Below, piece by piece: positions 1 through 64,000 of a stretch of DNA of 64,000 bases; within the stretch, counting starts at the first letter, position 1, and every line of letters starts with the position of its first letter. The notes beneath the pieces were generated by a model. It was not told the DNA's origin, ran no database searches, and worked only from the letters and a program-made list of their open reading frames with translations. A program made the position numbers and the translations under genes. Source of the DNA: Octopus sinensis. Lineage: Eukaryota. The stretch lies in assembly GCF_006345805.1 (NCBI RefSeq), contig NW_021833014.1, forward strand, positions 1 through 64,000, given 5' to 3'.

Positions 1-2
1 TC

Positions 3-1008
3 CTCCAGGCAATAACGGAGGAATTCAAGACAGGACGCCCCTGGGAGCTCCTCTATGCTGATGACCTTGCTCTAATTGCTGAGTCATTATCAGAACTGGA
101 GAAGAAGTTTCAGGTGTGGAAGCATGGTTTAGAATCGAAAGGCCTTAGAGTCAACCTAGCTAAAACCAAAGTCCTAATAAGTAGGAAGGTAGACAAATCA
201 CAACGCCTTCAGGTAGATGGCCCTGCTCGATCTGTAGAAAAGTTTAGGTAGAAACTCTATAAGATGCACCAAGTGTAAGCTATGGGCACATAAGAGGTGC
301 AGCAATGTCATAGGAAGGCTAACTAGGAAGATGGTTTTTGTATGTGGCAGATGCTCGGGAGCATTAACCTCTGAAAATCTGCAGAAAACAACTTCCGTCA
401 CTTTCCAGGGAGAAAAACTAGAAGTAGTTGATAGCTTCCGTTATCTAGGTGACCAAGTCAGTAGTGGGGGTGGGTGTGCTGAAAGTGTAACGGCTAGAGT
501 AAGAATAGCCTGGGCAAAGTTTAGGGAGCTCTTACCTCTGTTGGTGACTAAAGGCCTCTCGCTCAGGGTAAAAGGCAGACTGTATGATGCATGTGTACGA
601 ACAGCCATGCTACATGGCAGTGAAACATGGGCCGTGACTGCTGAGGACATGCGTAAGCTCGCGAGAAATGAAGCTAGTATGCTCCGTTGGATGTGTAATG
701 TCAGTGTTCATAGTCGACAGAGTGTAAGTACCTTGAGAGAAAAGTTGGACCTAAGAAGAATCAGATGTTGTGTGCAAGAGAGACGATTGCGCTGGTATGG
801 TCATGTGGTGAGAATGGATGAAGATAGGTGTGTGCAAAAGTGCCACACCCTGGCAGTTGAGGGGACCTGTGGAAGAGGTAGACCCAGGAAAACCTGGGTC
901 GAGGTGGTGAAGCACGACCTTCGAACTTTAGGTCTCACCATGGAAATGACTAGAGACCGAGACCTATGGAAGTATGCCGTGCGTGAGAAGACCCGGCAAG
1001 ACCAGTGA
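3..1008 (+). pseudogene. Frameshifted RTE ORF2 remnant (RT end, C4HC3 finger, C-terminal domain)
   Basis: Continuous RTE-like protein needs two frame changes, near 204 and near 243. Stop TGA at 1006-1008. Confidence 0.85.
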
Positions 1009-1049
1009 GAACAATCAAAATCAAATCATATATCAGAAAGCAGGGGTTA

Positions 1050-1725
1050 AGTGACCCATCCGTTCGTGTCCGCTGTCAGCCTCGTCTGGCACCCGTGCCG
1101 GTGATACGTAAAAGCACCATTTGCTCGTGGCCGTTTGCCAGCTCTGCCTGGCCCCGTGTCAGTGGCACGTAAAAGCACCATCTGTTCGTGTTCGTTACCA
1201 GCCTCACCTGGCCCCGTGCCGGTGACACGTTAAAGCACCGTCCATTCGTGGCCGTTTGCTAGCTCTGTCTGGCCCCGTGTCGGTGGCACGTAAAAGCACC
1301 ATCCGTTCGTGGCCGTTTGCCAGCTCTGTCTGGCCCCGTGTCGGTGGCACGTAAAAGCACCATCCGTTCGTGTCCGTTGCCAGCCTCGGCTGGACCCCGT
1401 GCCGGTGAAACGTAAAAGCACCGTCCGCTCGTGGCCGTTTGCCAGCTCTGTCTGGCAACTGTGTCGGTGGCACGTAAAAGCACCATCCGTTCGCGTCCGT
1501 TGCCAGCCTCGGCTGGCCCCCGTGCTGGTGACACGTAAAAGCACCGTCCGTTCGTGGCCGGTTGCCAGCTCTGTCTGGCCCCGTGTCGGTGGCACGTAAA
1601 AGCACCATCCATTCGTGTCCGTTGCCAGCATCGCCTGGCCCCGTGCCGGTGACACGTAAAAGCACCATCCGTTCGTGGCCGTTCGCCAGCTCTGTCTGGT
1701 ACCTGTGCAGGTGGCACGTAAAAAA
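1050..1725 (+). repeat. Minisatellite (~60-bp units) inside the RTE 3' UTR
   Basis: About 11 tandem variants containing the core GGCACGTAAAAGCACCATCCGTTCGTG. Confidence 0.9.
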
Positions 1726-1950
1726 CACCCACTACACTCGCGGAGTGGTTGGCGTTAGGAAGGGCATCCAGCCGTAGAAACACTGCCAGATCTGACTGGG
1801 CCTGACGAAGCCTTCCAGCTTCACAGACCCCAGTTGACCCGTCCAACCCATGCTAGCATGGAAAGCGGACGCTAAACGATGATGATGATGATGATGATGA
1901 TGAAATTACAGTTTCTTTAAGCATATTCAGTGAATGATCAGATAAGAATA

Positions 1951-2445
1951 GCGTCAATTCTTGAGTATAATACGCAGGGGATTTTTAGGGGGCTGTACCT
2001 CTTATAAACCTAAACCTTGTGTATAATACGCACCCCTTCTCTAACTTGAGTCAAGGAGGTCTATATAACATCCATGGTTTGTAAAACTGTATACGGTAAC
2101 GTCCTTTATTATTATTTTATGTATAACATAATGCAAACGTGTAGCTTTTTTGTGCATTTTGTTTGCAGAAAATAAAGAAATAACAGTAATAACGTTTAAT
2201 AAATGTTGCTTACTGCAAGTTATGGATGATTCTTTTATGACTTAATTGCTTTCAGGTTTAGCTTAAGGTATTTTCGCACCCTACATCGCAAAATGCGTCT
2301 GAATAAACATTGCCGGACAGCAAAGAGAGACTCAGACATTGCTTAGAAAATAGTTTTCATTTTTAACCTCGTATATAGTATGCACTAGGGATTTTGACCT
2401 TTAAATTTTGGGGGAAAAATGAGGATTATACTCGAGGATTTACGG
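1951..2445. mobile_element. pogo/Tc1-mariner-type MITE (TA-flanked)
   Basis: Right end TTATACTCGAGGATTTACGG|TA. Left end TA|GCGTCAATTCTTGAGTATAA is a 4-mismatch version of the same TIR. Confidence 0.65.
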
Positions 2446-2865
2446 TAAGCTATGAAAAATGTGTCACTTGGAAGCAGCGAACAAGGAGACGGAGACTCAA
2501 TGAAACAAAAAGAGAAAACCAAAAGACAAGTGACTGCAGCTCAATGGAGATGAAGATGAGAATAGTTTTCATGAGAATGTAGCGATATTGATATCCTCAC
2601 TCTTTGAGAGACACAGTAAGAATGATCTCGTTTGAGATTACAACCATCTTTGGCTAGTTTGACCCTGTTGTGTCCACTGCTCTGATTGGTTGGCATTTTG
2701 TGCGGTTGTCTCCCTACTTATTTTGCTCCAGCGTAAAACCAACCAATTACAGCCTTCGGATAAAGCCTACTTTAGATGCCCTTCTTTGAGCCAGTTTAAC
2801 TCCTTAAATAAGCTAGCATTTTCACTATTCTTCGTCTTTCGGCTTTAGACCTTTTAGGTCTAGTT

Positions 2866-3067
2866 CAGTGCTTTTTAAACTTTTTGCTGAAGCGGAACCC
2901 CAAGGAAACATTCCACTGGCGCGAGGAATCCCTGTGCAATAATTATAATTGTCTTATGCACATATATCTGCACAGGAGAATTTAAAATTACTGTCGATTT
3001 TAGCATTTTTGTAACTCCTTGCGGGACCCCTGGACTGTACTGGCGGAACCCTGGTTGAAAATCACTG
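2866..3067. mobile_element. hAT (Charlie-like) MITE, 202 bp
   Basis: CAGTG...CACTG termini with an 8-bp TSD GTCTAGTT/GTCTAGTC, resembling the Charlie NTCTAGAN target preference. Confidence 0.8.
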
Positions 3068-3480
3068 GTCTAGTCACTGACCACAGAGCTTCTCAGCCAT
3101 GTTCCAGTTCCAGCGACAGATGACCAGCCTGGATTAGCATGAGTACAACTTTCTGAGGAGCAGCAAGAATGGAAGTTGACACAAAATGTAGAACAACACA
3201 TCACAACTAATTTCTCATGAACAAAATAAATAAATTCTAAAACAAAGTGGTAAATAGCTTTGTCAGAAACACCAGTGGCTTCCTCAATAACAACATCAAC
3301 TGATGATGGTTAAGAATGGAATTGTCAAAACAATGTTGAATACTGCAAGACATTGATGACCTAGATTCCATGCTAGAAGTATCTGTGTCAATCAGTCATA
3401 GTTACATTCACATGAGGTACCATTATTGTAATGTTCATGGAAGAGTGAACTGGAGCAATATTGGCCTAATTTGAGTTTGG

Positions 3481-3870
3481 TCATCATCATCATCGTTTAA
3501 CGTCCGCTTTCCTTGCTAGTATGGGTTGGACGATTTTAACTGAGGGCTGGCGAACCAGATGGCTGCACCAGGCTCCATTCTTGATCCGGCAGAGTTTCTC
3601 CAGCTGGATGCCCTTCCTGACGCCGACCACTCCAAGAGTGTAGTGGGTGCCTTTTACATGCCACTGGCATGGGGGCCAGTCAGGCGGTACTGGCAATGAC
3701 CTCGCTCGAATCTTTTTACACATGCCACCAGCACAGGTGCCAGTAAGGTGACGTTGGTAATGATCACGCTCGAATGGTGTCCTTTTACATGCCACCAACA
3801 CGGAAGCCAGTTGGCTGCTCTGTCAAACGATCACACTCGTATGGTGCTCTTTGCACCCTGCTAGCACGGA
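3481..3870 (-). mobile_element. 5'-truncated RTE 3' tail with VNTR units
   Basis: (CAT)n CGTTTAACGTCCGCTTTCC... is the reverse complement of the tail at 1730-1901; it is followed by GAATGGTG/TTTTACATGCCAC units. Confidence 0.9.
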
Positions 3871-4229
3871 TGCCTGTTATTTGATATAAATCTAGTTGAA
3901 TCCCTATTGAAAAACTTCCAGATTTATCTGAAGAACCTCAGAAATCATTTATATTTGATTCAACAGATACAAAATACTTCAGGAGAAAACCATTCAGTGA
4001 CACCAGTTTTATTCCACAGTAGCTCAAGGCCTCTCAATTCATGGAGTTCTTTAAAACGTTTTTTAGAGCACCAAAAAATATTGTTACAAGATGCACCATC
4101 CTGTCTGAAAACGTCTATATTTCCGAAGCACAAATTTGACGAATCATTGTCTGAGAATGGCTACAGATAAAAAAGAAAAAAAATCCCTGGGAGTTCTCTC
4201 CAGCAGTTCTTGTCCTTCATCACTGCTAT

Positions 4230-4805
4230 GTCCTGCGTCTCCCAGAGACCAGTGTCTGTCCTTAGGGCATCAACATATGTCATCCTCGGTCACCATCTTC
4301 TAGTGTGTCCCGTGTAGGGGACTCTCACAGGAGCACTGAAAGATGGTGAGCGTGTCCAGCAAACTCCAGTCTCCTCTGTTATTCTCGGGCTAATCGGGAG
4401 GCTCTCGTACAGCTCTGAGTTCTTCATCCTCAGTGTATATTGTTTAATGGGTACTACTTAAGAAGAGTGGTCCCGGTGTGCGCACTCGCGTACTTGCGCT
4501 AGCTAGTCGTGACTAGTCGATCCTACAACGACTCTCCTAGCAAAGTAAATAAAACACAAAATAATTTTTTTGACACAAAGTAAATAAAACACAAAAACAC
4601 AAAGTAAAGATCGACTAGTCACGAGTAGCTAGTGCGGATGTGCGAGTGGGCGCACCGGGACCACTCTTCTTAAATAGTACCATTTAATGTTCAGAGCCAT
4701 CCTCATCATTATCGTGTAGCATCCATCCACCATCTGAGTAAGTTTCTTGGCCAATGTCCAAGTCTTAGACCCGTGCAACAGCACAGACTCACTGCAGCGA
4801 TGGAA
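4230..4805 (-). mobile_element. Old RTE-like C-terminal remnant interrupted by a MITE
   Basis: Minus strand reads SESVLLHGSKTWTLAKKLTQMVDGCYTIMMRMALNIK, then [MITE], then QYTLRMKNSELYKSLP...RRLEFAGH. The reading is in frame once the MITE and one TSD are removed. Confidence 0.75.
4450..4681. mobile_element. Merlin/IS1016-like MITE, complete copy (232 bp)
   Basis: ~70-bp imperfect TIRs starting GGTAC (fits the Merlin GGNRM terminus); 8-bp TSD GTTTAATG/ATTTAATG (4442-4449, 4682-4689); internal ACAAAGTAAATAAAACAC repeats. Confidence 0.75.
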
Positions 4806-5201
4806 GAGATGTTACACATTCATATCTATGTGTATACGTAGGCATACGTGTGTAGAATACATCCCCACTTTTGGCACTATTTTATTAGTAAACAGTACGA
4901 ACTGTGTCTGAAGTATATAAGTATTACTATGCTGAATGTCGGACAGTTCGTGTAACATGTAAAGCAAATAAACACGTAAAACGATAACAATGCCTTCATT
5001 TGAGTTGTCTATCACCCATTAGAAGGAAACGACACATAGCAAGAGAAAATCTCGGTGCTTTTGCTATAGTTTCGGCTAACAACTCTTATTTGCAAACATG
5101 CCTCTATCTCTTCAAACTGATGCCAGCAGAACACCCGAAAGTGTTCCTGTTGGCTTCCATGCCGGCAAAAGTCGAATGTCGAACACTCCAAGAAGGCATA
5201 A

Positions 5202-5666
5202 TGGCAATCTTTCGTCTCTAGTAGACCTTTCCGTCGATTTCCGTAAAAAAAATTTTTTTTTTTACATATGGGCTTGCGGGAACTTTAGAAGTAATGACAG
5301 CGAAAGAGACTAAGAGAAAGCGATTGTATGACGAGGGAAGTTCTTTTGAAGTTACCGTCCAGGGGAAGCGTTGATGTACATGTGTGTGTGTGTGTGTGCG
5401 TGTGTGTGTGTGTGTGCGTGTGTGTGTGTGTGTTTGATGCGGTGTGGGAGACAGACAGTATGTTGTGTAAGTGAAGTGCTTCTGTTAGTGTGTGTGAAGA
5501 GACAGAGAGAGTAATGTTTGAAAGAAAGAGATAACTGATTTTTTTTACTCGGTGTATGTGTATATGTATGTATATTACTTCAAAAGTTACCGCAAGCCCA
5601 TATGTAAAAAAAAAATTTTTTTTACGGAAATCGACGGAAAGGTCTACTAGAGACGAAAGATCGCCA
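5202..5666. mobile_element. MITE with ~94-bp TIRs enclosing a (TG)n microsatellite
   Basis: 5202-5295 (TGGCAATCTTTCGTCTCTAGTAGACC...) is the reverse complement of 5574-5666; (TG)n at ~5381-5432; no TSD seen. Confidence 0.75.
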
Positions 5667-5678
5667 AATTAAGTATTA

Positions 5679-5888
5679 GGAACTACTTGAGAACAGTGGT
5701 CCCGGTGTGCGCATCCGCACTAGCTAGTCGTGACTAGTCGATCCTACAATGACTCTCCTAGCAAAGTAAATAAAACATAAAATAAAATAATTTTTTTTAA
5801 ACAAAGTAAATAAACACAAAAACACAAAGTAAGGATCGACTAGTCATGACTAGCTAGTGCGGATGCGCGAGTGGGCGCACCGGGACCA
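5679..5888. mobile_element. Merlin-like MITE, second copy (right TIR truncated)
   Basis: Starts GGAACTACTTGAGAACAGTGGTCCCGG with the same body as 4450-4681; ends at CCGGGACCA. Confidence 0.8.
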
Positions 5889-5982
5889 AAATGTATTATT
5901 ATGATTAATGACACTGAAAATATTAAAAAATGAGGCTAATTTAATGTGCTAATAGTTTCAATGAAATTAAGTATTATGATCT

Positions 5983-6170
5983 ATTGTGTCTGGGGAGGGT
6001 CATTTTCTTTTTGTGCCTTATAATAAATCACCGGTAAAATTTCCACTTTTTTCTTATTTTTATTGTCCTAAAATTTTCGTTGCGTCTTGCAACCTTTTCA
6101 ATAGTCTTCACTCTCAAAACTTAAGCATTTTGTCAAAACTATTGAAAAGGTTGCAAGACGCAATGAAAAA
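5983..6170. repeat. Interspersed repeat with a ~35-bp-stem hairpin; second, partly deleted copy at ~21420-21545
   Basis: TTTTCGTTGCGTCTTGCAACCTTTTCAATAGT pairs with ACTATTGAAAAGGTTGCAAGACGCAATGAAAA. TATTGTGTCTGGGGAG...CACCGGTAAAATTTCCA is shared with 21423-21493. Confidence 0.7.
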
Positions 6171-6440
6171 TCTTTATATATAAAAGAGAGGTTGTGTGCT
6201 GTCTGTCTCCTACGATTTAGATTCCTAACTACTCCCACATTTTGCGGTGCAGTGTAACCAAAAGCGGGTATCTTATAGTCATCATTCATATCGAGCCCTT
6301 CTGGGTATTAGCGCGCGTCTACGATTTAAAAAAAAAATTACCATCATTTTTTCCCATTTTAATGCATTTTTTCGCTATTATATAAGGGAAGTAACTCTCT
6401 AAAAATGTCTACGATGAGTCAACGATGAAAAAAAGAAAAA
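6171..6440 (+). mobile_element. Probable Helitron 5' end (3' end not found)
   Basis: A|TCTTTATATATAAAAG start resembles the 5' ends of the two complete Helitrons at 11023 and 15300. Confidence 0.4.
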
Positions 6441-7531
6441 GTAAAATTACAGATTAACACCCGCACGATTTTCACTAAGAGAAAAAAAAAAAAACTCGGA
6501 TTTTTTGCGTGGAATCAAGTACCCCTGGACTGGTGGTACGTAAAAAGCACTATCCGAATCGTGGCCGATGCCAGAGCCGCCTCGACTGGCACCAATCCGA
6601 ACGTGGCCGTTGCCAGCCTCGACTGGCACCAATCCGACCGTGGCCGTTGCCAGCCTCGACTGGCACCAATCCGACCGTGGCCGTTGCCAGCCTCGCCTGG
6701 CACCTGTGCGGGTGGCACGTAAAAAGCACCCACAACACTCTCGGAGTGGTTGGCGTTAGGAAGGGCATCCAGCTGTAGAAACATTGCCAGATAAGACTGG
6801 AGTCTGGTGCAGCCTCCTGGCTTCCCAGATCCCCGGTCGAACCGTCCAACCCATGCTAGCATGGAGAACGGACGTTAAACGATGATGATGATGTGAAGAA
6901 ATTAATTCATTAAGTTTACCAAATTATATACGTCTGTAAAAAAAAAAAAAGTTTCACAAATTATATACGTTCGCGTTTGTGTAAAAAAAATTATTATTTA
7001 AGTTTTATAAATTATTTACTTTGTTTAAAAAATATTATTAATATTAATTAATTTTCAAGAATTATTTAATTTATATAATTAATTCATTAATTTTATTCTG
7101 TAAAATAGTAATTAATTCATTTATCTGTAAATCGCTATGTTGTCATTCAGGCAGCTAGAAATAGCAGCCAGATTTCCCTCCAATAACACTTTATTGTCTT
7201 AAAAAGCAGAAAGGTATCTAAAAAATCCGTTTTTTTTTTTCCATGTGAAAATTCAGGGGGGGTTACCCCCCTTTCCGGACCAAAATATGGGATTTGCAGC
7301 ATATTAGGAGGTCAGGGTACTTGATTTCACGCAAGAAATCCGAGGTTTTTTTTTTTTTTTACTCGTGAAAATTCCGGGGGGGGGGTACCCCCCCTTTCCG
7401 GAGCAATTCCGAACCAAAATATGGGATTTGCAGCATATTAGGAGGTCAGGGTACTTCATTCCACGCAAAAAATCCGAGTTTTTTTTTTTTTTCTTAGTGA
7501 AAATCGTGCGGGTGTTAATCTTTAATTTTAC
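6441..7531. mobile_element. Foldback-like element with ~87-bp terminal inverted repeats and subterminal ~120-130-bp tandem repeats
   Basis: 6441-6527 is the reverse complement of 7447-7531. GTGAAAAT recurs at 7245, 7365 and 7497 with a shared GGGATTTGCAGCATATTAGGAGGTCAGGGTACTT block. Confidence 0.65.
6530..6893 (+). mobile_element. RTE 3' tail with short VNTR (36-bp units) nested in the foldback-like element
   Basis: GTGGCCGTTGCCAGCCTCGACTGGCACCAATCCGACC repeated about 3 times, then the canonical tail and (GAT)4. Confidence 0.9.
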
Positions 7532-7534
7532 CCT

Positions 7535-7666
7535 ATTTGAGAACAATGGTCCCGGTGCGCGCTAGTCGATCCTTTTTGTGTTATTTACTTTGTTTAAAAA
7601 ATTATTTACTTTGTGTTTTTGTGTTTATTTACTTTGTGTCCGGGACCACTCTTCTTAAGTAGTACC
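7535..7666. mobile_element. Merlin-like MITE, third copy (inverted, internally deleted, apparently chimeric)
   Basis: Left end ATTTGAGAACAATGGTCCCGG resembles copy 2. Right end CCGGGACCACTCTTCTTAAGTAGTACC plus its flank equals the reverse complement of copy 1's left end. Confidence 0.75.
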
Positions 7667-8115
7667 CATTAAACAATATACACTGAGGATGAAGAACTCA
7701 GAGCTGTACAAGAGCCTCCCGATTAGCCCGAAAATAACAGAGGAGACTGGAGTTTGCTGGTCACGCTCTCACCATCATTCAGAGTTGATTCAGCACTCAC
7801 TGCTCCTGTGAGAGTCCCCTACACGGGACACACTAGAAGATGGTGACCGAGGATGACATATGTTGATGCCCTAAGGACAGACACTGGTCTCTGGAAGACG
7901 CAGGACAAGAACTGCTGGAGAGAACTCCCAGGAATTTTTTTCTTTTTTATCTGTAGCCATTCTCAGACAATGATTCGTCAAATTTGTGCTTCGGAAATAT
8001 AGACGTTTTCAGACAGGATGGTGCATCTTGTAACAATATTTCTTGTGGCTCTAAAAAATTTTTGAAGAACTCCATGAATTGAGAGTCCTTGAGCTACTGT
8101 GGAATAAAACTGGTG

Positions 8116-8296
8116 GCACGTAAAAAGCACCCACTACACTCTCGGAGTGGTTGGCGTCAGGAAGGGCATCCAGCTGGAGAAACTCTGCCAGATCAAGATT
8201 GGAGCCTGGTGCAGCCATCAGGTTCGCCAGCCCTCAAATAAAATCGTCCAACCTATGCTAGCAAGGAAAGCGGACGTTAAACGATGATGATGATGA
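8116..8296 (+). mobile_element. RTE 3' tail (right-arm copy, VNTR deleted)
   Basis: GGCACGTAAAAAGCACCCACTACAC...GGACGTTAAAC(GAT)n. Confidence 0.9.
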
Positions 8297-8709
8297 CCAA
8301 ACTCAAATTAGGCCAATATTGCTCCAGTTCACTCTTCCATGAACATTACAATAATGGTACCTCATGTGAATGTAACTATGACTGATTGACACAGATACTT
8401 CTAGCATGGAATCTAGGTCATCAATGTCTTGCAATATCCAACATTGTTTTGACAATTCCATTCTTAACCATCATCAGTTGATGTTGTTATTGAGGAAGCC
8501 ACTGGTGTTTCTGACAAAGCTATTTACCACTTTGTTTTAGAATTTATTTATTTTGTTCATGAGAAATTAGTTGTGATGTGTTGTTCTACATTTTGTGTCA
8601 ACTTCCATTCTTGCTGCTCTACAGAAAGTTGTACTCGTGCTAATCCAGGCTGGTCATCTATCGCTGGAACTGGAACATGGCTGAGTAGCTCTGTGGTCAG
8701 TGACTAGAC

Positions 8710-8911
8710 CAGTGGTTTTCAAACAGGGTTCCGCCAGTACAGTCCAGGTGTCCCGCAAGGAGTTACAAAAATGCTAAAATCGACAGTAATTTTAAATTCT
8801 CCTGTGCAGATATATGTGCATAAGACAATTATAATTATTGCACAGGGGTTCCTCGCGCCAGTGGAATGTTTCCTTGGGGTTCCGCTTCAGCAAAAAGTTT
8901 AAAAAGCACTG
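8710..8911. mobile_element. hAT (Charlie-like) MITE, copy in the right arm
   Basis: Perfect 8-bp TSD GACTAGAC at 8702-8709 and 8912-8919; CAGTGGTTTTCAAAC...AAAAAGCACTG termini. Confidence 0.85.
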
Positions 8912-9333
8912 GACTAGACCTTAAAAGGTCTAAAGCCGAAAGACGAAGAATAGTGAAAATGCTAGCTTATTTAAGGAGTTAAACTGGCTCAAAGAAGGGC
9001 ATCTAAAGTAGGCTTTATCCGAAGGCTGTAATTGGTTGGCTTTACGCTAGAGCAAAATAAGTAGGGAGACAAACCGCACAAAATGCCAACCAATCAGAGC
9101 AGTGGACACAACAGGGTCAAACTAGCCAAAGATGGTTGTAATCTCAAACGAGATCATTCTTACTGTGTCTCTCAAAGAGTGAGGATATCAATATCGCTAC
9201 ATTCTCATGAAAACTATTCTCATCTTCATCTCCATTGAGCTGCAGTCACTTGTCTTTTGGTTTTCTCTTTTTGTTTCATTGAGTCTCCGTCTCCTTGTTC
9301 GCTGCTTCCAAGTGACACATTTTTCATAGCTTA

Positions 9334-9827
9334 CCGTAAATCCTCGAGTATAATCCTCATTTTTCCCCCAAAATTTAAAGGTCAAAATCCCTAGTGCATA
9401 CTATATACGAGGTTAAAAATGAAAACTATTTTCTAAGCAATGTCTGAGTCTCTCTTTGCTGTCCGGCAATGTTTATTCAGACGCATTTTGCGATGTAGGG
9501 TGCGAAAATACCTTAAGCTAAACCTGAAAGCAATGAAGTCATAAAAGAATCATCCATAACTTGCAGTAAGCAACACTTATTAAACTTATTACTGTTATTT
9601 CTTTATTTTCTGCAAACAAAATGCACAAAAAAGCTACACGTTTGCATTATGTTATACATAAAATAATAATAAAGGACGTTACCGTATACAGTTTTACAAA
9701 CCATGGACGTTATATAGACCTCCTTGACTCAAGTTAGAGAAGGGGTGCGTATTATACACAAGGTTTAGGTTTATAAGAGGTACAGCCCCCTAAAAATCCC
9801 CTGCATATTATACTCAAGAATTGACGC
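9334..9827. mobile_element. pogo/Tc1-mariner-type MITE, copy in the right arm
   Basis: TA|CCGTAAATCCTCGAGTATAA ... TTATACTCAAGAATTGACGC|TA. Confidence 0.65.
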
Positions 9828-10047
9828 TATTCTTATCTGATCATTCACTGAATATGCTTAAAGAAACTGTAATTTCACTAAATAGAAAATCGTAAAACCT
9901 AAGTTAACCCCTTGTTTTGCATGTCCTGGTCACATGTAACATTAGTACCATTTCTTAAAATACTATTTCATGGACAGTTGTTGGCGGTGGCGTTTAATCG
10001 TGTGTCTGGTAAGTTATTTGGTTTCTTCTTGACCACTTCTTCCCCTC

Positions 10048-10400
10048 TCATCATCATCCTCATCATCGTTTAACGTCCGCTTTCCATGCTAGCATGGGTT
10101 GGACGGTTCAACTAGGGTCTGGGAAGCCCAAAGGCTGCACCAGGCCAGTCAGATCTGGCAGTGTTTCTACAGCTGGATGCCCCTCCTAACGCCAACCACT
10201 CCAAGAGTGTAGTGGGTCATTTTATGTGCCACCGACAAAGGTGCCAGACGAGGCTGGCGAACGGCCACGCTCGGATGGTGTTTTTTATGTGCCACCAGCA
10301 CGGAGGCCAGGCGAGGCTGGCACGGCCACGATCGGATGGTGTTTGTTACGTGCCACCAGCACGGAGGCCAGTCAATGCGGTACTGGCTACGGCCTATGTC
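10048..10400 (-). mobile_element. RTE 3' tail with VNTR units
   Basis: (CAT)n CGTTTAACGTCCGCTTTCCATGCTAGCATGGGTTGG. Confidence 0.9.
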
Positions 10401-10630
10401 CGTATTTATACCCCTGATGACTAAGGAGGCCGATTCTTGCATGGAGGCGTCTGTTGCAAAGTTCACAAGGGATCCGTAATGGAGGTTTTGGTTATTGCAG
10501 CCTCCATTTTCTTTCTGTCATTCAGCTTCAAAATGATCCGTCACAATGGAGATGAAATGATCCCAGCTGGGCCTGTCCTGATCTTCAGTGGCCCAGGCTT
10601 TCATAAATAGTAAATCAGTTTTTAAATAAA

Positions 10631-11023
10631 CTAGCAGTATCGCCCGGCGTTGCTCGGGTTTGTTTCGACCCTTTAGAATTGGAATTTTTGAAAAGTAAAA
10701 ATTTTGCATTATGTAGCTTGTTATTCTCTTTAAGTGAACATTTTTCTGGTTGAAATACACCGGTTGAAAATGGCGACACAGCAGTCAAAAAATCGTAAAA
10801 ATAGGGATTTTCATAGAAAAAAAGCACCTTTTTGAAGTAAATAATTTTTGGTGTTAACATGGTCTGATTGGAATTTTTTCTTCTACGGAAGGAAGAGCAA
10901 GCCTTCTTCTATCATACTCTCAATTTTGGTCAACTTGTGCCGCAGGGTCTCGGATGAGATAGTGTTAGTTGAAGGCTACCAAACCTGCATTACACAGACT
11001 TCAGCTTTATATACAGAGAGAGA
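10631..11023 (-). mobile_element. Non-autonomous Helitron (~390 bp)
   Basis: Minus strand starts A|TCTCTCTCTGTATATAAAG and ends with hairpin CCCGAGCAACGCCGGG followed by ...CTAG|T (A|T insertion site). Confidence 0.8.
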
Positions 11024-11084
11024 TAATTTTTTTCTCCAGGCATGGTTGTGTGGTGCTCAGTTTCTGTCTTAAAAAAAAAAAAAA

Positions 11085-11202
11085 TCTCCCACAAAGCATT
11101 GATCGGCCCAGGGCTTTAATACAAGACACTTGGCCAAAGTGACACAGTGGGACTGAACCTAAAGCCATATAGTTGCAATGCAAGCGTTTGAACCACACAG
11201 CC
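11085..11202 (-). mobile_element. tRNA-derived SINE head (family A)
   Basis: Minus strand GGCTGTGTGGTT...GGTTCAGTCCCACTG matches copies at 16733 and 16930. Confidence 0.75.
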
Positions 11203-12574
11203 ATTTTCCTCCTTTTTTTTTAGTTATTTGTTATTTGGTCAAAATATCTAAACTTGGGGTAGAGGCACATCGATGAGGTTGTGAATAGCAATGAAAGGAC
11301 TTTAAGAAACCTAGCTGATTAATTGATTGACTGAGCAATTAATCAGCCAGTTAATTAGCTAAATGATTAACTAATCAATTAATAATAGAAGTGAAATATA
11401 ACCGTGTGTGTGTTTTACTAGTATTGGCTTAATGACCCTCCCAGATACAACAAAATCTGTTCCAACAAGATTTTGCATCAATAATCTTGCAAACCAAATA
11501 CAAAAACTAAATATCCAAATTTGAAGAACAGTGCCAAAACACGATCCAGTGAAAGGCAGAATGCAAGAATGTAGCGACGTTTCCAAAGACAGATTAATGT
11601 GAAACATTAAGTAATTCACTGCACCTGACTAAACTTGTTCTTCTTCAGTGTAATTTATTTGAAATTGGTGCCAGATTTATTGAAAATGTGTGAATGACAA
11701 GAGACAAAAGTTAGGATACAAAAATAATTTATTGGATTTGCAAATACAATTATTATTATTGTAGATATTTAAGAAAGTCTAGAATGCTAAGAGATTGAAG
11801 GCAGTATATTAAAATATGTAGGCTATCAAATATTGTTAAATTAAACTTGCAGTTATTTAAGAAAGAAAAGAATATTAGGCTTATACATAAATTTGTCATG
11901 AAATCATTAAAAATAATTCAAAGAACCCAAGAAGTTTTAGAGACCAATTTTAATAACAAATATTAAAAGCTTAAAGATTTGGATAAGAAGCTATTATCTC
12001 CAAACTTTTAACAAAACACCAAGAATCTTGAAAAATTGCCCAATGGTTTTACTTAGAATAGTAAAAATTGTGCCATAAAAAACACAAAAACTGTCAGGAT
12101 TAACATTCAGATATCCTGTCAAAATTTTAAAAATCAATTAAAATTAATACAAGCTTGTTCCCAGTTCAAATCTCTTTTAAGCTGTAAAGCTATTTATGTA
12201 TTTTGCCATGATGAAAATTTTTCGCTGTAGGTAAAAAGGTGTAACTACATCAAGTCAGCTCAGAGCATCACTTTTGCCAGATTGTTGGATGCAGACATTT
12301 TGGAGTGGTTACTTCCTCCTGTCAGTACCCAGCGTCTGTCTTTCTAGTCTCTGTTGCTGTAGAGGAGATAACCACTCTGAAATGCATCCATCCCAAAGTC
12401 TGGTCAGGTCATGCTGCAAACTGGGTCACAGTACTTACACCTATTTGTGTACAGGAGAAAAATTTTCTCTATGACAAAATACAGTGAATGGCCTTTTTTC
12501 TTTTTTTACAGGTTTGAGTATGCCTCAAACAGATTTGAACTGGTAACAAGTTTATATTATGTGAGGTGCATAGA

Positions 12575-12735
12575 TCATCGTCGTCATCATCATCATCGTT
12601 TAACATCCGCTTTCCATGCTGGCATGGGTTGGACGATTTGACTGAGGACTGACGAACCAGATGGCTACACCAGGCTCCAATCTGATCTGGCAGAGTTTCT
12701 TCAGCTGGATGACCTTCCAAATGCCAACCACTTTA
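12575..12735 (-). mobile_element. RTE 3' tail fragment
   Basis: (CAT)n CGTTTAACATCCGCTTTCCATGCTGGCATGGGTTGG. Confidence 0.85.
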
Positions 12736-12894
12736 CAGTGTGGACCAAAACACAAGAGGGACCTGTCCCACCATGTCAGTTCCCAGCATCTGTCTTTCTA
12801 GTCTCTTGTTGCTGTAGAGGAGATAACCACTCTGAAATGCATCCATCCCAAAGTCTGGTCAGGTCATGCAAACTGACTCACTGTACTTACACCT

Positions 12895-13070
12895 GGAAGC
12901 CATCTGCTCATGATACCAGAAGGTGCACACTCTCCTACCCTGATGTAATACAGGCATCCAGCAACAGGACCTCCGTAATGCTATGATGGACCGTGATAGT
13001 AATGCTATCATAAAATGCTATGATAGTAAATTCCATTGTCTCGACCACGGTCGAACAATAAAAAAGAACA
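12895..13070 (+). mobile_element. 3' end of a second RTE family (same family as 19736-20035)
   Basis: WKPSAHDTRRCTLSYPDV...; ends AATTCCATTGTCTCGACCACGGTCGAACAA. Confidence 0.7.
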
Positions 13071-13377
13071 AAAACCAGTTAACAACTTTGGTTCATCTTG
13101 TGTAGCTGGCATAACGTTACCTTAAAGCATATCTGCAACAATGTATATATTTTCCGCTTCTAAAAGATGTCAAATGTTGAAAAGTCTTGAAGTTGAAATG
13201 ACAAATTCTAACCTGTTTAAAATACTTCCTTTACCTGGTTTTTTGAGGGTGGTGGTGGAAATCCGCTAATTTGATAAAATCTTAAAGATCCTTTTTATAA
13301 ATGATGTCCCAATTACCTTTCAACTATGAAAAAATATAGTTCTAGCTACAGATTCTGTTAAGCATTTCAATGGCCAT

Positions 13378-13788
13378 TTTTTACATTTGACGGATATTTG
13401 TCCTCATCTTGTTTTTGTTAACACAATGTTTCAGCTGATATACCCTCCAGCCTTCATCAGGTGTCTTGGGGAAATTTTGGACCTGAGTTCTCATTCCCTA
13501 AGGTATTTTTCGATGTTATTATTATTATTCAGGTCACTGCTTGGAATCGAACTTGGAATCTTGAGGTTAGTAGCCCACGCTCTTAACCACTATGCCATAT
13601 GCCCATATAACAATAATGATAATAACATCGAAAAATACCTTAGGAATGAGACCCCAGGTTTGAAATTTCCCCAAGACACCTGATGAAGGCTGAAAGGTAT
13701 ATCAACTGTAATGTTGTGTTAACAACAAACAAGATGAGGACAAATATCCGTCAACTGTAAATAATTCATCTCTTAAATATAGAACTGT
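13378..13788. mobile_element. tRNA-headed element with inverted Penelope-type (hammerhead-bearing) arms
   Basis: Arms 13381-13529 and ~13607-13760 are reverse complements. The centre has an A box (TGGCATAGTGG) and B box (GTTCGATTCC) on the minus strand. A 14-bp direct repeat ATTTCAATGGCCAT lies at 13364-13377 and 13789-13802. Confidence 0.75.
13418..13468 (-). ncRNA. Minimal type I hammerhead-ribozyme-like motif (degenerate second copy on + at 13674-13720)
   Basis: Minus strand AGACAC-CUGAUGA-A-GGCUG-gaggguauau-CAGCU-GAAA-CAUU-GUGUU contains core CUGANGA/GAAA, stem II and stem I (GACAC/GUGUU). The two arms together imply an ancestral palindromic ACGU stem III. Confidence 0.65.
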
Positions 13789-13836
13789 ATTTCAATGGCC
13801 ATCAGGTATTCTACTAACACCACAGATTCTGTGGAA

Positions 13837-13952
13837 TCATCATCATCGTTTAACGTTCGCTATCCATGCTAGCATGGGTTGGACAATTTGACTGAGGTCT
13901 GGCGAACCAGATGGCTGCACCAGGCTCCAATCTTGATTTGGCAGAGTTTCTA
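13837..13952 (-). mobile_element. RTE 3' tail fragment
   Basis: (CAT)n CGTTTAACGTTCGCTATCCATGCTAGCATGGGTTGG. Confidence 0.85.
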
Positions 13953-14512
13953 GAATGTAAATTCTAAATAACATAGGTGAGAAAAAAAAAAATTATCTCT
14001 GTCTAAACCTGGTAAAACTTTTATACCATAAAAAAAATTCAAAGAAGCAGAAGGATATTTTAGTTATTATTTTAGATGTCTCTACTTTGAATATCAGAAA
14101 TCTAATAGTCATGTGATCAGGGCATATTTTCAAAATTGGAAAAAAGAAAAATAGCCAAGTCAAAAATTTTAATAGCAAGAGTAAAAAGTAAAATATTAAT
14201 GTAAACCAGATTCTTAAGCTCTCTTTTTTTTTTGTGGGTCAAATGGGCCTTTTACGATAAGTTGTATTCCCAGCAGCCTTTAAAATGAATTTTAGCAAAA
14301 GACCCAAAGCAGGAATGTGATGAAGACGAAACACCAAAATCCTTGGGTTTACAACAAACTGTGCTTAGGTAAGCAATGAAAGAGAGATAAATATAGCAAC
14401 GATAGCTTGAGCAAGTTTATTAAAGTATCAAGAGTGAAAAGAATAATGTGTAACATTGAAAGACTGATGACGTTAATTAAACTCAAACTGCACATGGTCC
14501 TAATTATGTTTA

Positions 14513-14547
<35 letters not shown>

Positions 14548-14720
14548 TCAAGTGAAATTAGTCTTTTTGAAGTACAGAGACAGATATTAAGAAATTTATA
14601 GGTTCGACAAAAATATGCATCAAATATGATGAAACAAAAAATGTGAGTAATTAGAATACAAGTGTTTATATGAAAGAAAAATAATTAACTTTCAAGTGTT
14701 CAGTCATTTTGAGAAGCTAT

Positions 14721-14783
14721 CTATGAAGGCGTTTCCCCTCTTTTGGAATTACAAAGGCAGCAGGCGAAGACGATGAGAAACAA
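14721..14783 (-). CDS. Tetraspanin coding exon 7 (end of TM4, C-tail): LFLIVFACCLCNSKRGETPS*
   Basis: Acceptor TTTCTATTTCAG|TTG; juxtamembrane CCLC palmitoylation cluster; TAG at 14723-14721. Confidence 0.9.
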   Translation of the reverse strand: MFLIVFACCLCNSKRGETPS

Positions 14784-14931
14784 CTGAAATAGAAATGGAA
14801 ATAAACAGGTGAACATACAGGCATCTCGTTAGACAAGCATCAACGTAAAAATAACAGGTGAATATACACAAGTCTCAGGATTAAATTCACAGAGTTGAAT
14901 ATATATAGTTATCAAGGTTAATAAGAGATGA

Positions 14932-15300
14932 CTAGCACTATGACCCGGCAACGCCGGGTCATAGTTCTAGTGCATGCATATACAGCTGCGTGCGTGCGCA
15001 CATACACGCGAGTACTGTCCAAATCTCCGACCAATCACATACAGCTAGCTGGCATTCAATTGGCGTATCAAGTTTCGGGCATTTTGATTGGGTTTTGGAT
15101 AGAAAATTCACAAAAAAGTCACTTCTGTTGAATTTTTTAATGGCTTTGTAGGGTGACTGGGGAAATGTAAAGATGTGCACGACCACCCTTGGACGGTTTT
15201 GAATGACCATTGAAAGTGCGAGCCCTCTAACTGAAAAATTGTGGTTTTGTATAAAGGACACACACACACACAGACATTTTGCCGTTTATATATAGAGAGA
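14932..15300 (-). mobile_element. Non-autonomous Helitron (~370 bp) in intron 6
   Basis: Minus strand starts A|TCTCTCTATATATAAACGG; perfect 12-bp stem CTATGACCCGGC/GCCGGGTCATAG (14938-14964); ends CTAG|T. Confidence 0.82.
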
Positions 15301-15862
15301 TATCAATACATAGGCATCAACACATGCTCGTGTATTATTTATTTTTAAAAAATGGGGGGGGGGTGAGGAAACTGCACGTATGTTACATAACTTAGAAGCA
15401 GCGGTGCGGATGTGCCAGCACACACAAGCTTGAGACATGGCTGCCCTCATGCACTTCTCACGAGGAATTCCGGAAGGAGCTTCGTGAGACAAGTGCAGAA
15501 ACACTCCGGGGGGAGGGGGGGGAACAGAAAACTGTTCAAAAATCAATTATAGCCGTGACTTGATCAATCCCTATGGACATCTGAAAAAGGGATTTTTATA
15601 TTCCGAAATATTACATCAGACTATGGATGGTTAAATTACAACGGTTATTCTAGTGCATTGTTGTGCCATTCAAGACACATCATTTTTTACAAACAATACA
15701 CAATGCTTCAAGCAAACTACAAGACTCTCCTAGAGGCATCAAAGTAAATCCACAGAGCTTACAGCATCCAAAGATGCTAGGAGATAACATTTTCAGAGCT
15801 TGTACTAAAGTGGTGCCCAGCCCAAACATCAGTAAAGTCCGAACAAGCTACCAAACCATATC

Positions 15863-15967
15863 ATGAGTATAGTAGAAGACACTTGCCCAAGGTGCCATGC
15901 AGTGGAACTGAACCCAAAGCCATGTGGTTGGTAAGCAAGCTACTTACCACACAGCCACTCCTGCGCC
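15863..15967 (-). mobile_element. tRNA-derived SINE head (family A)
   Basis: Reverse complement of GGCGCAGGAGTGGCTGTGTGGTAAGTAGC...GGGTTCAGTTCCACTGC. Confidence 0.8.
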
Positions 15968-16112
15968 TGTACGGCACATGGCGCCACGCAAGTGTTTTCA
16001 CTTGGCACCGACACAGGACTCTTAAAGATCAATCCTTTTCACCTGGGGGAGCAGCCTTAACAATTCTGCTGTGGTGGAAGGGTCTTCTTGAATACTTTAC
16101 AGCAATGCTTAC

Positions 16113-16114
<2 letters not shown>

Positions 16115-16145
<31 letters not shown>

Positions 16146-16182
16146 GTGTGTGTGTGTGTGTGTGGTGTGTGTGTGTGTGTGT
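16115..16182. repeat. (GT)n microsatellite
   Basis: Direct observation. Confidence 0.95.
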
Positions 16183-16276
16183 ATGTAACAAATGAGAGAA
16201 AAAGAAAATAGAATTCTCAAGATCCTTTATTAACAATTGCTTCAACACACCTTGCATTGGTCTCTCGCAGGTATAT

Positions 16277-16690
16277 CATCATCATCATCCAGTGTTTTAA
16301 ATCTGGGTTTTGTCTCTGTTAATGGGGGTGGTCGGATCTACTTCAATGCCATAGCAACCACCCTCACACCATCTCACCCTGTTTTGGGTGTCCTCCCTTT
16401 TCAAGCCAACCCTCCCTTATCTCCTCCTCCACCTGTCCCCTCCACGTTTTCATCAGTTTACCTCGCTTTCGCTGTCCATTTACCTCCAATTCAAGCACCC
16501 TCCTCATCCCCCCCCTCAACATATGCCCCCATACCACTGCACTCCATTCGCCCTTGCCAGCCATTCCACTCATTCCTCCAACCCCAGCATCCCCCATCAA
16601 ATCCTCAGTCCTCCTCTCATCAAACAGCTTCACACCACACATTTCTCTCACCATTGCTCTCTCGGTCCTCCTAAAAATTTCCATCTCTCT
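16277..16690 (-). mobile_element. 3' remnant of a third RTE family
   Basis: ORF 16364-16732 has RRTERAMVREMCGVKL...GHMLR...KRGKLMKTWRGQVEEE; (GAT)n tail at 16277-16290. A related fragment lies at ~63484-63600. Confidence 0.75.
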
Positions 16691-16732
16691 CTCCCTCAAA
16701 CACCCAACTCTAAAATAATTATTTATATACAA

Positions 16733-16895
16733 GGCGCAGGCGTGGCTGTGTAGTAAGTAGCTTGCTTACCAACCACACGGTTCCGGGTTCAGTCCCACTG
16801 CATGGCATCTTGGGCAAATGTCTTCTGCTATAGCCTTGGGCCGACCAATACCTTGTGAGTGGATTTGGTAGACGGAAACTGAAAGAAGACTGTCG

Positions 16896-16929
<34 letters not shown>

Positions 16930-17133
16930 GGGGCATGGCTGTGTGGTTAGGGAGCTTGCTTCCTAGCTACATGGTTTCGGGTTCAGTCCCACTGCGTGGC
17001 ACTTTGGGTAGGTGTCTTCTGCTATAGCCCCGAGCCGACCGAAGCTTTGTGATTGAATTCGGCAGGCGGAAGTTACTGCCGTGTGTGTATATGTGCGTGT
17101 AGGTGCTTGTGCCTCTCCGAAAGAGAGAGGGAT

Positions 17134-17196
<63 letters not shown>

Positions 17197-17410
17197 ATAT
17201 GTTTGTGTGTCTGTGTTTGTCCCCCCACCATCGCTTGACAACCGATGCTGGTGTGTTTACATACCCGTCACTTAGCGGTTCGGCAAAAAGACACCGCTAG
17301 AATAAGTACTGGGCTTACAAAGAATAAGTCCCGGGGTTGATTTGCTCGACTAAAGGTGGTGCTCCAGCATGGCCGCAGTCAAATGACTGAAACAAGTAAA
17401 AGAGTAAGTA
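16733..17410 (+). mobile_element. Two tandem tRNA-derived SINEs (family A): truncated copy 16733-16929 ending in (TA)n, near-complete copy 16930-17410 with internal (TA)n
   Basis: Both start GG..(G/C)(A/G)TGGCTGTGT(A/G)GT and carry GGTTCAGTCCCACTGC; the second ends GACTGAAACAAGTAAAAGAGTAA. Confidence 0.8.
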
Positions 17411-17568
17411 GGGTGTGATGGGTAAATTGTCACCATTTTATATTTTCAATTCACACATTGTTTTTGATTTTTGTCAACTACACAGCATAGTAGGGTTAGT
17501 TGGGCACCGTCTGTAAGAAAAAGAGCTTGGTAACAAAAGGGTTAAGAAATTCAAAAGTGAGAACATAC

Positions 17569-17661
17569 CTGCACCACAATAATAACGATGGCAATACCAA
17601 TGGCTGTAGGGAGATTTATTTCGATAGTTTCTTTAACTTTTGTATAACAGCCTGGCCAATC
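17569..17661 (-). CDS. Tetraspanin coding exon 6: DWPGCYTKVKETIEINLPTAIGIAIVIIVVQ
   Basis: TCTTCAG|GAT ... CAG|GTATGT; 93 nt; conserved GC motif before TM4. Confidence 0.92.
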
Positions 17662-17904
17662 CTGAAGATATAAATTTATTATTATTATTATTATTAGAGA
17701 CAGAAGCAACAACATCAATCTGCTTGTAATGATATTCTCAGCTGCTTTTCTTGGAATATTTACTAATCTATTTACACAGCTAAAACAACATTTAATAATC
17801 AACTTATGATAGAAATTCAAAAATGTTCTCTCTTTGTTCTAATATTGGTTTCAGATTTTGGAACCAAAATTGGAATTCAACAGTTAAAAGAGATATAGTT
17901 GAAT

Positions 17905-18570
17905 ATTCCTTTCTACTATAGGCACACAGCATGAAACTTTGGGGGGAGGGAGCCATTTGATTACATCGACCTCCAGTGCGTAACTGGTACGTATTTCATC
18001 GACCCTGAAAGGATGAAAGGCAAATTCGACCTTGGCGGAATTTGAACTCAGAACATAACCGCAGACAAAGTATTTCACCCGGTATGCTAACATTTCTTAT
18101 TTCTTTACTACCCACAAGGGGCTAAACACAGAGAGGACAAACAAGGACAGACAAACGGATTAAGTCGATTACATCGACCCCAGTGCATAACTGGTACTTG
18201 TTTAATCGATCCCGAAAGGATGAAAGGCAAAGTCGACCTCGGTAGAATTTGAACTCAGAACGTAGTGACAGAAGAAATACCGCTTGGCATTTCGCTCGGC
18301 ATGCTAACGATTCTGCCAGCTCGCTGCCTTGTTATAATTAAATTTTACAATGCATTTAATCTAATGCTCTGATGAGTGTTAGGTTAAATTTCAAGGAAGG
18401 GGTAAAATGATTTTACCAAGTCAAGTGCGCAACTGTTGTTTATTTTATTAACATCAAAAAGATGCAAGATAAAAAAAAAATCAACCTCAGCAGAATTTGA
18501 ACTCAGAACATAAAGACAGACGAAACGCCATTTAGCATTTGCCCAGCATTTTAACAATTCTGCCAGCTCA
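17905..18570 (-). mobile_element. Cluster of three tRNA-derived SINEs (family B)
   Basis: Repeated GAAAGGATGAAAGGCAAAGTCGACCTCGG(C/T)GGAATTTGAACTCAGAAC; reverse complement of the plus copy at 59950-60275. Confidence 0.8.
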
Positions 18571-18760
18571 CAGAAATGGTTTGAATGATTAACAAGCTTA
18601 CTGTTTCCCAACAATGTGTTTCTAGGTTCAATCTCATGGCACAGAACCTGGGGCAAGTGTTTTTTGAACAGCCTGAAGCTTCACCTGCAATTTGATTCGG
18701 GGGTTTCAATAGGAAGGGGAAAACAGTGCAGACATCAGTCACGTGTGTGTGTTTCACCAG

Positions 18761-19450
18761 TCATCATCATCATCGTTTAACGTCCGTTTTCCGTGCTAGC
18801 ATGGGTTGGATGGTTCAACCGGGGTCTGGGAAGCCAGAAGGCTGCACCAGGCTCCAGTCTGATCTGGCAGTGTTTCTACAGCTGGATGCCCTTCCTAACG
18901 CCAACCACGCCATGAATGTAGTGATTGCTTTTTACGTGCCAGGGGAGGCTGGCAACAGCCACGATCAGTTGGTGGTTTTTACATGCCACCAGCACAGGTG
19001 CCAGGGAAGGCTGGCAATGGCCAAGATCGGATGGAGCTTTTTACGTGCCATGGGAGGCTGGCAATGCCCACGATCGGTTGGTGCTTTTTACGTGCCACCG
19101 GCATAGGTGCCAGGGGAGGCTGGCAATGGGCACGATCGGTTGGTAGTTTTTACGTGACACCAGTACAGAAGCCAGGGTAGGCTGGCAATGGCCACGATCG
19201 GTTGGTAGTTTTTACGTGACACCAGTACAGAAGCCAGGGTAGGCTGGCAATGGCCACGACTGGTTGGTGCTTTTTACATGCCACCAGCACAGGTGCCAGG
19301 GGAGGCTGGCAATGCCCACGATCGGTTGTTGGCTTTTACGTGCGACCAACACGGAAACCAGTGAAGGCGGCACTGGCATCGACCACGTACGGATGGTGCT
19401 TTTTACATGCCACCAGCACAGAAGGAAGCCAGTCAAGGCGGCACTGGCAG
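18761..19450 (-). mobile_element. RTE 3' tail with an expanded VNTR (~8 units) in intron 5
   Basis: (CAT)n tail followed by GGCTGGCAATGGCCACGATCGGTTGGTGCTTTTTACGTGCC units; near-exact unit duplication at ~19130-19260. Confidence 0.9.
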
Positions 19451-19735
19451 TATTAAAAAATACAAAAATCAAAAAAAAAATCGGTGCATTTAAACAGAAA
19501 TACACTGCATTTATTCTGTCACTTGCCATTAGAAATGCAGCAAGCCAGTAGTTGGCAACTTAAATGTAAGCATTACTGACTCCGTACTGTTTAACGTCCA
19601 CCTTCCATGTTAGCATGGGTGGGGCACTTTCACAAGAGCCAGCCAGGCAGAAGCCAGCACCAGACTTCTGTGACTGTTTTGGCAGGATTTTTACAGCTGA
19701 ATGCCCCTCCTAACACCAACCACTCATGGAAGCGT

Positions 19736-20035
19736 CATCCAACCAAAGTACAAATATATGGGAAGTTACCACCTGTATCATCTCTTGTGAAAGGTAGAAG
19801 AGTCCAGTTTGCTGGACATTGTTGTAGGGCTGAAAACAAGGTAATTCCTACTCTTCTCCTCTGGAAGCCATCTGCTCGTGATACCAGGGGGCGCACACTC
19901 TCCTACCCTGATGTAATCTCCAGGGATACAGGCATCCAGCAACAGGACCTCCGTAATGCCATGATGGACCGTGAAGTCTGGCGTAGCATGGTAAATTCCA
20001 TTGTCTCGACCACGGCAGAACAATGATGATTAACT
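19736..20035 (+). mobile_element. 3' end of the second RTE family, fused to a minus-strand tail fragment (19590-19735)
   Basis: RRVQFAGHCCR...LLLWKPSARDTRGRTLSYPDVISRDTG...DREVWRSMVNSIVSTTAEQ* followed by TGATGA. Confidence 0.8.
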
Positions 20036-20089
20036 GGTAATGGAACAGTAACTGTGTATTGTTGTATATATCTTGGACCTTGCCACCTC

Positions 20090-20310
20090 ATTGGTTTTTT
20101 TCCAAGAGTTTCACTTCTGGAACTCACAAACATACTTTCAGGCTTGTCAGTTGTCACATATGTGACATGGTGCCAAAGATCCCAACATCACCATCAAAAT
20201 ATAGGACCAGACACTGCAACAGCTTGGGTTTCAGAGGACCACAGCTCTTCAATATCCTTCCTAAATGCCTGAGAGACCTTCACGGTGTGGATGTGGGTTT
20301 CTTTAAGACC
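20090..20310 (+). mobile_element. CR1-like LINE 3' remnant
   Basis: NSLGFRGPQLFNILPKCLRDL resembles the CR1-group C-terminal FN.LP motif. Confidence 0.55.
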
Positions 20311-20636
20311 GTGAGGTCTGGCGTAATATAGTAAATACCATTGTCTCGACCACAGTCGAACAATGATGAGGATGCTTTTTATATAGCACAGGAAAGGTCA
20401 GTAGTGCTTTTTACGTGGCACAAGCACAGTCGAGAGGAGTGGTACTTTTTATGTGACACAGGCAAAAAACTTACAAAAATTAACTGAAACAGGAATATAT
20501 CAACAACAATCCTTATGTATAGAGTTCAAAGTATTACAGTCAAGAAGAAAAAATACCTGTAACATGGATGATTTAACTTTAAAATCTGATAAATTTATCA
20601 TTTTGTACTGAGATTCAGTTAACTGGCTTCCCTTAA

Positions 20637-20857
20637 CCCTTTAGTATTTAAACCGGCCATTTCCGGCCCAAATATTCTACATGCTTTTATGTTCAGACTG
20701 GCCATATTCAGCCTCTAACACCTACCCTACAATGTCATTCTAAAAATGAGCAACCACATCATCAAAATCTTAAAGCTACAAGATAATGCATGATTACTTC
20801 AAAACAGTGGGAATCAAAAAGCATTAAATTTGATGGAGTACTCTGAGTATTAAAGGG
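20637..20857. mobile_element. piggyBac-type MITE (221 bp)
   Basis: TTAA|CCCTTTAGTA ... TATTAAAGGG|TTAA. Confidence 0.8.
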
Positions 20858-20973
20858 TTAAATAACATCCTCCTCACACATGGGGTTTCTTAAAATAATA
20901 TAAAAATTATTTTCACTTCTTCATAATGGTGTAAACTTAAATTTTCTGTAAATTTTCCAAAAACAAGTCTTAC

Positions 20974-21039
20974 CATATTGTCACACCTGAAATTGTATTT
21001 AGCTACGTCTTCTGGCTTGTCAATACCACAACAACTGTT
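20974..21039 (-). CDS. Tetraspanin coding exon 5: NSCCGIDKPEDVAKYNFRCDNM
   Basis: TTTTTCCAG|AAC ... ATG|GTAAGA; 66 nt; contains the diagnostic CCG motif. Confidence 0.92.
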
Positions 21040-21806
21040 CTGGAAAAAGAAAAAAAATCAAAGACTCAATCATACATTGATTATAAACGCCTATATTTTT
21101 ATAGATTTTCCTCTATTCAGCTATGTCGTCTCATTGACCTATCTCTGCATCTATCTATATGTATTTTTTTTTTTTTATTTATCTAGTTTCAGCTCACAAG
21201 CTGTGGCCATGCTGGGGCACCACCATTAAAAAAGTCCTGGAGATGTATGTATACATTCATGTATCTTTATCTCTCTATCTCTCCACACAACACACACACA
21301 CACACACACACACATATTTGTCAATCAAATTATTACATTATTCTAATAGGTCTAAAGATTTATTTCGTTTTGGGATTTGGTTTGCAAGGTTCTTTATATG
21401 AGTTCGTGTGTTGAAGCATATTCTATTGTGTCTGGGGAGAGTCATTTTCTTTTTGTGCCTTATTATGTAACACACTCACCGGTAAAATTTCCAAAGAGTC
21501 AAAACTATTGAAAAGGTTGCAAGACGCAACGAAAATTTTAGGAAAATAAAAATCTAAAGATTTAGATGATGGTTTAAACTGTTGACTTTTTAAAATATTA
21601 ATCCATTTTAAAGTGAATCAAGAAACATAACACATTGATGAATGTAAATGAGAAACCTGTTGTGAACTGTAAACTCCATCAGCCATTAATAACAGAATGT
21701 GATGGATTGTGCTAACAGAAGTGCTTTCAAAGCAGTCGTCAACATCTAACTCTGGACAACTATTAACCTATTGATGTATTTTTATAGACATTTAAGTTTT
21801 AATATA

Positions 21807-22661
21807 CAGGGTGCTGTGAGTAAATTGTTGCCATTTTATGCTTTTAATTTTAAGTATATGCATTGTTTGTTTTACATTTTGTCAGCTACACAGTATAGTT
21901 GGGTCAGTTGGGCACTGTCTGTAAAAAAGACATCACCATGATGTAATTCACTCAGCTAGAAATTTGGAAATGACTTGGCATTTGTGCTGGAAGCTCCAAT
22001 ACAAACATTTCCAAGTGATTGGGTGTTGATCCAAGGACATATACCGAGAGTGATAAAAATCAAACGTCCAGTCAACATCATGGTGTTTGGAGTGATCACT
22101 AGTGATGGCAACGTTATGCATCCATTCATCTTCCCACACAGCCTCACACTCAACACGGAGGCCAACATCAGGTGTCTGGAGGAGGCAGTGCTGCCCTGGG
22201 TCAAGAGGGTGGCCGCTGGAAGACCTTATGTCTGGCAACAGGACTCTGCACCATGCCTTACAAGTAAGAGAACCAACTCATGGCTGTCAATTTCTGCGAC
22301 CACATAACCCCTAACATCTGGCCACCTAACTCCCCATACTGCAACCCCCTGCATTATTATGTGTGGGACACAGTTGAGTGAGAGACCAACAAAACTCCTT
22401 GTAACACCAAAGAGGAACTGATGGCAAGGATTATGGCAGCACTGACCAACATAAACAAGGAGGCCATCCAGAAGAGTTGCAGGAGATTCCAAAGTCATCT
22501 GGAGGCCATGGTTGAAGCCAATGGCGATTTTATTGAATAAATTTACTCTTTAGTATTTTAAGATATTTTTATGTAATTTTGGTAAATATATCTTAAAATG
22601 AGATGTCAGTGTTATTTTCATTTTTGTGTAATTTAGATGACAGTTTATTCACCGCACACTA
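21807..22661 (+). mobile_element. Internally deleted, decayed Tc1/mariner element, probably DD37D (maT) type
   Basis: TA-flanked degenerate TIRs. The remnant reads VMVFG-like IMVFGVITSDG...YVWQQDSAPC, then after a frameshift WPPNSPYCNPLHYYVW...ANGDFIE* (TAA 22538-22540). The 37-residue spacing is inferred after repairing a ~4-bp deletion; the last D is mutated to H. A 5' fragment also lies at ~17410-17520. Confidence 0.8.
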
Positions 22662-22679
22662 TAATGTACAAATGAACCA

Positions 22680-22865
22680 CAAGGCCCGAAATTTTGAGGG
22701 AGCAGAGTCAGTTGATTAGATTGACCCCAGTACACAACTGGTACTTTATTTATTGACCCCGAAAGGATGAAAGACAAAGTCAACCTAGGTGGAATTTGAG
22801 CTCAGAACATAGAGACAGACGAAATACTGCCAGGTGTGATAACCTTTCTGCACGCTCACTGCCCT
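22680..22865 (-). mobile_element. SINE family B fragment (another at ~23210-23420)
   Basis: GACCCCGAAAGGATGAAAGACAAAGTCAACCTAGGTGGAATTTGAGCTCAGAAC. Confidence 0.7.
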
Positions 22866-22961
22866 AATGAACCACATATTGAAAAACATTCTCATTAATT
22901 TGAGTTAAATTCATAACATCATTAAGGCAGTATGTTCATTAAGGTTCCTAATTAGCATTAA

Positions 22962-23181
22962 CCCTTTCATTACTGTATTTATTTTGAGATGCCCTGTGTT
23001 TCTTTCAATTAATTTTAAATATAACAAATAATTTAGTAAAATAACTTAGTTATCATTAAGTTAGTGTTAGGAATATAAATTGTGACTAAGGTTTGGTGGA
23101 AGATTTTAATTCAAAACTTATAAAAACAAGACATTTGTATTCAGAGCCAGACCGGTTTCAGCCGGGTTGGTAATGAAAGGG
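22962..23181. mobile_element. piggyBac-type MITE (220 bp)
   Basis: TTAA|CCCTTTCATTAC ... GTAATGAAAGGG|TTAA; perfect 12-bp TIR. Confidence 0.88.
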
Positions 23182-23655
23182 TTAAACCAAAAGAAATCAG
23201 TAAATATTGCTTTCAAATTTTGGCACAAGGCCAGCAATTTCGAAGGAGAGAAAAAGTGGATTGCATTGACCCCTAGTTCTCAACAGTACTTATTTTATTA
23301 ACCCCGAAAAGGATAAAAGGTAAGGTCGACCTCAGCCAAATTTAAACCAGAAAAGATGAACAAAATGCTACTAAACATTTTGCCCAGAGCGGTAACAAAT
23401 TTACTAACTTACTGCCTTGAAATCTGTAACCTGTAAATATTAAACTAATCACAAGGCCAAAATACATTTACTCAGAGACCAAAGTACATTCAATTAAAAT
23501 ATGTTTACTTGACATAAATCTGAACTGGTAAATTATTAACAAGTTTCATATTTGCAATGTTTAGAATTTTTTTTTTTTTTTTTTTTTTTCAGGTAAGAAA
23601 GTTATCAAACCAGCAACAATTCTATCTTACAACAGAAAGCTTAACTTCTACTCAC

Positions 23656-23748
23656 ATTTGTGAAGAGATTTGAAACAACCGCCTTCTGTTCAGGGCTTTT
23701 CGACTTCTCAAACAGTTCTTTTAGAGCGTCCTTTACAGTTTTCTCAAA
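23656..23748 (-). CDS. Tetraspanin coding exon 4 (large-loop helices): FEKTVKDALKELFEKSKSPEQKAVVSNLFTN
   Basis: CTTCCATTCTAG|TTT ... AAT|GTGAGT; 93 nt; open, amphipathic and directly precedes the CCG exon as in family gene structure. Confidence 0.88.
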
Positions 23749-23801
23749 CTAGAATGGAAGAAGTTTAGAAATATCTTCAATATATTTTCAATTTTCAATA
23801 A

Positions 23802-23970
23802 CATCATCATCATCATCATCGTTTAACGCCCACTTTCCATGCTAGCATGGGTTGGATGGTTTGACTGAGGGCTAGCGAACCAGAGGGCTGCATCAGGCAT
23901 CAGTCTTGATCTGGCAGAGTTTCTACAGCTGGATGCCCTTCCTAACGCCAACCACTTCAAGAGTGTAGTG
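23802..23970 (-). mobile_element. RTE 3' tail that seeds the satellite
   Basis: (CAT)6 CGTTTAACGCCCACTTTCCATGCTAGCATGGGTTGG...GAGTGTAGTGGGTGCTTTTAC runs directly into the array. Confidence 0.92.
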
Positions 23971-26900
23971 GGTGCTTTTACGTTCCACCAGCACAGGAGC
24001 CAGTCTGGTGACACTGGCAATGACCACGCTCAAATGGTGTTTTTATGTGCCACTGGCACAGTAGCCAGTCAGGCATCGACCATGCTCAAATGGTGCTTTT
24101 TACATGCCACTGGCACAGGAGCCAGTCTGGTAACACTGGCAACGATCATGCTCGAATGGTGCTTTTTACATGCCACTGGCAATGACCACACTTGAATGGT
24201 TTTTTATGTGTCACTGGCACAGGAGCCAGTCAGGCATCGACCATGCTCAAATGGTGCTATTTACATGCCACTGGCACAGGGCCAGTCTGGCAACACTGGC
24301 AACGATCATGCTCGAATGGTGCTTTTTACATGCCACTGGCAATGACCACACTTGAATGGTGTTTTTATGTGCCACTGGCACAGGAGCCAGTCAGGCATCG
24401 ACCATGCTCAAATGGTGCTTTTTACATGCCACTGGCACAGGAGCCAGTCTGGCAACACTGGCAACGATCATGCTCGAATGGTGCTTTTTACATGCCACTG
24501 GCAATGACCACACTTGAATGGTGTTTTTATGTGTCACTGGCACAGGAGCCAGTCAGGCATCGACCATGCTCGAATGGTGCTTTGTACATGCCACTGGTAA
24601 TGACCACACTTCAATGGTGTTTTTATGTGTCACTGGCACAGGAGCCAGTCAGGCATCGACCATGCTCAAATGGTGCTTTTTACATGTCACTGGCACAGGA
24701 GCCAGTCTGGTAACACTGGCAACGATCATGCTCGAATGGTGCTTTTTACATGCCACTGGCAATGACCACACTTGAATGGTGTTTTTATGTGTCACTGGCA
24801 CAGGAGCCAGTCAGGCATCGACCATGCTCGAATGGTGCTTTGTACATGCCACTGGTAATGACCACACTTGAATGGTGTTTTTATGTGTCACTGGCACAGG
24901 AGCCAGTCAGGCATCGACCATGCTCAAATGGTGCTTTTTACATGTCACTGGCACAGGAGCCAGTCTGGTAACACTGGCAACGATCATGCTCGAATGGTGC
25001 TTTTACATGCCACTGGCAATGACCACACTTGAATGGTGTTTTTATGTGTCACTGGCACAGGAGCCAGTCAGGCATCGACCATGCTCAAATGGTGCTTTTT
25101 ATGCCACTGGCACAGGGGCCAGTCTGGCAACACTGGCAACGATCATGCTCGAATGGTGCTTTTTACATGCCACTGGCAATGACACACTTGAATGGTGTTT
25201 TATGTGCACTGGCACAGTAGCCAGTCAGCCATCGACCATGCTCAAATGGTGCTTTTTACATGTCACTGGCACAGGAGCCAGTCTGGTAACACTGGCAACG
25301 ATCATGCTCGAATGGTGCTTTTTACATGCCACTGGCAATGACCACACTTGAATGGTGTTTTTTATGTTCACTGGCACAGGAGCCAGTCAGGCATCGACCA
25401 TGCTCAAATGATGCTTTTTACATGCCACTGGCACAGGGGCCAGTCTGGCAACACTGGCAACGATCATGCTCGAATGGTGCTTTTTACATGCCACTGGCAA
25501 TGACCACACTTGAATGGTGTTTTTATGTGCCACTGGCACAGTAGCCAGTCAGCCATCGACCATGCTCAAATGGTGCTTTTTACATGTCACTGGCACAGGA
25601 GCCAGTCTGGTAACACTGGCAACGATCATGCTCGAATGGTGCTTTTTACATGCCACTGGCAATGACCACACTTGAATGGTGTTTTTATGTGTCACTGGCA
25701 CAGGAGCCAGTCAGGCATCGACCATGCTCAAACGGTGCTTTTTACATGTCCACTGGCACAGGAGCCAGTCTGGTAACACTGGCAACGATCATGCTCGAAT
25801 GTGCTTTTTACATGCCACTGGCAATGACCACACTTGAATGGGTTTTTATGTGTCACTGGCACAGGAGCCAGTCAGGCATCGACCATGCTCAAATGGTGCT
25901 TTTACATGCCACTGGCAATGACCACACTTGAATGGGTTTTTATGTGCCACTGGCACAGGAGCCAGTCAGGCATCGACCTGCTCAAATGGTGCTTTTACAT
26001 GCCACTGGCACAGGGGCCAGTCTGGCAACACTGGCAACGATCATGCTCGAATGGTGCTTTTACATGCCACTGGCAATGACCACACTTGAATGGTGTTTTT
26101 ATGTGTCACTGACACAGGAGCCAGTCAGGCATCGACCATGCTCAAATGGTGCTTTTACATGCCACTGGCACAGGGGCCAGTCTGGCAACACTGGCAACGA
26201 TCATGCTCGAATGGTGCTTTTTTACATTGCCACTGGCAATGACCACACTTGAATGGTGTTTTTATGTGCCACTGGCACAGGAGCCAGTCAGGCATCGACC
26301 ATGCTCAAATGGTGCTTTTACATGCCACTGGCACAGGGGCCAGTCTGGCAACACTAGCAACGATCATGCTCGAATGGTGCTTTTTACATGCCACTGGCAA
26401 TGACCACACTTGAATGGTGTTTTTATGTGTCACTGGCACAGGAGCCAGTCAGGCATCGACCATGCTCAAATGGTGCTTTTACATGCCACTGGCACAGGGG
26501 CCAGTCTGGTAACACTGGCAACGATCATGCTCGAATGGTGCTTTTTACATGCCACTGGCAATGACCACACTTGAATGGTGTTTTTATGTGCACTGGCACA
26601 GGAGCCAGTCAGGCATCGACCATGCTCAATGGTGCTTTTTACATGCCACTGGCACAGGGGCCAGTCTGGCAACACTGGCACGATCATGCTCGAATGGTGC
26701 TTTTTACATGCCACTGGCAATGAACCACACTTGAATGGTGTTTTTATGTGCCACTGGCACAGTAGCCAGTCAGGCATCGACTATGCTCAAATGGTGCTTT
26801 TTACATGCCACTGGCACAGGAGCCAGTCTGGTAACACTGGCAACGATCATGCTCGAATGGTGCTTTTTACATGCCACTGGCAATGACCACACTTGAATGG

Positions 26901-29900
26901 TGTTTTTATGTGCCACTGGCACAGGAGCCAGTCAGGCATCGACTATGCACAAATGGTGCTTTTTACATGCCACTGGCACAGGAGCCAGTCTGGTAACACT
27001 GGCAACGATCATGCTCGAATGGTGCTTTTTACATGCCACTGGCAATGACCACACTTGAATGGTGTTTTTATGTGCCACTGGCACAGTAGCCAGTCAGCCA
27101 TCGACCATGCTCAAATGGTGCTTTTTACATGTCACTGGCACAGGAGCCAGTCTGGTAACACTGGCAACGATCATGCTCGAATGGTGCTTTTTACATGCCA
27201 CTGGCAATGACCACACTTGAATGTGTTTTTATGTGCCACTGGCACAGGAGCCAGTCAGGCATCGGCCATGCTCAAATGGTGCTTTTACATGCCACTGGCA
27301 CAGGAAACAGTCTGGTAACACTGGCAACGATCATGCTCGAATGGTGCTTTTTACATGCCACTGGCAATGACCCACTTGAATGGTGTGTTTTATGTGTCAC
27401 TGGCACAGGAGCCAGTCAGGCATCGACCATGCTCAAACGGTGCTTTTTACATGTCACTGGCACAGGAGCCAGTCTGGTAACACTGGCAACGATCATGCTT
27501 GAATGGTGCTTTTTACATGCCACTGGCAATGACCACACTTGAATGGTGGTTTTATGTGCCACTGGCACAGCAGCCAGTCAGGCATCGACCATGCTCGAAT
27601 GGTGCTTTTTACATGCCACTGGCAATGACCACACTTGAATGGTGTTTTTATGTGCCACTGGCACAGCAGCCAGTCAGGCATCGACCATGCTCGAATGGTG
27701 CTTTTTACATGCCACTGGCAATGACCACACTTGAATGGTGTTTTTATGTGTCACTGGCACAGGAGCCAGTCAGGCATCGACCATGCTCGAATGGTGCTTT
27801 TTACATGCCACTGGCAATGACCACACTTGAATGGTGTTTTTATGTGTCACTGGCACAGGAGCCAGTCAGGCATCGACTATGCTCAAATGGTGCTTTTTAC
27901 ATGCCACTGGCACAGGAGCCAGTCTGGTAACACTGGCAACGATCATGCTCGAATGGTGCTTTTACATGCCACTGGCAATGACCACACTTGAATGGTGTTT
28001 TTATGTGTCACTGGCACAGGAGCCAGTCTGGTAACACTGGCAACGATCATGCTCGAATGGTGCTTTTACATGCCACTGGCAATGACCACACTTGAATGGT
28101 GTTTTTATGTGTCACTGGCACAGGAGCCAGTCAGGCATCGACCATGCTCAAATGGTGCTTTTTACATGCCACTGGCAATGACCACACTTGAATGGTGTTT
28201 TTATGTGTCACTGGCACAGGAGCCAGTCTGGTAACACTGGCAACGATCATGCTCGAATGGTGCTTTTACATGCCACTGGCAATGACCACACTTGAATGGT
28301 GTTTTTATGTGCCACTGGCACAGGAGCCAGTCAGGCATCGACATGCTCAAATGGTGCTTTTTACATGCCACTGGCAATGACCACACTTGAATGGTGTTTT
28401 TATGTGTCACTGGCACAGGAGCCAGTCTGGTAACACTGGCAACGATCATGCTCGAATGGTGCTTTTACATGCCACTGGCAATGACCACACTTGAATGGTG
28501 TTTTTATGTGCCACTGGCACAGGAGCCAGTCAGGCATCGACCATGCTCAAATGGTGCTTTTTACATGCCACTGGCAATGACCACACTTGAATGGTGTTTT
28601 TATGTGTCACTGGCACAGGAGCCAGTCTGGTAACACTGGCAACGATCATGCTCGAATGGTGCTTTTTACATGCCACTGGCAATGACCACACTTGAATGGG
28701 GTTTTTATGTGTCACTGGCACAGCAGCCAGTCAGGCATCGGCCATGCTCAAATGTGCTTTTTACATGTCACTGGCACAGGAGCCAGTCTGGTAACACTGG
28801 CAACGATCATGCTCGAATGGTGCTTTTTACATGCCACTGGCAATGACCACACTTGAATGGTGTTTTTATGTGTCACTGGCACAGGAGCCAGTCAGGTATC
28901 GACCATGCTCAAATGGTGCTTTTTACATGCCACTGGCACAGGGGCCAGTCTGGCAACACTGGCAACGATTATGCTCGAATGGTGCTTTTTACATGCCACT
29001 GGCAATGACCACACTTGAATGTGTTTTTATGTGTCACTGGCACAGGAGCCAGTCAGGCATCGACCATGCTCAAATGGTGCTTTTACATGCCACTGGCACA
29101 GGGGCCAGTCTGGCAACACTGGCAACGATCATGCTCGAATGGTGCTTTTTACATGCACTGGCAATGACCACACTTGAATGGTGGTTTTTATGTGTCACTG
29201 GCACAGGAGCCAGTCAGGCATCGACCATGCTCAAATGGTGCTTTTTACATGCCACTGGCACAGGGGCCAGTCTGGCAACACTGGCAACGATCATGCTCGA
29301 ATGGTGCTTTTTACATGCCACTGGCAATGACCACACTTGAATGGTGTTTTTATGTGCCACTGGCACAGGAGCCAGTCAGGCATCGACCATGCTCAAATGG
29401 TGCTTTTTACATGCACTGGCACAGGGGCCAGTCTGGCAACACTGGCAACGATCATGCTCGAATGGTGCTTTTACATGCCACTGGCAATGACCACACTTGA
29501 ATGGTGTTTTTATGTGTCACTGGCACAGGAGCCAGTCAGGCATCGACCATGCTCAAATGGTGCTTTTACATGCCACTGGCACAGGGGCCAGTCTGGCAAC
29601 ACTGGCAACGATCATGCTCGAATGGTGCTTTTTACATGCCACTGGCAATGACCACACTTGAATGGTGTTTTTATGTGTCACTGGCACAGGAGCCAGTCAG
29701 GCATCGACCATGCTCAAATGGTGCTTTTTACATGCCACTGGCACAGGGGCCAGTCTGGCAACACTGGCAACGATCATGCTCGAATGGTGCTTTTTACATG
29801 CCACTGGCAATGACCACACTTGAATGGTGTTTTTATGTGTCACTGGCACAGGAGCCAGTCAGGCATCGACCATGCTCAAATGGTGCTTTTTACATGCCAC

Positions 29901-32900
29901 TGGCACAGGGGCCAGTCTGGCAACACTGGCAACGATCATGCTCGAATGGTGCTTTTTACATGCCACTGGCAATGACCACACTTGAATGGTGTTTTTATGT
30001 GCCACTGGCACAGTAGCCAGTCAGGCATCGACTATGCTCAAATGGTGCTTTTTACATGCCACTGGCACAGGAGCCAGTCTGGTAACACTGGCAACGATCA
30101 TGCTCGAATGGTGCTTTTTACATGCCACTGGCAATGACCACACTTGAATGGTGTTTTTATGTGCCACTGGCACAGGAGCCAGTCAGGCATCGACCATGCT
30201 CAAATGGTGCTTTTTACATGCCACTGGCACAGGAGCCAGTCTGGTAACACTGGCAACGATCATGCTCGAATGGTGCTTTTTACATGCCACTGGCAATGAC
30301 CACACTTGAATGGTGTTTTTATGTGTCACTGGCACAGGAGCCAGTCAGGCATCGACCATGCTCAAATGGTGCTTTTTACATGTCACTGGCACAGGAGCCA
30401 GTCTGGTAACACTGGCAACGATCATGCTCGAATGGTGCTTTTTACATGCCACTGGCATGACCACACTTGAATGGTGTTTTTATGTGCCACTGGCACAGGA
30501 GCCAGTCAGGCATCGGCCATGCTCAAATGGTGCTTTTTACATGCCACTGGCACAGGAGCCAGTCTGGTAACACTGGCAACGATCATGCTCGAATGGTGCT
30601 TTTTACATGCCACTGGCAATGACCACACTTGAATGGTGTTTTTATGTGTCACTGGCACAGGAGCCAGTCAGGCATCGACCATGCTCAAACGGTGCTTTTT
30701 ACATGTCACTGGCACAGGAGCCAGTCTGGTAACACTGGCAACGATCATGCTCGAATGGTGCTTTTTACATGCCACTGGCAATGACCACACTTGAATGGTG
30801 TTTTTATGTGTCACTGGCACAGGAGCCAGTCAGGCATCGACCATGCTCGAATGGTGCTTTTTACATGTCACTGGCACAGGAGCCAGTCTGGTAACACTGG
30901 CAACGATCATGCTCGAATGGTGCTTTTTACATGCCACTGGCAATGACCACACTTGAATGGTGTTTTTATGTGCCACTGGCACAGCAGCCAGTCAGGCATC
31001 GACCATGCTCAAACGGTGCTTTTTACATGTCACTGGCACAGGAGCCAGTCTGGTAACACTGGCAACGATCATGCTCGAATGGTGCTTTTTACATGCCACT
31101 GGCAATGACCACACTTGAATGGTGTTTTTATGTGTCACTGGCACAGGAGCCAGTCAGGCATCGACCATGCTCAAACGGTGCTTTTTACATGTCACTGGCA
31201 CAGGAGCCAGTCTGGTAACACTGGCAACGATCATGCTCGAATGGTGCTTTTACATGCCACTGGCAATGACCACACTTGAATGGTGTTTTTATGTGCCACT
31301 GGCACAGCAGCCAGTCAGGCATCGACCATGCTCGAATGGTGCTTTTTACATGCCACTGGCAATGACCACACTTGAATGGTGTTTTTATGTGTCACTGGCA
31401 CAGGAGCCAGTCAGGCATCGACCATGCTCGAATGGTGCTTTTTACATGCCACTGGCAATGACCACACTTGAATGGTGTTTTGATGTGTCACTGGCACAGG
31501 AGCCAGTCAGGCATCGACTATGCTCAAATGGTGCTTTTTACATGCCACTGGCACAGGAGCCAGTCTGGTAACACTGGCAACGATCATGCTCGAATGGTGC
31601 TTTTTACATGCCACTGGCAATGACTACACTTGAATGGTGTTTTTATGTGTCACTGGCACAGGAGCCAGTCAGGCATCGACCATGCTCAAAAGGTGCTTTT
31701 TACATGCCAGTGGCAATGACCACACTTGAATGGTGTTTTTATGTGTCACTGGCACAGGAGCCAGTCTGGTAACACTGGCAACGATCATGCTCGAATGGTG
31801 CTTTTACATGCCACTGGCAATGACCACATTGAATGGTGTTTTTATGTGTCACTGGCACAGCAGCCAGTCAGGCATCGGCCATGCTCAAATGGTGCTTTTT
31901 ACATGTCACTGGCACAGGAGCCAGTCTGGTAACACTGGCATCGACCATGCTCAAATGGTGCTTTTTACATGCCACTGGCAATGACCACACTTGAATGGTG
32001 TTTTTATGTGTCACTGGCACAGGAGCCAGTCTGGTAACACTGGCAACGATCATGCTCGAATGGTGCTTTTACATGCCACTGGCAATGACCACACTTGAAT
32101 GGTGTTTTTATGTGTCACTGGCACAGCAGCCAGTCAGGCATCGGCCATGCTCAAATGGTGCTTTTACATGCCACTGGCACAGGAGCCAGTCTGGTAACAC
32201 TGGCAACGATCATGCTCGAATGGTGCTTTTTACATGCCACTGGCAATGACCACACTTGAATGGTGTTTTTATGTGTCACTGGCACAGGAGCCAGTCAGGT
32301 ATCGACCATGCTCAAATGGTGCTTTTTACATGCCACTGGCACAGGAGCCAGTCTGGTAACACTGGCAACGATCATGCTCGAATGGTGCTTTTTACATGCC
32401 ACTGGCAATGACCACACTTGAATGGTGTTTTCATGTGCCACTGGCACAGGAGCCAGTCTGGTAACACTGGCAACGATCATGCTCGAATGGTGCTTTTTAC
32501 ATGCCACTGGCAATGACCACACTTGAATGGTGTTTTTATGTGCCACTGGCACAGGAGCCAGTCTGGTAACACTGGCAACGATCATGCTCGAATGGTGCTT
32601 TTTACATGCCACTGGCAATGACCACACTTGAATGGTGTTTTTATGTGTCACTGGCACAGGAGCCAGTCTGGTAACACTGGCAACGATCATGCTCGAATGG
32701 TGCTTTTTACATGCCACTGGCAATGACCACACTTGAATGGTGTTTTTATGTGTCACTGGCACAGGAGCCAGTCAGGTATCGACCATGCTCAAATGGTGCT
32801 TTTTACATGCCACTGGCACAGGAGCCAGTCTGGTAACACTGGCAACGATCATGCTCGAATGGTGCTTTTTACATGCCACTGGCAATGACCACACTTGAAT

Positions 32901-35900
32901 GGTGTTTTTATGTGTCACTGGCACAGGAGCCAGTCTGGTAACACTGGCAACGATCATGCTCGAATGGTGCTTTTTACATGCCACTGGCAATGACCACACT
33001 TGAATGGTGTTTTTATGTGCCACTGGCACAGGAGCCAGTCAGGCATCGGCCATGCTCAAATGGTGCTTTTTACATGCCACTGGCACAGGAGCCAGTCTGG
33101 TAACACTGGCAACGATCATGCTCGAATGGTGCTTTTTACATGCCACTGGCAATGACCACACTTGAATGGTGTTTTTATGTGTCACTGGCACAGGAGCCAG
33201 TCAGGTATCGACCATGCTCAAATGGTGCTTTTTACATGCCACTGGCACAGGAGCCAGTCTGGTAACACTGGCAACGATCATGCTCGAATGGTGCTTTTTA
33301 CATGCCACTGGCAATGACCACACTTGAATGGTGTTTTTATGTCCCACTGGCACAGGAGCCAGTCAGGCATCGGCCATGCTCAAATGGTGCTTTTTACATG
33401 ACACTGGCACAGGAGCCAGTCTGGTAACACTGGCAACGATCATGCTCGAATGGTGCTTTTTACATGCCACTGGCAATGACCACACTTGAATGGTGTTTTT
33501 ATGTGCCACTGGCACAGGAGCCAGTCAGGCATCGGCCATGCTCAAATGGTGCTTTTTACATGTCACTGGCACAGGAGCCAGTCTGGAACACTGGCAACGA
33601 TCATGCTCGAATGGTGCTTTTTACATGCCACTGGCAATGACCACACTTGAATGGTGTTTTTATGTGTCACTGGCACAGGAGCCAGTCAGGCATCGACCAT
33701 GCTCAAATGTGCTTTTTACATGTCACTGTCACCACGAAGCCAGTCTGGCACAGAACCAGTCTGGCAACACTGGCAACGATCATGCTCGAATGGTGCTTTT
33801 TACATGCCACTGGCAATGACCACACTTGAATGGTGTTTTTATGTCCACTGGCACAGGAGCCAGTCAGGCATCGACCATGCTCAAATGGTGCTTTTTACAT
33901 GCCACTGGCACAGGAGCCAGTCTGGTAACACTGGCAACGATCATGCTCGAATGTGCTTTTTACATGCCACTGGCAATGACGACACTTGAATGGTGTTTTT
34001 ATGTGTCACTGGCACAGGAGCCAGTCAGGTATCGACCATGCTCAAATGATGCTTTTTACATGCCACTGGCAATGACCACACTTGAATGGTGTTTTTATGT
34101 GTCACTGGCACAGGAGCCAGTCAGGCATCGACCATGCTCAAATGGTGCTTTTTACATGCCACTGGCAATGACGACACTTGAATGGTGTTTTTATGTGTCA
34201 CTGGCACAGGAGCCAGTCAGGTATCGACCATGCTCAAATGATGCTTTTTACATGCCACTGGCAATGACCACACTTGAATGGTGTTTTTATGTGCCACTGG
34301 CACAGCAGCCAGTCAGGCATCGGCCATGCTCAAATGGTGCTTTTTACATGCCACTGGCACAGGAGCCAGTCTGGTAACACTGGCAACGATCATGCTCGAA
34401 TGGTGCTTTTTACATGCCACTGGCAATGACCACACTTGAATGGTGTTTTTATGTGCCACTGGCACAGGAGCCAGTCAGGCATCGGCCATGCTCAAATGGT
34501 GCTTTTTACATGCCACTGGCACAGGAGCCAGTCTGGTAACACTGGCAACGATCATGCTCGAATGGTGCTTTTTACATGCCACTGGCAATGACCACACTTG
34601 AATGGTGTTTTTTTGTGCCACTGGCACAGGAGCCAGTCAGGCATCGGCCATGCTCAAATGGTGCTTTTTACATGTCACTGGCACAGGAGCCAGTCTGGTA
34701 ACACTGGCAACGATCATGCTCGAATGGTGCTTTTTACATGCCACTGGCAATGACCACACTTGAATGGTGTTTTTATGTGTCACTGGCACAGGAGCCAGTC
34801 AGGCATCGACCATGCTCAAATGGTGCTTTTTACATGTCACTGGCACAGAAGCCAGTCTGGCACAGAAGCCAGTCTGGCAACACTGGCAACGATCATGCTC
34901 GAATGGTGCTTTTTACATGCCACTGGCAATGACCACACTTGAATGGTGTTTTTATGTGCCACTGGCACAGGAGCCAGTCAGGCATCGACCATGCTCAAAT
35001 GGTGCTTTTTACATGCCACTGGCACAGGAGCCAGTCTGGTAACACTGGCAACGATCATGCTCGAATGGTGCTTTTTACATGCCACTGGCAATGACGACAC
35101 TTGAATGGTGTTTTTATGTGTCACTGGGACAGGAGCCAGTCAGGTATCGACCATGCTCAAATGATGCTTTTTACATGCCACTGGCAATGACCACACTTGA
35201 ATGGTGTTTTTATGTGTCACTGGCACAGGAGCCAGTCAGGTATCGACCATGCTCAAATGGTGCTTTTTACATGCCACTGGCAATGAACACACTTGAATGG
35301 TGCTTTTACATGCCACTGGCACAGGAGCCAGTCTGGTAACACTGGCAACGATCATGTTCGAATGGTGCTTTTTACATGCCACTGGCAATGACCACACTTG
35401 AATGGGGTTTTTATGTGTCACTGGCACAGGAGCCAGTCAGGTATCGACCATGCTCAAATGGTGCTTTTTACATGCCACTGGCACAGGAGCCAGTCTGGTA
35501 ACACTGGCAACGACCATGCTCGAATGGTGCTTTTTACATGCCACTGGCACAGGAGCCAGTCTGGTAACACTGGCAACGACCATGCTCGAATGGTGCTTTT
35601 TACATGCCACTGGCACAGGAGCCAGTCTGGTAACACTGGCAACGACCATGCTCAAATGGTGCTTTTTACATGCCACTGGCACAGGAGCCAGTCTGGTAAC
35701 ACTGGCAACGATCATGCTCGAATGGTGCTTTTTACATGCCACTGGCAATGACCACACTTGAATGGGGCTTTTTTGTGCCACTGGCACAGGAGCCAGTCAG
35801 ACATCGACCATGCTCAAATGGTGCTTTTTACATGCCACTGGCATGACCACACTTGAATGGTGTTTTTATGTGTCATTGGCACAGGAGCCAGTCAGGTATT

Positions 35901-38900
35901 GACCATGCTCAATGGTGCTTTTTACATGCCACTGGCAATGACCACACTTGAATGGTGCTTTTATGTGTCTGGCACAGGAGCTAGTCAGTATCGACCATGC
36001 TCAAATGGTGCTTTTTACATGCCACTGGCACAGGAGCCAGTCTGGTAACACTGGCAACGATCATGCTCGAATGGTGCTTTTTACATGCCACTGGCAATGA
36101 CCACACTTGAATGGGGCTTTTTTGTGCCACTGGCACAGGAGCCAGTCAGACATCGACCATGCTCAAATGGTGCTTTTTACATGCCACTGGCAATGACCAC
36201 ACTTGAATGGTGTTTTTATGTGTCATTGGCACAGGAGCCAGTCAGGTATTGACCATGCTCAAATGGTGCTTTTTACATGCCACTGGCAATGACCACACTT
36301 GAATGGTGCTTTTATGTGTCACTGGCACAGGAGCTAGTCAGGTATCGACCATGCTCAAATGGTGCTTTTTACATGCCACTGGCACAGGAGCCAGTCTGGT
36401 AACACTGGCAACGATCATGTTCGAATGGTGCTTTTTACATGCCACTGGCAATGACCACACTTGAATGGGGTTTTTATGTGTCACTGGCACAGGAGCCAGT
36501 CAGGTATCGACCATGCTCAAATGGTGCTTTTTACATGCCACTGGCACAGGAGCCAGTCTGGTAACACTGGCAACGATCATGTTCGAATGGTGCTTTTTAC
36601 ATGCCACTGGCAATGACCACACTTGAATGGGGTTTTTATGTGTCACTGGCACAGGAGCCAGTCAGGTATTGACCATGCTCAAATGGTGCTTTTTACATGC
36701 CACTGGCACAGGAGCCAGTCTGGTAACACTGGCAACGATCATGTTCGAATGGTGCTTTTTACATGCCACTGGCAATGACCACACTTGAATGGGGTTTTTT
36801 GTGCCACTGGCACAGGAGCCTGTCAGGTATCGACCATGCTCAAATGGTGCTTTTTACATGCCACTGGCACAGGAGCCAGTCTGGTACACTGGCAACGATC
36901 ATGTTCGAATGGTGCTTTTTACATGCCACTGGCAATGACCACACTTGAATGGTGTTTTTATGTGCCACTGGCACAGTAGCCAGTCAGGCATCGACCATGC
37001 TCAAATGGTGCTTTTTACATGCCTCTGGCACAGGAGCCAGTCTGGTAACACTGGCAACGATCATGCTCGAATGGTGCTTTTTACATGCCACTGGCAATGA
37101 CCACACTTGAATGGGGTTTTTATGTGTCACTGGCACAGGAGCCAGTCAGGTATCGACCATGCTCAAATGGTGCTTTTTACATGCCACTGCACAGGAGCCA
37201 GTCTGGTAACACTGGCAACGATCATGCTCGAATGGTGCTTTTTACATGCCACTGGAATGACCACACTTGAATGGTGTTTTTATGTGTCACTGGCACAGGA
37301 GCCAGTCAGGCATCGACCATGCTCAATGGTGCTTTTTACATGCCACTGGCACAGGAGCCAGTCTGGTAACACTGGCAACGACCATGCTCGAATGGTGCTT
37401 TTTACATGCCAGTGGCAATGACCACACTTGAATGGTGTTTTTATGTGCCACTGGCACAGGAGCCAGTCAGGCATCGACCATGCTCAAATGGTGCTTTTTA
37501 CATGCCACTGGCAATGACCACACTTGAATGGTGTTTTTATGTGTCACTGGCACAGGAGCCAGTCAGGCATCGACCATGCTCGAATGGTGCTTTTTACATG
37601 CCACTGGCAATGACCACACTTGAATCGTGTTTTTATGTGTCACTGGCACAGCAGCCAGTCAGGCATCGACCATGCTCAAATGGTGCTTTTTACATGCCAG
37701 TGGCAATGACCACATTTGAATGGTGTTTTTATGTGTCACTGGCACAGGAGCCAGTCAGCCATCGACCATGCTCAAATGGTGCTTTTTACATGCCACTGGC
37801 ACAGGAGCCAGTCTGGTAACACTGGCAACGATCATGCTCGAATGGTGCTTTTTACATGCCACTGGCAATGACCACACTTGAATGGTGTTTTTATGTGCCA
37901 CTGGCACAGTAGCCAGTCAGGCATCGACCATGCTCAAATGGTGCTTCTTACATGCCACTGGCACAGGAGCCAGTCTGGTAACACTGGCAACGATCATGCT
38001 CGAATGGTGCTTTTTACATGCCACTGGCAATGACCACACTTGAATGGTGTTTTTATGTGCCACTGGCACAGTAGCCAGTCAGGCATCGACCATGCTCAAA
38101 TGGTGCTTTTACATGCCTCTGGCACAGGAGCCAGTCTGGTAACACTGGCAACGATCATGTTCGAATGGTGCTTTTTACATGCCACTGGCAATGACCACAC
38201 TTGAATAGTGTTTTTATGTGCCACTGGCACAGTAGCCAGTCAGGCATCGACCATGCTCAAATGGTGCTTTTTACATGTCACTGGCACAGGAGCCAGTCTG
38301 GTAACACTGGCAACGATCATGCTCGAATGGTGCTTTTTACATGCCACTGGTAATGACCACACTTGAATGGTGTTTTTATGTGTCACTGGCACAGGAGCCA
38401 GTCAGGCATCGACCATGCTCAAATGGTGCTTTTTACATGCCACTGGCACAGGAGCCTGTCTGGTAACACTGGCAACGATCATGCTCGAATGGTGCTTTGT
38501 ACATGCCACTGGTAATGACCACACTTGAATGGTGTTTTTATGTTCCACTGGCACAGTAGCCAGTCAGGCATCGACCATGCTCAAATGGTGCTTTTACATG
38601 CCTCTGGCACAGGAGCCAGTCTGGTAACACTGGCAACGATCATGCTCGAATGGTGCTTTTACATGCCACTGGCAATGACCACACTTGAATGGGGTTTTTA
38701 TGTGTCACTGGCACAGGAGCCAGTCAGGTATCGACCATGCTCAAATGGTGCTTTTTACATGCCACTGGCACAGGAGCCAGTCTGGTAACACTGGCAACGA
38801 TCATGCTCGAATGGTGCTTTTTACATGCCACTGGTAATGACCACACTTGAATGGTGTTTTTATGTGTCACTGGCACAGGAGCCAGTCAGGCATCGACCAT

Positions 38901-41900
38901 GCTCAAATGGTGCTTTTTACATGCCACTGGCACAGGAGCCAGTCTGGTAACACTGGCAACGATCATGCTCGAATGGTGCTTTGTACATGCCACTGGTAAT
39001 GACCACACTTGAATGGTGTTTTTATGTGTCACTGGCACAGGAGCCAGTCAGGCATCGACCATGCTCAAATGGTGCTTTTTACATGCCACTGGCACAGGAG
39101 CCAGTCTGGTAACACTGGCAACGATCATGCTCGAATGGTGCTTTTTACATGCCACTGGCAATGACCACACTTGAATGGGGTTTTTAGTGTCACTGGCACA
39201 GGAGCCAGTCAGGCATCGACATGCTCAAATGGTGCTTTTTACATGCCACTGGCACAGGAGCCAGTCTGGTAACACTGGCAACGATCATGCTCGAATGTGC
39301 TTTTTACATGCCACTGGCAATGACCACACTTGAATGGTGTTTTTATGTGCCACTGGCACAGTAGCCAGTCAGCCATCGACCATGCTCAAATGGTGCTTCT
39401 TACATGCCACTGGCACAGGAGCCAGTCTGGTAACACTGGCAACGATCATGCTCGAATGGTGCTTTTACAATGCCACTGGCAATGACCACACTTGAATGGG
39501 GTTTTTATGTGTCACTGGCACAGGAGCCAGTCAGGCATCGACCATGCTCAAATGGTGCTTTTTACATGCCACTGGCACAGGAGCCATCTGGTAACACTGG
39601 CAACGATCATGCTCGAATGGTGCTTTTTACATGCCACTGGCAATGACCACACTTGAATGGTGTTTTTATGTGCCACTGGCACAGTCCAGTCAGGCATCGA
39701 CCATGCCTCAATGTGCTTTTTACATGCCACTGGCACACGGAGCCAGTCTGGTAACACTGGCAACGATCATGCTCGAATGGTGCTTTTTTACATATGCCAC
39801 CTGTAATGACCACACTTGAATGGTGTTTTTATGTGTCACTGGCACAGGAGCCAGTCAGGCATCGACTATGCTCAAATGGTGCTATTTACATGCCACTGGC
39901 ACAGGAGCCAGTCTGGTAACACTGGCAACGATCATGCTCGAATGGTGCTTTTACATGCCACTGGCAATGACCCACTTGAATGGTGCTTTTATGTGTCACT
40001 GGCACAGGAGCCAGTCAGGCATCGACCATGCTCAAATGGTGCTTCTTACATGCCACTGGCACAGGAGCCAGTCTGGTAACACTGGCATCGACATGCTCGA
40101 ATGGTGCTTTTTACATGCCACTGGCAATGACCACACTTGAATGGTGTTTTTATGTGTCACTGGCACAGGTGCCAGTCAGGCATCGACCATGCTCAAATGG
40201 TGCTTCTACATGCCACTGGCACAGGAGCCAGTCTGGTAACACTGGCATCGACCATGCTCGAATGGTGCTTTTTACATGCCACTGGCAATGACCACACTTG
40301 AATGGTGCTTTTATGTGTCACTGGCACAGGAGCCAGTCAGATATCGACCATGCTCAAATGGTGCTTCTTACATGCCACTGGCACAGGAGCCAGTCTGGTA
40401 ACACTGGCATCGACCATGCTCGAATGGTGCTTTTTACATGCACTGGTAATGTAATGAACACACTTGAATGGTGTTTTTATGTGCCACTGGCACAGGAGCC
40501 AGTCAGCCATCGAGCATGCTCAAATGGTGCTTTTTACATGTCACTGGCACAGGAGCCAGTCTGGTAACACTGGCAACGATCATGCTCGAATGGTGCTTTT
40601 TACATGCCACTGGTAATGACCACACTTGAATGGTGTTTTTATGTGCCACTGGCACAGGAGCCAGTCAGCCATCGAGCATGCTCAAATGGTGCTTTTTACA
40701 TGTCACTGGCACAGGAGCCAGTCTGGTAACACTGGCAACGATCATGTTCGAATGGTGCTTTTTACATGCCACTGGTAATGAACACACTTGAATGGTGTTT
40801 TTATGTGCCACTGGCACAGGAGCCAGTCAGCCATCGAGCATGCTCAAATGGTGCTTTTTACATGTCACTGGCACAGGAGCCAGTCTGGTAACACTGGCAA
40901 CGATCATGCTCGAATGGTGCTTTTTACATGCCACTGGTAATGACCACACTTGAATGGTGTTTTTATGTCCCACTGGCACAGGAGCCAGTCAGCCATCGAG
41001 CATGCTCAAATGGTGCTTTTTACATGTCACTGGCACAGGAGCCAGTCTGGTAACACTGGCAACGATCATGCTCGAATGGTGCTTTGTACATGCCACTGGT
41101 AATGACCACACTTGAATGGTGTTTTTATGTGCCACTGGCACAGGAGCCAGTCAGGCATCGACCATGCTCAAATGGTGCTTTTTACATGCCTCTGGCAACA
41201 GGAGCCAGATCGTCTGGTAACACTGGCAACGATCATGCTCGAATGGTGCTTTTTACATGCCACTGGCAATGACCACACCTTGAATGGTGTTTTTAGTGCC
41301 ACTGGCACAGGAGCCAGTCAGGCATCGACCATGCTCAAATGGTGCTTTTTACATGCCTCTGGCACAGAGCCAGTCTGGTAACACTGGCAACGATCATGCT
41401 CGAATGGTGCTTTTTACATGCCACAATGGCAATGACACACTTGAATGGTGTTTTTAGGTTCCACTGGCACAGGAGCCAGTCAGGCATCGACCATGCTCAA
41501 ATGGTGCTTTTTACATGCCTTGGCACAGGAGCCAGTCTGTTAACACTGGCAACGATCATGCTCGAATGGTGCTTTTTACATGCCACTGGCAATGACCACA
41601 CTTGAATGGGGTTTTTATGTCCACTGGCACAGGAGCCAGTCAGGCATCGACCATGCTCAAATGGGCTTTTTACATGCCTCTGGCACAGGAGCATTCTGGT
41701 AACACTGGCCAACGATCATGCTCGAATGGTGCTTTTTACATGCCACTGGCAATGACCACACTTGAATGGTGTTTTTATGTGCACTGGCACAGGAGCCAGT
41801 CAGGCATCGACCATGCTCAAAGGTGCTTTTCATGCCTCTGGCACAGGAGCCAGTCTGGTAACACTGGCAACGATCATGCTCGAATGGTGCTTTTTACATG

Positions 41901-44900
41901 CCACTGGCCCCAATGACCACACTTGAATGGTGTGTTTTTATGTGCCACTGGAACAGGAGCCAGTCAGCATCGACCATGCTCAAATGGTGCTTTTTACATG
42001 CCACTGGCCAGGAGCCAGTCTGGTAACACTGGCAACGATCATGCTCGAATGTGGCTTTTTACATGCCACTGGCAATGACCACACTTGAATGGTGTTATCT
42101 TTATGTGCCACTGGCACACAGGAGCCAGTCAGGCATCGACCATGCTCAAATGGTGCTTTTACATGCCACTGGCAATGACCACACTTGAATGGTGTCTTTA
42201 TGTGCCACTGGCACAGGAGCCAGTAAGGCATCGACCATGCTCAAATAGTGCATTTTACATGCCTCTGGCACAGGAGCCAGTCTGGTAACACTGGCAACGA
42301 TCATGCTCGAATGGTGCTTTTTACATGCCACTGGCAATGACCACACTTGAATGGTGTTTTTATGTGTCACTGGCACAGGAGCCAGTCAGGCATCGACCAT
42401 GCTCAAATGGTGCTTTTTACATGCCACTGGCACAGGAGCCAGTCTGGTAACACTGGCAACGATCATGCTCAAATGGTGCTTTTTACATGCCACTGGCAAT
42501 GACCACACTTGAATGGTGTTTTTATGTGTCACTGGCACAGGAGCCAGTCAGGCATCGACCATGCTCAAATGGTGCTTTTTACATGCCACTGGCAATGACT
42601 ACACTTGAATGGTGTTTTTATGTGTCACTGGCACAGGAGCAGTCAGGCATCGACCATGCTCAATGGTGCTTTTTACATGCCACTGGCAATGACTACACTT
42701 GAATGGTGTTTTTATGTGTCACTGGCACAGGAGCCAGTCAGGCATCGACCATGCTCAAATGGTGCTTTTTAATTGCCACTGGCACAGGAGCCAGTCTGGT
42801 AACACTGGCAACGATCATGCTCGAATGGTGCTTTTACATGCCACTGGCAATGACCACACTGAATGGTTGTTTTTATGTGTCACTGGCACAGGAGCAGTCA
42901 GGTATCGACCATGCTCAAATGGTGCTTCTTACATGCCACTGGCACAGGAGCCAGTCTGTAACACTGGCATCGACCATGCTCAAATGGTGCTTTTTACATG
43001 CCACTGGCAATGACCACACTTGAATGGTGGTTTTTATGTGCCACTGGCACAGGAGCCAGTCAGGCATCGACCATGCTCAAATGGTGCTTTTACATGCCAC
43101 TGGCAATGACCACACTTGAATGGTGTTTTTATGTGTCACTGGCACAGGAGCCAGTCAGGCATCGACCATGCTCAAATGGTGCTTTTTACATGCCACTGGC
43201 AATGACGACACTTGAATGGGTTTTATGTGTCACTGGCACAGGAGCCGTCAGGCATCGACCATGCTCAAATGGGTGTGCTTTTTACATGCCACTGGCAATG
43301 ACCACACTTGAATGGTGTTTTATGTGTCACTGGCACAGGAGCCAGTCAGGCATCGACCATGCTCAAATGGTGCTTTTTACATGCCACTGGCAATGACACA
43401 CTTGAATGGTGGTGTTTTTATGTGTCACTGGCACAGGAGCCAGTCAGGCATCGACCATGCTCAAATGGTGCTTTTTACATGCCACTGGCAATGACCACAC
43501 TTGAATGGTGTTTTTATGTGTCACTGGCACAGGAGCCAGTCAGGCATCGACCATGCTCAAATGGTGCTTTTTACATGCCACTGGCAATGACCACACTTGA
43601 ATGGTGTTTTTATGTGTCACTGGCACAGGAGCCAGTCAGGCATCGACCATGCTCAAATGGTGCTTTTTACATGCCACTGGCAATGACGACACTTCAATGG
43701 TGTTTTTTTGTGTCACTGGCACAGGAGCCAGTCAGGCATCGACCATGCTCAAATGGTGCTTTTTACATGCCACTGGCAATGACGACACTTGAAGGGTGTT
43801 TTATGTGTCACTGGCACAGGAGCCAGTCAGGCATCGACCATGCTCAAATGGTGCTTTTTACATGCCACTGGCAATGACCACACTTGAATGGTGTTTTTAT
43901 GTGTCACTGGCACAGGAGCCAGTCAGGCATCGACCATGCTCAAATGGTGCTTTTTACATGCCACTGGCAATGACCACACTTGAATGGTGTTTTTATGTGT
44001 CACTGGCACAGGAGCCAGTCAGGCATCGACCATGCTCAAATGGTGCTTTTTACATGCCACTGGCAATGACCACACTTGAATGGTGTTTTTATGTGTCACT
44101 GGCACAGGAGCCAGTCAGGCATCGACCATGCTCAAATGGTGCTTTTTACATGCCACTGGCAATGACCACACTTGAATGGTGTTTTTATGTGTCACTGGCA
44201 CAGGAGCCAGTCAGGCATCGACCATGCTCAAATGGTGCTTTTTACATGCCACTGGCAATGACGACACTTGAATGGTGTTTTTATGTGTCACTGGCACAGG
44301 AGCCAGTCAGGCATCGACCATGCTCAAATGGTGCTTTTTACATGCCACTGGCAATGACCACACTTGAATGGTGTTTTTATGTGTCACTGGCACAGGAGCC
44401 AGTCAGGCATCGACCATGCTCAAATGGTGCTTTTACATGCCACTGGCAATGACCACACTTGAATGGTGTTTTTATGTGTCACTGGCACAGGAGCCAGTCA
44501 GCATCGACCATGCTCAAATGGTGCTTTTTACATGCCACTGGCAATGACCACACTTGAATGGTGTTTTTATGTGTCACTGGCACAGGAGCCAGTCAGGCAT
44601 CGACCATGCTCAAATGGTGCTTTTTACATGCCACTGGCAATGACGACACTTGAATGGTGTTTTTATGTGTCACTGGCACAGGAGCCAGTCAGGCATCGAC
44701 CATGCTCAAATGGTGCTTTTTACATGCCACTGGCAATGACGACATTTGAATGGTGTTTTTATGTGTCACTGGCACAGGAGCCAGTCAGGCATCGACCATG
44801 CTCAAATGGTGCTTTTTACATGCCACTGGCAATGACCACACTTGAATGGTGTTTTTATGTGTCACTGGCACAGGAGCCAGTCAGGCATCGACCATGCTCA

Positions 44901-47900
44901 AATGGTGCTTTTTACATGCCACTGGCAATGACCACACTTGAATGGTGTTTTTATGTGTCACTGGCACAGGAGCCAGTCAGGCATCGACCATGCTCAAATG
45001 GTGCTTTTTACATGCCAGTGGCAATGACCACACTTGAATGGTGTTTTTATGTGTCACTGGCACAGGAGCCAGTCAGGCATCGACCATGCTCAAATGGTGC
45101 TTTTTACATGCCACTGGCAATGACCACACTTGAATGGTGTTTTTTGTATTGTCACTGGCACAGGAGCAGTCAGGCATCGACCATGCTCAAATGGTGCTTT
45201 TTACATGCCACTGGCAATGACCACACTTGATGGTGTTTTTATGTGTCACTGGCACAGGAGCAGTCAGGCATCGACCATGCTCAAATGGTGCTTTTTACAT
45301 GCCACTGGCAATGACGACACTTGAATGGTGTTTTTATATGTGTCACTGGCACAGGAGCCGTCAGGCATCGACCATGCTCAAATGGTCTGTTTTACATGCC
45401 ACTGGCAATGACCACACTTGAATGGTGTTTTTATTGTCACTGGCACAGGAGCCAGTCAGGCATCGACCATGCTCAAATGGTGCTTTTTACATGCCACTGG
45501 CAATGACGACACTTGAATGGTGTTTTTATGTGTCACTGGCACAGGAGCCAGTCAGGCATCGACCATGCTCAAATGGTGCTTTTTACATGCCACTGGCAAT
45601 GACACACTTGAATGGTGTTTTATGTGTCACTGGCACAGGAGCCAGTCAGGCATCGACCATGCTCAAATGGTGCTTTTTACATGCCACTGGCAATGACCAC
45701 ACTTGAATGGTGTTTTTATGTGTCACTGGCACAGGAGCCAGTCAGGCATCGACCATGCTCAAATGGTGCTTTTTACATGCCACTGGCAATGACCACACTT
45801 GAATGGTGTTTTTATGTGTCACTGGCACAGGAGCCAGTCAGGCATCGACCATGCTCAAATGGTGCTTTTTCATGCCACTGGCAATGACCACACTTGAATG
45901 GTGTTTTTATGTGTCCTGGCACAGGAGCCAGTCAGGCATCGACCATGCTCAAATGGTGCTTTTTACATGCCACTGGCAATGACGACACTTGAATGGTGTT
46001 TTTATGTGTCACTGGCACAGGAGCCAGTCAGGCATCGACCATGCTCAAATGGTGCTTTTTACATGCCACTGGCAATGACGACACTTGAATGGTGTTTTTA
46101 TGTGTCACTGGCACAGGAGCCAGTCAGGCATCGACCATGCTCAAATGGTGCTTTTTACACATGCCACTGGCAATGACGACACTTGAATGGTGTTTTTATG
46201 TGTCACTGGCACAGGAGCCGTCAGGCATCGACCATGCTCAAATGTGGCTTTTTACATGCCACTGGCAATGACGACACTTGAATGTGTTTTTATGTGTCAC
46301 TCACTGGCACAGGAGCCAGTCAGCATCGACCATGCTCAAATGGTGCTTTTTACATGCCACTGGCAATGACGACACTTGAATGGTGTTTTTTATGTTCACT
46401 TCACTGGCACAGGAGCCAGTCAGGCATCGACCATGCTCAAATGGTGCTTTTTACATGCCACTGGCAATGACGACACTTGAATGGTGTTTTTTATGTTCAC
46501 TGGCACAGGAGCCAGTCAGGCATCGACCATGCTCAAATGGTGCTTTTTACATGCCACTGGCAATGACCACACTTGAATGGTGTTTTTATGTGTCACTGGC
46601 ACAGGAGCCAGTCAGGCATCGACCATGCTCAAATGGTGCTTTTTACATGCCACTGCAATGACGACACTTGAATGGTGTTTTTATGTGTCACTGGCACAGG
46701 AGCCAGTCAGGCATCGACCATGCTCAAATGGTGCTTTTTACATGCCACTGCAATGACCACACTTGAATGGTGTTTTTATGTGTCACTGGCACAGGGGCCA
46801 GTCCAGGCATCGACCATGCTCGAATGGTGCTTTTTACATGCCACTGGCAATGACCACACTTGAATGGTGTTTTTATGTGTCACTGGCACAGGAGCCAGTC
46901 AGGCATCGACCATGCTCAAATGGTGCTTTTTACATGCCACTGGCATGACCACACTTGAATGGTGTTTTTATGTGTCACTGGCACAGGAGCCAGTCAGGCA
47001 TCGACCATGCTCAAATGGTGCTTTTTTACATTGCCACTGGCAATGACGACACTTGAATGGTGTTTTTATGTGTCACTGGCACAGGAGCCAGTCAGGCATC
47101 GACCATGCTCAAATGGTGCTTTTTACATGCCACTGGCAATGACCACACTTGAATGGTGGTTTTTATGTGTCACTGGCACAGGAGCCAGTCAGGCATCGAC
47201 CATGCTCAAATGGTGCTTTTTACATGCCACTGGCAATGACGACACTTGAATGGTTGTTTTATTATGTGTCACTGGCACAGAGCCAGTCAGGCATCGACCA
47301 TGCTCAAATGGTGCTTTTTACATGCCACTGGCAATGACGACACTTGAATGGTGTTTTTATGTGTCACTGGCACAGGAGCCAGTCAGGCATCGACCATGCT
47401 CGAATGGTGCTTTTTACATGCCACTGGCAATGACCACACTTGAATGTGTTTTTATGTGTCACTGGCACAGGAGCCAGTCAGGCATCGACCATGCTCAAAT
47501 GGTGCTTTTACATGCCACTGGCAATGACCACACTTGAATGGTGTTTTTATGTGTCACTGGCACAGGAGCCAGTCAGGCATCGACCATGCTCAAATGGTGC
47601 TTTTTACATGCCACTGGCAATGACCACACTTGAATGGTGTTTTTATATGTGTCACTGGCACAGGAGCCAGTCAGGCATCGACCATGCTCAAATGGTGCTT
47701 TTACATGCCACTGGCATGACCACACTTGAATGGTGTTTTTTATGTGTCACTGGCACAGGAGCAGTCAGGCATCGACCATGCTCAAATGGTGCTTTTACAT
47801 GCCACTGGCAAGACGACACTTGAATGGTGTTTTTATGTGTCACTGGCACAGGAGCCAGCCAGTCAGGCATCGACCATGCTCAAATGGTGCTTTTTACATG

Positions 47901-50900
47901 CCACGGCAATGACGACACTTGAATGGTGTTTTTATGTGTCACTGGCACAGGAGCCAGTCAGGCATCGACCATGCTCAAATGGTGCTTTTTACATGCCACT
48001 GGCAATGACGACACTTGATGGTGTTTTTATGTGTCACTGGCACAGGAGCCAGTCAGGCATCGACCATGCTCAAATGGTGCTTTTTACATGCCACTGGCAT
48101 GACGACACTTGAATGGTGTTTTTATGTGTCACTGGCACAGGAGCCATCAGGCATCGACCATGCTCAATGGTGCTTTTTACATGCCACTGGCAATGACGAC
48201 ACTTGAATGGTGTTTTTATGTGTCCACTGGCACAGGAGCCAGTCAGGCATCGACCATGCTCAAATGGTGCTTTTTACATGCCACTGGCAATGACGACACT
48301 TGAATGGTGTTTTTTATGTGTCACTGGCACAGGAGCCAGTCAGGCATCGACCATGCTCAAATGGTGCTTTTTACATGCCACTGGCAATGACCACACTTGA
48401 ATGGTGTTTTTATGTGTCACTGGCACAGGAGCCAGTCAGGCATCGACCATGCTCAAATGGTGCTTTTTACATGCCACTGGCAATGACGACACTTGAATGG
48501 TGTTTTTATGTGTCACTGGCACAGGAGCCAGTCAGGCATCGACCATGCTCAAATGGTGCTTTTTTACATGCCACTGGCAATGACCACACTTGAATGGTGT
48601 TTTTATGTGTCACTGGCACAGGGGCCAGTCAGCATCGACCATCGCTCGAATGGTGCTTTTTACATGCCACTGGCAATGACCACACTTGAATGGTGTTTTT
48701 ATGTGTCACTGCACACAGGAGCCAGTCAGGCATCGACCATGCTCAAATGGTGCTTTTTACATGCCACTGGCATGACCACACTTGAATGGTGTTTTTTATG
48801 TGTCACTGGCACAGGAGCCAGTCAGGCATCGACCATGCTCAAATGGTGCTTTTTACATGCCACTGGCAATGACGACACTTGAATGGTGTTTTTATGTGTC
48901 ACTGGCACAGGAGCCAGTCAGCATCGACCATGCTCAAATGGTGCTTTTACATGCCACTGGCAATGACCACACTTGAATGGTGTTTTTTATGTGTCACTGG
49001 CACAGGAGCCAGTCAGGCATCGACCATGCTCAAATGGTGCTTTTTACATGCCACTGGCAATGACGACACTTGAATGGTGTTTTTATGTGTCACTTGGCAC
49101 AGGAGCCAGTCAGGCATCGACCATGCTCAAATGGTGCTTTTTACATGCCACTGGCAATGACGACACTTGAATGGTGTTTTTTATGTTCACTGGCACAGGA
49201 GCCAGTCAGGCCTCGACCATGCTCGAATGGTGCTTTTTACATGCCACTGGCAATGACCACACTTGAATGGTGTTTTATGTGTCACTGGCACAGGAGCCAG
49301 TCAGGCATCGACCATGCTCAAATGGTGCTTTTTACACTGCCACTGGCAATGACCACACTTGAATGGTGTTTTTATATGTGTCACTGGCACAGGAGCCATC
49401 AGGCATCGACCATGCTCAAATGGTGCTTTTTACATGCCACTGGCAATGACACACTTGAATGGTGTTTTTATGTGTCACTGGCACAGGAGCCAGTCAGGCA
49501 TCGACCATGCTCAATGGTGCTTTTTACATGCCACTGGCAATGACGACACTTGAATGGTGTTTTTATGTGTCACTGGCACAGGAGCCAGTCAGGCATCGAC
49601 CATGCTCAAATGGTGCTTTTTACATGCCACTGGCAATGACCACACTTGAATGGTGTTTTTATGTGTCACTGGCACAGGAGCCAGTCAGGCATCGACCATG
49701 CTCAAATGGTGCTTTTTACATGCCACTGGCAATGACCACACTTGAATGGTGTTTTTATGTGTCACTGGCACAGGAGCCAGTCAGGCATCGACCATGCTCA
49801 AATGGTGCTTTTTACATGCCACTGGCAATGACCACACTTGAATGGTGTTTTATGTGTCACTGGCACAGGAGCCAGTCAGGCATCGACCATGCTCAATGGT
49901 GCTTTTTACATGCCACTGGCAATGACGACACTTGAATGGTGTTTTTATTGTGTCACTGGCACAGGAGCCAGTCAGGCATCGACCATGCTCAAATGTGCTT
50001 TTTACATGCCACTGGCAATGACCACACTGAATGGTGTTTTTATGTGTCACTGGCACAGGAGCCAGTCAGGCATCGACCATGCTCAAATGGTGCTTTTTAC
50101 ATGCCACTGGCAATGACGACACTTGAATGGTGTTTTTATGTGTCACTGGCACAGGAGCCAGTCAGGCATCGACCATGCTCAAATGGTGCTTTTTACATGC
50201 CACTGGCAATGACGACCTTGAATGGTGTTTTTATGTGTCACTGGCACAGGAGCCAGTCAGGCATCGACCATGCTCGAATGGTGCTTTTTACATGCCACTG
50301 GCAATGACCACACTTGAATGGTGTTTTTTATGTGTCACTGGCACAGAGCCAGTCAGGCATCGACCATGCTCAAATGGTGCTTTTTACATGCCACTGGCAA
50401 TGACCACACTTGAATGGTGTTTTTATGTGTCACTGGCACAGGAGCCAGTCAGGCACGACCATGCTCAAATGGTGCTTTTTACATGCCACTGGCAATGACG
50501 ACACTTGAATGGTGTTTTTATGTGTCACGGCACAGGAGCCAGTCAGGCATCGACCATGCTCAAATGGTGCTTTTTACATGCCACTGGCAATGACGACACT
50601 TGAATGGTGTTTTTATGTGTCACTGGCACAGGAGCCAGTCAGGCATCGACCATGCTCAAATGGTGCTTTTTACATGCCACTGGCAATGACCACACTTGAA
50701 TGGTGTTTTATGTGTCACTGGCACAGGAGCCAGTCAGGCATCGACCTGCTCAAATGGTGCTTTTTACATGCCACTGGCAATGACCACACTTGAATGGTTT
50801 TTTATGTGTCACTGGCACAGGAGCCAGTCAGGCATCGACCATGCTCAAATGGTGCTTTTTACATGCCACTGGCAATGACCACACTTGAATGGTGTTTTTA

Positions 50901-53900
50901 TGTGTCACTGGCACAGGAGCCAGTCAGGCATCGACCATGCTCAAATGGTGCTTTTTACATGCCACTGGCAATGACGACACTTGAATGTTTTTTTATGTGT
51001 CACTGGCACAGGAGCCAGTCAGGCATCGACCATGCTCAAATGGTGCTTTTTACATGCCAGTGGCAATGACCACACTTGAATGGTGTTTTTATGTGTCACT
51101 GGCACAGGAGCCAGTCAGCATCGACCATGCTCAAATGGTGCTTTTTACATGCCACTGGCAATGACCACACTTGAATGGTGTTTTTATGTGTCACTGGCAC
51201 AGAGCCAGTCAGGCATCGACCATGCTCAAATGGTGCTTTTTACATGCCACTGGCAATGACCACACTTGAATGGTGTTTTTATGTGTCACTGGCACAGGAG
51301 CCAGTCAGGCATCGACCATGCTCAAATGGTGCTTTTTACATGCCACTGGCAATGACGACACTTGAATGGTGTTTTTATGTGTCACTGGCACAGGAGCCAG
51401 TCAGGCATCGACCATGCTCAAATGGTGCTTTTTACATGCCCCCTGGCAATGACCACACTTGAATGGTGTTTTTATGTGTCACTGGCACAGGAGCCAGTCA
51501 GGCATCGACCATGCTCAAATGGTGCTTTTTACATGCCACTGGCAATGACCACACTTGAATGGTGTTTTATGTGTCACTGGCACAGGAGCCAGTCAGGCAT
51601 CGACCATGCTCAATGGTGCTTTTTACATGCCACTGGCAATGACCACACTTGAATGGTGTTTTTATGTGTCACTGGCCTGGCACAGGACCAGTCAGGCATC
51701 GACCATGCTCAATGGTGCTTTTTACATGCCACTGGCAATGACGACACTTGAATGGTGTTTTTATGTGTCACTGGCACAGGAGCCAGTCAGGCATCGACCA
51801 TGCTCAAATGGTGCTTTTTCATGCCACTGGCAATGACCACACTTGAATGGTGTTTTGTTTGTGTCACTGGCACAGGAGCCAGTCAGGCATCGACCATGCT
51901 CAAATGGTGCTTTTTACATGCCACTGGCAATGACCACACTTGAATGGTGTTTTTATGTGTCACTGGCACAGGAGCCAGTCAGGCATCGACCATGCTCAAA
52001 TGGTGCTTTTTACATGCCACTGGCAATGACCACACTTGAATGGTGTTTTTTATGTGTCACTGGCACAGGAGCCAGTCAGGCATCGACCATGCTCAAATGG
52101 TGCTTTTTACATGCCACTGGCAATGACCACACTTGAATGGTGTTTTTTATGTGTCACTGGCCAGGAGCCAGTCAGGCATCGACCATGCTCAAATGGTGCT
52201 TTTTACATGCCACTGGCAATGACCACACTTGAATGGTGTTTTTATGGTCCACTGGCACAGGAGCCAGTCAGCATCGACCATGCTCAAATGGTGCTTTTTA
52301 CATGCCACTGGCAATGACCACACTTGAATGGTGTTTTATGTGTCACTGGCACAGGCCAGTCAGGCATCGACCATGCTCAAATGGTGCTTTTTACATGCCA
52401 CTGGCAATGACGACACTTGAATGGTGTTTTTATGTGTCACTGGCACAGGAGCCAGTCAGGCATCGACCATGCTCAAATGGTGCTTTTTACATGCCACTGG
52501 CAATGACCACACTTGAATGGTGTTTTTATGTGTCACTGGCACAGGAGCCAGTCAGCATCGACCATGCTCAAATGGTGCTTTTTACATGCCACTGGCAATG
52601 ACCACACTTGAATGGTGTTTTTATGTGTCACTGGCACAGGAGCCAGTCAGGCATCGACCATGCTCAAATGGTGCTTTTTACATGCCACTGGCAATGACCA
52701 CACTTGAATGGTGTTTTATGTGTCACTGGCACAGGAGCCAGTCAGGCATCGACCATGCTCAAATGGTGCTTTTTACATGCCACTGGCAATGACCACACTT
52801 GAATGGTGTTTTTATGTGTCACTGGCACAGGAGCCAGTCAGGCATCGACCATGCTCAATGGTGCTTTTTACATGCCACTGGCAATGACCACACTTGAATG
52901 GTGTTTTTATGTGTCACTGGCACAGGAGCCAGTCAGGCATCGACCATGCTCAAATGGTGCTTTTTACATGCCACTGGTAATGACCACACTTGAATGGTGT
53001 TTTTATGTGTCACTGGCACAGGAGCCAGTCAGGCATCGACCATGCTCAAATGGTGCTTTTTACATGCCACTGGTAATGACCACACTTGAATGGTGTTTTT
53101 ATGTGTCACTGGCACAGGAGCCAGTCAGGCATCGACCATGCTCAAATGGTGCTTTTTACATGCCACTGGTAATGACCACACTTGAATGTGTTTTTATGTG
53201 TCACTGGCACAGGAGCCAGTCAGCATCGACCATGCTCAAATGGTGCTTTTTACATGCCACTGGCATGACCACACTTGAATGGTGTTTTTATGTGTCACTG
53301 GCACAGGAGCCAGTCAGGCATCGACCATGCTCAAATGGTGCTTTTTACATGCCACTGGTAATGACCACACTTGAATGGTGTTTTTATGTGTCACTGGCAC
53401 AGGAGCCAGTCAGGCATCGACATGCTCAAATGGTGCTTTTTACATGCCACTGGCAATGACCACACTTGAATGGTGTTTTTTATGTGTCACTGGCACAGGA
53501 GCCAGTCAGGCATCGACCATGCTCAAATGGTGCTTTTTACATGCCACTGGCAATGACCACACTTGAATGTGTTTTTATGTGTCACTGGCACAGGAGCCAG
53601 TCAGGCATCGACCATGCTCAAATGGTGCTTTTTACATGCCACTGCAATGACCACACTTGAATGGTGTTTTTATGTGTCACTGGCACAGGAGCCAGTCAGG
53701 CATCGACCATGCTCAAATGTGCTTTTTACATGCCACTGGCAATGACCACACTTGAATGGTTTTTTTATGTGTCACTGGCACAGGAGCCAGTCAGGCATCG
53801 ACCATGCTCAAATGGTGCTTTTTACATGCCACTGGCAATGACCACACTTGAATGGTGTTTTTATGTGTCACTGGCACAGGAGCCAGTCAGCATCGACCAT

Positions 53901-56900
53901 GCTCAAATGGTGCTTTTTACATGCCACTGGCAATGACCACACTTGAATGGTGTTTTTATGTGTCACTGGCACAGGAGCCAGTCAGGCATCGACCATGCTC
54001 AAATGGTGCTTTTTACATGCCACTGGCAATGACCACACTGAATGGTGTTTTTATGTGTCACTGGCACAGGAGCCAGTCAGGCACGACCATGCTCAAATGG
54101 TGCTTTTTACATGCCACTGGCAATGACCACACTTGAATGGTGTTTTTATGTGTCACTGGCACAGGAGCCAGTCAGGCATCGACCATGCTCAAATGGTGCT
54201 TTTTACATGCCACTGGCAATGACCACACTTGAATGGTGTTTTTTGTGTCACTGGCACAGGAGCCAGTCAGGCATCGACCATGCTCAAATGGTGCTTTTTA
54301 CATGCCACTGGCAATGACCACACTTGAATGGTGTTTTTATGTGTCACTGGCACAGGAGCCAGTCAGGCATCGACCATGCTCAAATGGTGCTTTTTACATG
54401 CCAGTGGCAATGACCACACTTGAATGGTGTTTTTATGTGTCACTGGCACAGGAGCCAGTCAGGCATCAACCATGCTCGAATGGTGCTTTTTACATGCCAG
54501 TGGCAATGACCACACTTGAATGGTGTTTTTTTGTGTCACTGGCACAGGAGCCAGTCAGGCATCGACCATGCTCAAATGGTGCTTTTTACATGCCACTGGC
54601 AATGACCACACTTGAATGGTGTTTTTATGTGTCACTGGCACAGGAGCCAGTCAGGCATCGACCATGCTCAAATGGTGCTTTTTACATGCCACTGGCAATG
54701 ACCACACTTGAATGGTGTTTTTATGTGTCACTGGCACAGGAGCCAGTCAGGCATCGACCATGCTCAAATGGTGCTTTTTACATGCCACTGGCAATGACCA
54801 CACTTGAATGGTGTTTTTATGTGTCACTGGCACAGGAGCCAGTCAGGCATCGACCATGCTCAAATGGTGCTTTTTACATGCCACTGGCAATGACCACACT
54901 TGAATGGTGTTTTTATGTGTCACTCTGGCACAGGAGCCAGTCAGGCATCGACCATGCTCAAATGGTGCTTTTTACATGCCACTGGCAATGACCACACTTG
55001 AATGGTGTTTTTATGTGTCACTGGCACAGGAGCCAGTCAGGCATCGACCATGCTCAAATGGTGCTTTTTACATGCCACTGGCAATGACCACACTTGAATG
55101 GTGTTTTTATGTGTCACTGGCACAGGAGCCAGTCAGGCATCGACCATGCTCAAATGGTGCTTTTTACATGCCACTGGCAATGACCACACTTGAATGGTGT
55201 TTTTATGTGTCACTGGCACAGGAGCCAGTCAGGCATCGACCATGCTCAAATGGTGCTTTTTACATGCCACTGGCAATGACCACACTTGAATGGTGTTTTT
55301 ATGTGTCACTGGCACAGGAGCCAGTCAGGCATCGACCATGCTCAAATGGTGCTTTTTACATGCCACTGGCAATGACCACACTTGAATGGTGTTTTTGTGT
55401 CACTGGCACAGGAGCCAGTCAGGCATCGACCATGCTCAAATGGTGCTTTTTACATGCCACTGGCAATGACGACACTTGAATGGTGTTTTTATGTGTCACT
55501 GGCACAGGAGCCAGTCAGGCATCGACCATGCTCAAATGGTGCTTTTACATGCCACTGGCAATGACCACACTTGAATGGTGTTTTTATGTGTCACTGGCAC
55601 AGGAGCCAGTCAGGCATCGACCATGCTCAAATGGTGCTTTTTACATGCCACTGGCAATGACGACACTTGAATGGTGTTTTTATGTGTCACTGGCACAGGA
55701 GCCAGTCAGGCATCGACCATGCTCAAATGGTGCTTTTTACATGCCACTGGCAATGACGACACTTGAATGGTGTTTTTATGTGTCCACTGGCACAGGAGCC
55801 AGTCAGGCATCGACCATGCTCAAATGGTGCTTTTTACATGCCACTGGCAATGACCACACTTGAATGGTGTTTTTATGTGTCACTGGCACAGGAGCCAGTC
55901 AGGCATCGACCATGCTCAAATGGTGCTTTTTACATGCCACTGGCAATGACCACACTTGAATGGTGTTTTTATGTGTCACTGGCACAGGAGCCAGTCAGGC
56001 ATCGACCATGCTCAAATGGTGCTTTTTACATGCCACTGGCAATGACCACACTTGAATGGTGTTTTTATGTGTCACTGGCACAGGAGCCAGTCAGGCATCG
56101 ACCATGCTCAATGGTGCTTTTTACATGCCACTGGCAATGACCACACACTTGAATGTGTTTTTATGTGTCACTGGCACAGGAGCCAGTCAGGCATCGACCA
56201 TGCTCAAATGGTGCTTTTTACATGCCACTGGCAATGACCACACTTGAATGGTGTTTTTATGTGTCACTGGCACAGGAGCCAGTCAGGCATCGACCATGCT
56301 CAAATGGTGCTTTTTACATGCCACTGGTAATGACCACACTTGAATGGTGTTTTTATGTGTCACTGGCACAGGAGCCAGTCAGGCATCGACCATGCTCAAA
56401 TGGTGCTTTTTACATGCCACTGGTAATGACCACACTTGAATGGTGTTTTTATGTGTCACTGGCACAGGAGCCAGTCAGGCATCGACCATGCTCAATGGTG
56501 CTTTTTACATGCCACTGGTAATGACCACACTTGAATGGTGTTTTTATGTGTCACTGGCACAGGAGCCAGTCAGGCATCGACCATGCTCAAATGGTGCTTT
56601 TTACATGCCACTGGTAATGACCACACTTGAATGGTGTTTTTTATGTTCACTGGCACAGGAGCCAGTCAGGCATCGACCATGCTCAAATGGTGCTTTTTAC
56701 ATGCCACTGGTAATGACCACACTTGAATGGTGTTTTTATGTGTCACTGGCACAGGAGCCAGTCAGGCATCGACCATGCTCAAATGGTGCTTTTACATGCC
56801 ACTGGCAATGACGACACTTGAATGGTGTTTTTATGTGTCACTGGCACAGGAGCCAGTCAGGCATCGACCATGCTCAAATGGTGCTTTTTACATGCCACTG

Positions 56901-59105
56901 GCAATGACCACACTTGAATGGTGTTTTTATGTGTCACTGGCACAGGAGCCAGTCGGCATCGACCATGCTCAATGGTGCTTTTTACATGCCACTGGCAATG
57001 ACCACACTTGAATGGTGTTTTTATGTGTCACTGGCACAGGAGCCAGTCAGGCATCGACCATGCTCAAATGGTGCTTTTTACATGCCACTGGCAATGACCA
57101 CACTTGAATGGTGTTTTTATGTGTCACTGGCACAGGAGCCAGTCAGGCATCGACCATGCTCAATGGTGCTTTTTACATGCCACTGGCAATGACCACACTT
57201 GAATGGTGTTTTTATGTGTCACTGGCACAGGAGCCAGTCAGGCATCGACCATGCTCAAATGGTGCTTTTTACATGCCACTGGCAATGACCACACTTGAAT
57301 GGTGTTTTTATGTGTCACTGGCACAGGAGCCAGTCAGGCATCGACCATGCTCAAATGGTGCTTTTTACATGCCACTGGCAATGACCACACTTGAATGGTG
57401 TTTTTATGTGTCACTGGCACAGGAGCCAGTCAGGCATCGACCATGCTCAATGGTGCTTTTTACATGCCACTGGCAATGACCACACTTGAATGGTGTTTTT
57501 ATGTGTCACTGGCACAGGAGCCAGTCAGGCATCGACCATGCTCGAATGGTGCTTTTTACATGCCACTGGCAATGACCACACTTGAATGGTGTTTTTTATG
57601 TGTCACTGGCACAGGAGCCAGTCAGGCATCGACCATCGACCATGCTCAAATGGTGCTTTTTACATGCCACTGGCAATGACCACACTTGAATGGTGTTTTT
57701 ATGTGTCACTGGCACAGGAGCCAGTCAGGCATCGACCATGCTCAAATGGTGCTTTTACATGCCACTGGCACAGGAGCCAGTCTGTAACACTGGCAACGAT
57801 CATGCTCGAATGGTGCTTTTTACATGCCACTGGCAATGACCACACTTGAATGGTGTTTTTATGTGTCACTGGCACAGGAGCCAGTCAGGCATCGACCATG
57901 CTCAAATGTGCTTTTTACATGCCACTGGCACAGGAGCCAGTCTGGTAACACTGGCAACGATCATGCTCGAATGGTGCTTTTTACATGCCACTGGCAATGA
58001 CCACCACTTGAATGGTGTTTTTATGTGCCACTGGCACAGGAGCCAGTCAGGCATCGACCATGCTCAAATGGTGCTTTTTACATGCCACTGGCAATGACCA
58101 CACTTGAATGGTGTTTTTATGTGCACTGGCACAGGAGCCAGTCAGGCATCGACCATGCTCAAATGGTGCTTTTTACATGCCATTGGCACAGGAGCCAGTC
58201 TGGTACACTGGCAACGATCATGCTCGAATGGTGCTTTTACATGCCACTGGCAATGACCACACTTGAATGGTGTTTTTATGTGCCACTGGCACAGGAGCCA
58301 GTCAGGCATCGACCATGCTCAAATGGTGCTTTTTACATGCCACTGGCAATGACCACACTTGAATGTGTGTTTTTATGTGCACTGGCACAGGAGCCAGTCA
58401 GGCATCGACCATGCTCAAATGGTGCTTTTTACATGCCATTGGCACAGGAGCCAGTCTGGTAACACTGGCAACGATCATGCTCGAATGGTGCTTTTTACAT
58501 GCCACTGCAATGACCACACTTGAATGGTTTTTTTATGTGCCACTGGCACAGGAGCCAGTCAGTATCGACCATGCTCAAATGGTGCTTTTTACATGCCACT
58601 GGCACAGGAGCCAGTCTGGTAACACTGGCAACGATCATGCTCGAATGGTGCTTTTTACATGCCACTGGCAATGACCACACTTGAATGGTGTTTTTATGTG
58701 CCACTGGCACAGGAGCCAGTCAGGCATCGACCATGCTCAAATGGTGCTTTTTACATGCCATTGGCACAGGAGCCAGTCTGGTAACACTGGCAACGATCAT
58801 GCTCAAATGGTGCTTTTACATGCCACTGGTAATGACCACACTTGAATCGTGTTTTTATGTGCCACTGGCACAGGAGCCAGTCAGGCATCGACCATGCTCA
58901 AATGGTGCTTTTTACATGTCACTGGCACAGGAGCCAGTCTGGTAACACTGGCAACGATCATGCTCGAATGGTGCTTTTTACATGCCACTGGCAATGAACA
59001 CACTTGAATGGTGTTTTTATGTGCCACTGGCACAGGAGCCAGTCAGGCATCGACCATGCTCAAATGGTGCTTTTTACATGCCACTGGCACAGGAGCCAGT
59101 CAGTG
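23970..59105. repeat. ~35-kb tandem satellite built from subunits A (56 bp), B (66 bp) and C (40 bp); main units ABC = 162 bp and AC = 96 bp
   Basis: 96-mer: TTGAATGGTGTTTTTATGTGTCACTGGCACAGGAGCCAGTCAGGCATCGACCATGCTCAAATGGTGCTTTTTACATGCCACTGGCAATGACCACAC. Periods measured: 29820->29982 (162) and 32420->32525 (105-bp variant); 32-aa ORF periodicity in the core. Confidence 0.98.
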
Positions 59106-59221
59106 GCTCCGGCAACAATCACTGATAAAAAAAGTGAACATAAAACAAGATATGTAATAAATTAAAACTGGATTCATTTGTATCAAAAATAATCAGGTTT
59201 TTCTTAATTAATTCTAATTAC

Positions 59222-59296
59222 CTTTGGCCGAGCCACAACGATCATTACGAAGACAGCAACTTGTAGAGCAAGGATAATGGTCATTATTGTACTGTA
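59222..59296 (-). CDS. Tetraspanin coding exon 3 (TM3): YSTIMTIILALQVAVFVMIVVARPK
   Basis: TTTATTTTCCAG|TAC ... AAG|GTAATT; 75 nt; hydrophobic helix with a polar Q at the conserved E/Q position. Confidence 0.92.
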
Positions 59297-59377
59297 CTGG
59301 AAAATAAAAGACATAGGTTCAAATAGTACTGATTGCAGTGAGAAAAATGGGAAAAAACGTTGTAACAAAAACTATTT

Positions 59378-59660
59378 TGAATAATCCTTTTTACTATAAG
59401 CACAAGGTCTGAAATTGGTGGGCGCGGGGGGGGGGGGGTTAGTTTAATACATCGCCCCCCCCAGTGTGGCACTGGTACTTAATTTATCACCTCAAAAGGA
59501 TGAATGGCAAAGTCGACCTCAGCGGAATTTGAACTCAGAATGTTGAGTAATAATAATAATAATAATAATCAATATTGGGGGAAATGGGGAAGAGTCAATT
59601 ACATCGGACCCCAGTGTTCAACTGGTACTTATTTTGTATACTGTAAACAGCTTAATGCAG
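59378..59660 (-). mobile_element. Two SINE family B fragments separated by (AAT)n
   Basis: AAAGGATGAATGGCAAAGTCGACCTCAGCGGAATTTGAACTCAGAA; ATTACATCGGACCCCAGTGTTCAACTGGTACTTA. Confidence 0.7.
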
Positions 59661-59740
59661 ATAATTTTTATCGACAAAATCTTACATGGATCCCCAAGTG
59701 TCATATAACCCCTTGAGAATGACTGGGTTAAAAAAGGGAA

Positions 59741-59829
59741 ATGTTGTAAGGGCTGTGGTGCCATGTTGTAAGGGCTGTGGTGCCATGTTGTAAGGGCTGT
59801 GGTGCCATGTTGTAAGGGGTGTGGTGCCA
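59741..59829. repeat. 22-bp minisatellite, 4 copies (ATGTTGTAAGGGCTGTGGTGCC)
   Basis: Units start at 59741, 59763, 59785 and 59807. Confidence 0.95.
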
Positions 59830-59949
59830 AGTTTTCTCCTGCTGGTTGCTGTTCTTAGAACCAACCTTGTTCGAATCCAAGGTAACATCATCACCCCACC
59901 TCACTCCTTTGAACAACATGCACCTTAATGGATTACTATGTTTGCAAGG

Positions 59950-60275
59950 AAGGGCGGTGAGCTGGCAGAATCGTTAGCACGCCGGGCTAAGTGCTTAGCG
60001 GTATTTCGTCTGTCGTTACGTTCTGAGTTCAAATTCCGCCGAGGTCAACTTTGCCTTTCATCTTTTCGGAGTTGATAAATTAAGTATCAGTTACGCACTG
60101 GGGTCGATGTAATCGTCTTAATCTGTTTGTCTGTCCTTGTTTGTCCTCTCTGTGTTTGACTCCTTGTGGGTAGTAAAGAAATAGGTATTTCGTCTGCCGT
60201 TACTGGGGTCGATGTAATCAACTTAATCCATTTGTCCTCTCTGTGTTTAGCCCCTTGTGGGTAATAAAGAAACAG
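59950..60275 (+). mobile_element. tRNA-derived SINE (family B) with duplicated 3' part
   Basis: GGCGGTGAGCTGGCAGAATCGTTAGC head; B-box-like GAGTTCAAATTCC; 3' block CTGGGGTCGATGTAATC...CCTTGTGGGTA repeated twice. Confidence 0.85.
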
Positions 60276-60463
60276 ATACACCTATAACATACGACCAACT
60301 GATTAAATTTGCTTCAGAACCATGAGGCCCTAGGTTCATCTCCACTGCTTGGCGTTTTGAGCAAATGTTTTTTTCTATAGCGTTGAATTGACCCAAAGCT
60401 CACAAGTGAAACTGAGCAGATGACAGATGAAAGAACTGCAATTGAAAGACGTAGCTATTCACA

Positions 60464-60812
60464 TTCAAAATCAAAAATCAAAATCGATCAACATGAATGG
60501 AAATTGTAGCTGTGATGCCGGTGGCACATAAGAGAACCATCCGAATGTGGCCGTTGCCAGCGCCGCCCCGACTGGCCTCCATGCCGGTGGCACGTAAAAA
60601 GCACCATCCGATCGTGGCCGTTTGCCAGCCTCCCCTGGCACGTAAAAAGCACCCACTACACTCATGGAGTGGTTGGTGTTAGGAAGGACATCCAGCCGTA
60701 GAAACATTGCCAGATCAGACTGGGCCTGGTGCAGCCTCCTGGCTTCCCAGACCCCAGTTGCACCGCCCAACCCATGCCAGCATGGAAAGCGGACGCTAAA
60801 CGATGATGATGA
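60464..60812 (+). mobile_element. RTE 3' tail (intron 2)
   Basis: (AAATC)-rich 3' UTR, VNTR units, canonical tail and (GAT)3. Confidence 0.9.
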
Positions 60813-60959
60813 CAGATTGTCACACTAATTCTACCTGAGAAATTAAGTTACGGATACACCTATCTGTGGAATGGTAAGGCATCTGCAAACACCTTACAGG
60901 TGCCATATACAAACAAACAAAAGGTATTTTACTCAGATTTTACATCACCGTGTTTGCTA

Positions 60960-61320
60960 CATCATCATCGTTTAACATCTGTTTTCCATGCTGGCATGGG
61001 TTGGACGGTTCGACAAGGGTCTGGGAAGCCAGGAGGCTGCACCAGGCTCCAGTCTGATGTGGCAGTGTTTCCACAGCTGGATGCCCTTCCTAAGGCCAAC
61101 CACTCCGTGAATGTAGTGGGTGCTTTTATCGTGCCACCGAGACAGGTGCCAGGCGAGGCCGGCAACAGCCACGATCGGTTGGTGCATTTTACGTGCCACC
61201 GGCACTGGTATCACAACTACAATTTCCATTGATTTTTGATTGATTTCGATTTCACTTGCCTCAACAGGTTTTCGCAAGCAGAGTTTTGTGTCCCAAGAAG
61301 AAAAGGTACAAGTACCAAAA
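60960..61320 (-). mobile_element. RTE 3' tail (intron 2), inverted relative to 60464-60812
   Basis: (CAT)3 CGTTTAACATCTGTTTTCCATGCTGGCATGGGTTGG. Confidence 0.9.
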
Positions 61321-61329
61321 TATGTATGA

Positions 61330-61810
61330 TAAATATATAGCATCTCGAAAGAGTCCAGAAGCTGGCTACCCGCATGGTTCTTGGTCTCAAGAATTTGTCT
61401 TATGAAGAAAGGCTGAAGACGCTCAACCTTTATTCTCTAGAAAAACGACGATGCCATGGTGATCTCATTCTCGCTCACAATATCATAAGCAGAAAGTGTA
61501 ACCTCTCAAAAGAGCTGTTCTTCACTCCTGCTCCAGAGCATCGGCTGCGGGGTCATTCCGAAAAGCTCTTCCTGCGACGATTTCATCTCAATCGAAGGAG
61601 AGGGGCTTTCTCCGTCCAGGTTGCGGATCCGTGGAATAAGCTGCCGGACGAGATGGTGAAGATGCCGATGACCGCTCGGTTTAAAGTCTCCCTTGATCAC
61701 AAGTGGCCTGAACTCTTTGCATGAACACCACCCTGTACATAACTCCATGTCCCCCTACATGGCCTTGCATTTTGCTTTTTGAGCCAAAAAATTAACTAAT
61801 TAACCAACTA
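61330..61810 (+). mobile_element. CR1-clade LINE 3' end
   Basis: HLERVQKLATRMVLGLKNLSYEERLKTLNLYSLEKRR.GDLI...RGHSEKL...WNKLP; (TAAC)-like tail near 61795-61812. Confidence 0.88.
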
Positions 61811-62276
61811 ACATTCCAATCAAAAGACAAATTTGTCTTATTTTCCTGCCTAGGATTTCTTTACCATGCAAATCCCAAACCTATTTTATAAGGAAAAATA
61901 ATAAAAACTCTCAATAATAGAAATATAAAAATTACTAAGTCTCTATAATAGAGATTGCGGCAGCGTTTACTTGAAATTAATTGTTATCGCCATATTAATA
62001 TGGCATTCTTATAGATATAAGAATAATCGCTGCAGCTGGTCAGCTCCATGAGGCCACCGCCATCAAGATAGCTATTGATACACGATCTGTATCCATTATA
62101 ACCTTCGAACAAGGGAGGTCAGCCGCTTCACACTGCCAGTCCGACAGCTACAGATGCGTTTCGGGGTATTGCCCCATGTCAATATAGTGCAGTCAGACCG
62201 CAGGTGTCGCCACTGACGTCTCTGTTCGAAGGTTTCTATTTACCTAGTTTATTTAGAAAGCAGGTAATATACTCAC

Positions 62277-62504
62277 TGTTCCAAGCATCCAGATGTTCTC
62301 TTTCCATGTTCCAAAGCAACCGAAGAATGCAATAAATACAGCAACAACAGATGCAATTATCAGAACGATGGCAGCAGCCTTAATCGTCTCATTATCAAAG
62401 CCATCAAGAACACCTTCAATTTTAATTTCGTCAAGCCCCTCTAGTAAAAGGTCCTTTCTAGCCAGCAAGACGCTTCCGAGGGCAACACCAGCAATACCCA
62501 AGAT
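62277..62504 (-). CDS. Tetraspanin coding exon 2 (TM1 end, small loop, TM2): ILGIAGVALG...FIAFFGCFGTWKENIWMLGT
   Basis: TTTTTCAG|ATC ... ACA|GTGAGT; 228 nt; FFGCFG...KEN motif typical of tetraspanin TM2 and the inner loop. Confidence 0.95.
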
Positions 62505-62597
62505 CTGAAAAAAAAATAAAATCATTGCAGAATTGGTAACTGATCGTCAAGTAAAACAATTTAATGACAATTTTTAAATATGTAAAATTCTACTTAC

Positions 62598-62663
62598 AAA
62601 GATGATCAAATTAAAGAAAAAAAGAATATATTTCATACAGTTTTCTGAAGATCCACCATCCAT
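62598..62663 (-). CDS. Tetraspanin coding exon 1: MDGGSSENCMKYILFFFNLIIF
   Basis: CAAAATGG start context; CMKY..FFFNL.F motif; TTT|GTAAGT donor. A possible acceptor at 62677 suggests a further upstream 5' UTR exon. Confidence 0.93.
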
Positions 62664-62889
62664 TTTGAATTTGGATCTGAAACGATTAAAATTTGGGTTT
62701 TAAAAACAGATTTTCAAGAAAATGTTTACAGTAAAATTTCAAAATAGTATTAGTGCTGCTCTGAAATTGCTTGCTGTTCTTGGAATTTAACAAGAATCTT
62801 TAAAAACTCACGTTACAAGGGAATTATTTCAGACATATCATGGCATTAGGAAGAGCAACCAGTCATATAAACCATACCAAAATTGAAGT

Positions 62890-63273
62890 GGAGGCGCAAT
62901 GGCCTCAGTGGTTAGGGCAGCGGACTCGCGGTCGTCGGATCACGGTTTCGATTCCCAGACCGGGCGTTGTGAGTGTTTATTGAGCGAAAACACCTAAAAG
63001 CTCCACGAGGCTCCGGCAGGGATGGTGGTGATCCCTGCTGTACTCTTTCACCACAACTTTCTCTCACTCTTTCTTCCTGTTTCTCTTGTACCTGTATTTC
63101 AAAGGGCTGGCCTTGTCACTCTGTGTCACGCTGAATATCCCCGAGAACTACGTTAAGGGTACATGTGTCTGTGGAGTGCTCAGCCACTTACACATTAATT
63201 TTACGAGCAGGCTGTTCCGTTGATCGGATCAACCGGAACCCTCGTCGTCGTAACCGACGGAGTGCTTCCATCC
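62890..63273 (+). mobile_element. Full-length tRNA-derived SINE (family C) with TSD
   Basis: GGAGGCGCAATGGCCTCAGTGGTTAGG A box, GGTTTCGATTCCC B box; 12-bp TSD ACCAAAATTGAA at 62876-62887 and 63274-63285. Confidence 0.88.
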
Positions 63274-63599
63274 ACCAAAATTGAAATACTGGAGTCAAAT
63301 ATCTCGGATTCACTGGTTCCTATCTAATCCAACCGTTCAACCCATGCAGGCCTAAAGGGTCAAGACAAAGTCAAACATAACATTTTATGAATTTTTAAAC
63401 ATAAAGGATACTTCTATGAATGAATTCCAATATTTTGAATCCGGGTTTGTCCCCATTAACGGGAGGGGGTGGCCAGATTTACCTCACTTTTTACAGCAAC
63501 TGCTCTCACACCATCTTGCCCATTTTTGGCAGTCCTTCATCCTCAAGCCAACCTTGCCAATCTCCTCCTCCACCTGTCCCTTCCATGTTTTCTTTGGTT

Positions 63600-64000
63600 G
63601 CGTGCCAGTGGCACATAAAAGGCACCATTCGAGTGTAATCGTTGCCAGCGTCGCCTTACTGGCACCTGTGCCCGTCCTAGTAGGGTGCCAAGAGCACCAT
63701 CCGAGTGTGATCGTAACCAGAGCAGCCAACTGGCTTCCGTGCCGGTGGCACATAAAAGGCACCATTCAAGTGTGATCGTTACCAGCGTCGACTTACTGGC
63801 ACCTGTGCCGGTGGCATATGTAAAAATATTCGAGCAAGGTCATTGCCAGTATTACCTGACTGGCCCTCATGCCGGTGGCACTTTAAAAGCACCCACTACA
63901 CTCTCGGAGTGGTTGGCGCTAGGAAGGGCATCCAGCTGTAGAAACTCTGCCAGATCAAGATTGGAGCCTGGTGCAGCCACTGGCTCTCCAGACCTCAGTC
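63600..64000 (+). mobile_element. RTE 3' tail with VNTR (runs off the right edge); units close to satellite subunit B
   Basis: GTGCCAGTGGCACATAAAAGGCACCATTCGAGTGTAATCGTTGCCAG is a near reverse complement of CTGGCAACGATCATGCTCGAATGGTGCTTTTTACATGCCACTGGCAC. Confidence 0.88.

Follow-up and report, generated by a model that had tools for sequence, protein, structure and literature searches.

By the time most satellite DNA is studied it is old, and the event that founded it can no longer be seen. Primate alpha satellite is built of higher-order repeats of distinct monomer types, in which the multi-monomer units are more similar to each other than are the monomers inside a unit, and young homogeneous blocks adjoin older mixed ones. 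Other satellites derive from mobile elements: PisTR-A (Ogre, pea) and the satellites of Lathyrus LTR-retrotransposons (PMC9659126, PMC7004042), in which a hypervariable minisatellite of the 3' UTR was amplified and the array is still attached to the element; the cetacean common satellite (L1 3' end) and the chicken HinfI repeat (CR1 3' UTR and ORF2), in which the monomers share homology with the 3' portion of a LINE (PMC9659126); and the Tetris foldback transposon with its Drosophila virilis satellite (PMC4079207) and the Helentrons of the Pacific oyster (PMC7492417), whose internal tandem repeats seed local arrays. In the Drosophila Y fertility genes kl-3 and kl-5, introns that consist near-wholly of tandem repeats, and reach megabase size, lie in intact genes (PMC6508621). 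Intron 3 of an octopus tetraspanin gene shares a feature with each of these systems; as in kl-3 and kl-5, the gene is intact and looks spliced, and the repeats would be present in the pre-mRNA. This intron is a clean, datable case of a known route of satellite birth, and the mechanism is not new. A literature search on octopus satellite DNA found nothing specific. We give a probability of about 0.8 to the reading, taken as a whole, that a LINE fragment was inserted, that a trimer seed formed from it and that the seed was amplified only in Octopus sinensis.

The host gene, a tetraspanin of seven exons, is encoded by the minus strand of contig VCDQ01000572.1 of O. sinensis (coordinates refer to the window, the whole stretch of 64,000 nucleotides analysed); its locus belongs to a large chromosome and is ~6 Mb away from the chromosome end. 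Exon 1 (62598-62663, ATG at 62663) and exon 6 (17569-17661) were placed by tblastn and splice context. Exon 2 (62277-62504) encodes the first transmembrane helix, the small loop, the second helix and the motif GCFGTWKEN; exon 3 (59222-59296, 25 codons, YSTIM...VVARPK, tblastn with P0001 and P0004) encodes the third helix; the large extracellular loop begins in exon 4 (23656-23748, 31 codons) and carries its CCG motif in exon 5 (20974-21039). Exon 7 (14721-14783), which holds the stop codon and is absent from the NCBI model, was identified through homology to O. bimaculoides. The protein has four transmembrane helices and matches PF00335 over residues 11-219 (E = 4.9e-36), and its protein cluster is without any transcript-derived member. 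All seven coding exons are open and all introns are in phase 0 and bounded by GT..AG, in agreement with the intact splice sites and exons of the preliminary description. Its coordinates for intron 3 were likewise exact: the intron spans 23749-59221 (35,473 nt) between the end of exon 3 at 59222 and the start of exon 4 at 23748, with GT at 59221-59220 and AG at 23750-23749.

The intron is 99% LINE-derived, and its array (23983-59081) was resolved by a greedy edit-distance tiler into 691 monomers over 35.1 kb, with tiling gaps totalling 61 nt. Three monomer types are present, 39/40, 56/57 and 66 bp long; in the labels A, B and C used below, B is the 66-bp type. Following the gene from the donor, all on the minus strand, 99 nt of unique sequence (59123-59221) are kept in O. 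vulgaris (L009 43892-43990) and O. bimaculoides (L002 13757-13858), and are followed by a 5'-truncated first monomer, m0 (59082-59122), which is the 5' end of the LINE fragment and whose truncation point is common to both species. The domain adjoining exon 3 (57564-59081) holds 162-bp trimers and 96-bp dimers in the plus-strand pattern ...ABACBACBACACBACACBACBACBACBAC, identical in L007 and L008 (Tandem Repeats Finder period 161 over 58305-59101). Then come a homogeneous 14.6-kb block of 152 dimers (A+C, 96 bp) with ~98% identity to the consensus (43002-57563; period 96 over 42966-57770, 154.5 copies, 96% matches) and a mixed domain (33564-43001) of BAC, AC, BBBB and other arrangements. Within the dimer block a variant pattern recurs, which shows internal multi-dimer duplications. 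The tail-proximal domain (23983-33563, 181 monomers) consists mainly of 162-bp BAC trimers with irregular stretches (period 162 over 24012-43105). Next to it are the ~160-nt non-repeated LINE 3' tail (23821-23982), homologous to the LINE tail at window 1724-1877 as well as to numerous L002 copies, and the terminal microsatellite (GAT)6G (23802-23820, as its reverse complement on the plus strand), the same terminus as at window 1878-1903 and L007 1527-1550. The last 53 nt before exon 4 (23749-23801) are unique, include the branch-point and polypyrimidine region and have the same layout in O. vulgaris. The fragment is sense relative to the gene and (GAT)n ends ~53 nt before the acceptor, both as first described.

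The array is thus continuous with a LINE tail, head to tail over hundreds of copies and organised in higher-order units (162-bp unit, 91-97% matches; 96-bp unit, 96-97%). Its GC content is flat (0.48-0.50, against 0.35-0.45 in the flanks). The sense strand holds only four AATAAA/ATTAAA hexamers in 35 kb, and a strong donor motif was not found on it. Folding of the 162-nt unit RNA is modestly more stable than that of shuffles (z = -2.06), a value that supports no structural claim.

The monomers are homologous to a 61-66-bp minisatellite in the 3' UTR of the parent LINE. The reference copy (window 1-1903, plus strand) comprises the C-terminus of ORF2 (YADD, PHD-like, GRPRKTW), a stop codon at 1005-1007, 11 monomers of 61 bp directly downstream (1056-1723), the tail and (GAT)8. 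Matching repeats are present in LINE copies at window 1056-1723 and 18927-19449, L002 5139-5461 and L009 49399-50197, and (GAT)6-8 takes the place of poly(A) at every intact LINE 3' end examined. Monomers, tail and (GAT)n all match, which bears out the proposed origin of the array in the tandem subunits of a single LINE 3' fragment. The parent element is an abundant, still active LINE. A 3.35-kb insertion in L007 has the same 3' end and a 671-aa ORF matching RVT_1 and PHD, and the homologues are single ~1,050-aa proteins with endonuclease, reverse transcriptase and PHD (PF03372 and PF00078) on contigs of 3.2-4 kb. RTE-clade elements are ~3.2-3.5 kb long and have one ORF that encodes an AP-type endonuclease and a reverse transcriptase, and we call the element RTE-like by this architecture only. 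tRNA and Rfam scans of the whole window gave no matches, and a tRNA-derived SINE head was not seen; the parent is a LINE 3' UTR. None of the other parent-LINE copies in ~330 kb of octopus DNA exceeds 13 monomers.

Types A, B and C differ by 9-26-bp deletions and by substitutions. Read from the sequence, a 26-bp deletion lies between CACTGGCA...CACTGGCA direct repeats and a 9-10-bp deletion between TGG...TGG direct repeats, and among the ~330 kb searched these diagnostic junctions were found in intron 3 only. The shorter types are thus deletion derivatives of a 66-bp unit, in line with the deletions first described. The derivation of both A and C from B as the sole ancestor is not supported: the 56-bp type has 3 mismatches in 55 positions to the second monomer of O. 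bimaculoides and 6 in 56 to the 66-bp B type, so that the three types, on these small numbers, probably descend from neighbouring ancestral monomers and not all from B.

In O. bimaculoides, intron 3 has a length of 1,780 bp, which compares with 834 bp in O. vulgaris and with 21,052 and 35,473 bp for the O. sinensis versions; the proposed check in other octopus species was thereby carried out. The 5' junction of the truncated insertion is identical at O. bimaculoides L002 13859 and O. vulgaris L009 ~44011. The O. bimaculoides intron has full-length monomers only, and that of O. vulgaris reads m0-CAB-CAB plus two further monomers, or 2.3 trimer copies. Paralogy with the O. vulgaris gene, whose locus was reached through P0007, the longer isoform of protein P0002, and whose protein is only 87% identical, was rejected: the flanks are collinear and 97.8-98.7% identical, which indicates orthologues with fast protein evolution. 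With divergence times of 2.5 My and 34 My (PMC10700109), the junction common to three species dates the insertion to ~34 My ago or earlier; the expansion is no older than ~2.5 My. The event had been called young, which holds for the expansion but not for the insertion. Nor was the starting intron ~150 bp long: its immediate ancestor had ~0.8 kb, in which the LINE fragment and 2.3 trimers were already present, and a pre-insertion size of 150 bp is unproven since the O. bimaculoides intron contains another 1.1 kb.

This dating takes the short intron of O. vulgaris, read from one ONT assembly, as the older state. Conversely, a large array might have been ancestral to both species, with an expansion older than 2.5 My, and have shrunk in O. 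vulgaris or been collapsed in the ONT assembly of that species; arrays lose repeats by unequal exchange as easily as they gain them, and O. vulgaris has both deletion-type monomers and two trimers. We consider this quite unlikely, since the diverged tail-proximal monomers v7 and v8 are separate in O. vulgaris and fused into one in O. sinensis, so that the O. vulgaris state looks less rearranged; O. bimaculoides is unexpanded as well, and a collapse from >20 kb to 0.5 kb would be improbable in a long-read assembly. Amplification confined to O. sinensis remains the preferred reading.

Within the O. sinensis assembly, which we take from the title of its genome paper to be of the PacBio era, the array occurs on three further contigs and the locus is present four times. 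One of them, L006, carries a 21-kb version with 389 monomers and without the 96-bp dimer block; its first 181 monomers have the same order as the tail-proximal domain of the window (99.2% identity), and large indels follow in the mixed domain. The preliminary description had expected arrays of varying length, and the assembled copies do differ (35.5 kb and 21.1 kb), although all come from this one assembly and the lengths are those assembled; the two versions may be allelic, paralogous or products of the assembler. A protein search with the 255-aa antisense ORF of the dimer block for the array in other public assemblies and transcriptomes gave no matches.

Such redundancy would also fit an artefact, in which the array is far shorter than 35 kb or exons 3 and 4 were misjoined through over-extended or duplicated satellite. 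The contig is one of many in the assembly that are unplaced, 5.2% of BUSCOs are duplicated, small homopolymer indels are many inside the monomers, and the contig begins with an inverted duplicate of 8113-9877, suggestive of chimerism at that end. An artefact is nevertheless unlikely: the path from exon 3 across the array into exon 4 is found on two separate contigs, whose flanks are collinear with O. vulgaris; the irregular monomer order is reproduced not only over the 181 monomers of L006 but over 203 monomers in L007, L008 and the window; and contigs aligned in register differ by 0.1-0.2% substitutions (99.8-99.9% identity), against 1.7% when shifted by one 96-bp repeat (98.3%). A genuine array spanning the intron is thus retained, and the redundancy of the region calls for caution in the use of this assembly.

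The proposed history would begin more than ~34 million years ago, when a 5'-truncated RTE-like LINE inserted in sense orientation ~100 nt downstream of exon 3, bringing only the end of its 3' UTR: a few 66-bp monomers, the 160-nt tail and (GAT)n. Deletions of 9-10 bp and 26 bp, each flanked by short direct repeats, would then have shortened two adjoining monomers in the ancestor shared by O. vulgaris and O. sinensis, and the resulting trimer (56+40+66 = 162 bp) would have been duplicated. After the ~2.5 My split, the trimer would have reached hundreds of copies in the O. sinensis lineage, we infer by out-of-register recombination or replication slippage. Later, on one haplotype, the 96-bp dimer (the trimer minus its 66-bp member) would have been amplified to ~150 copies. 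The homology, the junctions in common and the size series across three species are observed directly, as are the higher-order structure, the two structural versions and the intact gene.

The only certain effect of the array is a primary transcript ~35 kb longer, and we infer that it is a neutral or mildly deleterious passenger. It might instead have been selected to delay or tune tetraspanin expression, acting as an intron timer or supplying regulatory RNA, as has been suggested for gigantic introns; the gene is intact, protein evolution in this lineage is faster than neutral, and poly(A) and donor motifs are avoided in the array. We regard selection of this kind as very improbable: the coexisting versions differ widely in length (21 and 35 kb), the structure is that expected from unequal exchange without selection, 35 kb would add only minutes of transcription, and the lack of poly(A) signals was inherited from the LINE 3' UTR monomer. 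The protein does show a burst of change, with 19 of 24 polarisable amino-acid changes on the O. sinensis branch and dN ~3.5 times the noncoding rate, and the locus may therefore not evolve neutrally. The coincidence at one locus, in less than 2.5 My, of a 21-35-kb repeat-filled intron, several near-identical copies in the assembly and this burst makes it conceivable, as a distinctly long shot, that the expansion is not a neutral passenger. If so, the intron with its load of repeats could change how this rapidly adapting surface protein is expressed or spliced, and could then play a part in the divergence of O. sinensis from O. vulgaris or in hybrid incompatibility of the two; such an effect of gigantic Y-linked genes has been reported in Drosophila hybrids (PMC12965833).

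The interest of the locus lies in a record of stages visible together: the founding fragment and its junctions, the unmodified monomers of O. bimaculoides, the two-copy seed of O. vulgaris and two O. sinensis expansions that have one end in common and differ in the young 96-bp block. They form a dated series (~34 My, 2.5 My) from retrotransposon minisatellite to higher-order satellite, and introns of 0.8 kb and 21-35 kb make a natural pair for the effect of a repeat-filled intron on the transcription and splicing of an intact gene.

Compared with alpha satellite, the octopus monomers differ mainly by deletions (40, 56, 66 bp) and the array is tiny and non-centromeric. The gigantism of Drosophila Y introns, invoked in the preliminary description, does not extend to this locus: those introns reach hundreds of kb to Mb and consist of simple satellites, whereas 35,473 nt is one to two orders of magnitude smaller, the monomers are complex (40-66 bp), and intron 3 gives no sign of a dedicated processing programme. 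The annotated O. vulgaris orthologue itself has a first intron of 30 kb. Tetris and the Helentrons are DNA-transposon parents whose arrays were transposed to many loci, while here one dead LINE fragment expanded in place. The cetacean and chicken satellites are old and genome-wide and their origin is read from similarity alone; in octopus the founding insertion, its junctions and unexpanded orthologues are visible. Nearest are the pea and Lathyrus satellites, from which the octopus array differs in its parent (a non-LTR, RTE-like LINE in a cephalopod), in forming a single intronic locus and not a dispersed or heterochromatic family, and in a starting state that can be read in a sister species.

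The window spans nucleotides 1-64,000 of the 85,297-bp O. sinensis contig VCDQ01000572.1 (GCA_006345805.1). The array is hosted by a minus-strand tetraspanin gene (NCBI model XP_029655875.2, 'CD53-like'), whose protein matches Pfam PF00335 with an E value of 4.9e-36. Comparison with the homologous O. bimaculoides protein defined seven coding exons: 62663-62598, 62504-62277, 59296-59222, 23748-23656, 21039-20974, 17661-17569 and 14783-14721 (exons 1 to 7, minus strand). All seven are open, and every intron is in phase 0 with GT..AG borders. The interval 23749-59221, proposed in the preliminary description as a single intron inflated by a satellite, corresponds exactly to intron 3 (35,473 nt) and represents 74% of the gene span. 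The 212 aa model XP_029655875.2 continues beyond the donor of exon 6 into intronic sequence (window 17569-17554); the true last exon according to homology, 14783-14721, gives a protein of 227 aa, as in O. bimaculoides, with the C-terminal end CCLCNSKRGETPS. Between the 93-nt intron 1 (window 62505-62597) and its counterpart at the O. bimaculoides orthologous locus (L002, CM046603.1; 10067-10156) there are only 4 substitutions plus one indel of 3 nt, and synonymous divergence in the adjoining exons is 0.22; this intron may be under constraint.

Tandem Repeats Finder detected a single unbroken array from ~23,970 to ~59,101, in which a dominant period of 162 (24,012-43,105) is followed by a dominant period of 96 (42,966-57,770; 154.5 copies, 96% matches) and then by a period of 161 (58,305-59,101); GC content is even throughout (0.48-0.50). 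Tiling by edit distance with three consensus monomers covered 23,983-59,081 with 691 monomers (293 A, 39-40 bp; 282 C, 56-57 bp; 116 B, 66 bp), and the gaps total only 61 nt. Along the plus strand, (BAC)n containing irregular stretches is followed by 152 AC dimers (43,002-57,563) and then once more by BAC and AC units. The array sense strand harbours only four AATAAA/ATTAAA hexamers and no strong donor motif, and, as judged from its sequence, the array is probably harmless during transcription. Antisense ORFs of up to 255 aa (window 44463-45230 and 54233-54991, plus strand) exist because 96 and 162 are both divisible by three; the array antisense ORF had no match in the protein collection.

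Read from its acceptor side, intron 3 contains 53 unique nt, then (GAT)6 and a 160-nt LINE tail lying on the gene strand, into which the array passes directly. The LINE copy at window 1-1903, which encodes an ORF2 C-terminus (YADD, PHD-like finger, GRPRKTW; stop at 1005-1007) followed by eleven 61-bp monomers, ends with an identical type of tail and (GAT)n, here (GAT)8. The shared tail, (GAT)n and monomers indicate that the intron monomers are the variable minisatellite of the LINE 3' UTR, which has at most 13 monomers per copy elsewhere (other LINE copies in the ~330 kb of octopus DNA examined). The 3.35 kb LINE copy of L007, one of two loci on O. sinensis CM016861.1, contains a 671-aa ORF matching RVT_1 and PHD (copy at 1527-4888); homologues of this ORF are single proteins of ~1,050 aa with endonuclease and reverse transcriptase, in contigs of 3.2-4 kb. 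Judged by architecture alone, the parent is an RTE-like LINE, and its copy in intron 3 is a dead-on-arrival, 5'-truncated fragment.

Full-length (~3.4 kb) insertions of this LINE were observed at L007 1527-4888 and at 58537-61960 of the O. vulgaris orthologous locus (L009, OX597816.1; the site corresponds to window 9877-9895). In each case one copy or species has the insertion and a 98-99.6% identical counterpart lacks it, indicating that the family was active within the last 2.5 My. The orthologous LINE 3' UTR in intron 5, with a 62-bp monomer, has ~8 copies in the window (18927-19449) versus 12.9 in O. vulgaris (L009 49399-50197), a difference that illustrates how unstable this minisatellite ordinarily is on a small scale.

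O. vulgaris and O. sinensis diverged 2.5 My ago, and their split from O. bimaculoides dates to ~34 My (PMC10700109). Intron 3 of O. bimaculoides is 1,780 bp; its LINE fragment begins at the same junction as in O. sinensis, ~100 nt past exon 3, and comprises ~5.6 monomers of the full 66 bp followed by the tail and (GAT)4. This intron has an extra 1.1 kb between the (GAT)n and its terminal 55 nt (L002 14388-15481), consisting of unique sequence and two other repeats and missing in O. sinensis and O. vulgaris, which is either a deletion in one lineage or an insertion in the other. Intron 3 of O. vulgaris is 834 bp. Identity of the flanks to the window is 97.8% and 98.7% and extends as far as the edges of the array, and the 53 nt preceding exon 4 are the same. 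Inside lie a truncated monomer, C-A-B twice in succession, a further pair of diverged monomers, and then the tail and (GAT)6. Consequently, the deletion-type monomers A and C, together with 2.3 copies of the 162-bp unit, predate the O. vulgaris/O. sinensis split. The hundreds of copies are specific to O. sinensis.

The preliminary description derived A and C from B by deletions between microhomologies. The deletions are indeed readable: A is the 66-bp unit without 26 bp lying between two CACTGGCA repeats, and C is the same unit without 9-10 bp lying between two TGG repeats (deletion junctions of the A and C monomers, CACTGGCAATGACCACAC and GCCAGTCAGGCATCGACC). Descent from a single B is less likely. 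The C monomer has 3/55 mismatches with the second O. bimaculoides monomer versus 6/56 with B, and the order m0-C-A-B (m0 being the 5'-truncated monomer at the exon-3 end) parallels the successive O. bimaculoides monomers m1-m2-m3-m4. On these comparisons, with their low counts and with A too short to be decisive, a set of adjacent ancestral monomers is a likelier source of A, B and C than a single B.

Clustering at 90% identity groups the protein with two further O. sinensis models; none of the cluster members comes from a transcript, and the transcript contigs in the collection (L003-L005) are all from O. bimaculoides. L006 (VCDQ01000450.1) harbours a complete gene whose intron 3 is 21,052 bp, with 389 monomers (A 140, C 131, B 118) and without the dimer block. 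Counted from the tail side, monomers 1-181 of L006 follow the window's order with 99.2% identity, and large indels separate the two arrays beyond that point. Divergence of the L006 flanks from the window is 0.16% on the downstream side and 1.3% on the upstream side. L007 and L008, 110 kb apart on CM016861.1 (5.998 and 5.889 Mb), each comprise the first three exons with 9.9 kb or more of array, in the monomer order of the window's exon-3 end; over 14.8 kb, 12 substitutions separate L008 from the window. Substitutions between contigs are 0.1-0.2% in register versus 1.7% at a 96-bp shift, a reproducibility that argues against random assembler noise. Exons 1-3 with the array are present in four copies in the assembly, three 0.15-0.22% apart in substitutions and one 1.4% diverged upstream. 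The assembly is redundant (5.2% duplicated BUSCOs), and these versions may be alleles, paralogues or duplicated haplotigs, generated by tandem duplication or haplotype redundancy. The contig start itself (window 1-3664) is an inverted copy of 8113-9877 (98.2% identical) carrying a LINE insertion that the direct copy lacks, and the O. vulgaris arrangement is that with the insertion; this start is either a genuine inverted duplication or a chimeric contig end assembled out of the other haplotype.

Amplification would have proceeded by out-of-register exchange or replication slippage, of which higher-order units are an expected product. This mechanism is also suggested by the old end common to the copies and the variable young end, by the tail-proximal end of O. 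sinensis having one monomer fewer than O. vulgaris, and by the homogeneous 96-bp block, where one recurring C-to-G variant pattern indicates duplications of ~20 dimers.

The tetraspanin coding sequence (window exons 62663-14721) differs from that of O. vulgaris (L009 40431-53702) at 27/684 sites, 23 nonsynonymous and 4 synonymous (Nei-Gojobori dN 0.045, dS 0.027, omega 1.66), against a noncoding divergence of 1.27% at the locus (Fisher p = 1e-6), and 19 of the 24 polarisable changes fall on the O. sinensis branch (p = 0.007). By these estimates the protein is evolving above the neutral rate between the two species. The substitution pattern indicates that the host gene is not decaying; in the lineage where the intron expanded, this gene seems to be evolving under positive selection. 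Exon 5 of O. vulgaris (L009 47699-47765) has an extra A (TTTCAAGG versus TTTCAGG) which shifts the frame, and both annotated O. vulgaris proteins stop or leave frame there. The extra base is either a genuine disabling mutation or an error in the ONT assembly.

Introns of Drosophila Y genes reach megabase sizes (PMC6508621), far larger than the 35 kb of O. sinensis intron 3, which is about the size of the annotated first intron of the O. vulgaris orthologue (30 kb), and we see no need for special processing. Ample precedent exists for satellites that originated within transposons, including in the tandem repeats of retroelement 3' UTRs (PMC9659126, PMC7004042, PMC4079207, PMC7492417). The array is a new, unusually well-resolved example of a transposon-derived satellite, distinguished by the combination of an RTE-like LINE parent, a cephalopod host and a location in an intron of an intact gene, and dated by the sister species O. 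vulgaris, which retains the seed.
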